A stretch of 64,000 bases of DNA, from assembly GCA_026770705.1 (NCBI GenBank), contig JANJGN010000792.1, positions 124,001 to 188,000 on the forward strand. Reading direction: 5' to 3'. Made by a program: the position numbers and the translations under genes. Positions 1 to 64,000 of this stretch are shown here, in pieces. Every line of letters begins with the position of its first letter. Positions within the stretch are counted from its first letter, which is position 1. Under the pieces are notes generated by a model. That model worked only from the letters and a program-made list of their open reading frames with translations. It did not search any database and was not told the DNA's origin. The stretch comes from Isurus oxyrinchus. Its lineage: Eukaryota.

Positions 1-20
1 CGTTAGTGTGCTTGCAGAAT

Positions 21-2400
21 TCTGTGTGTGTGTGTGTGTGTGTGGGTGTGTGTGTATTTATGTACGTGTGTGTGTGTGTGTGAGTGTGAGTCAGTGCATG
101 TATGTGTATGTGTGTGAGTGAATATGTTGTGTTTGTGTGTTTGTGCCTGTGCGTATTTGTCTCCGTGTCTGTTTATATTTGTGTGTGCGTGTTTGTGAGG
201 GAGAGAGTGAGATTGGAAGAGAAAGTGAGAGAGAGAGAGAGAGACTTTGTTATTGCTTGTATGTGCTTTTGCATTCCAGTGCGCCTGACTGTGAGTGTGT
301 GAGTGCGTGTGAGCAATTTAGTGTGTGTTTTCTGTGTACTTGCATGTATGTGTGTGTACATGCATATGTGCTGGTGTGTGTGAATGTTTGTGAATGTATT
401 TCTGTGTGTGTATGAGTGTGTGAGTGCATGTGTTTCTGCATATGTGTGCGCTTGCATTTGTGTGTGTACAAATGTGCATGAATTTACCTTTGTCTTTGTG
501 TTTGTAAGCGCGCATTCGAGTGTGTGTCTGCGTCTCTGCACTCTGAATATATCCATGTGTGTGTATAGCTGAGCCTGTATTTGTGTCTATGTGTGTGTGT
601 GTGCGTTTGCGTTTGTGTATGTGCGCCTTTGTGTGTATGAGAGACTATGTTTGTGCATGATTGTGCCTGCGTTTGAGTGTGCATGTCTGTGAGTTTGTGA
701 TTGTGTGTGAGTGATTCAGTTTGATTCTTCGTGTCTGTGTGTGAGCGTTTAATCTTCTGTGTGAGCATTTGTGTGTGTGTGCATGCATTTGCCTAGGTGT
801 GTGCATGGGTGTGTGTGTGTGCATGAGTTATTGAGTGCATGTTTTTCTTCATATGCGCGTTTGTGTTTCTCTGTTTGTTTCTGTGTGTGGGGTTTTTAAC
901 TGTGCCTGTGAGTGACTGTTTGATTTTGTGTCCGTGCATGCGCATACTCTGTCTCAGTTTATGTGAGACAGCAAGCGTGTGTGTGGAGGGGACAGAGGGA
1001 CTCTTTTTGTGCGTGTGTGTGTATGTGTGTTTCTGTCTCAATGTCTGTGCCTATATGCATGAGTATGTCTGTGTTTCAGTATGTTTATGTTGTTTGCGTG
1101 CTTCATTGTGCGTCTATCGGCTTTTGTGTGGTTGCATTTATGTGCACGAATATGTGTGGGCCTGTGTGTATGTGATTCTGTCCATGTGCCTCCGTGTGCA
1201 TGTCTGCCTGCTTGTGTGTTTGTGTTTGTTTGTGTGAGCGAGTTTTCGTGTATATAATTTTCTGTCTGCACGTCTATGTAAGCATGAATTTGTTTGTGTA
1301 TGTGTGTGTGCATGTTTGTGCGCATGTGTATGTTTCAGTATGTTTACTTTGCGTGCATGACTTTTTGTGCATCTATCTGTTGGTTTGCATTTATATGTAT
1401 ATGTATATGTGATCAATTGTGTGTTTTGCTTCTGTTTATTTACCTCTTTGTGCCCGTCTGTTTGTGCTTTTTGGGAGTTTCTGTGCATGTGGTGCATGTA
1501 CATGCATGTGTGTTTGTGTGTGTTTGTGCTTGCATGTGTGTGTGCAAGCACGCGCGTGTGACTGTGTGTGCGTCTGTGTGTGCGTGTGTATGTGTGTGTG
1601 TATGTGCATATGAATGTGTGAAAGCATGTTTTTCTGCATGCGTCTGTGTGTCTGTTTCAGCGTGTGTTTCAGTGCTCCTGAGACTGATTATGTGTGCTTC
1701 TGTGCGTGTGTGAGTGTATCTATGTGTGAGTTGTCTGAGTATGAGTGTGTCTGTATGTGTGAGAGAGAAACTGACTGTGCGGCTGTGTGAATGTGTTCTC
1801 ATGTATGTGTGCCCGAGTTGTATGTCTATCTATTGCTGCATGAGTGCGTGATTGTATTTAATCCTGTTTATGCTGTGTGTCCCTCTTTTTGAATCTATGT
1901 GTTTTTGTGTGTTTGTGTATTTGTGTTTGTGTATGTTTATGCCTATGTGTCTGTGAGTCTGTGACTGTATGCGCGTCTGTGTACTTATGTGTCTGTTTGT
2001 GACTGCTTGCTTTTGAGTGTGCGTGTGTGTCTGTGTGCTTCTCCCTGTGTGTTTATTTGCGTGCGTGTTTATGATTATGCTTCCATTTATTTTCCCCCAT
2101 GTTTCTGTGTGTGTCTGTGTGTGCATGTGTATCTATTTCCGTGACTTAGTTTCAGCTGGCGTGTCGATTGGTTTGATTATCTCTATGTGTATGTCCGCCA
2201 TTGTGTGTTTCTGCTTGTTTGTATGTCTTTGCGTTTGTGTATTTGTGTTTCTTTTTATGTGTGTGTGTGTGTGTGTGTGTGTGTCTGCGTGCGTGCGTGA
2301 ATGTACGTCCCTGTCTGTTTTTTTTTCTGTGCATATGCGTTTCCATGTGTGTTTCTGTGCGTATTTTCTCTGTGTGTGCGTGATTTTGTGTGTCTGCAGA
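21..2400. repeat. Degenerate (TG)n/(CA)n low-complexity tract, ~2.4 kb
   Basis: Continuous interrupted TG dinucleotide runs; every ORF here is a C/V- or H/T-rich artefact of the repeat. Confidence 0.95.
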
Positions 2401-3071
2401 GAGATTCCTGGCTTCTGATTTGTTTTCTAATAATCTGAGCACATGTTAATTTGTTAGCAGAAGAAAAATCTTATGTGTGCATCTGTGTTGCTGCCGGGAT
2501 AAGTGCTTGTTATGTTTTGCCTCTCTAGTTTTGTGCTGAATAACTTTTTGACACTTCATTTAATTTTTAACTTTACAACAAAGCCTGTTTTGTGACTGCT
2601 CCTAAAACATCGCAGCAGTGGAGAGGAATGCATCTTTCCAGGAAAGCATCTTTTTGCAATCAATAGAGAAGCGATGAAACGAGAAAAAATAACACAAATC
2701 TCTCCCTTGTGTGGAATGCAACCGCCACTCCTGACTCCTCCCAGTCACCTTCGGCTCACTGTTACTCATTACTCCTCCTATCACCCTTGGTTCCTCCTGT
2801 TATACAGTCGCTCCGAATTCAGCTTTGGTTGCCCACATTAGGTCTGGTTCGCCGTCAATGCTGCCTCCCCTTCCTCCTGACCTGTATTTTTTATCTTATT
2901 TATATTCTGCTTCCTTCCACTCTATCACAGACCTTCTCTGATGTTCTACGGGGCCAATTTAATTCTAAAAATCACAAGGTGCAGTTAATCAATTGGAGCT
3001 GACAAGATCTGCATCAAATTGGTAAATTCTTTCCCAGCCTAATGTTTATTTCATTTCCACCTTTCTTACAG

Positions 3072-3973
3072 TGAACATAATTACAATTGTGATCCTGAAA
3101 AGCAAAAACTGTGGTCTATCCAAATGTGTCACTTGTTACCTGGTGGCCATGGCAGTGGCCGATCTACTGGTCGTCATCCTGGACCTGATATTGAGACAGA
3201 TTCCGATTGTTTTTCGGGAACAGTTTTATTTCCTGGTTTCTATCCCCGTGTGTAATATCCACGCCGTCCTGCTCTATGCAGCAACTGACTGTTCTGTTTG
3301 GTTCACCGTTACTTTCACCTTTGATCGATTTGTGGTCATTTCTTGTACAAAGCTGAAAAGAAAATATTGCAGCGAGAGAACAGCGACTGTGGTGGTGGGA
3401 ACAGTGACCATTCTGAGCTGTTTAAAGAACCTTTTCTGGTATTTTATGTTTACAGGTCGGTATTGGTTGATGACAACCCCCTGGTTTTGTGAGGTCACAG
3501 TCGATGCTCAAATCTCTCCACTCTGGATAAAAATCGAGTTCCTCCATCACATTATAACTCCATGTGTACCATTTGTCCTGATTCTGCTGCTCAATGTTCT
3601 CACTGTCAGACACATTTTATTGAGCAGCAGAGCCCGCAGGAGACTCCGGGCTCACGGCAGTGGGCAGACTCCCAGAGACGCAGAGCTGGAGAGTCGAAGG
3701 AAATCCATCATTTTACTATTCGTGATTTCAGCCAATTTCATCCTGTTATGGTCAATGTTAATGGTTTATTCGCTATGGAGGCGGATGTGGAATTTGGGGT
3801 TTGCTTCTGTACAGTTGCATGGGTTTCTTAAGGAGTTGGGCTTCATGCTGCAGCTTTTCAGCTGCTGCACTAACACTGCGATTTATACTGTGACACAGAC
3901 GCCATTCAGACAGCAGTTGAAGAATGTTTTGAAATATCCCTTAAACCTATTCCTTCAATTCAAACAAGGATGA
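3072..3973 (+). CDS. GPR139-like class A orphan GPCR, main coding exon (exon 1 not found in window)
   Basis: Uninterrupted ~300-codon frame with hydrophobic TM segments and motifs CGLSKC, AMAVADLL (TM2), FTFDRF (TM3), RRKSIILLF (TM6), CTNTAIY (TM7). Begins after a polypyrimidine tract and AG acceptor (ctttcttacag|tg, AG at 3070-3071), a phase-1 intron inside TM1 matching the paralogue at 36834-40074. Confidence 0.9.
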
Positions 3974-4299
3974 GAAGAACTCTGTCGCTGAATGTTTCCA
4001 TTGTCTGGGCTTCCTGTCCATCATAGATATCCCTCACTGACTGAACAGAAAAAAATACACACACAATGCCGAACACCTCTCAATTCCATTGGCCAAGCTG
4101 ACTGCATATTATTGCTACCCATTATTGACAGGACAGAAAATAAAACATCTCCAGACATCTCTGTACCCCGGCACTGGCCAGACTGCCTGACCGTAATCAT
4201 GATACCTCAGGCTGATTGGACTGAAATCCAACTGTTGAAAACCAGGAGGGCAATTCCCACAGAGCACTGGGGGGAGGGGTCTCGCAAATTGAGGAAATA

Positions 4300-4600
4300 G
4301 GCAGGAAGTGAGAGAGAGCGAGGGGGCAGGTGGATAAGGCAGAGAGACAGAGACAGAGGAGGGATTGAGGACTTAGAGAAAGAAAGGCAGAGATTGAAGA
4401 TACTGTGAGAGAGACAGGGCGATAGAGATACAGCCAAATGGATAGAGGGAGCGAGACAAAGAGAGAGAGTGGAAAAATTGAGGAAAAAATTAGAGGGAGA
4501 CAAAGAGACATGCAGAAAAATGGGAGAGTGGAGCAATTGATGGAAAAAGTGAGAGAGGGGGACAGATGGTGTAACAAATGGGAATAGAAGGTCTGAATAG
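4300..4600. repeat. GA-rich low-complexity tract
   Basis: Interrupted (GA)n/GAGACA runs. Confidence 0.8.
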
Positions 4601-5359
4601 CACAAAGTAGCTGGTGACGATGTGGAAGTGTCTCCAATACGCAATGCGGTGCTGCTTTTGGGATCTTGCTGTGGGCAATCCGTTTGCAGCTTTTTCACAT
4701 TAAAACTTTAAGAAATAAACTACTTCATCCACAGTGGAACATCTCTGATGGTCTGGAATTGAATTGTGAAATGTTATGGGGCTCTCTAAATGTTTACTGC
4801 CATCCTTCAATGCTTCCTGGGATTTAGAGTAAATGACACATTGGACAGGTGAAATGTGTTGGTCTGGTGGGGGTGTGGTTTTTGGAAGCTATCAGCAGTT
4901 GTATCCCCCATCCCATTTTTATAGGGGAACGTAGGCGCTTCTGAAGATTGGGTGATAGTGGGGGAAGGATACATGGCTAATGACACATCGCAGCTTGTTG
5001 GACCATGCTGCGGACAGTTTAACTGCAGCCTCTCCTGAGTTGTAACAAGGGCGTCACAGGGTCAATGAGTTTTACTGAGGATTTGATTGTGGCTAGCATC
5101 CATTTTACACACCTGTCACAAACCCCCACACCCCAGAAATCTCTACATAAGTCATTTGTAAATATAATACATGACCACCGTGTTGTCAGTCATGTTTTAA
5201 AACAGAGACAGGAAGGCATTCAGTGCGCATTTCAATCAAGATCAATCCTGAGATAAGCAGAAAAACTGAAAGTGAAATTGACTGGACAGAGTGGTCATGT
5301 GGTGTGCTGCAGTTAATGGGAAAACGGCAATCCTGGACTGAATGGCTACAGGATGTCTC

Positions 5360-7110
5360 ATAGACTCATGGGCGTGTTCAGCAAAGAAGGAGGCCATTGG
5401 CCCATCCTGTCCACGGCAATCAACAAACACCTGGCTACACTAATCCTATTTGACAGGCCTTGGCCCAGAGCCCTGGAGGCTGTGGTAACTCAAGTGAATA
5501 TCTTAAAACTTCTTAAGTGTTATGAGACATGTTGACTGAGCCACCGAATCAAGCAGTGCTTTCCGTGCACCTACCATGCCCCTGGTGAAATATATTCTCC
5601 TCAGCTCCCCCATTCACCTTCTTCATCTTACCTTCAATCTTTGGCCCCTGGTTATTGACTCCACTACAAAGGGAAAGTTTATCTTTCTCTCCACCCTATC
5701 TATGACGTCATAATACTATCACGTCTGCTCTCAAACTTTGCTGATCCCTGGGAAAGAACAACAGCCTACTAAATATTTCTTCATAGGTCAGGCCCTCCAG
5801 TCCAGGTAACATCCCCGTATATTCCTTCTGCACCCACTTTGCTCAATTACATTCTGCCTTTAACGTGGTATCAGGACCAGAGGTCTTGTGGCCTCAGCAT
5901 AGTTTTGTAGATTTCCAGCATAACCTCACTGCCCTTATATTCTCAGCCTAGACTAATAAAGCCACCTATCCCATATGCCTTCTTAACCAACTGGTGGACC
6001 TGTGCTGCTACCCTCTGGGATCTGTCGATATTTGCACCAAGATCCCACTGATCTTCAATACTTTCTGCGGCTCTACTCATCATAGTGCAATCTCTTGCCT
6101 GTTTTGCCTTCAGCAAGCGCCTTACCTCATTCTTTTCCGAGTTGAATTCCATTTGGCACTACTCTGCCCAGCTGCCAAGTCCATTGACATACTCTTCGAG
6201 TTTAGGGCTATTCATCTCACTATTTACCACCCTGCAATTTTAGTGTCATCCGAGATCTTCTTGATCATACCCCCCTAAATTCAACTCCAAATCATATATG
6301 TACATCCTAAACAGAAAGGTTACCAGCACCGAGCACTGCATAACCCCACTGGAAACAGACTAATAGTCACATAAACATCCCTCTACCATGACACGCTGCT
6401 TCCTGCCTCTCAGCCAATTTAGGATCCAACGTGACACTTTGCCTTGGATCCCATGTGTATTTATTTGATTGACCGGCCGGCCTTGAAGGATGTACTAAAG
6501 CCTTACTAGAGCCCATGTAAACGCCAAAAGTACATTACACTGATCAACACTCCTAATAACCTCTTCAAAAAATTCGATCAAGTATGGCAAACACGACTTT
6601 CCATTAACAAATCCATGCCGACGATCAGTGATTAGCCCTTGTCCCTCTAACTGCCTATATATTAAGTCCCTATAAATCGTTCCTGGTAATGACCTACCAC
6701 TTAGGTTCGGCTGACCGGCCTCTGCTTTGCTGATCGGTGCCATCATCATGTTTTTTAAATAATGGGACACCGTTGATATTCTTCCAATTCTCTGACATCT
6801 CACCTGTGACGAATGAGGATTTGGCAATTATTCCCAGAGCCCCTTAAGCCCCTTATTTAACATCTCTTGCCTCCATCAAAAGCAGGAGATACATTTCACC
6901 CGGATCTGTGCTTTGCTCCATTTTTAAATCCCCTGAACCAGCTAGTCACTCCTCTCTCTCTTTGCTAATTTCATTTAAAATTTCATAGCCCTCCTCGCCG
7001 ATGTTGATAACTGTGTCGCCCTGTTCCTCTACATGTTTCAATATTTTAATCTGATCCCTTCTCAGAGGAAACAATATCTAACTGTGAGAGAGTGATGTTA
7101 AGTATCTCTC
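5360..7110 (-). mobile_element. CR1 LINE, degenerate 3' part (RT region to tail)
   Basis: Minus-strand ORF 6495-6827 has the CR1 RT-like RRHGFVNGKSCLPYLIEFFEEV; 5943-6152 has MEFNSEKNEV...VKKAYG. Confidence 0.85.
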
Positions 7111-7126
7111 AAGAGCGTCAAAATAC

Positions 7127-9091
7127 CTAGGAGACCTTGGTAGAGACAGCAGTTCTTGCAAGAAAAAACATGAAGGCACAGTCTCTCATATACAAACTTG
7201 GAGGCGACCCCAAGAAAGCTGCCCAACATCCAAATGTGTCTGCTAACCAATTTGCACACCAGTGGCTCCTAAATGGAAAAATCGACAAGAAACAACCAAG
7301 AGTACAAATAGATAGGAAGATGTACAGCGATGACCCTGTCTTCACTGGACCATTCACCATGGAAGGGGTGGAAACTTTTATATCTAGCCTAAAACACAGG
7401 AAAGAAATTGGTCTTGACAACTTATCAACGGAGCAAATAAAGCATTTTGGACAGCAAGCAAAAAAGTGGCTCCTACAATTATTCAACCACTGTCTGGCAA
7501 AACACAAGCTTACAAATATTTGGAAGAAGGTACATGTAATAGCACTATTAAAGCCCGGAAAAGATCCATCAGATCCTAAGAGCTTTTGGCCAATTTCACT
7601 GATTTGCCAAACCAATAAGCTATTTGAATGCCTGATACTCAGTAGGATAGCACCAAGTGTAAATGAGAAGATCATTCCAGAGCAAGCAGTTTTCTGCCCC
7701 GGCAAATCAACAACAAGTCAACTGCTCAACCCCACACAACATATCGAAGATGGTTTTGAGCAACGGATACTAACAGGTGCTGTTTTTTGTAGACCTGTCA
7801 GCAGCATACAATACAGTGAAACATAGAGGTCTCATCCACAAGATCCTTGAGATGAGAAAAGATATTCATTTAACAGAGCTGTTAGAAATCATGCTTCAGA
7901 GTGGCCTGTTCTATATTGAACTGATTGGGAAGCGCAGCAGATGGCATATTCAGAACAATGAATTTCCTGAGGGAAGCGTGCTTGCACCACTGCTGTACAA
8001 TGTCTTCACGAATGACCAACTTATAGACGGTGTCACACGCCTTTTTATATATGCTGATGCCTTATGTGTCACTGCTCAAAGCACTGATTTTAACGCTGTG
8101 GAGAAAACACTTTCTGAGGAAAATTTACTTTGTGCAAACGCATCAGAGACTCAGGTTTGTGCATTCCACCTCAGGAACCATGAAGCCAAACGCCAGCTTA
8201 AAGTAACCTGGTGTGGAGCAACACTGACGCATTGTGAGTGCCCTATCTACGTAGGAGTCACCCTTGACAGATGGCCCACCTTCAAAAACCACATCGAAAA
8301 GACAAAGGCAAAAGTGAGGGCACAAAACAAGATCTTGAATAAGATCACTAACACAAAATGGGGAGCAAGGTCAAAAACATTGCGAATCAGTGCACTTGTT
8401 CTTTCTTATCGCACTGCCGAATACGCCTGCACAGCATCGGAAATATTTACTCATGCTAAGAAGATGGATGCCGTTCTGAATGCAAGGTGCTGAATTATCA
8501 CAGTTTGCTTAAAACCAACAAACACCAACAGCTCGTACATGCTGGCGGGTATCACTCCCCCTGATATATGAAGAATAGTAACCAGCAAGAAAGAGCGACT
8601 CCATCAAACATCAGGTGAGAGGCACAGTCTACATGACCATACACCATACACCTACACCCTGCCGCCTAAAGTCAAGGAAGAGCTTCATGAACAGTGTTGT
8701 TCCATTACAATCAACTCCATCCGAAGCCCACAATGCCTAGTGGAAGGACCGGCTTGCCAGTCTCAAAGAACTCCCAGTGATGGAAATTCTACCGGATGAA
8801 AGCCTTCCCCAGGACCTAATTGCAACTGGGCAACCTGGAAGTGCCTTAAAAGACTTGGGACTAGTGTAGGTCGTTCAAAGGTGTCACGAGGTCAATAGGG
8901 ATATGCAACCAGCCCGACTACTTGTGAATATGAAACTGAGCCACAGATGATGCAACATTTCCTGCAATGGCGATCGCTAGAGGAAACTGCACTGTTGCAA
9001 ATCTTGCCGAATTCAACAACAAGGCGCAAAAATGTGTCCAGTTCTGGCTGGGCCATGTATAGACTCGCCGTGGACATGATAAGAAGAAGAA
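7127..9091 (+). mobile_element. RTE-X-like non-LTR retrotransposon, 5'-truncated, frameshifted RT
   Basis: Overlapping ORFs 7137-7826 and 7777-8493 with ALLKPGKDP, WPISL, VDLSAAYNTV, FPEGSVLAPLLYN, FIYADAL (YADD-like), GVTLDR and KWGA; C-terminal Cys/His-like segment near 8920-9060; 3' tail gataagaagaagaa. Confidence 0.8.
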
Positions 9092-9200
9092 TTTGAAACA
9101 AAAAGAAATGCTGGAAAAACTCAGCAGGCCTGACAGCATCCGTGGAGAGAAAGACAGATTTAACGATTCGAATCCGAATGACCCTTTTTCAGAACATTGA
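9092..9200 (-). repeat. Penelope-like element terminal repeat fragment with degenerate hammerhead-like core
   Basis: gaaatgctggaaaaactcagcagg...gcatccgtggagaga motif recurring across the window; reverse strand reads ctgaaaaagggtcattcggattcgaatcgtta. Confidence 0.65.
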
Positions 9201-9390
9201 AGGTTTTAAAACTCTTCTATTTTAAACCTCTCATTTCCTACACCTCTTCTGTTTCACAATTATCAGATAGGGGGAAAATATAGGCAAATGAGGTGCATTA
9301 AAGACCGATCAATCAGAGCAGTTCTCGGTCGATAAGAAAAGTAAATGCTGAATAATCTGGTTATTCCCTGCAAAAGTCTGGCACTGGAAA

Positions 9391-9779
9391 ATTTCGGAAC
9401 GGGAACTAGTGGCGCGAAAGCTCGGGCCAAGGCCAATTCCACTCATCCCGGGCCGGACTGCAGTTCATTGTGGGCCATGTTCATTGTTTCTTGTGAAATG
9501 GGAATTATGCTGATCGTGTGGGTGCCGGAGCCCCGGTCAATCTGGCTGCTCTGCTCGAGTATCTGACGCTGAAATCCTCGAGCTGGCCGGGAAAACGACC
9601 CCCGGACAACAAGAGGAGCCGCATCGTCCCCAGAGACCTGCAGCTGTCGTTCCGCAACCATCAGGATCTCAATCAACTGCTGGGAGGTGTGACCAGCGCG
9701 CAGGCCGGGGGCGCTGCCTAATATCCAGGCCGGGCTGCTGCCCAGGAAAAGCAGCTCTGTGAGCTCAAATAGCAAGTAA
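9391..9779 (+). pseudogene. Histone H2A pseudogene (replication-dependent type)
   Basis: Fragmentary translation [78 protein letters not shown]; ATG lost, several frameshifts, stop at 9777-9779. Confidence 0.9.
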
Positions 9780-9811
9780 TGTAGAGAAAGTTTCACCTGA
9801 ATAAGCCCAAA

Positions 9812-9827
9812 GGCTCTTTTCAGAGCT
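9812..9827 (+). terminator. Histone mRNA 3' stem-loop of the H2A pseudogene
   Basis: ggctcttttcagagct, 15/16 match to GGCTCTTTTCAGAGCC, ~30 nt after the stop, followed by a purine-rich HDE-like gaaagga. Confidence 0.85.
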
Positions 9828-10989
9828 CTCCACAGTCTGTGTGAAAGGATTGTTTACTGTCCGAAAAGTTTCACTCATGTAATGATACCAGAAATGAGCG
9901 GAGTGGAATGAGTTGGGGAAAAGAGTTCGATGTTTGAGGCCGTGAAAGGTATTTACAGACATTCATTACTGTCCTAGTTCCTAGTAATAACTATGAGATT
10001 AATCTGTTCCCATGTGTGAGATTCAGCTGTTGGCACTATATCCTGTTCTAACTGAATTGTTTAAAATGATACAAAATCCTGAAATGTAAGCACTGAATAC
10101 AATAGCTAAAAGGCGCGAGGCGATTCCCAAGAGATCAAAAACATTGTTCAATTCTCCAGAGCAATTGAATTATAGCGGCCAGTTTAACCAATTCAGACAA
10201 TGCTGGTTACATCCGCAGGTTGGGCCACGTTTGCTTCTTAGTTTGCCCAGTATACCGGCGTCAGACCCATTCAAGGACTGGACGAATAACACAACCCCGG
10301 CCCTTTTTTCAGTTTACCCGCATTTATTTCCCTACACCTTCTGCTCACACATATCCCCTTCTAAAAATAATGTTTGAAAACAACAATTCTTTATAAATCA
10401 GCAACATTATTCATTAATCCAAGAAAGCCTGTCATCTGAGGCCTGTCATGTATGGAAAAAGTTGTTTCTGAATTCTAGGTCAGATATCAGACACATGCTA
10501 CATTAAGTAAAGATCAGCCGCATTGCTGGAATCAGACACAGGTCACTGGTTACAGATCGGTCATGCTCACCATGAATTGGTCAACATGTGTCTCCAGGCA
10601 CAGTGCCTTTAGATGACCCCTGAAATGGTCCAACAAAACACTGGGTGTTATTAAAATAACTCAGCTGTAAAGAACACTTAGGGGGCTAAAAAAAAAACCC
10701 ACTGCTGATTCTGTTGAAAACCAGAAAATGCTCCAATCTGTACTGACAGTATCTGTGGAAAGAAAAAACAGAGTTCATGCTTTGAGTAGAATATGATTCA
10801 CCAACAGAACTTAGTTGGATAGAGTCCTTTTCTAAGGATACATTCGACAATAATGACTGACACTGTATTCATTTCACCCACAATATCCCTGACTAAACTA
10901 CATGATATTGGACAAGATGTCAGAATGTTATCAGCAGAATGTTGTCAGCTGAATACACTGTCCTTCCACATCTGAAACGTTACCCAACT

Positions 10990-11340
10990 CCGAGCCCCAC
11001 TCAGCTCATCAGCTGCTGAAACCCTCATCTTTGAGACTTGATTATTCAACTGTTCCCCTGGCCAGCCTCCCATCTTCCACCCTACATATGGTTGTGCTCA
11101 TCAAAAAGTCTGCTGCCCGAAACTTCACCAGAACCAATTTCAGTTCCCCAATCACACATTATTTGCTGACCCACACTGGCTCCTGGCTTGTCAGTACCTC
11201 AACTTTAAAATTCTCATCCTTACATTCAAATCCCTACATGACCCCGCCCTTCCCCTTCTCTGGAGCCTCCTCAAGCCCAACACATCTTCCAGATTTCTCT
11301 CACCACAGCTGGACAAATGCAGCCTTCTTATGTCCATAAA
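10990..11340 (+). mobile_element. L2 LINE 3' fragment
   Basis: gctgctgaaaccctcatc...RLDYS..LASLP...ctgctgccc...tttaaaattctcatcct, typical of the L2 ORF2 3' end. Confidence 0.7.
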
Positions 11341-11889
11341 GTGCTTGGTACCGAACATCAGATAATTGTCGCGGATCATTGTTCCATCACCTTCACGATT
11401 TCGGCCGTTTCTCAATCCAGCAGTTCATGTAGAAAATAACTCGTGGAATCATAAAACCCTACCGTTCAGAAAGAAGCATTTCTGCCCCTCGAGCCTTGGA
11501 AAGTGTTGTCAGTTTTGGCCCACAATTCAGCTGTTCCCCATCATCCTGTGAATCAGTTCTCTTTAGTTCTACCTGAATCTGATTCCTCCATCCTGCCACA
11601 TAGAGAAACAAAATATGGTGCACACTGGAAACATGAAAGGGACTAAAAACGTTGGAATTTCTCATAATGTCAGGACCATCTGTGGAAATAAACGGAGCCA
11701 ACTGCTCAACCAATCAATATTCATCAAAACTGAAGAAAGGCATAAATGTAACAATTGGGAATTACGAAGTCTGTGAGGATGGTGGGCAGGATACAAATGG
11801 CTTATTGTACAAAGGCCAATGAGATTTGTAATTGATATAGTAAACAAAGAAATAGTCTGCTTCGCTCATATTGTCGAATGTTTTGGTGA

Positions 11890-12830
11890 GGTAGGTGAAG
11901 GCATTCGTTCACGTCATTTTACTTGCATCTGCCGGGCTGAGAAGGTGATGTCAATTGTAGATCTTTCACTTATGAAACCAAACGTGGATTCGGATGAGAG
12001 GCGTTCTCCCAAGATCGGCAGTCTGACAAGGGCAGCGTGTGCAAATACCTTTCCCATGATGCTCAGCAGGGTGATGCCTGGATAGTTGTTGCAATCACTG
12101 TGGCCATTTTTGTTATTGTGCAGCGTCACAATATTTGCATTGTACATTTCCTTGGCCACTGCCCCCTCGCTCCAGCAGAGATAGAGAACTTCGTGCAGCT
12201 GCAGCAGGAATGCCTATTTTCTGTGTTTGTTGAGTGCAGGCGGGCTAGTATCAACATCTGCAGCTTTGCCTATGGCAAGCGATTGAGTATGTTTGCTAAG
12301 GTCTTCACCGTCGCTTCGACATGCAGCTCTGCTAAGGCAGGCAGGCTTTCTCCCGTGTCTAGATCTTCCTAGGTGACAATGTTTACCCTATCATGCCCCT
12401 CAAGGAGGAGTTCCACCATCTGTCCAGCTATTTATTGCAGCAAGTGATGGCTTCCACTGGCGTTGATTTCATTTATGTTATTTTTGTTTTGCTGATGAAT
12501 CTGCTGCCTATTTGATCCCTTAATCCACCCCCACCCACCCCCACCCCCACACTCCCCAACACCGACACCCCTGTGTGGAAGGACATCTCAATGTTCTGGC
12601 AGTTTTGTAGCCAGTAGTCACTGATGCACCACCTGGCAGCATGTTGGACTTTTACCTCAAATGGTTCCTACGGCATTCAGAGTTTTGTTATTCGAATCTT
12701 TCTTGTAAATAATGAATGGACCGCTTGGCTTCAATGGCAGCTTCGACCACAGTGATGCTAGCCTCGAAGCAATCAGTGCTTTCCCGATACTGCTACACAT
12801 ATGTTTAGAGTGTGGCATTGGAGACACTGT
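11890..12830 (-). mobile_element. RTE (BovB-like) LINE fragment
   Basis: ORF 11914-12159 ANIVTLHNNKNGHSDCNNYPGITLLSIMGKVFA...GFISERSTIDITFSARQMQ matches the RTE RT N-terminal region. Confidence 0.8.
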
Positions 12831-13136
12831 CTCAAAGTTTGTTCCATTTCGCTTCTGCGCTCTGTATGTTCAACTTAGTTTATAGAGGAAAGTGTCTTGA
12901 AGTTTAATATTTAAACACAGTTGAAAATGGTCTCGAAACATCTGCATTCCAATAGAAATCATACAAAACGGTATAGTCACACCAATTCTTGTCATAAAGT
13001 CTTCCCAGATCTTTTAACATTCTGCCACTAATTTTCGGTCTTTTATGACCATTGCTGCGATTCTGACCATTGACAATCTCACTCCCTCAGCAGGTTCTTA
13101 TCAGGCTTTGTCCACTATTATTAATTTCCCTATCAG

Positions 13137-15535
13137 CCATGTGGACATCAGTGACCTTATTGGTGCTGAGCACTCGGTAACCACGGCAGATCCAGCCGCA
13201 GCGACTCAAAGGTTGTGCCTGGTTTTCTGCATCGCACAGATGCTGAACAGGGTTGAGCCGCTGCTTGCCGTGAGCGACCAGAAGGATAGAGAGGAATGGG
13301 GGACGGGCCACGTAAAATGGGAGGACCAGTGAAGTTCTTGGGGAAAATTTGGAGACGAAGTTGCAAGTTTTGTTCTTTACTTTCTCCGACTGTAACATAG
13401 GGAAGGCCGCACTGAAGTTGAACGCATTTGACAGGGAAAAGGTATATTATTGAATAAGCCTGGGGTCATGTCAACCATCGTAGAGTGTATAACTGGCCAG
13501 AAAACTGTTTAACGAAATCACACTGCACAATTGTTTCTTCGACATGTCCGTTTAGACCTGAGTGTATACGTCAAAGTCGGCATTTTTATTTTATTATTTT
13601 TTAAAGATTCACATGTTTTATTTTTCAAACTGAGCCAAGACCTCGAAGGAATGTTTGCAAATTGTTTTGCTGTTTCCACATTAGGACATGATCATACTGA
13701 ACACCAACAACGAAATCAAATAAAGGCCCAGCCGCCACAAAAAGCCAAGATTACAGTCCATGCTTTAGAAATTGTTTAAATGTCACTTCAAAATCGTCTG
13801 GAGAAAACATAATGAATAACATTCCCCTGGAATCCGTCGTGCCAGCTGGGTGTCTGTGGGCATTACGGACACCTTTTTTGACATGGATGCAACAGGTTAG
13901 TCTCCTTAAACAGGCCAACCAAGTAGGCCTCACTGGCTTCCTGCAAAGCTCCAATTGCATCACTCTGAAACCTCCGGTCAGTTTCGAAGCCCTGGGCAAA
14001 TTCCCTCATCAGACGCTGGAAGTACAGTTTACGGATAACCAACTCTGTGGAATACTGGCATCGGTGGATTTCTTGGAGTGCAACTGTACCCGGCCTGTAG
14101 CAATGAGGTTTCTTCACTTTGTCAGTGGAGGGGGCACATTTCCAGGCTGCCTTGGTGGCCAGCTGCTTCTTGGGCGCTTTGCCACCAGAGAATTTATGGG
14201 CCACGTGTTTGGTATGAGCCATCTCCGTTAAAGGATGGACTTGTCTGCCTGCAATAGTGAACTCAGATCATGTTTTATGCTCTTGTCTGCGAGCGCTGCT
14301 AAAGCAATGATCATTGCACTGTTACTGAGGCAGATAATAAAAGCTGCGATAAGCGATGAACAAAGAATCCTTCCAGTCAATCATCTTCATTGTGAATTGA
14401 CTGATTTCTCAGGCATTCCAATGTCACTCTTACAGAGTTAAGGATCGAGTTGAAGATCCCCCCCCAGCACACTGCTAATATGCAGCTGAACGAGCGTACA
14501 GATGATGAATCAATTGAAGACCAAGGGCTGTGTGCAGCCTCCTGCTGCTTGACTACATGGCAATGGTTGTGGCTCATCACAGAAAAGAAAAATCAAATAC
14601 TGTCATTCGCCTGGGCCTAGTTTGGAGACTAGCCGGCTGCTGTGTGCAGGGATAGTGGACAAGATGGAGGATGAGGAGGAGGAGCTACAACTACCTTGCA
14701 TCAGGATTGTATCAACCTCCAGCAGTGGCACCGAGCGGCAGTCAGCTTTCCTGAAAATGGACAGTGTGCACAGTGACAGCTGAAAGGAGCCAGGTGAGAC
14801 AGCCAGAGAGTTGGTGGCAAGGGAACGTGAGGATTAGGCTTATCATTGCACCTTCAGTCAGAATGAAAACAGTCACACATGAGGCCAATGAGACACAGAG
14901 CCCCTCAGCAGCTGCATTCACAGCCACATATGGTTGAGCTTCATTTGGCAGCAGCTGAACCTACATGGGTTGGAAATGGACATGGATGGGCCAACATCAC
15001 AGATCCAACACCACTTTACCCATCTCCGTAAATACCAGGGGTGAGACACCCGGGTGTTTTTCGGTAGACATGCACACTCTGGCCTATGAGAGACTCTGGG
15101 TGAATTGGAAGGCCTAAGGTTGGAGAATGGTGTTCTGCGTGCAGAGAACAAGAGATTGCGGCTCAAATTTAACATTTGGACTAGGGCACAACACTACAGT
15201 GTGTGGTTGCTGTGTCCCTGAAACATTATGATGTGTTGTCTGAGACACCTGAACCGGTGTTGTGTGAATTTTGAATTCGCCACCCCTAAACCTGGTGCAG
15301 GTTCTGCAATTGGATGTCATGCAATGTATGTAGATCATCCCCGCCACCTCCGCATCCACCATCCATCTCATGCCTGCTGCATCTATAGCCTTTGGATTCC
15401 TCTGGTTAGGCAGAGAATGTAACCTGTGACTTTCATCTCCCCACTGAAACTGTGATTCCTGGAAAGCTGCAGTTCATGCCGTGCATTGTTGCTCTCTTAG
15501 GGGGCACTGACAGCAGGCCTGAAGATGAAAAGTGG
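13137..15535 (+). pseudogene. BEN-domain gene copy A (exon a 13137-13362; exon b 14436-15535; BEN exons absent)
   Basis: Acceptors tatcag|cc (13136) and ttacag|ag (14435), donor tgg|gtgagt (15535); RLCLVFCIAQMLNRVEPL..VKW, LEGLRLENGVLRAENKRLR and PGKLQFM..DSRPEDEKW; stops and frameshifts present. Confidence 0.7.
13583..14260 (-). pseudogene. Processed histone H3.3 pseudogene (CDS ~13812-14222)
   Basis: MAHTKH...[19 protein letters not shown]...[11 protein letters not shown]...[21 protein letters not shown]: Ser31 and an AAIG-type motif diagnose H3.3. Intronless; AATAAA on minus strand (13617-13622) and decayed A-tail (T-tract 13583-13602). Confidence 0.85.
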
Positions 15536-16509
15536 GTGAGTACTTGTGGAACTCTCTCTCCATTACATGAAATCAGATCTCACCGACAGGTCGCATTAAG
15601 CCCTCGCCCTCGACTTTCCTGTGAACATGCTCACAGGCAGTGGATCAGAGAGAACCCGTCTTATGCCAATTGGATAGCATCTCTCTTTCTCTGTCTTGCA
15701 ATACCAATGGATTAGTAATCTAATCAATCATGTGTAATCTAATCATCTAATCAATTCTAGCCAGAGTGAAATTCCAACAAACAGTTTCTACAACAAACAA
15801 TGGACTGGAGCTCATCAACAGCTCACCATACACATGTTTTCAACTCCCTTGTGCCACAGGCATCGACCTCAGATTTAATCATATTTGGAATACTGTAAGC
15901 AATATTCATGTACATAATTATAATAAGTAATTATTGATCGTATCAATATTGTAGAGTGTGTTCTCATAAATCTGACTCACCAAAACGAGAATAATTATCG
16001 TTCTGTGTAAAAACAATCAAGTATATATAAAAATGCAAACTGCTATTATGAAAATATATGGGAGAAGAGGAAGTAGTGGTAGCAATGTGGTGAGAGAGAG
16101 AGAGAGAGAGAGAGACAGAGTCATCCATTGGTGCCAGAGGACTGGAGGATTGCAAATGTTCCATCCATATTCAAAAAAGGGAAGAAAATCAACCTGCCTA
16201 TTACAAACCAGTCAGTGGCGGGAAAGCTTTGACAAACAAAAATCATGATATAAATACATTGAAATTAATAAATAAGATCGGAAGTCTGGTGATCGCCGAA
16301 ATTGGCAACTTTCCTGGAAATATGATGTGAGTATTACATGCGCAGGTCTCACTGTCGGCCGCAGGTTCTCATTGAGAAATGGAACCACGATACTCACAAG
16401 GAATTCTTCAGGATATAACTGTACTGAGCATGCGACAATTCAATTTGTATTGTTCAGTAATTCTGTCAATCTGTGAGTTATTAAGCATCATTAAGTCCAG
16501 CTAAAGGTA

Positions 16510-16714
16510 AAATATTGTGGATGCTGGAAATCTGAAACAAAAACAAAAAATGCTGGATAAACGCAGCACCTCTGACAGCATCTGTGGAGACAAAGGCAGA
16601 GTTCACGTTTCAGGTCCATATGACTCTATGGACTCGAAAAGTTAACTTTACCTTTTTCACTATAGCTACTGTCAGAGACGCTTAGTTTTGCCAGCATGTT
16701 CTGTTTTCGTTTCA
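16510..16714. repeat. Inverted pair of Penelope-like terminal repeat fragments
   Basis: Arms of ~90 bp (tgaaacaaaaac...ggtccata and tatggactcg...ttttcgtttca) are imperfect reverse complements. Confidence 0.7.
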
Positions 16715-16894
16715 TAAAACCCAGATTGGAATTGAGACATGGTGACTTCATTTAGAGAGCTTATCCTGCCATCCTTCTCTCTGGGATCACTGAAGGCACA
16801 CCCTGCAGCCCCACATTAGACCAACTCTTCGATTTCATTTGTTAAAGTGTGAAACTAACCCCAGGTTCCTTTACTTCGAACAATTTATGTTTAT

Positions 16895-16966
16895 TCCTCG
16901 TTACTATAGTGGTCAGTAACGCCGTCTGTCACGCGGGAGGTAGGGGTTGAACTCACCGACGGGGAG
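16895..16966 (+). pseudogene. tRNA-Asp(GTC) pseudogene
   Basis: 72 nt tcctcgttactatagtggtcagt...ctgtcacgcggg...gacggggag, collinear with vertebrate tRNA-Asp; B box and stems disrupted; T-run follows. Confidence 0.85.
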
Positions 16967-19169
16967 GCATTTTATTACAAATTAACACAAAGGAAGCACA
17001 CAAAATTTGAATCGGCTTTAGAATTGGAAATTGGTTGATATAAAGTAGACATTTCGTGCAAGTAAAGGAACAGCGGTTGTTTTCAGAGGTGTGTGAGTGT
17101 GAGAAACTGTATGGCAATAGTTGGACGACGTTCCTGTGTGTGTTTTAGCATAAAAAAACGGTTTTTTTTCACCTAAACTGGCTTGAATCGGAAAATCGGT
17201 GATTCGGTAGCTTCAACCAAGAGCAGTTTGCTGAAACAAGACACTATGAAAGCGAGAGGAACCGGCCATGCTGAATTTAGTAATGAGTAACGAGCCAGAA
17301 TTCATTAATAATCCAATGGCAAAAGTGCATCTTTAAAAGGGTGGCAGTAACATGACATAGTGACTTACATTCTAATTTCTGCTATCATTTTTCACGGATT
17401 TTAAAATTTACTTTCCCCCTTGTATTCTTGTTTCCGGACGTCAGCTATTTAATATCCTGCCAACTATCCTCCATCTTTTATTTATTTGCTCGTCCCATTA
17501 CCTCTCCCTGAGTAAAAACCATGATTCTGCAAATTTCAATTCTATTTTATGGTCACTGCACGGATCAGCAGCTCCTTGGCTCAGAGATTAATTTCTCTTT
17601 CTGTCTTTCATTGAGCAACATTTGAAAGATGCTGAACGTCATTCATATCCCTCGCTCTTGCCCCTCGCCAATCTTTCAGTTTTCTTCCTCTGTAACACTG
17701 TCTCTTGAACTCCCTCCTAACTGTCTTCAATTCCCGACACCAAACAACAACTCAGTCCCTACATTTATCCCATTGACTGTCCCTTTACCGAACTCCTTCC
17801 TCATGATTGCAGGGGGGATTTGATATTTTGTTTGTAGCGTTGAACGGATAAGATCGGCCGATAAACTACGGCTGCTGACTGGGAATCAAGGTCCCAGGTC
17901 ACAGTCAAAGAATTAAAGCCAGAGATTTTAACAGGGGAATTAGAAAATAATTCTACACACAAATGACGCTGGAGCTTCTGATTACGGTAATTAATGTTTA
18001 ACGCATTGCTTTATTTTAAATCTGAGATTCAAAGAGTTTTCTTTAAAAGTGGTCTTAAAGGAATATAAGAGAAAAATGTACATATGGAGGTAGTCACCAA
18101 ACAACCAGGATCTCAGAAAAACAGAACATGCTCCAGCGATTAAAGGCTCTCTGCAACAGCAAAGCTCTAGGAACTGCCCCTGGTCACTCAACAGGGTAGG
18201 ATAGATCCTTCAGGACTGAACACTCAGTTCAACAATTTTTGATCAGAACATCTGCTTCAACATTGTTTGGTCACGTTTCTTTCTTTATTCCTTCATGTTA
18301 CATTCGGACTTTTGCTAGGTGGCCATTCACAAACTTATATGGACACCTGTTTTTTTTGCTTTACTTCCTACAGTCATTATATATTTTTGTCACCATGAAA
18401 CCTTTCCCCATGCCCTATATCCTCATTGAAATGTTCTTATGTACATCCCACCTATTCCCACACTCCACTGCTTTAAGCCCTGTTATATTCACATCTTTCT
18501 TCCATTTTGATAAAATGTTATCGACCTGAACAGTTCCCATTTCATCTCCAGACAAGATCTATGAGCTGCTGAATGTTTCCAGAATGTTCTGTTTTTTTTT
18601 CTTTCGGTTTTCCAGTTTCTGTACTGCTTTCCTTTTCTATCTGAAGGCATTTTGGAAAAGATTTCCTGAATGGCATTCATATTCCTCTCTCTCGCTTATC
18701 GCCAATCATTCAACTTTGTTGATCTGCAACACGGTTTGCTTCTTGAACTCCCTACTCATGCTCCTCAATTCCAGACAGTAAAACAGAGCTCAGCCCCTGG
18801 AAGGCACTGACTGTCCCTGCCTCCCTCGTGATTCATGCACTGATTTGATCCAAGAATTCCGGATGCCAAGGGAAACATAACATCGGAGCCGGAACCTACT
18901 TCTGTTTCCTAGGAATCTCGGACTAAGGGCCACAGTCAAAAATCTAAAGCCAGAATGGAAATTGAGAAACAGTTCTACACAGAAAGAGTTTGGAACTTCA
19001 AAGCTCCCTTTGTACACGGAAACTAATGCTTGATCAATTGTTGCATTTTCAATCTGATATTCGTCGAGTTTTATTAAAGGGTAGGAGAGAATATGAGCCA
19101 AAGCCAAGCATATGCAGCTCTTCTCCAATCAAGCACAACGTCACAGAACGTGTTTTCGGGACTAAATGG

Positions 19170-19420
19170 CGGCAACAACAGCAAAATTCCAAGGAGAACA
19201 CCTCATCTTCCAACTGCAGCCTTCTGGCCTCAACATTGCGTTCAGCGAATTTAACCCTAACATCTGTCTCCATGTTGTTTCCAGTGGGTATTTTTTTTCT
19301 TCTGGCCAGTTTGGTTTGTCACGTTTCTATCTTTATTCCCCATGTTACCTTCGGGCGGTTGCTGTGCTGCTATTCACAACCTCATCTGGGCACATCTTTT
19401 CTTTCCTTATTATACTCACA
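19170..19420 (+). mobile_element. Penelope-like element 3' end (GIY-YIG C-terminus); homologues near 18150, 51410 and 52430
   Basis: GEHLIFQLQPSGLNIAFSEF; the copy at ~52440 reads KFEEQQINFELGSLQPSGLNVEFNKF*. Confidence 0.7.
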
Positions 19421-19980
19421 GAATCACAGAAACTCAGAAATGTTACAGCGTAGGAGGGGGTCATTCGACCCATTTTGTCTGTACCATCTCTCCGAATGAG
19501 TGATTCACCTTGTGCCATTCCCCGCCTTCTTCCCGGATGAACGTTCCTCCTTTCCAGATAACAGTCTAACTCTGGTTTGAATGTTTCTCTTGAACCTGCT
19601 CCGCCACACTCTGAGGTGTTGCATTCCAGACCTTAACCACTTCCTGCGATAAAGGTTCTTTTTTTTTTCTCGTGTCACTATTGCATTTTTTAAACAACTA
19701 CTTTAAATCTGCACCAGCTCCACCTTGATCCTTTCAGAAATGGGAACATTTTCTTCACATCCAATCTGTCCGGATCCCTCGTGATTTTCAATTCCCCCAT
19801 CAAGACTCCACTCAGCCTTTTTTTTTATCTCAGGAAAATAGTCCTAATTTTCCAATCAGAGATGAAACACTCTCGTGAATATTTTCTGCCCTCTTTCCAA
19901 CACCCTTCACATCTTCCCATCCTTTCTCAACAGCAGCGGCCAGAACCAGACGGGATGCACCAGCTGAGGCTGAACAAGTG
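19420..19980 (-). mobile_element. CR1 3' fragment (paralogous copy at ~52690-53240)
   Basis: CR1 3' end in reverse orientation; the 52971-53168 ORF reads FTRMFPRMRIFSCEDRLEKLG..LREDL. Confidence 0.7.
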
Positions 19981-20805
19981 CCTTCTACAAATCTTGTTTA
20001 TTTGATTCCAATGATAGCACCCTTTGGTTTTTGTGCCATGAAACTTCGGTTTCCTGTCCTCACAGAGAATCGCTTTCGAATTAACCCCATAACCAACGGG
20101 TCAGGTTTAAGCTCTGTAATCCTGTCACCTGCAGTCCTGAATGGTAGTGGTCAACTTAACACTGACTGGAGAAAGAGGCTCCACAAAGAAATGATGGCCT
20201 TACCAGCGATTCTCACATCCACAAAGCAATAAAAGAAAAAGTTGTCAATGTGTCCCAAGCGTTGCAGCAATCCTCCCCTGGGGTCCTGTGTCAGTCCCAG
20301 GAGAGCGTCCTGCAGTGTCCCAAAGCGCATCACCTACAGGTTGACAGATACCACACGGTCACCCTCTGTTTCAGTGAGATTCATGTCGAGAACAGTTTCC
20401 ATGTGGATTGAAAGTGGAGAACAAAATTCATTGAAATGCATTGTGGTTGATCGAGAAGTCTTTAAAGCCTTGGTTTTTGCCAGAATTACTTCTCAAATCC
20501 CTCGAGGTTTTCGGAGATTGATCCCTAATGATGCTCTTTATGAAATTGTGTGCGGCGTTCCAGATGGGATTTCCTGCAAAGCTTCTGCACTAACCCCAAA
20601 GCAGTTTTCATTCACGTAACCCAACAAACCCATTGGTTCATTTGGTTCAACTGAAGAGGGAGGTATACATAAAGACAACGGTGCACATTTGCTGCAAAGG
20701 AAATTTCGATCCTGTTGTGCTCATTTATATTCACACGTCATTCTAAACGCTCTCCACCTACTCAAAACTGCGCAGCGCTTTGCCTGATGAATTTGAAATA
20801 AGTAA

Positions 20806-20880
20806 AAGTGCCTTTGAGATTCGAACACAGGATCGCCTCCATTACTAGATCTAAGATATCACCCACTAACCAACGGCAAA
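20806..20880 (-). pseudogene. tRNA-Thr(AGT) pseudogene
   Basis: Reverse strand gccgttggttagtgggt...tctAGTaa...gatcctgtgttcgaatctc, collinear with vertebrate tRNA-Thr-AGT; stems degraded. Confidence 0.7.
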
Positions 20881-21798
20881 ATAATTCCAAGCAACACCAG
20901 GCAGCGATGTTTTGAAGCGCATTCCACTGTTTTGCAGCAAACTCATTGCGAATTGTTCACCTGCTACAGGGCTGTAAGGCAGTGTGAACTGAGAATTTTC
21001 AGGAATGGGGACTTGAGGTGGATATTCAATCAGGAGATCCTTGAATGTTTGAGAATCCGGAAACCCATGACACACCTGCCGCTGTTGTCATTTTCTTACA
21101 GACACCAGACACAGGAAACATGAGGAATATATTGACCTTGGAGTGGAAGCGGCATTGATTCACCAGTGGGATTCCAGAGTTCAGTAGTTTGCATTTAGAG
21201 GTCAAGTTTCATAATCCTAGATTCGAAGAATCATACATTGGGTACAGAAGAAGAGGAGTCATTTGGCCCATCCTTTCTGTGCTGGCCCACAATCAATCCC
21301 CCGCCTTTTCCCCGCTCCTTGCACGTTGTTTTTTTAATTTTCAGGGATTAACTGTTTTCTATTCTCTTGATTATTAAAGAATGAAGTGTGGTCTGATCCA
21401 GCATCTGTTTTTGTGTCAGATTTCCCGCATCTGCAGTAGTTTGGTTTTATCTTTGTGATTTGATCGAAGTTTCTAACCTGTTAAAATGAATTGTTAGGTT
21501 AAACACGGAGAAACCGTTCCCCCGGCGGCAGGAACCGGGCTGAATTTTAACATTTATTCCTGGCACAGGCCTAGAGCGATAGTGCCAAACAAGAGGAAAT
21601 CAAGGAGCACTTTCTACACTTGGAATATCTGGAAGAATTCTTAAAATTGACCGAGGCTGCCACAATTTCGAAGGGATAGATCTTTTCTTGCACATCAAGG
21701 AAACGTCTCCATTTCTTCAGTTCTCTTGAAAAATTCAGGTACCATTGTTGGTTTTTTTGCCGTTTCATGGGTAGCGAGCACCTTTTGTCAATTGGCAG

Positions 21799-21859
21799 CG
21801 GCTAGACAGGGACTTGAAACCTGGACCCTCAGATGCTCTACCGACTGAGCAACCCAGAC
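21799..21859 (-). pseudogene. tRNA-Lys(TTT-family) pseudogene lacking the anticodon loop
   Basis: Reverse strand gctcagtcggtagagcat|ctgagggtccaggtttcaagtccctgt matches tRNA-Lys-TTT with ~12 nt (cagacttttaat) deleted. Confidence 0.85.
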
Positions 21860-23202
21860 TTCACTCTGCCTTTCCCGATATTCATCTTCATTGTTTAACA
21901 AGAAACAAGTCAAACTTTTTATGTGTTTCCTTATTTGTGGATTCACCCGATACAGAGCATTTCCCTCACAGACAGACCGGCAGCCTCCATTTGGTGTCAT
22001 TTCACAAATCTTCTAAATTGCACCAACTACTCGCTCCTGACCAGTGGCGTGAGATGTGACAGCTGTTGATACCCAGGTATCTGCACTGGGCCTTTAAAGT
22101 TTTGAATAGTGCGAAGAATCCTGGAAGGTATAATTGTAGTGGGAAGCTAAAAAGACACGGAGATGGATTTCGCAGTTAGTTAAACAATTTCATGGGGTGT
22201 TTGTTGTGGGGAAAGTATGATACCATCGCACGGAAAACATCAAAGCTCATTCGGAACAACGTTCCAAATTGAGCGAATCACAAAGTGTGGTGTGTAAATA
22301 GACATGTCAGTCCAGGGCCTTTATCGAAGAAACTCCAGCACTTATCCTTTCCTGCTCTTTCCTGCCTAATGCGCTTTTGCATAAATCATTCAAACCTCGC
22401 TCACCGTTATCGCCGGCAATATTTCAAAATTATCCTTCTGCATGAACCTCCCGAGGAAACGATGGTCCGATTCGGCTTCATTATATAGGCGGTTAATTCT
22501 CAATGCTGTTCCTGAACGTCATTGGTTTAATTCAAAACCATGCACCGACAAAACGGATAAAGGGACGTCTAAGATTTGAACGCAGAATCTTATGTGTATT
22601 CAAAAGGCTTTTTAACCAACTAATTCACAACGCCAACTCCAACCCAAGATTTACAATACAAAGTTATGAATTTTATCCCACTGCTTTCCTGCAAACATTG
22701 TTGTTCATCTATTACGAGCTGTATGAAAGTGCAAAATGAGAACATTGATCTGCACCGCGCTTCCAAAGCTTTGAAGATTGCATTTATTTCGGTGAGATAT
22801 TACGTTGCTGAAATTCCAGTGAGAGGTACAAAGGGACAGGGATTGATTTCGCGAATGGGGAAACAATTTCATATTCTGTTTCTAGTGGGAAAGTGAGGTT
22901 CCGACAGGTGCGGGAGATGCTGCTTCTGAACTCCAGGTCAGATATCAGGCCCACACTCCATTAATTAAAGACCAGCCCCATCACTGGAATCAGATACAGC
23001 TCACAGATTACAGATCTGTCATCATGACCATGGATTGGTCAACTTGTGACTCCAGACACAGGGCTCTTAACTGTCCCCCTGAAATGGCCCAGCAAAGCAC
23101 TGGGTGTTTCTAAAATCACTCAGTTGTACAGAATATTTTGCGGGTGAGGAAATGTTGCTCTCAGCAATGACAGATCACGCCTGTTCCCTTTGTCCATTTG
23201 GT

Positions 23203-23334
23203 ACCTCCGAAATGAGCTGTTGTTACACTTGTTACTGAAGCCGTGTTTTAGACTCGCTCCTCGCGGATGCGGCGTCCAACTGGATGTCTTTGGGAAAGAT
23301 AGTGACTCGCTTGGCGTGGATAGTGCACAGGTTG
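23203..23334 (-). pseudogene. 3' fragment of a replication-dependent histone H3 gene with decayed stem-loop
   Basis: Reverse strand NLCTIHAKRVTIFPKDIQL/RRIREERV* (23248-23334), followed by caacagctcatttcggaggtacca (stem-loop relic 23203-23218). Confidence 0.8.
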
Positions 23335-24639
23335 TGCACAGGAGTACTATTCCTGTGCAGGGCTTTTCAAAAAAAAACTATCTTTGCAGTAAAGATTTGG
23401 AAATTATATAGGATGTCCTCTGATTCCGCCTCCGGCGATTCGCTCCCTCCACATAAAACTAGGAACTAAATGAAGCCATCCATCTGTTGATCCTGAGACC
23501 GCGGGGGTAACCGATAACAAGTCTTCACAAGGCATAAGCCCTTTTGTGGGATGGTTTTAGTGCTGAATACTGCAATGAAGTATCAATGTGGAGTTATGTA
23601 AGTAACTCCATTATTTTATTGACTGCCAAAAATGTTCAATTTATAGAACAATCCAATGTTTCCTTAAACGGACTTTTACATATAAAAATATGCCGTCCCT
23701 GCGAGCTACTTGGGATGGCCTCATCTGCACAGTTATGGTGCAAGGAGAGATTGAACCTCATGTCAGGGGCGATGGCAATGGAACTTAAGCCGGGAGCATG
23801 ATGGACGCCTGCTTTGGTAGTTCAGGATAGTAACATATGTAACCACCGCCTGGGAGAGCCGGGATGATGCTCCATTTTACTCAGCATCTCAGCATAGGAC
23901 AGTCAGCTCACCCCGGGGACCTATCAGTGAACATTCTGTGTGCCACCTCTAATGAAATTGTATCCTTCCTTAAATATGGAGACCACAACTGCAAACAATA
24001 TTAAGGTTATGGTGTCACCAAATCCCTGGGCTATTTTTGCAAGACTTATTTCTTCTTGTACTCCAAATCCCCTTGTAATACAGGATAAAATGCAATTTGT
24101 CTATGTGAGGTCATGAATGGCTGCATAGTAGCCGCCCGAAGACAATATGAAAGAATAATTAAATAAACGGGACCAAACCAAGCCAGCAAAGGGAATAAAA
24201 ATAGTAAACAAGATGGAGGCGAATATTATATTCTAAAATTGATGAACACAGTTTTGAGTTCAGGAGGCTGCAGAGTGCTGAGCCGAAAGATGATCCACTT
24301 TTCCTCAATCTTGCTGTTGGTAAGGCGATTTAGTCAGTAGATTCTGTTCGGTTATTCAGAGATATCGTGGTCAATTGGGAACCAAGTTGCTTTTGCACAT
24401 TAATGATTGTTTTTTGCAATAAAACGCTATCGATCACAGATTTATATTAAAACCACCAGTTACCATGTACAGAAGGGAGCTCTGAACTTACAGCACCCTT
24501 GGTGTGTGGGGTTGTTTCCTAATTTCAATGTTGAAATCTAATTTTTTTTTAACTGTCACCCATAGTCCCAGATTCCAAGCGAACGGAAAGAGTTTCTTCA
24601 ACTGACTATATCTGTACAGTGATAGTGGTGAACGAGTAC

Positions 24640-26010
24640 ATGAATCGCTAAAAAAGTTTGTATGCCAGTCCAACAAGAGTTAGGAAGACAAAGGCAATGT
24701 TGACGTCTATTGAGGAAGAATGGAATATAAAAGTAGTGAACTTTTACTGCAGCTGTACAGTAGCTTGGTGAGGATACATTTGGAATACTGTGTACAGTTT
24801 TGGCCTCCCTATTTGAAAAAAAATGAATTCGTCATGAAACGATAATATGTTTCATAATATTATTATAGGCTTATATGTGTGTGTGTGTGGTTGGTTCTGC
24901 CTAAGTGACTGAATTAATTGAATCAAAGTCAGATAGACTGTAAGGTTGAACTGATCAAAACTTGTTAGGTGCAAAAATACATTTGCAATGCTAATGAGTA
25001 AACATGAATGAGAGCAGCATGTAGGGTGTGAAATAAATTTGCAATTTAAATTAAGTGCAAAGGTGGTTGCGGTTGAAAGGTATAATAGGGTGTTTGCAAC
25101 TGACAAAATAAATAGGGCAAGATTATTATGCTTATTTTTCCCAAGAGGAGAGAGGCCATATTGACTTAATGAAAGATTTTTATATACCGGGAAAATTAGA
25201 CTTCCAAAGAGCTGTGGAACAATTAAATTTAGAGATTAAAGAGAGAGAAACATATATGAAGATGGATGAAAGACTGGAGAGGGGGTTTGGCATTTTGAGA
25301 TTGAAAGGTGCACCGTGTGAAGCAGTCCTTGTGGCAAAGCTTCCAGCTTCTTTAGCAGAAGTCTGCTCTTTCCAGTAACAGAAATGTTGGGTTACAAGAC
25401 TTTGGGAATCCACTGTCCAGTAGTTCGTGTGCTCAGTTGATTTTTTAGTTGCAAACTTATCTTGGACTGTTGCGTTATAGGGGGAGTGGAGATTGCAACC
25501 TGTTTAATTAAGAATTTTGAGAAATGTTAATTCTAGCTATCGGTGTAACTTTAATCCTTTGTGCGTTTATTTTTTTTTCCTTTTGTTAATAAATGTTTTA
25601 ACTTAATTTCAAATATCTAAATGTGTTATTGGAATCAATTCCTCTGAGTTCATTGTAAAAACCTTCTCGTAGTAAATACAAATTGCCAAAACTGTTGTCA
25701 TAGAGTGGCCATGTTATCTTTGCGTATTTCGCCCAACTGGCACATAACATCAGCCAGGTCATAACAAATGCATAAGAAGCATTTCAGAGAAAGTTCACTC
25801 AATTCATTCCTAGGATGAAGGGTCTATCTTATAATGACAGTTTGGGCCTGCACCCATTGGAGTTTAGAGATCTCATAGGCGATCCCGAGGGGATTCTTTT
25901 GGGTTGAGGCTACAATTGGGGGCACAGTTGAAAAATGAGAGGTCTCCATTTTAAGAGGCGATGTAGGTTTTCTTTTTTCTCCCAGAACAGCGCTCATCTG
26001 TGGAATTCTG
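24640..26010 (+). mobile_element. CR1 3' fragment interrupted by a solo LTR
   Basis: ...catttggaatactgtgtacagttttggcctccc... resumes at 25767 as aatgcataagaagcatttcagagaaagttcact. Confidence 0.75.
24830..25766 (+). mobile_element. Solo LTR (937 bp)
   Basis: Termini cgtcatga...tcataaca (decayed TG...CA inverted ends), near 4-bp TSD aatt/aatg, internal AATAAA at 25588, and it cleanly splits a CR1. Confidence 0.65.
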
Positions 26011-27439
26011 AATTTTACTGTCTCCCTGAAGAATTCCTTTCACCCGCGAGCATAAAATTAAGTGTTTGCATTGTGTGGATATTATGAATGTTGATGACAC
26101 GTGAAAGGTCCTTTCTCACTTGACAACTGTTTGGTTCCACGTGCAGCGGCTCTTCATGGTATAAGCAGAATTGGCCTTCACCGACAAGAATTATCTAAGA
26201 GGTTAGTTTTTCTGAAAAATGTACTTTCTGAACAGGTAGTGGTTGTGAAAGCGCACAAACCTCAGAACTAGGTCACCAGGAAACGGTTCTGATTCTTCAG
26301 GGATCATTGAAAATATAATTGAACCGACCAGAGCTCATGTTGATATCCTTTTGACTTTGTGTGATGTATTTTATGACTCAGCTGGTTACAGCTCTACTGA
26401 AATTTATTCTATTTTCTGTTCATTAATTCGAATGATCTGACTTTTTCAGAATATTTACGTTGAAATACCTCTCAAAGTCCAAGTACAATGAGAACTAGCA
26501 CACAGGTTCACACAGCGCTCCCGAATATTAAACACCCACAATCCGTCTGCAAATATCACAATATTATTCATAAATAAACATACCTCGAAGCAGATGTAAC
26601 CCAGATTGGAGACACACAGCAGCTGTGTTAACAGAGCTATAAAGATGCCAGTTTTTGTTTCTAGAAATGCGTAGAGAATCCATTTACATATTCTAAATAA
26701 AGCCGTATCCCTTGTATCATTTCGATTTGAAAGGCTACCAACTGAAATGGCTACAGGATTCGATACAATGAATGGAAATAATTCCCTCCTTGAACTGTGT
26801 GTCCATGACACAGGGGGGCGAAAGTGAAGAATAGTGAACAGTAGAAGCAGAGCCTGTCAGTAAGAATGTGGGATTTACACAAAGAGCAGATATTGCAGGC
26901 ACCAGGTGATAAACCAGCATAATATTTTCTCAGCGATGCAAAACTAGGAAACATGGAGCAAGGAAGCAAAGTGGAATTGGTCTCCCAGTACAAAATTCAA
27001 TCAGTACTTCTAGATGTCTACGAAAAATATTGTTAAACTCCCAGTTTCGAGCCAGTCAAACCCAAGGCATTGCCCATCGCTGCTATGAAGGGCTTAAACA
27101 ACTCTCGCAAACTGTTTGCAACAAGCAGCTCCCACTGCCTCCTTTGCTGCTCCATTACACACACCCAGCACCGTCTGTGTAAAAACAATCACCACAATCA
27201 CATTGCTTATTCTATACTGAAGGCCGGTGTAATTGTTAATTCATTGATGGGGCGTGGGCGTCATTGGCTAAGCCATCATTCCTTGCCTATCCCTAATTCC
27301 CATAGAGAACCTGGTCACGTATTGACTTCTTCAACCTTAGCAGAGTGGGTACACTAAGAGTCTTGCGAGGGAGGGAGTCCCAGGATGTTGACATCTGCCA
27401 GTTTCTCTTTGTTCTGGGCAGCATTTGCTGCAAAGGACC

Positions 27440-28810
27440 TGAAATAAACGAATAAATGTCAGTATGGAGTCCCTCCCTGAAATAGGATATATTTCCGATA
27501 GATATGATATAACGATGGTTCACCAGACTCTCGCAAAAGCCACGCTCAGCATGGTTTTGTGAAAGGGAAATCACATTTAACAAATTTATTTGATTTTTTT
27601 TGGCAAGAGAAGCATGTTTCTTGGATGAAAGGGAACCTGTAGACATGCTGTACTTGGATTTTGAAAAGGCGTTTGAGAAGGTGCCACATCAAAGGTTATT
27701 GCAGAAAATAAATGCTCATGGTATAGGGGGTAACACATTGGCATGGAGAGAAGGCTGGCTTTCTGTCAGAACCAACGAGTAAGTGTAAATGTGCCTGTGT
27801 CTGATTGGCAGGATGTGATGAGTGGGGTAGCGCAGGGATACATGCTGGAGCCTCAACTTTTTACAATTTACATCAATGGCTTAGATGAGGGGAGTGAAGG
27901 CCTGGAAGCTAAATTTGCGAATGGCACAAAGATAGGTAGGAAAGTTGTGAATAAGACCGAAGCAATTTGCACATGGAAATAGATGGGTTGAGTGAGTGGA
28001 CAAAAATCTGACAGATGGATTATAATGTTGGAAAACATGAAGTTATTCACTTTGCGACGGAGAATTTAAATAAAATCGTTAATTACTTTGAGAACGACTG
28101 TAGAGTTTCCAGGTTCTAGGTGTCTTAGTTCATGAGTCAAAAAAAGTTAGCATGCAGATACAGCAAGTAGTGCAAAAGTCTAACAGAATGCTTTCCTTTA
28201 TTACTAGAGGAATGAATCACCGAAGTAAGTATGCTATGCTTCAATTTTTTGGGGATTGATGACGCCACATCAGTAATACTGTATTGCAGTTTACTTAAGG
28301 TGTGGTGTAAGTGAGCTATCAGCTGTTCAGAGGGGGTTCACTACATTGCTACCTGGAATGAGCGGGTTCTCTTATGAGGATAGTTTGGACAGGCTGGGTT
28401 TGTTTCCATTGTAGTTTAGAAGAGTGAGGGGTGCCTTCATTGATGTATATAAGATTCTAACTGGCCTTGAGGACATGGAAAGGATGCTTCCTCTTGTGGG
28501 TAAGCCAAAACTAGGGTGTACTCTCAAAATTAGATGTGTTCCTTGTATGGCAGAAATTAGGATATTTTTCTCCCTCAGACGGTTATGCAACATTGGAACT
28601 CCCTGCCTCAGAAAGCAGTGGAGGTGGTGTCATTTAATATTTTAAAGATAGAGGTAGATAGATTCTTGTGAAGCAAGGGGTTCAAAGGTTTCGGGGTAGA
28701 TGGGTATGTAGAACTCGAAATACAAACAAATCAACTATGATCTTGGTGAATGGAGGAGCAGCCTCCAGGGGCCAATTGGCCAACTTCTGCTCCTATTTCG
28801 TATGTTCGTA
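27440..28810 (+). mobile_element. CR1 LINE 3' half
   Basis: VDMLYLDFEKAFEKVPHQRLL, SGVAQGYMLEPQLFTIYINGLD, KFANGTKIG; ends in the CR1 tail cctatttcgtatgttcgta. Confidence 0.9.
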
Positions 28811-29439
28811 GCAACTGCAGATATCAGTAATCTGAAGTAAGAATACAAAATTCCTGTTATACTCTGCAAACACGACAGCTTCCTTGGAGAGAATCAATAT
28901 TAATCTTTCAGGTCGGAAAGCCAAAGGTGCTGTCTGACCTGCTGAATAAATCCAGCATTTTCTAAAGGTCGAACTGCACGTGCTGATAATAGAGCTTGAT
29001 CCCTAGATTCATTCCTGGATTCAGGACAGTGATTGAATAAAATGAGGTTATTCTCTTTGGAGTTTAGTATAATTAGTGATAAGTAGAAATTTCTTCATTC
29101 AAATGTTTGTGTAATTTTGAAGCTCCCTACCATACAGGATTGGGATAGTTCAATATATTCAAAGCTGAAATCCATCGATTATTGAATACTGAGGAGATCA
29201 TGGGATATGAGAATGGTCCTGCACCTATTAATCCGTCCGATTGGAAGATTGTTTTTATTAAATGGAAAGGTCAAGGAGAGGGAAACAGAGACAAACAGAC
29301 AGACATTCAAACACTGTGAGGTAGAAAATGAAGGACAGAGATACACCTCGCAATTCTACCGCTTCATTCGTTGAAACTGGCAATGAGAAAGGCTTCCAGG
29401 GAAAGAAAGACCCGTGAGAAAGGCGTTCAGAAGGTAAGA

Positions 29440-30170
29440 CGCACACATAATAATAACACACTTAAAAGTATACAAATTTCAATACCTGGGTGTAAGCGAT
29501 GAAATTATGAACTTTGGGAGGACTATTATGGAAAGTCGCTACATTCTAAGTGCGAGATTTTTGTAAATTATGGATGAGCAGAGGGACATTTGTCTCCATA
29601 CCGCAAGGTTTGCAATGTAGATCGAAAGGCATATTGGTTATTTGGGTTTACACATCTAGAAATAGTGTATTCAAGCATCGGGATCATACTAGACCGTTAG
29701 CAACTGCAGTTCGACTTTAGCAAGGAGCCCTCTGGGTAAGGATGGTCACTGATCTTCAGCAAGTCATGAGAAAGGGTGAAGAGGACGCTCGCAGGGAGGT
29801 TTTCAAGGATGAAATAGTTCACTCATGAGTTGTTGCTGGGGAAGTTTGGGCTGTTGCACTACGGACATTGAAGATTAGAAAATCACCGATTGGTGGTTTT
29901 CCAAATCACCTGAGCTTTGGGGAGGGTAAACAGGAAAATAGTCTCTCTGCTTGTAGGTCAATACATAAGGGCCGTGGATACAAAGTCATTGACCAAGAGA
30001 TATACAGAGGACGTTAGCAGAGACATTTCCACTCAGTTGGTGGGATTTGCAACGCCCCACCTGAAAAGGTGGTACAAGATAATTTAGTGAATAATTTTAG
30101 AAGGAAATTGGAAAGGCTTTTGAAGGAGAGCATCTTACAAAAGCACGATAAACAAGAACTAATCAGAAGC
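29440..30170 (+). mobile_element. Old CR1 LINE 3' fragment
   Basis: Degenerate CR1 3' ORF2 features (gagcagagggacattt..., ggggaagtttgggctgttg...). Confidence 0.55.
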
Positions 30171-30480
30171 ATTAAACAAAAACAATGCACAAAGGTACAG
30201 TACAAATGCATACACACATATGCCCGTGCACACAGTAAGACATTTATAATTCGACGTAAAGTGACTTTGCAGTGTGAGAGAGGGATGAAAAGGTGGTTCT
30301 CATTAATTTAGCTGATATTTTCTGTATTCATGACATGAATTTCGTGAATACACGCAGATGAATAAGAACAAGGAAACCGAATTCTGTTGTTGAAAGATGT
30401 GGGGTATCATCCCACCTAAGATATGATTCTTGTAAAAGGAACTTGGTCAAATTTTGAAACTGAGCAAGTAAAAGAAGCTG

Positions 30481-30562
30481 AGCAGTTGGCAGGATTTGTA
30501 TCTCGGTGAGAATACCCGAATGGATTTCTAGTTCATCGCGTTAACCACTTGGCCACAACTAC
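30481..30562 (-). pseudogene. tRNA-Ser(AGA) pseudogene
   Basis: 82 nt on reverse strand, gtagttgtggccaagtggttaacgcgatgaactAGAaatccatt...aatcctgccaactgc, collinear with vertebrate tRNA-Ser-AGA; T loop mutated. Confidence 0.85.
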
Positions 30563-31589
30563 ATAACTTGGTATCAATAAACCACACTGATCTCCGCCCA
30601 AAACAACGCTCAGAAAGTGACCCTCTTTGGTGTGAGTTTGACTTATTGTGTTGAATATGTGTACTTTATCATTCTGCTGGTTACAGAGATCTGTATTTTC
30701 CTCATTCGGTCTGAATCTGTTTTGATGTGGAAATATTTTTTTCTGCCTGTTTCTTTTCTTTTCCCAATCACTCCTGAATATAGTTACACACAACGCAGGT
30801 ACGCACAAGTGCATTGAGAGATAACACAGTTACACACATAATAATTCAGAACTGGCACACCAAGAGACACGAAATCCATTTTCAAACATTCCAATGTTAC
30901 TTAAAAATATTTATACATTGAGAATCTGCTGTCACCCAATCCGCAACAGGAAATAAAGATTTTGTTGACAGAAACACAAAGAAAATCCATTTATATTCGA
31001 CTATCATTTTCAAGTTTCGATTCATTCTGCAATCTAAATTTGGTAAACTACCAAGAAAAGTGCTTGTGGAGTCAATACAATGGATCGAAAGAATCTGCTT
31101 CCTGAGGCTGTGTGTGTGTATTTGGAACACAAGAGATGGAATGGGAAAACAATGGACAGTAGATGGAGAGCCAATCAGTAAAGGCATGGAGAATAGACAA
31201 GGAACATATCTTTCATGGACCAATTGAGAAATGAGAGTATTTTCCATATGATGAGAAACAAGGGGCTGTAGAAAAGCAAAGGGATTTAATTCTCCAGGTA
31301 CTGGGCTCACAAACACTCAGTGCACATGGACACAAAGAAGTCATTTGAAGACGACAATTTCCAGGCTGTCATATCTGAGTTAACACTCATTACAATCGAT
31401 AATCAGACAACTGTCCTGTATTTGCTGCTGCAATTAGAGTACAAATTAATGCCACTAAAGGAGGCAAAAAAACCAAGAAACAAGTTTTCTCATACAATGT
31501 TTTGAGTTGTAGCCTATTATTTGTGCAGTAGACATCATTGTTCACCTCTTCTGTGGCTTGAAATTGATCAGACATTCTTTATCTTTGAT

Positions 31590-32900
31590 GGCGCTGTACG
31601 ACAGGGGGAATTGAGAATTCTCGGGAAGGTGCAGTTGAGGCAGAAGATCAACCAGAAAGATTGGGAATTGGATGAGAAGCCATGAAATCTATGATACACC
31701 TGCTCCTGTTTCTCATGTTCTTACAGGCATTACTCAGAGGAACTACCAAGAGTGTGTTGGCCTTGGAGTTGGAACAGTGCTGATTGACCAGTGGGATTTC
31801 AGAGTTCAGTCCGTTACTTCAGGAGTTCAGGTTTGATAATTATAGAAAGGTAGAACCGTAGAATGGATAGAGCACAAAACGTTTGTTCCATGTTGTCTGT
31901 GCTGGCTCTCTGAAGGAGAGATTCACCTATTGCCGCCTTGACCCGCACATTTTTTTTTTCCTTTTCAGGGCTAATTCCTGCTTATTTCCTCTTGTGAAAA
32001 GAAGAATGAAGGTTGATCTGATCGAAGTTTCCATTCCATTTAAACCACAAGTTAGGTTAAAAGGAGAGAAACTGCTTTCCACGGTGGTAGGTGTGGGGTG
32101 AAATGAGGTCATACTTTTGTCACTAATTCCCTGCGATGGTGTCTAGGCCAACCAAGAGGAAAATGAAGATGCTCTTTTCATATTTAGGGCAGTTAGAAAT
32201 CGAGAAATAATTCTTAGAAGTTGATCGAATCCACTATAATTTCCAGAAGGAAGTATTTATTTGCAATGAAGAACTAAATGTCTCTTCTGCTGTCTTGAAG
32301 AATTCTGCATCCCTTACCCTTTTCCTCCCAGTAGCCTCACGGCGGGGGTGGGGGGTAGGGGCGCAGAGGGGGAAATCACGTGCAGTCAGAAGGCAGCGTT
32401 TGGACCGAGACTCGAACCACAGAGCCGCAGATTCTATGTTTTACTGTTTGAGATATCCAGCTGGATCACACATGCTTATCACAGATGCCTTGATAATCTG
32501 ACATGAGGCACTGCAACCATATTTTGCTTGCATTCCCATGCTTGGTAATTCTCCCTATTCAGCGCCTTTCCCTCACAAGCAGACCAGCAGCCTCCATTTG
32601 GCTTCATTTCACCAATCTCCAAATTGACACCGACTACTCGCTCCTCACTCGAGGCTTGTGATGTGACAACTGTTGTTACACAGCTGTCTGCACTGAACCT
32701 TCAACGTTTTGCAGATTGTGTTTACTGCACCGAAAAGTTAAGTTGAAGAAATTGGAGAGGAAAACCCCAAGCTCACAGAGTTGGATTTTGCGAATGGTTA
32801 AAAAAAATATATATAGTATTTGTTGTGGGAAAGTGAGATATTGACACTATTAAAGCAAGAAAGCTCGTTGGGAATAATGTTCTAAATTCTGAGACTCATA
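31590..32900. repeat. Partial additional copy of the segmental unit (matches ~20970-22280)
   Basis: Shared blocks such as ccttggagt..ccagtgggatt.cagagttcagt and ttccctcaca..cagacc.gcagcctccatttgg. Confidence 0.8.
32397..32462 (-). pseudogene. Highly degenerate tRNA-Lys relic (paralogue of 21799-21859)
   Basis: Same position in the duplicated block; retains ggttcgagtc B box; anticodon arm shortened. Confidence 0.55.
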
Positions 32901-33029
32901 AAAATCCCAATGCCTTCCTAAAAAAATATTTACTTCTGAAAGTGCTGGCGGGGGGCGAGGGTTGGGAGGGGTGGGAGGTGCGGGTGTGCTGCGGGTGCTG
33001 TGCTGTGGTGGCGGTATGTAGCTGGGCTA

Positions 33030-33925
33030 TCGCATTTCTTGATTGATCTCAATAACCGAATACTGGATGTGCAAGGCATAGTTTCAGAATTTGAGTATGG
33101 TGCAAGACTTGGAAGTATTGTGAACTTTGTGGTGATAATGATGGTCTTCAGGAGGATATAGATAGGCTGGTGGGATGGGAAGACTCGGAGTAGGTGTATT
33201 TTAATGTGCAGGAGTGCGAAGTGATACATTTTGCTGAAATGAACGAGGAGGGGTGACATAAAATGAAGGGCATAAATCTAAATTAATGCAGGAGCAGAAG
33301 GACCTGGATGTGTATCTGCAAAAATCATTGAAGCTGTCAGGGCAGCTTGAGAAAGCAGCTATAGGCCCCGAATACTGGATTTATTAATCAGGGCAGAGTA
33401 CCAAAGGAACTAAGTTGTCAACATTCATAAAATACTGGTTCAACTTAAAAGAAGGTTTTGCAAAGGATTCAGAAAAGATTTACGAGAATGAATCCGAGGA
33501 TGGTAGAGTTCAGATATGTGGATAGATGGGTGAAGCTGGGGCTGTTCTTCTGGGAGAAGAGAAGTTTGAGGGGAGATTTTTTAGACGTACTCAAAATCAT
33601 GAGGGATGTAGATAGTTAACATGGTGAAATTGCTCCCATCGGCGGGAGGTTGAGAAGCCTAAACTGATTTCAAAAATTACCAGAGGCGACATGAAGATAA
33701 ACTTCTTTATGCAACAAGTGATATGGTGTGGAAGCTACTGGCTGAGTGTGTGGTGGAGGCAGATTCAATTGCAGTAGATAATTATCTGAAAACATAATAT
33801 TTTCAGGGCCACATGGAAAAAAGCGAAGGAATGGGACTGGCTGAGTTGCTGTTGCAGAGAACCGGCAGGCAGACACTGTGCTGAATGGCCTCCTTCTGTC
33901 CTATGACCACCATATAAATCTATGG
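33030..33925 (+). mobile_element. CR1 LINE 3' fragment
   Basis: tttaatgtgcaggagtgcgaagtgatacattttg..., ending gctgaatggcctccttctgtcc. Confidence 0.8.
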
Positions 33926-36758
33926 GTAACTTTGCTTTAATGCCCTGTTACCCAAACTACGCAATAACTGGGGACAAAATAACTGATTGCACTACACCTA
34001 AGAAACAGGACAATGGAAGACAGGCACACTCCGAGGGATTAGCACACATTTTATGTATAAAGTGCATCCAAATCATTTATTTCAGATTATTTATACACAA
34101 CAAATAGGGAATAATTTGCTTTATAGATGCACACAATGTAAGACATGACTAGAAGTTTCCCGCAACACCAGCTTCCCCACGTAGCCCTGTCATCCTCCCC
34201 CAGCAATCTAGAAACCTAATCGTGATGGTAAGTAATTCCTCAGCGTGATTTTTGGACAATCAAACTTGCGGCACACTCCCCACAAAGACGAAATAAATCT
34301 GCCAGTTCTGACCAAGCCCATCGACCTAAAAACGTTAACTTTGTTGTCTCTCATCACAGAAGCTGCCAGACCCACGGAGTATTCCCAGGATTCTGTTTCT
34401 TTTTAACCTGTAAGGACAGTTGCGGCCAGTCTTTTCCTGTATGTTTCTGAGGGATGAAGAATTCTCCCGCTCCGCCGCCACACCGCACCCCACCAACCCC
34501 CTCTCTTTTTTGATCGGTTTACAGAACAAACCATGGGAGGCGTGAAATAGCAGTTTTCTTACTTTGCTGAGGCCTGTTTTGCAAGCAATGACAATTATCC
34601 AAGATGGGCTCTCTGTTGACGAGCTCCGTGCGTCACTACAGGGTTGACAATGAAAATTATATTGACGCAGAAATTGATACAAGCATCGCCTCTGATGTTG
34701 TAAAGCCAGTAACAAGTGCGGCAAACACAACTTAAATACGGTTGACACTCGCCACTCACAATGGCTTTGAATTATAGCAGGTGGAATGAAGAAACAACAG
34801 TTAAATGAAATAATTAGTGATCGCTCGCTTCTGAAACACAAGGAGCCTTTTCACCTGGTTGCAAGATGTGGAGAGCAGAGTCCTTGAATTAACCGCTGTC
34901 ACATGCCACAAATGGCTGCTTCACAACAAACTAAACACGTGTTACGTAATTGGTGTATGAGTGAGAAACATGTGGGGTTTGTTCTCCTACCCGCTATATA
35001 TTGGATAACTGATAGCTATTGGCAGATAGGTGCAGCTGTCCCTTGCATCTGCTCTTAGTTCAATAGCTACATTTATCCGCTCTCTTTAAAGCGACTATTG
35101 TCGTTCGTAAATCCATTGTGCTTAAGTGAATTATTACTGTTTTGTTCACTGTCGATTGGTGTGATACACAAGCGGTGTCTCGCCAATTGGAAGCAGTTAT
35201 ATTCTCCATGGGTTGACGTGCTGTTTCATTTTGTGGCTCCGCTTTGTGTGTGCGGTGTAAACGTCAATATCAACTGTGCATATTCAAGGATAAAAACATT
35301 CCTCCTGCATTAAATTTGAGCTAATAATACATTGCTCTGATCTATCAACATTTTTTCAGTGACATGTCATGCTACCCTTTCATTCTCCAAGCGCAGTTAC
35401 AACCTAGATGTATCTGAGAATGGTCCTTATTCCTATTTTAGTTATGCCCAAGAGTACGTGTGTCATGATACTTAACCAAAGCATTAAAAATGTTCCAAGT
35501 GTGAAATAGAGGATTGTCAGAAGCTCGCTTTCATATAATAGGGGCTTTCCCATTTTATCCAGAGTATGGATTAAAATATAACTTCATTAATTACGGCGAT
35601 GCGGAATTTTACCTTATAATCGGGCGCACTGATTCAGGGAGGAAATAAAATAAAACAAGAAAAAGACTTGGAGGCACTGGATCACCTCCAGCAATGTTTG
35701 AGTGATTTCATCACGAATAACATAGCGTAGGGGCCTCAAAAATAACGTTAGAGTAGGGTTACAGTTCGAAATACTGTAATGATTCTCTGCACGGTCACAA
35801 CTATTAATGCTCGAGTAGGGTCTTCCTCAGTAATACTAAATTCACCGTAAGAAAAGCTACGGCAACCTCACCAACAGTAATGTTAGTCAAAGGAAATCAC
35901 GAGTAAGAGTTGAGCAGCAGCCTGTCCTGTAACCCGACAGCTGGGTTACCACCACTGATGTTATGCCAATATCACCATCAACACTAGAATAGAGTCACCG
36001 TGAAAATTCTGGAATAGGATGAAAAACAATAATCCAAAAACAAAATACAGCGATGCTGGAAACCTGAATTTGAAAAAGTCAATGCTGACCGTTACCTGAA
36101 ATATTAACTCTGATTGACTCTCCACTGATGCTGCAGGATCTGCTGAGCATTCCCAGCATTTTCTGCTCGTATTTCCCAACTAATAATGTTGGAGCAGGGC
36201 ATCCCGATGTTTGAGTGGAGTTTGCATTGCTAATGATAGATTAAAGTCAGCACGGATTATTTTCCAATTTGTTTCCCACTATTAATGTTAGAGTTTATAA
36301 TGAGTAGTAGCTGACTGATAGCAACAGCATAAATATACGGACATCGCCAGTATTCTTAATGTCAGAGCAATATCATCGTCAGCAAAAATAACGCCGATTC
36401 ATCACGAGGTTTCGCCACAGAAGGCAGGAAGTTTAAGTTTAAGAATTACAGTCTATAACACGTTCTGCAATGGATGAGTCACGATCGCAGAAGAATAATA
36501 TGAAGCCCCAGGAATCCAACACTGTCCAGAGGGGTATTCCTTTCCACTTTCAAGGGGAGCATGCGCAGAACACATTCCACCTGGGGTTGCTTCCTGATCA
36601 TTAATTTAAATGACGAAGTTTCTGGAACTGAGCTGGCCAATTTCCCCATTGACGGACCGGGGTCTCTAAGAGGAAAATTACTCGCTTGTTTGTTAAGTGA
36701 CTATAACTAACACGAATTATTGTGTAAGCTGATTTCCTCACCGCGACATGAATTGGCC

Positions 36759-36765
36759 TATAAAG
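36759..36765 (+). promoter_or_regulatory. Candidate TATA box of the second GPR139-like gene
   Basis: tataaag 75 bp upstream of the exon-1 ATG (36834). Confidence 0.45.
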
Positions 36766-36833
36766 GGGAAAACAGTTACGGATCTTTAATGCAATTCAGA
36801 CAACTGAGTGATCCATCGCATTCTTCTACAAAA

Positions 36834-39800
36834 ATGATCCTGCCAACGATACTACAAGTAAAGCAAATTTACTACCCAATGCTAGCAGCCTTTTGTATTC
36901 CTGGTAAGTCATTGTTGCCTGGTATCTGCTGAGAATTTCACTGCTAGTGATTATGTGGCTGATTGTGGGAATGTCTCACTGCCCAGTCATATCGTACCGG
37001 GATGAATTGCTGAATATCAACGGGAAATATAGCTGTTCACAGGGCCTGGGGGCCGTGGTTCTGCTCAGCAGATTGTGGGCACCTGGAGTTTAATTTTCCT
37101 GCTCACCCTGAAAGAGAGGGGGTTTGAATTGCCGCCACTCCAACAGTTCATAGATCATTTAGCAATGTGTTGCTTAGTGTCTATATTAACAATCTCAGAT
37201 GTCCTGTTGCCCATTGTCGACATTACAGTGATAAGTCCAAGTACTGCAGCGTCCTCCACCCAACAGGGAACAAGAAGATATTTTGAGGAACAGGAAGTTG
37301 CTCCTCATTCCCCCCTCGCAAAGAATCTTTGCGGATCCATCTGTTCCTGTTTAGTTCATGACCGGGTCCTTCAGAGCGATTATAAAAAGTCAAAGGGTGC
37401 TGTGTTGAATTCAAATGGATAGTTGTTTTCTTCAGCTGAATATTTTATTTCAATTTATTGCTTCCTGTAATGGATTGGAAATTAAATTGAACACCGCTGG
37501 CACCTGATGTCCTTCCCGAGATTCCCATCACCAAATATTCAGGAGGAACCGTTTGTAAAATTCTCTTTAGTGTAACATGGAGCCTCAATGGCAATTTATC
37601 AAATTCACTCAGTGTTTCACATGGGAAGGCTTGATGACAGGCAGATTACATGTCAGGAAATCTGTTTATTATTTGACCTTTTAAATACAACAAGTTATAG
37701 AAATATCCCATTTTCCCCTTACGAAACTTTTTATCGGTAAGTGGACAGTCTCCATGAGGTACTCACGGGTGACCTGCACTGTACAGTTTAAATGCAAATT
37801 GAGCCTCAATCCAATGCCAGTGGCGATGGTCTTTGGAAGGGAATCAGGAGAGATGTTTGACGGACGGTTGATCAGATTTTGCCAGTTTTACACTATTAAC
37901 CGAAGTCAACATTAGCTCCAGTTGAGGCATCAATGCATCAGTGTCGGTGAGAGTAGGAGTCAGCTTGGGGCGACTCTCCGTTGCCATCCTGTGAACTGAA
38001 TTCGAGTGACCCTTCTCTCAGCACTATGAAACCATCAGACTGAAACTTACCGGGAGGACGACAGAGTCCCTGTTCCTGTACATAGTGTTACAGTACACTT
38101 GAGAATCAATTACCTGATGGAAAAGAAATTCTCATAGGACTCCGGTGGAAGGAAACAATGGACAAGATTTCACTTCTTTTAACATTTACTGTAAAAAAAT
38201 CAAACCATAGACAAAAATATATAATTAATTGATAACTGTATTCAGTAGAAAGCGTTTATTATTATTATAGTAGCTGATACAACAATGGTAAGCCTGATGG
38301 ATTTCTCGGCCAGTCCTCAGCACATATTTGGCTCTGTGTTCAGTCTCAATGTCTCTCACAACTCCACCTTGCTCCAACAGTGCTCAACTACTCTTCTTCC
38401 CGCAGGGTCTGATTCTCAATTGGCCTCCAACAGCCAATTGACTCCATCCAAGCTCCACGGGTATGATAATCATCAACGAGGCACACTTCTGTGTAGCATC
38501 TTTCACTCGGGTCACAACGCTCCTGATGGCAGAGTTTTCCCAGAGGGACTGTCACCGCACCATTCAATGGCTCTCTGGTACACAGTATGATCAGCTCTGG
38601 TTAAAAAGAAATAACTCCCAGCTCTTCAGCTTGCCTGGTTGGCTCACAGATTGTCTCAGATTACAGTCTTTTAAGATTGCTCCCATTCACAGATTCAGCG
38701 AGAGCGCCTGGGCCTGCATCGCCTCTGCTGAAAAGCAATTGAATTTTTTATACTCTGCTTTTTTTGACCACAGATGAAATCATATCTCCCAATCTGTTTA
38801 TACTTCGTAATTAGATACACAGGTTCATTTCTCAGAAGTCCGGTATCCAATTTGTAGATCCCACCGCCAGAAACCTGTTTCCGGTCGCTGCTTCAGCTAG
38901 GGGTCATCTAAAAATACTGCTCTTGAAAATGAGCACACGAGAGTGCATATTCGTTTATTTATTTTAGGAATTTCATGAACACTTTACAATATTATAAATC
39001 GATAGGTGTATATAACGCTAGGTAGAAATGCACAGTACTATCTCCTGTAATATTCTGTGAAATGTTTGTGAGCATTCATGTTACCTACTTTCTCTCCCCT
39101 TTTCCCACAGCAAACCTCATGACAATGGTGATTCTCTTCAGAGGAAATTGCGGCCTTTCAAAATGTTTTTATTTCTATGTGGTGTCCATGGCAATAGCTG
39201 ATTTACTGGTCATGCTCAATGATGTTCTCGTGTATAACATCCTTAGTAAGCATTTTCCACCTATAATCCTGTCCTATACACCCATTTGCAAGTTCATAAT
39301 GTACACAAATAATGTCAACCTGTATTTAACGGTGTGGTTTACAGTCTCCCTCACATTTGACCGATTTGTATCTATCTGTAGTCACCAATTTAAGGCAAGG
39401 TATTGCACAGTGTGAACTGCGGTGACAGTTCTAACAGCAATCTCTGTCCTCTCATGTTTACAGGTCATACCTTTTTGGTTTGCATTTGACCCTAAGCGAA
39501 TAGTTCACAATGTTCACTGGGGTTTCCAACCCAGCCTGGAATTTTATACATCTCCTATTGGTGTAACATTCACTTGGCTACAAAGTATTTTATTGACTTG
39601 GATTCCTTTCACTTTGATATTACTGTTTAATTGTTTGACGGTCAGACGAATTTAAGTAGCCAGTGGAGCCCGTAAGAAGCTCCGGGGTCACAGCAGCGTG
39701 AATCACAGTGATCCGGAAATGCAGAACCGAAGGAAATCGATTATATTACTGTTCACTGTATCGGGTAATTTTATACTGTTGTGGCTGACAGCAGTCGTTT

Positions 39801-40074
39801 GTTCGTTAGTCAGTGGTGCGGTCATTCATGTACGACCGGATTATACAGCTCCCGCATACATCGTCACTCAAACTGGACAAATGCTCATGTATTTGAGTTC
39901 CTGCACAAACGCGTTTATTTATGCACTACACAAACTAAATTCCGGGAAGAGCTGAAGCAGATAGTGAAATCTCCTTGGACAATTATTCTGATACTAATAA
40001 AGAAAATGCAAAATGAAAGTAAAACTCTTCCTATTCTGACCATAGTTAAATTTTCTCCAGTGTTCCCGGTTTGA
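36834..40074 (+). pseudogene. GPR139-like GPCR pseudogene (exon 1 36834-36903; exon 2 39111-40074)
   Basis: Exon 1 MILPTILQVKQIYYPMLAAFCIP-G|gtaagt; acceptor cccacag|ca gives ANLMTMVILFRGNCGLSKC...LTFDRF...RRKSIILLF...SCTNAFIY. In-frame stops at 39413-39415 and 39653-39655 and a frameshift near 39925. Confidence 0.9.
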
Positions 40075-40439
40075 TTGTGCACTTTCTGCTGCCACGACAA
40101 CATGTTGCTTTATTTAAATAATATCCGAAAACATTGACCACTTTGTGTCATGTGTTTCATGTTTGCTCATTTTGAACGTGGATTAGAATTGTTTCTTCCA
40201 ATTGAAGCGCGCTTGCTACTCATGGTACGTGGAGAACAGTCATCAACATGTTACAACAGTGGAGTAAACCCTCTCTGCATTGGCCTTAACTCCGGTGCAC
40301 GGCAGGAACTGCAATAAGAAGCTCCAGTTTAGTAAACAGCTAAGGTCCCAAAACTTCCAATGTCCACTGCAGTGAATTTAAGTTGCTGTTACACATCCCA
40401 AACTGCGTGGACGTCCTGACACGTTTTTGACAAAATTTT

Positions 40440-42180
40440 CTATCGACAACTAAGCCCTGAACCATCATAAATTGTTCCTCTGCGGAAGGAGAGCAGGGGT
40501 GTTTAGGGACCAGAAAGAGGATTGCAGGGACAGCAGGGCATGTGAGATAATAAATGAATGCTTTGCACCTGTTTTTACGAAGGAAGAATATGCTGGCTAG
40601 GCCATAGTGCAAAAGGAGGGAATAATGTCACTAAAAGGCTAAAAATTGATAAGGAGGAAGTATTGGATAGGTTAGCTGCACCGAAAGTCGTCAAATGAGG
40701 GAAGCGAGAGTAAATATTGAAGAGGCACTGGCTATAAAGTTTCGGTCTTATATAGATTCAAGGATCGTCCTAGCGAATGGAAAGTTGCAAACAATGCACC
40801 CTTATTCAAAGAAGCGTCAAGGGATTAAGTGACAGATTTGTCAGTTTAAATTCGCTGATCAGAAACTTCTAGAAAGTACAATTAGCGACAGGATTAATAG
40901 AGGTGGACATATGCGAGTTAATTAAGGAAACCATCATAGAATTCTGAATGGGAAATCATAGCTAACTAACTTACTTTTAAAAAAGTAACACAAAGGAACG
41001 ATAAAGGCAAAACTGTTGGTGTACATGGACTCCCGAACACATTTGATACAGTACCACACAACAGTCAAGTGAGGAAAAACATGTAGCTAATGGAATAAAT
41101 CGGACAGTAGCAACATGTTTACAAAACTGGCTGAGTGACAGGAGGCAGATAGTAATGCTTTATGCATATCTTTCAAGCTGGAGGATGGCTTGTGTTGGAA
41201 TTCCCCAGACGTCCGCATGGCACCCTTGCTTTCGCCTGAAAAATATTAATGATCTATACTTTAGTGCACAGGGAACAATTTCAAAATTTTCGGATGATAC
41301 AAAACTTGAAAGCCTTGTACACTGTGGGGAGTGCAGTTTAGAGCTGCAAAAGGACATATACAAGGTGTTGGAATTGGTTTATAAGTGGCAGATGAATTCA
41401 ACGTAGCAAAATGTGAGCCGGTACACTTTGGTAAAAAGACCATATAAGGTAAGGCTTACAAGTGCAAGGGAGGTTCTGGAGCAGTGGGATATAGGTGTAT
41501 GTGTGTATATATAGTTGAACTTGGCAGGATAAGTTGAGAGGGCAATTAATAAAGTTTAAAGTTTCTTTGCCATTTTTAATAAGAACACAGAGTACAAAAC
41601 CAAGGAGGTTATGTTGAGCTGTATTTTGACCTCAACTAGAGTTCTGCGGTCAGTTCTGGGCTCACATTTTAGGAAGGATTTATGTCATTGGAGAGAGAGA
41701 GCAGTAGAGGTTTAAAGGAATAAGGTGTTGGATTCATTACTTATGAAGAGAGGTAGGAGAAATTGGAACACTTTTCTTTGGATAAAAGAAGCTGGGAGGA
41801 GCTTTGATAGAAGTATCCAAAACCCTGAGGAGACTGGAGAGGGAGGTTAGGGATAAAGTGTCCCACTTGGTGGAAGGAATATAATAAAAAAGATCACAGA
41901 TTTATGCTAATTGGCAAAACAAAACAAAAGTAATATGAAAAAAATAACTTTTTAACCAGTGAGTGGATGGGTCTGGAATGGACTTCATGAAGGTGGAGGC
42001 AGGTTCAATCGATGCATTCAAGAGGGAATTGGGTGCTTCCTTCGAAAATAAATAATTTCACTGTTACGAGGAGAAGGCAGGAGAATGGCATTAGATAAAG
42101 TGCTCATTCACAAAGCCGTTGCAGACATGATGAGTCGAATGGCCTAATTTTTGCACTGTAACAATTCTGTGATTCTCTCT
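40440..42180 (+). mobile_element. CR1 LINE 3' part, degenerate
   Basis: QGTISKFSDDTKL..LQKDIYKVLELVYKWQMN; tail gcactgtaacaattctgtgattct. Confidence 0.85.
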
Positions 42181-42209
42181 CTACACCGCAAAACATGTGA
42201 ATATGCGAG

Positions 42210-43290
42210 GCAGAATCTGGTATCGCCCTGCAGCACTGCACATCTACCAAAACGCTCATCTCTGCCTCAATCTTCTATAAACCAATACAAATTCTCAGGC
42301 CAGTCATCATCATACTCAACGTCGGTCCTCTCCATTCCACACGTTGCCTAAAAAGACTTGATTGTTGAGCTTTGGACAATATATTGGGAATCACAACAAG
42401 CAACTTTTGATCATTCCCCATGAATTTCTAGGGGCCAATCGTCTCCACTGCCATTCGAGGCCCACCTTTGCTCAGATTCCAAAATTGGCTAAAAGAGCAA
42501 CCACCTTCATTCTGCCTATCAGCAACTCTTGTAATTGCACAGATGCCAGCACCTACGTTCAGTCGATCTCGAAATTCAGCAATCGTGGAGGCCTCCATAC
42601 TTTTAATCAATGCAGAAGCGTCTGCATTTGAACTGAAAATGGTCGGAAATGAATGAATTCCCGCCTTCTTTTTAGGAAGGTCGCCATTTGTTCTAAGAGA
42701 GTCTCCTCCGTGAAATGGAAACCCCGTCAGTTCTAGAAATATGTGAAATTTGGGTACAGTCTCGTAATTTTAATAGAAACACAGACTCGGAACATCTAGG
42801 GCAAACTTTGTCGATCTCTGATAACACCTATTAAACTCTAGAAAATACTCGTCCATGGACTGATGGTCTGTCATCGCAAATTTATCAGACGTTGACCACG
42901 CTACGTAGTCTTCTAACAAATCACCTTCAATATAAAACCTAACCACCAATTGTCACAGAAGACTTAGTCCCTCCTTAATGTCCAACCAGTTCCAAAAATA
43001 ATTGACTCCTAATCTTATTGCTTCCTGCTGCTGCCGAATTCAAAGCGGTGCCCTTCTTCCTCTTGGAAAACGTGGTAACTCGACTGCTCATTTCCACCTC
43101 ATTTTCCGTTGCTTCTACCGTTCAAATAACCGAAAAATCAGTTGCAATCAAAGGTTGAAAAGTCGCTTCTGGCTTCAGCCATTTTTCAGCAGAGATTTCC
43201 TGGAGCAATACGTTTGTCAAAAATAGATACAAAGAATGCTTATTCAGCTTACAGCCACTATAGCTCGACGCTCATTCTCTGGAACCATGG
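42210..43290 (-). mobile_element. Relic LTR retrotransposon gag-protease region, Copia (GalEa-like)
   Basis: Broken minus-strand frames give KNEVEM..RVTTF..RKKG, DLLEDYVAWS..DKF..TDHQSMDEYFLEFNR, PRNSWGMI and RCAVL; a PBS-like ca|tggttccagagaatg (43273-43287) matches the tRNA-iMet complement TGGTAGCAGAGGATG at 12/15. Confidence 0.55.
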
Positions 43291-44019
43291 TGCGATTTGA
43301 TACTCATTCCCTGAATAAAGGAAGAATATGGAGACAGTCGTTCTTAACATTGGTTTAGTCACAAAACCCAGAGAACACAGGCACAAAGTTAATTTTCCTT
43401 CCATCCACATGGGTGGAAACCAATTATTTTATATGCTTAATAATATTGCACCACCATTTCTCCCAACTAATAAAAGAACCTTATAACTAGAGCATGCGCT
43501 TCAAGTGACAGGATTAGAACATTAAGTATGATAACCGTACGTACTTCAGAATTGGTGTGCGGTCAAAGACAGGAGGGTGTGACTACAAGTGAGGCAAGTA
43601 ACTGGATCCAGCAAGTAGCATTGGACGAGCCTCAGCCCTTGTGCTTGTCCAACAGGAATTAATTGCTTGCAGCTTACATAAAAGACAGCAGTGACTACAC
43701 CGTGGATGAATGCACACCTAAAGGGTCTCATTCCACGAGGCAGAGTAAAAGAATTGAAATTAGCTGTAGAAGAGGACAGCATAGTCAGGCATATAGATAC
43801 TAATCTTTGCAGCATGAGCTAAGAGCTGAAAGTCCTGCTGCCCGCAAAATGTCCGTTTTAAGGCTGGAGATGAACCTGGAATGGGAGGGGGAGGATACAA
43901 TTGTTTTGATCCATGTGATATATCCCTTTGTGGCTCAACATTAACTTTGCTTTATTTTTAATGTTAACTCTCTTGTTAAGAGGCTTGGAACTTTCCAGCC
44001 ATTGTGCCCTGGGCAGCCA

Positions 44020-44091
44020 GTGATGGGGGTATAGTGGTAAGCATAGCTCCCTTCTAATTAATTGACCCGGGGTCGGTTCTCCGCCGCCGCA
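44020..44091 (+). pseudogene. tRNA-Gly(TCC family) pseudogene
   Basis: ggtatagtggtaagcatagct...ttgacccggggtcggttc...cgca, 72 nt; anticodon mutated to TCT, stems broken. Confidence 0.75.
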
Positions 44092-44734
44092 GTCTGTTCA
44101 TTTCTAAACCCCTGAGATATGAAGTTCGCAGCTAAATTTCATCTGATTTGGTGAAACTTCCAAAAATACGAGCTGGTTTATTTTTTATAAAAAACATATT
44201 TCCAACCTCCACGTCTCATCCATTTAAAATGTAGCTTAGGTTTATTCCTTGTTGCTGATAATGAAAGGTTTTCTTGCACTGTGGTATGGAGCCAGGATAG
44301 AATGAATACGATTTAGTAAAATTCGCTGATTATATGAATTTTTCTCCTCTGTTGTTTCCCATTTCTTATTTGAATATGGATTCCTGCACAGGGATTCTTT
44401 TACTGTTCAAAAAACGAGACACTGCTCAATTTGGGAATCTGAAATAATGACTGTATTTGCTGAAATACTCATCTGTGCTCCGACAGTATCTGTGGAGAGA
44501 GGAAAGGAGGATTCACACTTCAGGTCGAATGAAGTTTTAACGAATAGACCTGATATCGGAACGTCGAAATTGCCAGAGCTACTAAGTTCTTCCAGTTCTT
44601 TTTTTCCATCTGAATCATGGAATATCAACAACACAGAAAGAGGCCATTCGGGCTGTCCATTCTGTGCTGGCCCTCTGAAAGAGCAATTCACCGAATGCTA
44701 CTCTCTGTAATCCTGCAATGTTTCACTGTTCATC

Positions 44735-44940
44735 CGAGTGTGGATTGATTCTATCAATATCAGACTCTGGCACTATCTGTGATTGTGGAATTGATTCTGA
44801 TGCTACCTGCGATTGTGGGATTCGTTCTATCAATGTCAGTCTCTGGCACTATCTGTGATTGTGGGATTAGTTGTGTAAATATCAGTCTCACTTACTACCT
44901 GTGAGTGTGGTATTGATTCTGTATTTGTCAGTCTCTGACT
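44735..44940. repeat. ~46-bp minisatellite, short array
   Basis: Units like tgtggattgattctatcaatatcagactctggcactatctgtga. Confidence 0.75.
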
Positions 44941-47900
44941 CACGAACAATCAGCGTTCGGGTTGCACTAAGTAACTCATGTGCAGTTTTCTGCTGTAAAT
45001 CAGCAACTAGAATCAACTTTTTCTGCAATTCACTTAGATCGTTATCTGAGCCAAAGGATTGGGATTGGGAAACGTTCACAGATCATTGAAAAGTGAGGGG
45101 CTTGAAGCTTTACCAACTCCAGTTTGGCATCATTCCCTGCAGGGGATTAGTTGTTCACGAGCCCATCTTCACAAAGCAATCCTGCAGAAACATGGGAAGA
45201 ATGAGGGAGGTAGTGATTTGCTGGGACCATGCAATAGTTAATATCTGACAGGGAGACCCCAGATTCATTTAATCGAAGTGAAACACTCCGTGACTGAGAG
45301 CAATACCTAGCAACCCTGTCCTGCAAGACTGCAGAGATTACAACAGGGGAAATGGGCAATAATATGAGGCTTTGGATCACTCTCTGGCACTGGCCCTGAG
45401 TGTGTGATTAATAATGTATTTTTCTCCAGTAAAATATCAGTGAGAAATGAGACAGCATCTTCTACCATTCCAATTGTACCTTCGTAAAACTGGATTGAAC
45501 AATGTATTCTGCAATCGATACTTTGCCTGACTGTCTGTGTCTCATTGCCTGAACTCACCCTGACTTTATCTTTTACTCCGCCCTCTCTCACTTTTCTCCC
45601 TTGCCCTATAATACAACGTGGGATACGCTTACTGAAGGGCCAGAGCTCAACATTTGTATTTCCATATTAATTAAACATATTGCTGCTTTTGAATCATCTA
45701 ATAATGTAAAATTAGACCTGTCTTAATCCAGCCAGAGCTATGATGCGTTTCAGCCCTGAATCTGGGGACACCGTGAGCAGAGCTGCAAAACTATAAATAA
45801 CCCTGGAGAATACATAGCAGAGGCCGAGCGGAGTGGGAAGCCTATCCCTGGAACTGTCAGTCTGAGGAAGGTTTGTCCTGTGAATGTGCAACTGTGACCA
45901 TTATGCAAGGGAGAGTGTGTGAAAGGGATTGGCGGGTTTAAATGATGTCCCTGTGTTTCTGTGTCTGCTCTCAGTGCCTGATTTCTGTGCCCCTCTTGTG
46001 TGAAGCAAAATTATTTCCCTGCCATAGGATCACTCTGCTGCCAGCTCTGAAGTGAGAATAAAACGGGAAGATTGAGTTGATTTTGAGATTTCAGTCGAAA
46101 AGAAGAGAGCGTGTCAGCGAATGGATGAGACAGCGTGACCAGTGCAGAAGTGAAAGAGGTTTAAAACGAAACTGAGGCTTTTTCAGTGAATGAAGCCGTT
46201 TTCAAGAACAACCATTTTGGCACTCTGGAGTTTCCGAATTGCAATGGCTTTGGACAGTTTAACAGCAGAAAGGAACAAAATATTTAATGCATTAGGACAC
46301 ACAGTTCCCTCTAACTCCGAGCTCTGCAATCTCTCACCGTTTATAATATGTGCCTCTTTTTTGTTTGTCCTGCCAAAATGGTCGAACTCACATTTTCCTA
46401 CTTTACACCCCATTTGCCATCTCTAATCACGTAACCTATCTATATCCTTCCATCCCCTTTACAACTAACTTTCCTACCTCCATTTGTTTGATCCTTACTT
46501 CCCCATCTACTTTGACGGTTGTTCAAGTCTCATGTGTCGCTTTTAGAAATGTTTCTGCTCAAGGATTGTTGTGAATGGGGAATTATGCCTGCCTGGTAAA
46601 GTTTGAAAGTAATAGCAGAGTGAATCACAATCAAGGAAGTATTTTGAAATATAAGCATTTCAACAAGGTCCATTCTACTGCTGTCTCCCCGCATCCCTGC
46701 GCATTGATGGTTTTCCAACCATCATCTCATCGCCTCTTGCACCTGGACAGGCAGTGGGAATGCAGCCTATATCTTGGAAGGTGGGTAATGGAGGGGTGGC
46801 CTTTGCTCCTCCCAGCCGCACAAAGGTGGACACATTAAAAATCCATTGTGAGGTCCCGAGGCCACTCCCTCAGTACCTGCTGCTCCCAGGTGTATTTCCA
46901 TTTCCTGTGCTGGTGCATGCCACGTTACTGCTTCTGATCGGTAAGTGGAACAGCGCCATATGGATCAGGAGTGAGTGGGGTCGAGAATGCGAGAGATTGG
47001 GGCCTATAATGGAGTTTCTGGGGAAGGGGTGGGCAGGCTAGCATGGAAATGGGGAGGGGGGAGTGAGGCCAGCACGAATATAGGAGGTGGGAAGATGGAA
47101 GCTAGGCTAGCATGGAGTTGGCCTCAGAGGGTCCGGCGGTGGGGGTGGGGGGGTGGGTTTGTGGGGGCAGGGGTGAGCAGTGAGGGGGTGGGGGGAAGAA
47201 TTGGCTCGAGGCAAACATCGTGTTTTTCTTCGGATTTTCTTTGAAATAAATGGTCCATTAACTTGATACTTCAAGGTAAGATAATTCTCTGCTTTTAACT
47301 TGGAACGTGATCTTTAAGGAGGTGGGGTACATGGCTACTGTAATTTGGAACCTCATCCACACGATGAGGCCACTGGCAATGCAGCACTCGGCCCTGTGCT
47401 GAGTCAGCCTGCATGGTGCAACCTGGGCTAGAACTTGGACTCTCTGCTTTCTCGATGCAGGGCAAAAAAAAAATGACCACAGGCCAGTCCTCATCACAAA
47501 GGGACCTGCAATATCTCCAGCACATTCGGGAGATGTTCCTCGCTACATATTTTAATCTCAACTGTAGGAGCCTCTTCAAATGCTGCTCGATATTTGTTCA
47601 AACATTATCATAGTTTGCAACATTTCTCCGTATTATCTCCGGACATAGAGAGATGTTTTCTTCAACTACGTTTATAGTGGACAGACTGTTTCCCAGTCAA
47701 GAGTAGACAGACTGTTTTTACCTGCTTGAAGTCTAATAATTATATCCAGCTAAAAATGGCCTAGAAACATTTACAATCCAATCGAGGTCACAAAATATGG
47801 TACAGCCACCCAAATTCTTCTCATTAAGTGTTCCCAAATGTTTTTGCTTCCCGCCACTAATTTTCAGTCCTTTCTGTCATTGACAATTCTCACTCCATCA

Positions 47901-47946
47901 GTTGCTTCTTACCACACTTCTCCGCTTTTATTATCATCTGTTACAG

Positions 47947-49666
47947 CCATATCAGCACCTCTCAAATGGATTTCAGTGACCTTATTGCTGCCGAGAGTTC
48001 GGCGCTCCAAGCAGAGCGAGCCACAGCGAGCCGAAAGTTATGTCTGGTTTTCTGGATCGCGGAGCTGCTGACCAGGATTGAGCCGCTGTCTGCCATGAGT
48101 GAGCAGAAGGATAGAGAGGAAGGTTGGATGGGCTTGGTCAAATGGAAGGGCAGAGGGAAGTTCTTCGGGAAAACTTTGAAAGTAAGTGGTAGGATTTTTA
48201 TTTTCTTCTGTTATAGCACATAGAAGTTGAACTGGAGCCCATTTGACAGGGTGAAACTAAACAAATAAATAGGCCTGGGAACATGCCAAACAAGTTAGAA
48301 TGTAAAACTGAGCAGAAAAATGTTTAAAACTCAGCCTGCACAATTGTTTCTTCAATACTTCCGTTTATGCGAGTGTCTACAGGACAAACCTGATCATTTC
48401 TTAATGAACTAAGGCACATGATTTATGCTCTTGTCTGCACAGCGCAGCCCAAGGCAGTGACCATTGCACTGTTAAAGATTCAGATACTAATATCTGCGAT
48501 AAGCATGATGTAAAGAAACTTTTAGTCAATCGTATTCATTGTGAGGTGACTGATTTCTGGGACATTGCAATATTAATTTTGCAGATTTATGGAAGGAGCT
48601 GTTGACCTGCAGCTGGACACTGCTGCTGACTGTGCTACAGGAGCGAGCGCACAGCAGGCGAAGAATGTGATGACCAAGGGCAGTGTGCAGCCCCCTGCCA
48701 CTGGACTCCATGGCACTGGGAGTGGCCCTCCACAGGGAAAGGGAAAACAGTGTTATTCACCCGGGCCTGGGTTGGAGACTAGCCGAATGTTGTGTGCAGG
48801 AATAATTGCCAAGTTGGAGGACGAGGAGCAGGAGGAACCACCCACAGCTGGAAACGTGTCAACCCCCACCAATGGAACCGAGCAATGATCAGCATTGATG
48901 ATAACGGGCACTGCACACAGTGTCAGTGGAAAGGAGCTGAGTGAGCCAGCCAGAGGGAAGAAGGAAAGGCAGCATCAGGCTGAGGCTCAACGTTACCCTC
49001 AGTCAGAATGAAAACAGCCACATCAGGCCAATGAGGCACAGAGCCGCTCACCAGCTGCATTCGCAGCCAAAAGAGGCTGAGCTTCACAACCAAACATACA
49101 TGGGTGCTAAATGGACAAGGACTGCCCAGCATCACAGATCCAACACCATTTTACCCAACTCCATACATAACAGAGGTCAGACTCCGAGGTGTGGCAGATG
49201 GACAATCGCACTTGACCCTACGAGAGACTTTGGGTGAAATGGAAACCCTGAGGCAGGAGAATGGTAACCTGCATACAGAGAACGAGAGGCGCGGGCTCAA
49301 TTGAGCAGTTGGGTAAGGACACTGCACTACAGTGTGTGATTGCTGCACATTATGATGTATTGTTTCAGGGACCTGAAAACGGTGAACTGTGAACTTGGAA
49401 CTGACCATACCTAACCCTGGTAGAGATGTGCAATTGGATGTCATGCAACGAATGTGTATCAATCCTGCCCCTTTTTAACCATCCCCACCCCTTAACTGCT
49501 GAATTTATAGCCATTAGATCTTTCTGGGTAGAAATATAGAGCAATGTGTGACTTTACTCTTTCCATTGAAGATGTGAATCCTGGAAATCTGCAGTTCATG
49601 TGGCACAATGTTGATCTCTTGAAGGGTAATGGTGGCTTCGACAGCAGGCCTGAAGTTGAAAAGGGG
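47947..49666 (+). pseudogene. BEN-domain gene copy B (exon a 47947-48188, open from ATG 47966; exon b 48585-49666)
   Basis: ttacag|cc acceptor; MDFSDLIAA..RKLCLVFWIAELLTRIEPLSAMSEQKDREEGWMGLVKWKGRGKFFGKTLKVS-G|gtagg; ttgcag|at acceptor; coiled coil LRETLGEMETLRQENGNLHTENER; exon b donor mutated. Confidence 0.7.
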
Positions 49667-52600
49667 CTGAATACTTGTGGAATTGTCTCTCCGTTCTGTG
49701 AACTTAAGTCACACTGAGAGGTCACATCATGCCCTCAATCTTGATTTTCCCGTGAACATGCTCACAAGCAGTGGATCAGTGGGACCAGGGTTTATGCCAA
49801 TTGGATGGCATCTCTCTCTTGTAATTCAACTGGATTAGCAATCTGATAAATCAAAAGTAAATTGTTATCTAAACAATTCGAGCCAGATTGAAGTCCCTAC
49901 ACACAGTTTCTGCGACAAACATTGGACTGGAGATCACCGACAGCCCGCCATACAAATCTGTTCTGTACCCTCCTGACACAGATAGCGAGCTCAAAATTAA
50001 TTGCATCTGGAATACTGGAAGCAACGTTCATCCACATAACTATAATGCACAGTTATTCATCGTATTTATATTGTATACAGTGTTCTCATAAATCCGACTC
50101 ACTCAAAAGAGAATAATTGTAAAAACAATCAATTATATATAAAAATCCAAAGTGCAATTGTGAAAATGTGTGAGACAGAAGGGCAGGTAACTATCGAAAT
50201 TTTGGTGAGAGAGAGAGACAGAGTCACCCATTGCTTCCAGAAGAGTGGATGCTTGAAAATGTTACATCCAGATTCAAAAAAATGGGATAAATGTTAAACT
50301 GCCTATTGCCGGCCAGCCTGTTTCACGCATATGGCGGGGAAGCTTAGACAAACAATAATCCTGAAATAAATAAATTGAAATAGAGAAATAAATCAGAAGC
50401 CTGGCGATCGCCGACACTGGCTGCTCTCCTCCAAGTTTAGTGTATTAAATGCGCAGATTTCACTATTAGCACATTTTCGCATTGAGAAATGGAGCCACTA
50501 TTCTCACGAAGAATTGTCCTGACCAGGAGGCAACTCAATTTTTTTATTCAACAGTTATGCCATTTTTGGGATATTAAGCATTATAAATCCAGATTCTAAT
50601 TGAAACACAGTGAGTTCACTGAGAGAAGGTATCCATTCATCTTCACCTCTGATGTAACTGAAGGAAGGCGGCACCCCTACAGTACCACATTGAACCCACC
50701 TCTTCAGTTTCATTTGTGAATGTGAGAAGCTAACACTAGGTTTCTTTACTTTGGTTACTTTGGGAAAAGGCTATAGGCCAAGTGCTGGTAAATGGGGTTA
50801 GAAAGGTAGGTCAGGCACTTCTCACGTGCCGGTGCAGACTCGATGGGCCAAAGGGCCTCTTCTGCTCTGTGATTCTGTGATTCTGTGAAAATCTGATAGA
50901 TGGTGAATGCCATTCATATTCCTCTCTGTTCCTCCTCGCCAATCTTTCGTTTTCTTTTATTCTAACTCTATTTGCCCCTTGAACTCCCTCCTAAACCTCC
51001 TCAATTTTTGTCACTAAACCGCAGCTCAGTGCCTACATTTAACCCACTGACTGTCCCATAACTGAAGTCTTTCCTCATGATGGCAGGAGGGATTCAGTAC
51101 ATGTTTTTTACAATGTTCAATGCGTAAGATCAGTCCATAAACTACTGCCACTGACCAAGTGTCACAGTCCAAGAATTAAAGCCAGAGATTTCCCTGCGGG
51201 AATGGGAAAATAATTCTGAACACAAAGGGAGCTAGAATTTCTCTACACGGCAATAAATGTTTCACCCAATGATTTATTTGAAATCTGAGATTCAAAGAGT
51301 TTTCTTAACAGAGATTATTACGAAATATGAGGGAAAAGCGAAAATATGGAGGTAGTCACCAAACAAACAGAAAAAAACAGAACATGCTCCAGCGAATAAA
51401 GGGTCTCAACAAGAGTAAAGGTCAAGGAACAGCGCCTGACCTTCCAACTGGGTAGGAAACAGCATTCTGGACTCAACACAATTTTAGATCAGAACATCTG
51501 CCTCAATATTTTTTGGTCACGTTTCTTTCTTTACTCCTTCATGTTACATTCAGACCGTGCCTTAGCAGCCATTCACAAACTCAGATGGACACCTCTTTTT
51601 TTATTTCTTTCCTACAGCCACTACAATTTGTTTGTAACCATTGAAACTCTCCTCCTGCTATCTACCCTCATTGACATTCTCTTTTGCACATCCAACCTCC
51701 ACCCGCACTCCACTGGTTTAAACCCTTGTTACATTTACATCTTTCCTTCATTTTGATAAAAAAAAATCATCGACCTGAACAGTTCGCCTTTGGTCTCCAC
51801 AGATGCTTTATGAACTGTTGAATATTTCCACAATTTTCTGTTCACTTCGGTTTTCCAGTGTCTGTACTACTTTCCTTTACAATCTGAAAGCATTTTGGAA
51901 AAAATCTTGAACGTCATTCATATTCCTCTCAATTTATTCTCCGCCAATCTTTCAGCTTTCTTGCTCCGCAAGTCTGCCGCTACAGCTTCGTCCGAACGTC
52001 CCTCAATTCTGGACACTAAAATGCAGCTCTTTGTTGAAGACAGTGGCTACCCCTGTAACGGATTCTCCCCCGTGATTTTTGCACTGATTTGATCCACAAT
52101 TCTGGAATGCTAAGGGAAACAGAAAATCAATCCAAGACCTATTTCAGTTTCCTGGGAATCTCCAATTAAGGTCCACAGTGAAAATATTCAAGCCAGGAGT
52201 TCCAGCATGGAAATTAGGAAACAATTCTATGCACAAAGGGTCGCAGAACTTCAGGACTCTCTTCAGTACAAGGAAATTAATCCTTGATCGATTGTTGTAT
52301 TTTAACTCTAAGAATGCAAGAGTTTTGTTAGAGGATATTAAGGGTTATGGGGCAAAGGCGAGCATATGGCGATAGTCACCAATCAGACACAACATCAGTG
52401 AACATGTTCTAGGGACTAAATGTCCTTTAGAACAACAAAATTCGAGGAACAACAGATCAACTTCGAACTGGGTAGTCTGCAGCCTTCTGGTCTCAACGTT
52501 GAGTTCAACAAATTTTGATCCTAATATCTGCCTCAATGTTGTTTCGAGAGTGTATTTTTTTTCTTCTTGTTGGTTTGGTTTGTGACGTTTCTTTCTTTAT

Positions 52601-54081
52601 TCTCCATGTTACATTCGGGCCTTTGCTGTGCCTCCAATCACACCTCAACTGGACACACCTTCACTTTCCTTATTATACTCCCACAATCACAAAGGTTTGG
52701 AAATATTACAACACAGGAGAAGGTCATTCGATCAATCTTGTCTGAATGAGCAATTCACTTAGTGCCGTTCCCCGCCTTCTCCCTGTACTGGCGATCTTCA
52801 TTTCGAGATAGCAGTCTCACTCCGCTCTTTATGATTCCCTTGAACCTACCTTCACCACACTCTCAGGTGGTGCATTCGAGAACTTAACCACTTTCCAGGA
52901 GAAAGAAATGTGTTTTTTTTTCGTCGTGTCTTTTGTTTTTTTTTAAACAACTGTGCTAGCTCGATCTTGATTATTTCACGGATGGGAACACTTGCTTCCC
53001 CTCCAACCTCTCCAGACCTTTCGTGATGCTCAATCCCTCTAGCAAATCTTCTCTCAACCTTCCTTTCTCCCAGGGAATCATTCCTAACTTCTCCAATCTA
53101 TCCTCACAACTGAAGATCCTCATCCTAGGAAACATTCTCGTGAACATTTTCTGCCCACCTTCCAACATCCTTCACATTTTTGCATCCTTCCGAAAGAGAA
53201 GCGAACAGAACCAGGTGGGATACACCAGCTGAGGCTGAACCAGAGCCTTCTACAAATCTTGTTTCTCTTATTCCCATTACAACACTCTTTGGTTTTAGGG
53301 TCATGAAAACCTTTGACTCCTGCCCTCTCAGACTTTTGAAGTGACCCCATAAGCATCGGATCAGACATAAACTGTGCAGGCCTTCCACATCTAGTTGTGA
53401 ATAGTGGTGGACAATTAAACACTGACTGGAGAAGGAAGCTCCACAAATAAATACTGGCTTTCCCAGTGGTTTTCACATCCACGAAGCAATAATAAAAAGC
53501 TGTCAATGTATTCCGGGAATCGCAGCAATCCTACCCTGGGGTCAATTCCATTCGCTGTTGAAAGGGTTCCACAGTGGCCCAATCTGCTTCTCCGACACAT
53601 TGACAGATATCAGAAGGTCACCCTCTGTTTCACTGAGATTCATGTCAAGGACAGTTTCCAGTAGGCATGAAACAGGGGAAGAAAATTTACTGAAATAAAT
53701 TGTAGTTGATGGAGCTGCCTTAAAAGCATTGTTTTTTTTTGCCAGAATTACTTCTCAAATCCCTTGAGACATCCCTTAATCCGTTATATCCCTCTTTGTG
53801 AAGGTGTGTGCGCCGGATCAAGGTCAAAGAACAAAAGAAAATGGGATCTCCTGTATAACTTCTGCTCTGAGCCAGAAGCGGTTATCATTCACTTAACCAG
53901 ACAAAATCATTCGTTCATTAGAATGATCTGAAGAGGAAGAGATGCTTCAGCACAACTGTGTGCACTCGGTTTAAAGGGAATTCCGATCCTATCGTTCTTC
54001 TTTATATTCACACAATATTCTAAATGCTTTCCCCTGAATGAAAATGCTCAGCTCATTGCCTGGTTAATTTGAAAAAAGTAA

Positions 54082-54155
54082 AAGCGCCATTGAAATTAGA
54101 ACTCAGGATCACCTGCATTACTGATACAAGATATCATGCACCAAACCACAGCACA
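54082..54155 (-). pseudogene. tRNA-Thr relic (paralogue of 20806-20880)
   Basis: Same position in the duplicated block; gatcctgagttctaat remnant. Confidence 0.55.
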
Positions 54156-54699
54156 AAGTTATGAACAACACCAGGCTTCAATGTTTTGAACCATATTCTA
54201 CTATTTTGCTACAAACACATTGGCAAATCTTCATCTGCTAAGGGGCTAGGTGGCAGCGAGAATTGAGAATTTGCAGGAAGGTAAATTAAGGCAGATGTTC
54301 TTCCAGGAAGTTATGGAACTTTTGGGAAGCTGGAAGACACGTTATACACTTGCGCCTATTTCTCATGTTCTTGCAGACACCACACAGAGGAAACACTGGG
54401 GTTATATCTAACGTGGATTGGAAGCAATGCTGATTCACCTTCGTGATTCCGGAGTTCAGTAAATTACATTTGAAGTTCAAGTTTCCTAATCCCAGATTCT
54501 TATAAGCATAGAATGGATTATTTGGCCCATCATGTCTGCGCTCGTTCTTTGAAGGAGAAATTATTCTACTATCATTTCCCAGCCTTCCCTGATCCCTGCA
54601 CACTTTTTCTTTTTCTTTTCAGGGATTCAATGTTTCCGACTGCCTTGATTTATTTTTTTTTCCTTCTTCATTATATCTGTCTTTAGTACTTTCCCCTTT

Positions 54700-55830
54700 A
54701 CAGGTGTGAGCTTAGCTAACGTCGACATCAAGGCAGTTTTTGTCCGAAAGCAACGTCATGGATCCCGAGCACAACTGGAGTTAATGGGAAGCAGAGAGAA
54801 AACATTCCGATGCTTGGGGTCATACCATCACAAATGTAAGTTGTTGTTGGAGGTTAATCATCTGAGTTACAGGACATCACTGCAGGAGTTCCTCGGGATA
54901 GAGACCTCAGCCTAAACATCTTCAGATGCTTCATCAATGACGTTCAATTCATTTTAAGGTCAGAAGTGCTGATGTTTACTGATGATGGCACAATGTTCAG
55001 CACCATTCGCAAATCCTCACACACTGAAGCAGTCCACGTGCAAATGTATCAAGACGTGGACAATTTCCAGGCTTCCATTGACAAGTGGCAAGTAACATTC
55101 GTGCCACACAAACGCCAGGCAATGACCACCTCAAACAGAGGAGAATCCAACCATTGCTCCTTGAGTCTAATGGCATTATCATTACTGAATCTCTCATTAT
55201 CAAAATCCTGGGATATCATTGACCAGAAACTGAACTGGAGAAGCCATACAAATGAAATGGCTGCAAGACAGGTTACAGGCGAAGAACCCTGCGGCGAGTA
55301 ACTCACCTCATCACTCCCCAAAGACCGTCTACCATCTACAAGACACAAGTCAAGAGCGTGTTTGAATACTTTCAATTGGCCTGGATGAGTGCAGCAACAA
55401 ACCTCCAGAAGCTTGACACCATCCAGGAGAAGAGAACCCGCTTGACTGGCACCCTATCCACCCAACATCCCTCCACCACGAGAGTACAGTAGCAGAAGTG
55501 TTCTTCACCCAGACGATGCACTGTAGGAACTCACCAAGACTCCTTGGACAGCAAATTCCAACCCCACGAACACTGCCATCTAGAAGGACAAGGGCAGCAG
55601 ATGCACGGAGACACCGCTTACTTGAGAGTTCTCCTCCAACCCTCACACCATTCTGACATGGAAACATATCGCTGTTCCTTCACTACCTCTGGATCAATAC
55701 CCTAGAAACCCCCCTCCCCCACCACCCCCCTCACCCCACCGCTAACGGAACTGTGGGTGTACATACACCACGTGGAATGGACAAGGCAATTCAGCAGCAT
55801 TTTCTCAAGGGAAACTAGAGATGGGATTTT
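54700..55830 (+). mobile_element. Non-LTR retrotransposon 3' part (CR1/L2 group)
   Basis: DIKAVF, MFTDDGTMFSTI...QDVDNFQASIDKWQVTFVPHKRQAM, IIDQKLNWRSH. Confidence 0.75.
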
Positions 55831-56084
55831 ATTCTCTACAAATTGACAACCGTGCTTAATGCCGATCTGGTCTAAAATTCTGTATTCTCTCCCTAAACTA
55901 CTCTACTTCTACAGCTCCTTCTGATCTTTAAGATGTTACTTAACAGTTTCCCCTTTGACCAAGCTTTTGTCATCTGATCTAATATCTCCTTCTGTGGCTC
56001 AGCATCATGTTTGCTTTATTTGTCATTATAACCCACTTGTTAAGCCTTTTGTGACTTATGGCTATGTGCCAATATCAGTATTTA

Positions 56085-56157
56085 TCGATGGTGATACAGT
56101 GGTGAGCATAGCTGCTTTCCAAGTATTTGACCCCCAGTTCGATTCCCAGCTGCCGCA
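56085..56157 (+). pseudogene. tRNA-Gly(TCC) pseudogene
   Basis: ggtgatacagtggtgagcatagctgctTTCCaagtatttgacccccagttcgattccc..cgca, followed by a long T run; acceptor stem broken. Confidence 0.8.
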
Positions 56158-56804
56158 ATTTCTTGTTTTTTTTTTACCTCTCAAATCGGAAACCCCAAAC
56201 ATGAAGCTGAATTTGATCGATTTCGATGAAATTTTGCTTCGAACACATGGGCGGGTTTAATAGAAATATAATTAATTCCCACCTCCACTTATCTTCCATT
56301 TAAAATGTAACTCAGATTCATTCCTTCTTGATGATAATGAAGGCTTTTCCTGAGCTGTAGTGTGGAGCCGAGATAGGATTACTCGGATTTGTAACATTCA
56401 GCGATTGTCTGAATATTTTCCATCTGCTGCTTCCAATATCTTATTTGAATACCGATTCCTGCGCAGGGATTGTTTTATTGTTCATAAAGTGACAGACTGC
56501 TCACGCTGGGAATCTGAAATAATAACAGAAGGTGCTGGAAAAACTCAGCAGGTCCTGCAGCATCTGTGGAGACAGGATATGGGGTTTCACATTTCACCTT
56601 GATAGAAGTTTTAACACATAGACCCACTATCGAAGCATCGATACTGCCAGAGCTACTCAGTTTTTCCAGTATTTTCCATTAGAATCATAGAATGGCGACA
56701 ACTCCGCAAGAGGCTATTCGGGCCGTCTAATCTGTTCTGGCCCTCTAAAGGAACAATTCACCCACTGCCACTCCCCGTAACCCTGCAATGTTTTTCTATG
56801 CATG

Positions 56805-57165
56805 TGAGTGCGGATGGATTCTATAAATAACAGTCTCTGCTACTGTCTCTGATTTTGGAACTGATTCTGGGACTATCAGTCTCTGATACTGTTCTGTAAT
56901 TGTGGGATTGATTCGATCAATTTCAGTCCCTGGCACTATCTGCCAGTGTGGAATTGATTCTGTAAATATCAGTCTCTGATACTGTCTGTCATTGTGGGAT
57001 TGATTCGATCAATTGCAATCCCTGGCACTCTCTGCAAATGTGTGATTGATTCGATGAATATCAGTCTTTGCTTCCATCGGTGGGTCTGAGATTGATTCGG
57101 TAAATATCAATCTCTGCTACTAGCTGTGAGTGTGGGATTGATTCTGTATCTTTCAGTCTCTGACT
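56805..57165. repeat. 46-bp minisatellite, about 8 units
   Basis: Tandem units such as attgtgggattgattcgatcaatttcagtccctggcactatctgcc. Confidence 0.85.
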
Positions 57166-59321
57166 CACAAACAAGCAGCGTTCCATGTGGGACTAAATAC
57201 CTCTTGCGTGGTTTTCCGCTGCAAGTCAGCAACTGAAATCAACATTTTCTACAATTCACTTTGATCAGCATCTGAACAAAAGAACTGGAGATGGGGAAAG
57301 GTCAGAGAAGAATGAAAAAGTCGGAATTGTCCTTTTAGGAAGCTCAATTTGTGACCATTCCCCACAAGGCATTTGCTGTTTACGAGCCCATTTTCACAAA
57401 GCAATCCTGCAGAAACATGGGAGGATTGAGGAGGCTAGCGAATCTGCTGGAACCGGGCAATAATTAAGACTTACTCACCTCTGAAGTGGGAGTTAAACGG
57501 AAAAATTTAGTTGATTTTATGATTTCAGTAGGAAAGTAGAGAACATGTCAGCAAATGGATGAAAGAGCATGATCTCTGCAGCAATAAAATAGGGTTAAGT
57601 CGAAACTGAGGCTTTTTCAGCAAATGGGAACTTTTCAAAAGCAACCATTCTGGTCTGAGAGACAGGAAGGATCTCGCCTGGGACTCCGGACTGTCCGATT
57701 TTCAATGAGAGTTTAGTAGCACACGGAAACCAAAAGTTTCATGCACTAGGACACCCAGACTCCTTTGCATCTCAGAGCTTTGCAATCTCTCACCGGTTGG
57801 ATATTGAAAAAGTTCTAGGTGAATCAGGAGTGAGCGGGACCGAGAATACGAGAGGTTGGAGCCTTTGGCCCGAGCTGACAGAGGCCACAACGTTTTAAGT
57901 CGGGCAGAGGTGAAGGGCGAGGCCAAAACCATGTGGATCCCGAGAGACCGTGGAGTGGCGAATGCAAACAATTATTCTGATATTGGGGCATAGTAGGGGT
58001 GAGGTGGGGGGTGGTAATTGAGGAGTCAGGCATGCATGGAGAAGGGGAACGGGGAGCCAGGATGGCATGGTGATAGAGGGTGGGTGGAGGGAAGCGAGAC
58101 CGGCCTGGAGTTGTTTTTAGTGGGGGAAGCGGGTGAGAGGGGGGGAAGAACTGGCTTGAAACTTCTACCGTGATTTTTTTGGGATATTCTTTGAATTAAG
58201 TGGCCCATTAACCTAATCTTTCCGCGTGTAAGAGCTGTTACATTGAGAGAATTCTCTGCTTCATCCTCCGAATGTGATCTTTAGGGAGACGGGGCACATG
58301 GCTGCTGCAGTTTGAAACCTCATCCACATGATGAGGCCGCTAGTAATACAGCACTCAGCCTTGTGCTGAGTCAGACTGCATGGTGCATCCTGGGCTACAA
58401 ATTGGACTCCCTGCTTTCGGGATAGAGACAAAAGAAAATATGACCGCAGGCCAGCCATCACCTCAAGGGGATCTGCAAAGCCTCCAGGACATTTGGGAGA
58501 TGATCCCCGCGACATGTTTATCTCAACCGCGGAAGTCTCTTCATCTGCTGCTCCTGCTTTATTCAAGAATTGTTTCAGTTTCCACCCTTTCTCAGTGCCA
58601 CCCCCGCACATAGGGAGATGTTTTCAACTTAGTTTACAGTGGACAAAATGTCCATTTGAGGTTTAATATTTACACCAACTTGAAAATGGTCTAGAAACAT
58701 CTGGAGTACAATAGGGGTGAAACAAAACTCTAGATTGGTGTAGTCATCAATCCTTGTCATAACGTGTTCCCAGATCTTTTTGCTTCCTGCCCGTAATTTT
58801 CAGTCTTTTCTGACCAATGCTGCCATTCTCACCATTGTCCATTCTTAGTCCCTCAGCAGTTTCATATCAGGCTTTGTCCACTGTGATTACCGTCCCTTTT
58901 GGCCATCTGGACATCAGTGACCTTATTGCTGCCAAGGACTCAGCGTCCCCAGCAGAGCAAGCCGCAGCGACCCAAAAGTTATGTTTGGTTTTCTAGATCG
59001 CGGAGCTGCTGACCAGGATTGAGCCGCTGTCTGCCGTGAGCGACAAGAAGGATCGAGAGGAAGGGGGGACGCGCTGTTCAAATGGAAGGGACGAGGAAAG
59101 TTTTGAGAATAAGTGGAAGCATTTGTTCTTTATTTTCTCCTCCTGTAACATAGGGTAGGCCGCAGTGACAGGGAAAAGCGAGGTTAGTAAATAGGCCTGG
59201 GGTCATGGCGAACAATGTAGAGTGCAAAACTAGCCAGAAAACTGTTTAAAAAAAATCACTCTGCACAATAATTTCTTCAATGCTCCCGTTTAGTTGGGAG
59301 TGTATAGGTCAAACACGACCA

Positions 59322-60005
59322 TTTCATTTTTTAAAAAAGATACTAAAGTTTATTTTCCAACCTGAGCAAGAGTTCGAAGGAATGTTTACAAAATGTTTCG
59401 CTATTTCCACTTTAGGACACGATCAATACTCAAAACTAACAAAAATACAAAATAAAGGCCCAGCGTCCACAAGAAGCCAAACCTACAGTCCAATAATGTT
59501 TTAGAAAATGTTTGAATATCACTTCAAAATAGTCTGGAGGTGAAGTAATAAAGCAAAGAGTTTAAGCACGCTCCCCCGGATCCGTTGTACCAGCTGGGTG
59601 TCTTTGGGCATAACGGTCACTCTTTTGACATGGATGGCACACAGGTTGGTGTCCTCAAACAGGCCAACCAACTAGGCCTCACTGGCTTCCTGCAATGCTC
59701 CAGTTGCCACACTCTGAAACCTCAGGTCAGTTTCGAAGCCCTGGGCAATTTCCCTCACCAGGCGCTGGAAGGACACTTTGCAGATAAACAACTCTATATG
59801 GAATTCTGGCATCGGCAGATTTCTCAGAGTGCGACTGTACCCAACCTGTAGCGATGAGATCTCTTCACTTCGCCAGTGGAGGGGGCATATTTCTGGGCTG
59901 CCTTGGAGACCAGCTGCTTCCTGGGCGCGTTGCCGCTGGTGGACTTCCAGGCTATCTGTTTGGTATGAGCCATCCCTGCTCAGAGGATCAACTTGACCGC
60001 CTGCA
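59322..60005 (-). pseudogene. Processed histone H3.3 pseudogene (CDS 59562-59973)
   Basis: [34 protein letters not shown]...[15 protein letters not shown]...[24 protein letters not shown]; AATAAA on minus strand at 59349-59354; short T-tract 59322-59332. Confidence 0.85.
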
Positions 60006-61451
60006 ATAGTGAACTCATGTAAATGATTTAGGTTCTTGTCGTCAGAGTGCAGCACAAATAATGATCATTGCACTGTTACAGAGGCAGATATTAATAGCTG
60101 CAATAAACAAAGAACCCTTTTATTCAATCCTATTCATTGTGAATTGACTGATTTCTAAGACATTCAAATATTACTCTTGCGGAGTTAAAGAAGGAGCTGA
60201 GGACCGCTCAGCAACCTGCTGATCTGCAGCTGGGTGCTGATGCTGACCATGCTGCAGGAGCGTGCGCACAGAAGGTCAATAAAATGTAGACCAAGGGCAG
60301 TGTGCACCCTCCTGCCGCTGGACTCCATGGCAATGGAAGTGGCTCAGCACAGAAAAAAGGGAAAGTAGTGTCATTCACCTGGACCTAGTTTGTAGACTAG
60401 CCGACAGAAGTGTGCAGGGTTAATGGCCAAGCTGGAGGATCATCAGGAGGAGGAACGACCTACCAACAGGACGGTGTGAACCTCCACCAGTGGCATCAAG
60501 CAGTGGTCAGCATTGGTGAAAACTACCACTCTGTACAGTGACAGCGGAAAGAAGCCAAGTGAGGCAGCCAGAGGGAAGGACAAATGGCAGCATGAGGCTG
60601 AGTCTCAACGTTTATTCCCAGTCAGAATGACAACAGCCACATCAGGCCAATCAGAGCTCCTCACCAGCTGCTTTCAAAGTCACATTCTGCTGAGCTTCCT
60701 TTGGTAACAGCTGAACTTACATGGGTGGGTAATGCACATGCACAGTCCAGCATCGCAGATCCAACACCACTTTATCCATCTCCATAAATATCAGTGGTCA
60801 GACAGCGAGTATGACAGGCTGAAATAGAAGCCCAGAGGCAAGAGAATGGTACCCTGTGTGCAGAGTACCATAGACCACGGGCTCAATTTCACAGCTGGAG
60901 CAAGGCACTAGATGTCCTCTGTGTGACAAGCTGGGTAAGAATTCCCTGTTCCATGCTGCACTCCACAAATCAGCAGCTTCCTCTACAGTCAGTGATTGTC
61001 GGGTCCCTGCACATTATGATGAATTGTTTGAGGCACCTGAAAACAGAGTTGTGTGAATAGAGATCCTGCAATTGAATGTAAGGAAATTCACGTGGATCAT
61101 CCCCACGTGGCCCCCGCCCTTCTGCCCCCTCCACAGCTTCTGAATCTATAGCCCTTGGATTCCTCTGGAGAGCAAGATAAAGCAACCAGCGAGTTTCCCC
61201 TTTCCATTGAAGCTGTGAATCCTGGAAAGCTCATGCGGGAGATTTTTCGCCCCATTTGTCCCAGTGGCAATTGATAGCAGGCGTGAGGATGAAAAATCGG
61301 TGAGTGCTTGTGGAACCCTCCCAACAATATGTGAATTTAGGTCAAACTGAGAGATCACATCATGTTCTCACCCTTGAATTTGCCAAGAATATGCTCACAA
61401 GCAATTGATCAGAGACAATGGTACCTACATCAATTGACTGGCCTTTTTTTC

Positions 61452-61770
61452 TGGTGATGTCACTGGATTAGTAATCCAGAGAGGCTAATGCTCAGGGGAC
61501 ATAGGTTCAAATCCAACTATGGCAGCTGATCGAATTTCAAATCAGTTGAGACATTCTGGGATATAAAACTAATTTAAATAATGCTGGCCAACATTAGAGT
61601 ATCATCGGTTGTTGTAAAAAAAAGCCGGTTCATAAATGTCCCGTGTGGAAGGAAATCTGCTGTCCTTGCCCAGTCTGGTCTGCAGAAATGTTGTTGACAC
61701 TTAACTATTCTCAAAGGATGGGGATGCCGGCCTTGTCAGGGATGTCACATTGGAGAGAATGAAGAAAGTC
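61452..61770 (+). mobile_element. tRNA-derived SINE
   Basis: ggtgatgtcactggattagtaatccagag...ggttcaaatcc (B box)...gaaggaaatctgctgtcctt...LINE-like 3' tail. Confidence 0.7.
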
Positions 61771-62766
61771 CTTGCTCTATCGCTCTGTAAGGCATATAGT
61801 GGCCTGCCTAGTTCAGCCTCGACGGTTTGAGTGATTCTTGCCACCAGGTTGGGAAATTAAAAGAGAAATCGCAGCGATCACGCTTTGACTCGCTCTTTAC
61901 GATGGTTCAATGTCCATCACTGAAACATTGTTAATAATATTTTTCAAAGCGACCAGCAGTTATTCCCAGCATTATACCGACCTCAGGGGGTAACTGCCAA
62001 TCAACCACCTATTAATGCCGAAATTACATAGATGCAGAGCCGCATTTTCACACAAAGAATACCTCCTGGAGGCAGGATTGAAGAATGGGAGTGGGAATGA
62101 AGATTTGAGGCAAGTACAATCCACTCAGGACATGAAAGCACATTGTCTAGTTTTCACATCCTATCGTGTTTTAGCAGCAACACGCATTTGCAGCCATCAG
62201 ACTATCAGGATCTCAAATTAATTCCCTAACTTTCAGAAACCTGGGCAAGAGAAAGTGAAAGTGCAACATCGTCAAATATTTTTTGTTGCACCAGAAAAAT
62301 TGGAGACTCTGAAATATTTAGAAAAGAGAAATCTGGTTATAAGCCGCCTGGTGCATGCACTCTTCACTAGTGACGTCCTTCTGAACTCAAGCTGCAGGGG
62401 CACAGCTTCTACAGCAGACGGGAGGAAGCCTTTACCCTTAAAGGTCACTGAGACAGTCAACGGTGAGTGCACATATCAACCAGTCGCCAGGCATTTATAA
62501 AGAAATTAAATGTATTGCATGTAATTCCCAGGCGCTGCTGGATGGTGAACTAAACATTCGGTCTGGGACCAAATGTTTCAGTAAAAGAGCGTCTCTCTTG
62601 TGATTTTAATAAGCGAATGCGTTACCTTCTCGGAGTTCATGAGACAGCACCATCGACAGGTGGAGAACCAGTGACGGGAGAGACAGAGCCGAACCGAATA
62701 ATAAACAGCTGCTGCACAAATGCAAGACGGCGGCCCAGCAGGAGGCTGGACACAACAGGAGTGGGA

Positions 62767-62881
62767 TAAAAACAAAAAACTGCGGATGCTGGAAATCCAA
62801 AACAAAAACAGAATTACCTGGAAAAACTCAGCAGGTCTGCCAGATCTGCTGAGTTTTTCCAGGTAATTCTATTTTTGTTTT
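62767..62881. repeat. Young fold-back Penelope-like terminal repeat insertion
   Basis: 41-bp arms 62799-62839 and 62841-62881 are reverse complements with 2 mismatches. Confidence 0.85.
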
Positions 62882-63586
62882 ACAATGAGAGTGGGGATCT
62901 CCCAGTGACTGCAGGGTGAACATCTATATATTCACCTTCCATTTTAACATTTGGGTATTTTTCCCTCATTGTGTTCATGGTCGGGAAATGATTCAAGAGG
63001 AAAAATAAATCACTATCCGTTTAAAAAGTCCCAAATTGGGGTCAGAAGAAGTGTTATTTTGACAGGATTTGCCACAAAACAGATAACCTGAATTGATGAC
63101 ATTTCATTGTCTCCGAACTCTCCTAGATTTTCACTGCAGGTGCAGGATTGATGTTTTCTCGTCAGTCGTGCGCATTATTGAGCACAGGGGTGTGCCGCGT
63201 ATTCACTGACAATTCCCATATTGGCAATTTAACTGAAAGTTTGGTGTGAGTATTACATCCGCGGATCTCACTGGCGGTCAGATTTTCCCATTGATAAATC
63301 GAGATACTACACAACAGAGGAATCTTTCACGATATGAACGTGCTAATCGGAGGACAATTCAATTTCTTTCATTCAACAAATCTATCAATTTGTGGGTTTT
63401 ACGCATCATAATGTTCCTAATAGCAATTAAAGAACAGCGAGTTCAATCAGATAAGATATCCGGTCATCCTTCTAGTCTCTGAAAAAGCTGAATGAAGCCC
63501 GCAACCTCCCCATTCCCACAGTCAGCATTTTCTTCTGTTACTGTGTAAAGTTAGCCCCAGGCCTATTGATTACAAAGTCAGGCAGC

Positions 63587-63658
63587 TTCTCGTTAGTATA
63601 GTAGTTAGTATCCCCGCCTGTCATGCGGGAGACCGGGGTTCAATTCCCCGACGAGGAG
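63587..63658 (+). tRNA. tRNA-Asp(GTC), near-intact variant, possibly non-functional
   Basis: ttctcgttagtatagtagttagtatccccgcctGTCatgcgggagaccggggttcaattccccgacgaggag: stems pair, but the D-loop GG is AG and only T3 runs follow immediately. Confidence 0.75.
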
Positions 63659-64000
63659 TGCTTTAATTATCTTTAAAGTAGAAAACACACGAAATTGGAA
63701 ATGTACTTTTAAATTCAGATGTAGGAGACAGTGCAGATAAATATGTCGTATCAGCGACAGGGATATTCAGGAAACGCGGCTGCTTTCAGAGGTCCGGAAT
63801 ATGGGAGTTCCTTGACAGGAACGGCCCTTCACACCAAGTCAGCCGACAGTTCCGTATGTGTCCGAACACCGATGCTGGCTCTTTCATTTAAACTGGGCTA
63901 AATCGGAATTTCCGTGAAATGAGTGAATTGGTACCTTGAAACTAGGACAGCTAACTGAAAGAAGATATTTTCAAACCGAGAAGAACCGGCCACACTCGAT

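Follow-up and report, generated by a model that had tools for sequence, protein, structure and literature searches.

A BEN-domain relic in a shark tRNA and histone cluster, very probably a fragment of an EnSpm-like transposon multiplied with its surroundings

The window, a 64,000-nucleotide stretch of the Isurus oxyrinchus genome, carries tRNA-like sites, minisatellites and three related units, which we number 1 to 3 (Table 1). In elasmobranchs, tRNA loci are described as abundant, clustered and co-located with histone genes (bioRxiv 10.1101/2025.06.08.657570), and the window, with its H2A and H3 pseudogenes, resembles such clusters; the accessible part of that text contains no occurrence of BEN. 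The window and its flanks recur on another contig, C35, collinear over at least 97 kb at 93-97% identity. At its default score, ARAGORN accepts the tRNA-Asp at 63586 alone, and the other six of the seven tRNA-like sites in the window fail. For the relic at 21797..21874, the Lys isotype is a putative assignment by sequence.

Table 1. Features of the window and the evidence for each
Feature	Position	Strand	Evidence or similarity
Unit 1, probable truncated transposon relic (5' exons of BEN ORF, no BEN exons)	12869..15720	+	72% to unit 3 over 58623-61476
Histone H3 pseudogene nested in unit 1	about 13863-14255	-	H3 Pfam E 6e-26
tRNA-Asp(GTC) relic	16894..16966	+	ARAGORN at relaxed score only; nhmmer 42 bits
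Duplicated cluster DNA shared with 50873-54650	17599..21372		72% identity
tRNA-Thr-like relic	20807..20878	-	nhmmer with 54083 copy, 27 bits
tRNA-Lys-like relic without anticodon arm	21797..21874	-	sequence; also in C35 and C17 copies
Partial, more decayed copy of 20952-22284	31574..32902	+	61-66% identity
tRNA-Gly(TCC) relic, unit 2	44020..44090	+	35 bits against intact Gly(TCC) of locus L089
46-bp minisatellite, unit 2	44737..44937		repeat found at 44803
Unit 2, probable truncated transposon relic	47190..49843	+	exon a about 47984-48180, exon b from 48585
tRNA-Thr(AGT) relic	54083..54154	-	ARAGORN at relaxed score
tRNA-Gly(TCC) relic, unit 3	56085..56157	+	ARAGORN at relaxed score; nhmmer
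46-bp minisatellite, unit 3	56812..57163		repeat found at 56817
Unit 3, probable relic of the BEN ORF region of an EnSpm-like transposon	58229..63194	+	60-72% to dispersed TIR-bounded copies
Histone H3 pseudogene between exons a and b, unit 3	59560..60010	-	Pfam E 1.9e-7
First BEN-domain exon, open frame, phase-1 donor after TVN G	62237..62462	+	Pfam BEN E 0.06-0.12
Last BEN exon, acceptor CGG, frameshifted in window copy	62634..62750	+	sequence
High-copy short interspersed repeat fragment	62765..62881		genome copies
tRNA-Asp(GTC), predicted gene with several changes	63586..63659	+	ARAGORN; Rfam 54.5 bits

An earlier note had read this region as a cassette of about 12 kb, repeated in the order tRNA-Gly, minisatellite, BEN gene, tRNA-Asp, tRNA-Thr, tRNA-Lys. 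We confirm the repeats and the tRNA relics, among them the Gly, Asp, Thr-like and Lys relics, the minisatellite and the partial unit at 31.6-32.9 kb; the regular 12-kb BEN cassette is false. One pair of units does lie 12 kb apart, with 43913-49843 and 55977-61476 homologous at 67-74% identity and offsets of 10.9-12.2 kb, but unit 1 is separated from unit 2 by 33-35 kb and from unit 3 by 46 kb. Thus, with offsets of 12, 34 and 46 kb and differing unit contents, no regular tandem tRNA array is seen in the window. The proposed order is complete in no unit: unit 1 lacks the Gly relic and minisatellite, unit 2 lacks tRNA-Asp and Lys as well as the H3 insert and the BEN exons, and unit 3 is followed, beyond the window, by tRNA-Ile(AAT). 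Nor is BEN present three times, as had been claimed. The BEN exons are found in one of the three units, the BEN exon has a single significant match in 274 kb of contig, and the place corresponding to 61476-63215 of unit 3 is occupied in units 1 and 2 by unrelated DNA. A further block reported at an offset of about 12.5 kb is indeed repeated (10447-10685 and 22905-23144, 79% identity), but it spans only 240 bp and its flanks are unrelated. The segment 17599..21372 has 99 genome matches, nearly all on cluster contigs, and ORFs tested in 17-22 kb and 51-54 kb gave no Pfam match. We also considered a Harbinger-like reading of 47258-47597 and 58229-58620, which was rejected, as neither a Pfam match nor a tblastx match to transposase loci was found.

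The BEN ORF is related to the BEN domain of NACC1. A profile of the window family matches NACC1 BEN at E 3e-4. Of 1.84 billion representative proteins a single one is close to the ORF (E 1e-20), P0001 (XP_078415413.1, uncharacterized LOC144691243 of the basking shark Cetorhinus maximus), and it aligns with NACC1 BEN over residues 34-138 (PDB 8yzs, 7bv9; E 3e-8). Other searches return little: Pfam PF10523 matches 4 of 18 family members, all below cut-off, scanning the genome with Pfam BEN did not pick up the window copy, and word-index searches of proteins yielded nothing at E 0.001 for either the BEN exon or P0001. The single-sequence AlphaFold model of P0001 (pLDDT 48) is too weak for a search for the five-helix BEN fold, and gave no Foldseek match at E 0.001. 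The ORF differs from NACC1 in that no BTB domain is seen, in that the shark NACC-like exon has an additional intron, and in being transposon-borne and, in the window, dead. A phase-1 intron after an AIK/AVK-type motif is common to the ORF and the host BEN exons of the same genome; because this intron position is family-wide, specific descent from BEND4 was rejected.

Relatives of the ORF dispersed outside the cluster sit in a DNA transposon whose inverted ends read CCCTACCAGAA, with a TIR of about 22 bp, and some carry a transposase of EnSpm type. At the right end, dispersed loci stop at one column, with the terminal motif in 23 of 30; left ends begin with the inverse of this motif in 18 of 26; and BEN-ORF pieces are flanked by both ends on C2, C3, C7, C11 and C19. 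Among seven transposase loci, five have the same left end, one has both ends and three have parts of the BEN ORF. At L105, a transposase relic 60% identical to P0004 (PF02992) lies 41 bp from the BEN ORF. The motifs CPNC and, in T3 and L105, H-QLL-H followed by an FE motif conform to the C(2)C and H(3-4)H pattern, in dispersed copies only.

As PMC12730594 describes it, the CMC(T) clade of EnSpm/CACTA elements is alike in its transposase homolog (PF02992) with C(2)C and H(3)H motifs, in TIRs with short subterminal repeats and in many internally deleted copies; its termini are given as 5'-CA..TG-3' 'in most cases', and CAC for EnSpm. The shark termini are CCC..GGG rather than CA..TG, and we therefore file the family as EnSpm-like, not as CACTA proper. 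EnSpm/CACTA elements make target-site duplications of 2-5 bp, and 14 of 19 shark end pairs were scorable for these: 3/14 have an exact 2-bp duplication (shuffled 0.79, p 0.03) and 2/14 an exact 3-bp duplication (shuffled 0.34, p 0.03). A second ORF for a predicted DNA-binding protein, in EnSpm likened to TnpA, is a further point of likeness. The shark family differs in that this ORF encodes a BEN domain plus a coiled coil, an arrangement for which we found no report in the EnSpm literature searched.

The window itself holds only an end-less relic. Unit 3 has no transposon terminus and no transposase match, and across the cluster copies we found neither a TIR nor a transposase. The earlier note was thus right that no transposase is visible, but the unit itself holds transposon DNA, and the terminal inverted repeats it proposed to look for are present around the dispersed relatives and not at the clustered copies. 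No termini were found at L104, which of the dispersed copies is most closely related to those in the cluster. The full element is a composite, since none of the copies examined combines BEN exons with a transposase and both termini; it would run from the left end through a transposase on the minus strand and a multi-exon BEN ORF on the plus strand to the right end.

How, then, did the relic come to accompany tRNA genes? The BEN exon has 148 matches in the genome, and about 140 clustered loci carry a BEN relic. Genome-wide, 44 of 68 exact tRNA-Asp cores have a BEN exon less than 2 kb upstream, at a constant spacing of about 1.2 kb in the clustered copies. The proposed linkage holds there, with Asp downstream in 28 of 33 sampled, but not among dispersed copies (tRNA relic in 0/7). 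Nor do Gly and Asp always flank BEN: Gly lies upstream in 12 and both tRNAs are present in 9 of the same 33. Constant spacing could reflect many independent insertions by an element that targets tRNA genes, as Dada does, but we find this scarcely credible: a tree separates 34 cluster rows from 7 dispersed rows at 100/100, placing the clustered copies on one branch, their flanks are shared past the element boundary, they have no termini, and a tRNA probe matched 0 of 14 dispersed loci. The shared flanks and single branch refute tRNA-gene targeting. A tRNA-Asp array on another chromosome, C21, is BEN-free, with a period of 11.1-11.5 kb and units 95-99% identical, which also disfavours the co-amplification of a host chromatin factor with Pol III genes. 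As an empty-site parent this array was rejected, its homology being confined to the tRNA and common repeats, and no empty insertion site without the relic was found.

The clustered copies are dead and evolve neutrally. We inspected 60 of about 140 clustered loci for the last BEN acceptor and 20 for exon b. Among the 58 that keep the last exon, the acceptor is CAG in 4, CGG in 42 and TGG in 8, so that 54 of 58 lack CAG, which is kept in 5 of 7 dispersed copies; its loss is common to the branches of the cluster. Exon b, the main exon, is stop-free in none of the 20, and no inspected cluster copy has the intact spliced frame under purifying selection that marks a functional host BEN gene. On 14 disjoint pairs with transitions weighted, dN/dS is 1.12-1.18 (non-coding controls 0.76-1.65). 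Assembled RNA contigs have no bearing on expression, as one run chosen by guess (X22) covered only a common repeat (3/30 bins) and one metatranscriptome (X20) gave short pieces only.

These results bear directly on the earlier proposal that tRNA genes and a host gene for a BEN chromatin factor were amplified together and that the array later decayed. The decay of an old duplication is supported. The tight linkage to tRNA-Asp, a first BEN exon that is often open, and an all-pairs dN/dS of 0.59-0.66 for that exon, below all 45 control windows, would suit such a gene, as would the existence of P0001. The all-pairs value was dropped because its pairs are non-independent and transitions unweighted; with both corrected, the signal of purifying selection is gone. 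P0001 corresponds to a dispersed copy, L109, and not to the clustered copies: its last exon matches L109 nearly letter for letter, and L109 carries a right-end relic, so the P0001 gene model probably rests on a transposon relic. With dispersed copies lying inside TIRs as cargo and acceptor loss shared across the cluster, a functional cassette is highly improbable and already largely refuted.

We conclude that the BEN relic is very probably a broken internal fragment of a cut-and-paste, EnSpm-like transposon that likely inserted once upstream of a tRNA-Asp gene and was then passively multiplied. The insertion likely occurred just upstream of that gene, in a tRNA/histone cluster of a shark-like genome, and the founder was likely already crippled, its last splice acceptor gone before the copies multiplied. 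The 12-kb and 34-kb offsets probably stem from older duplications within the locus, and deletions would have removed BEN from units 1 and 2; the H3 insert of unit 3 is missing from unit 2 and from the dispersed copies. The block was probably carried to many contigs afterwards, by duplications spanning about 100 kb or more, so that the tRNA/histone cluster as a whole would have grown by nested duplications.

The BEN gene that this family seems to carry resembles the DNA-binding BEN genes of vertebrate regulators. Within the element, BEN likely served as a helper that binds the subterminal repeats. A different origin, leaving the cluster history unchanged, is that the transposon captured a host BEN gene in one sub-lineage, as Pack-type elements do, and that BEN is passenger DNA. 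The intron shared with host BEN exons and the many internally deleted elements of mixed content are compatible with capture, which we consider possible but unlikely: a genome search found no host gene similar enough to the ORF to be its parent, and dispersed copies on many chromosomes share the same multi-exon ORF at 60-75% identity. Four metagenome contigs with related transposases have no BEN match, but at 1.9-2.8 kb they are too short to test for BEN.

Because the transposon relic was copied along dead, the cassette is ordinary debris, and a tempting functional unit is removed from this tRNA cluster. Much of this genome's tRNA-Asp copy number, 44 of 68 exact cores, descends from one amplified locus, which bears on the reported tRNA excess of sharks. 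More speculatively, shark EnSpm-like transposons may use BEN as an accessory DNA-binding factor traded with hosts, some vertebrate NACC/BEND4-type regulators being domesticated transposon genes. This idea, which we hold to be rather doubtful, agrees with the intron position in common and with the similarity to NACC1. A BEN-carrying EnSpm-like family provides a testable route by which BEN transcription factors may have arisen and spread.

Self-comparison of the window resolved three partial units with mutual identities of 67-76%. Units 2 and 3 lie ~12 kb apart, whereas unit 1 is offset from them by 33-35 kb and 46 kb, so the regular 12-kb period proposed in the earlier note does not hold beyond a single pair. 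The order given there (Gly, minisatellite, BEN, Asp, Thr, Lys) is complete in none of the three units, and the BEN gene, given three copies there, has its BEN-like exon in unit 3 only. Besides tRNA-Asp, six tRNA relics were recovered in the window by relaxed scoring or with probes.

Features of the window and of related loci in the 4.98-Gb assembly (plain numbers, window positions; C numbers, contigs or chromosomes of assembly G000)
Feature	Location	Remarks
Unit 1	12869-22284	
Unit 2	43913-54650	
Unit 3	55977 onward	
ORF region	58229-63194	only part homologous to dispersed copies
BEN-like exon	62237-62462	unit 3 only
tRNA-Asp	63586	only tRNA passed by default ARAGORN
tRNA-Ile(AAT)	G000:C792:190691-190767	directly past window; canonical-looking; retained in C35 and C17 copies
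Rhodopsin-family GPCR gene	3026-3973	open, 315-aa frame
Rhodopsin-family GPCR gene	39026-39955	broken
Histone H2A pseudogene, histone 3' stem-loop	9440-9852	
Duplicated segment	17599-21372 and 50873-54650	coding-looking part 20233-20619; internal 1-kb repeat; 99 genome matches; no Pfam family
Satellite	G000:C792:1-92400	~92 kb; 34/37-bp with 74/111-bp higher-order periods; upstream of duplicated block
tRNA-Asp array (L310-L312)	G000:C21:97475832-97632665	homogeneous 11.1-11.5-kb tandem; canonical tRNA-Asp, decayed internal Asp duplicates, occasional Ser/Glu genes
Dispersed BEN copy L109	G000:C15:35492916	nearly identical to XP_078415413.1

Judged from sequence similarity, the exon is a true BEN relative, since the BEN domain of NACC1 was matched both by a profile of the window family (E 3e-4) and by the basking shark protein model XP_078415413.1 (E 3e-8). 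Pfam scores of the family fall below the cut-off, and the closest protein relative of the window sequence is a shark protein. The phase-1 intron closing the first BEN exon has a counterpart at the matching position in a C13 BEN exon, which we take to be BEND4-like, and in most of nine further BEN-like exons fetched. This common position marks shared ancestry; direction is not given by the intron. Ten further weak BEN matches (L318-L327) mostly end at the same intron; three (L321, L322 and L326), which resemble no nameable gene, may represent further BEN ORFs, either carried by transposons or domesticated. The near-identity of L109 and the basking shark protein suggests an old insertion common to both.

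With the best 150 of 214 candidates scored, the BEN exon had at least 148 genome matches on 46 contigs (a few being split matches): seven on five large chromosomes, the rest at C17 88.4 Mb, C20 79-81 Mb and on many mid-size contigs. Of 120 kb fetched from C35, 97 kb are collinear with the window and its flanks at 93-97%, and on C17 the identity is 75-88%; among 40 matches scored, the unit 2 relic alone has at least 17 copies at 93-100% and at least nine at 84-86%. These matches indicate that the recently amplified unit is ~100 kb or more and that the offset of 12 kb goes back to an old duplication inside it. In a second organism, two DNA runs cover 30/30 bins of the stretch that leads from the BEN exon almost to tRNA-Asp, in many contigs of which none spans it; thus, the BEN relic and its flank exist outside the Isurus oxyrinchus assembly.

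Is BEN tied to the tRNA genes? Forty of the 148 matches (33 in the tRNA/histone cluster, 7 dispersed) were inspected with 10 kb of surrounding sequence: tRNA-Asp lay downstream in 28/33 cluster loci, and tRNA-Gly within 7.5 kb upstream in six clearly and six weakly. Flanking by both, which the earlier note proposed to check for in all copies, occurred in only 9/33, and no tRNA probe matched at any of the seven dispersed loci, leaving the Asp linkage within the cluster. Genome-wide, 44 of 68 exact 34-base tRNA-Asp cores have a BEN exon less than 2 kb upstream; 11 belong to the separate C21 array of 11.1-11.5-kb units, which lacks BEN. Gly-Asp pairing is known from mammalian tDNA repeats.

The dispersed copies point to a parent transposon. 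The sequence they have in common has a sharp edge, with a right-end terminal motif in 23/30 loci (one misplaced row left out) and its inverse, CCCTACCAGAA, as left end in 18/26. BEN-ORF pieces lie between both ends on C2, C3, C7, C11 and C19. The dispersed locus L105 carries, on the minus strand and 41 bp away from its BEN ORF, a relic with 60% identity to a PF02992 transposase (P0004). This transposase was found at seven loci, with the same left end in five, both ends in one and BEN-ORF parts in three (one inverted); dispersed loci show both its C(2)C and its H(3)H motif. Because none of the copies examined combines both termini, transposase and BEN exons, the termini start CCC rather than CA, and no clear size of target-site duplication emerged, we class the putative parent with EnSpm-like elements (CMCT clade in the sense of PMC12730594), not with CACTA proper. 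A search of the cluster loci and of 258 kb of the home contig turned up neither terminus nor transposase, which bears out the earlier note on the missing transposase and places the terminal inverted repeats that it sought at dispersed copies only.

Cluster copies are decayed. A midpoint-rooted tree of 41 rows (omitting L106, near-identical to L107) separates 34 cluster from 7 dispersed copies at 100/100. The last BEN exon acceptor is CAG in 5/7 dispersed rows, where found, versus 4/58 cluster rows (CGG 42, TGG 8, other 4; two further rows lack the exon). Those four are close sisters with stops in exon a, and their CAG probably reflects CpG decay of CGG. Under provisional exon bounds, exon b is free of stops in 0/20 full-length copies and exon a in 15/42; the window's own last BEN exon is frameshifted. 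For the first BEN exon, dN/dS was 0.59-0.66, below controls, over all pairs; over 14 disjoint pairs with transition weighting it was 1.12 (both BEN exons, 1.18; controls, 0.76-1.65). tRNA-Asp diverges no more slowly than its flanks.

The cassette is thus very probably transposon and tRNA DNA, decayed and passively amplified. One element would have inserted upstream of tRNA-Asp and then lost its ends, transposase and last acceptor; an H3 pseudogene may have entered the sub-lineage of units 1 and 3, followed by local duplications and deletions and, last, large block duplications. No empty site, a tRNA unit without the relic, was found. Elasmobranch tRNA/histone clusters with abundant tRNA loci have been described, BEN going unnamed in the sections covered (bioRxiv 10.1101/2025.06.08.657570). 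Within the literature covered, including PMC10789644 and 10.1101/2023.12.06.570431, with Repbase and subscription papers outside its scope, we found no account of BEN as an accessory ORF of an EnSpm-like element. The chief interest of the result lies in this transposon family carrying BEN.
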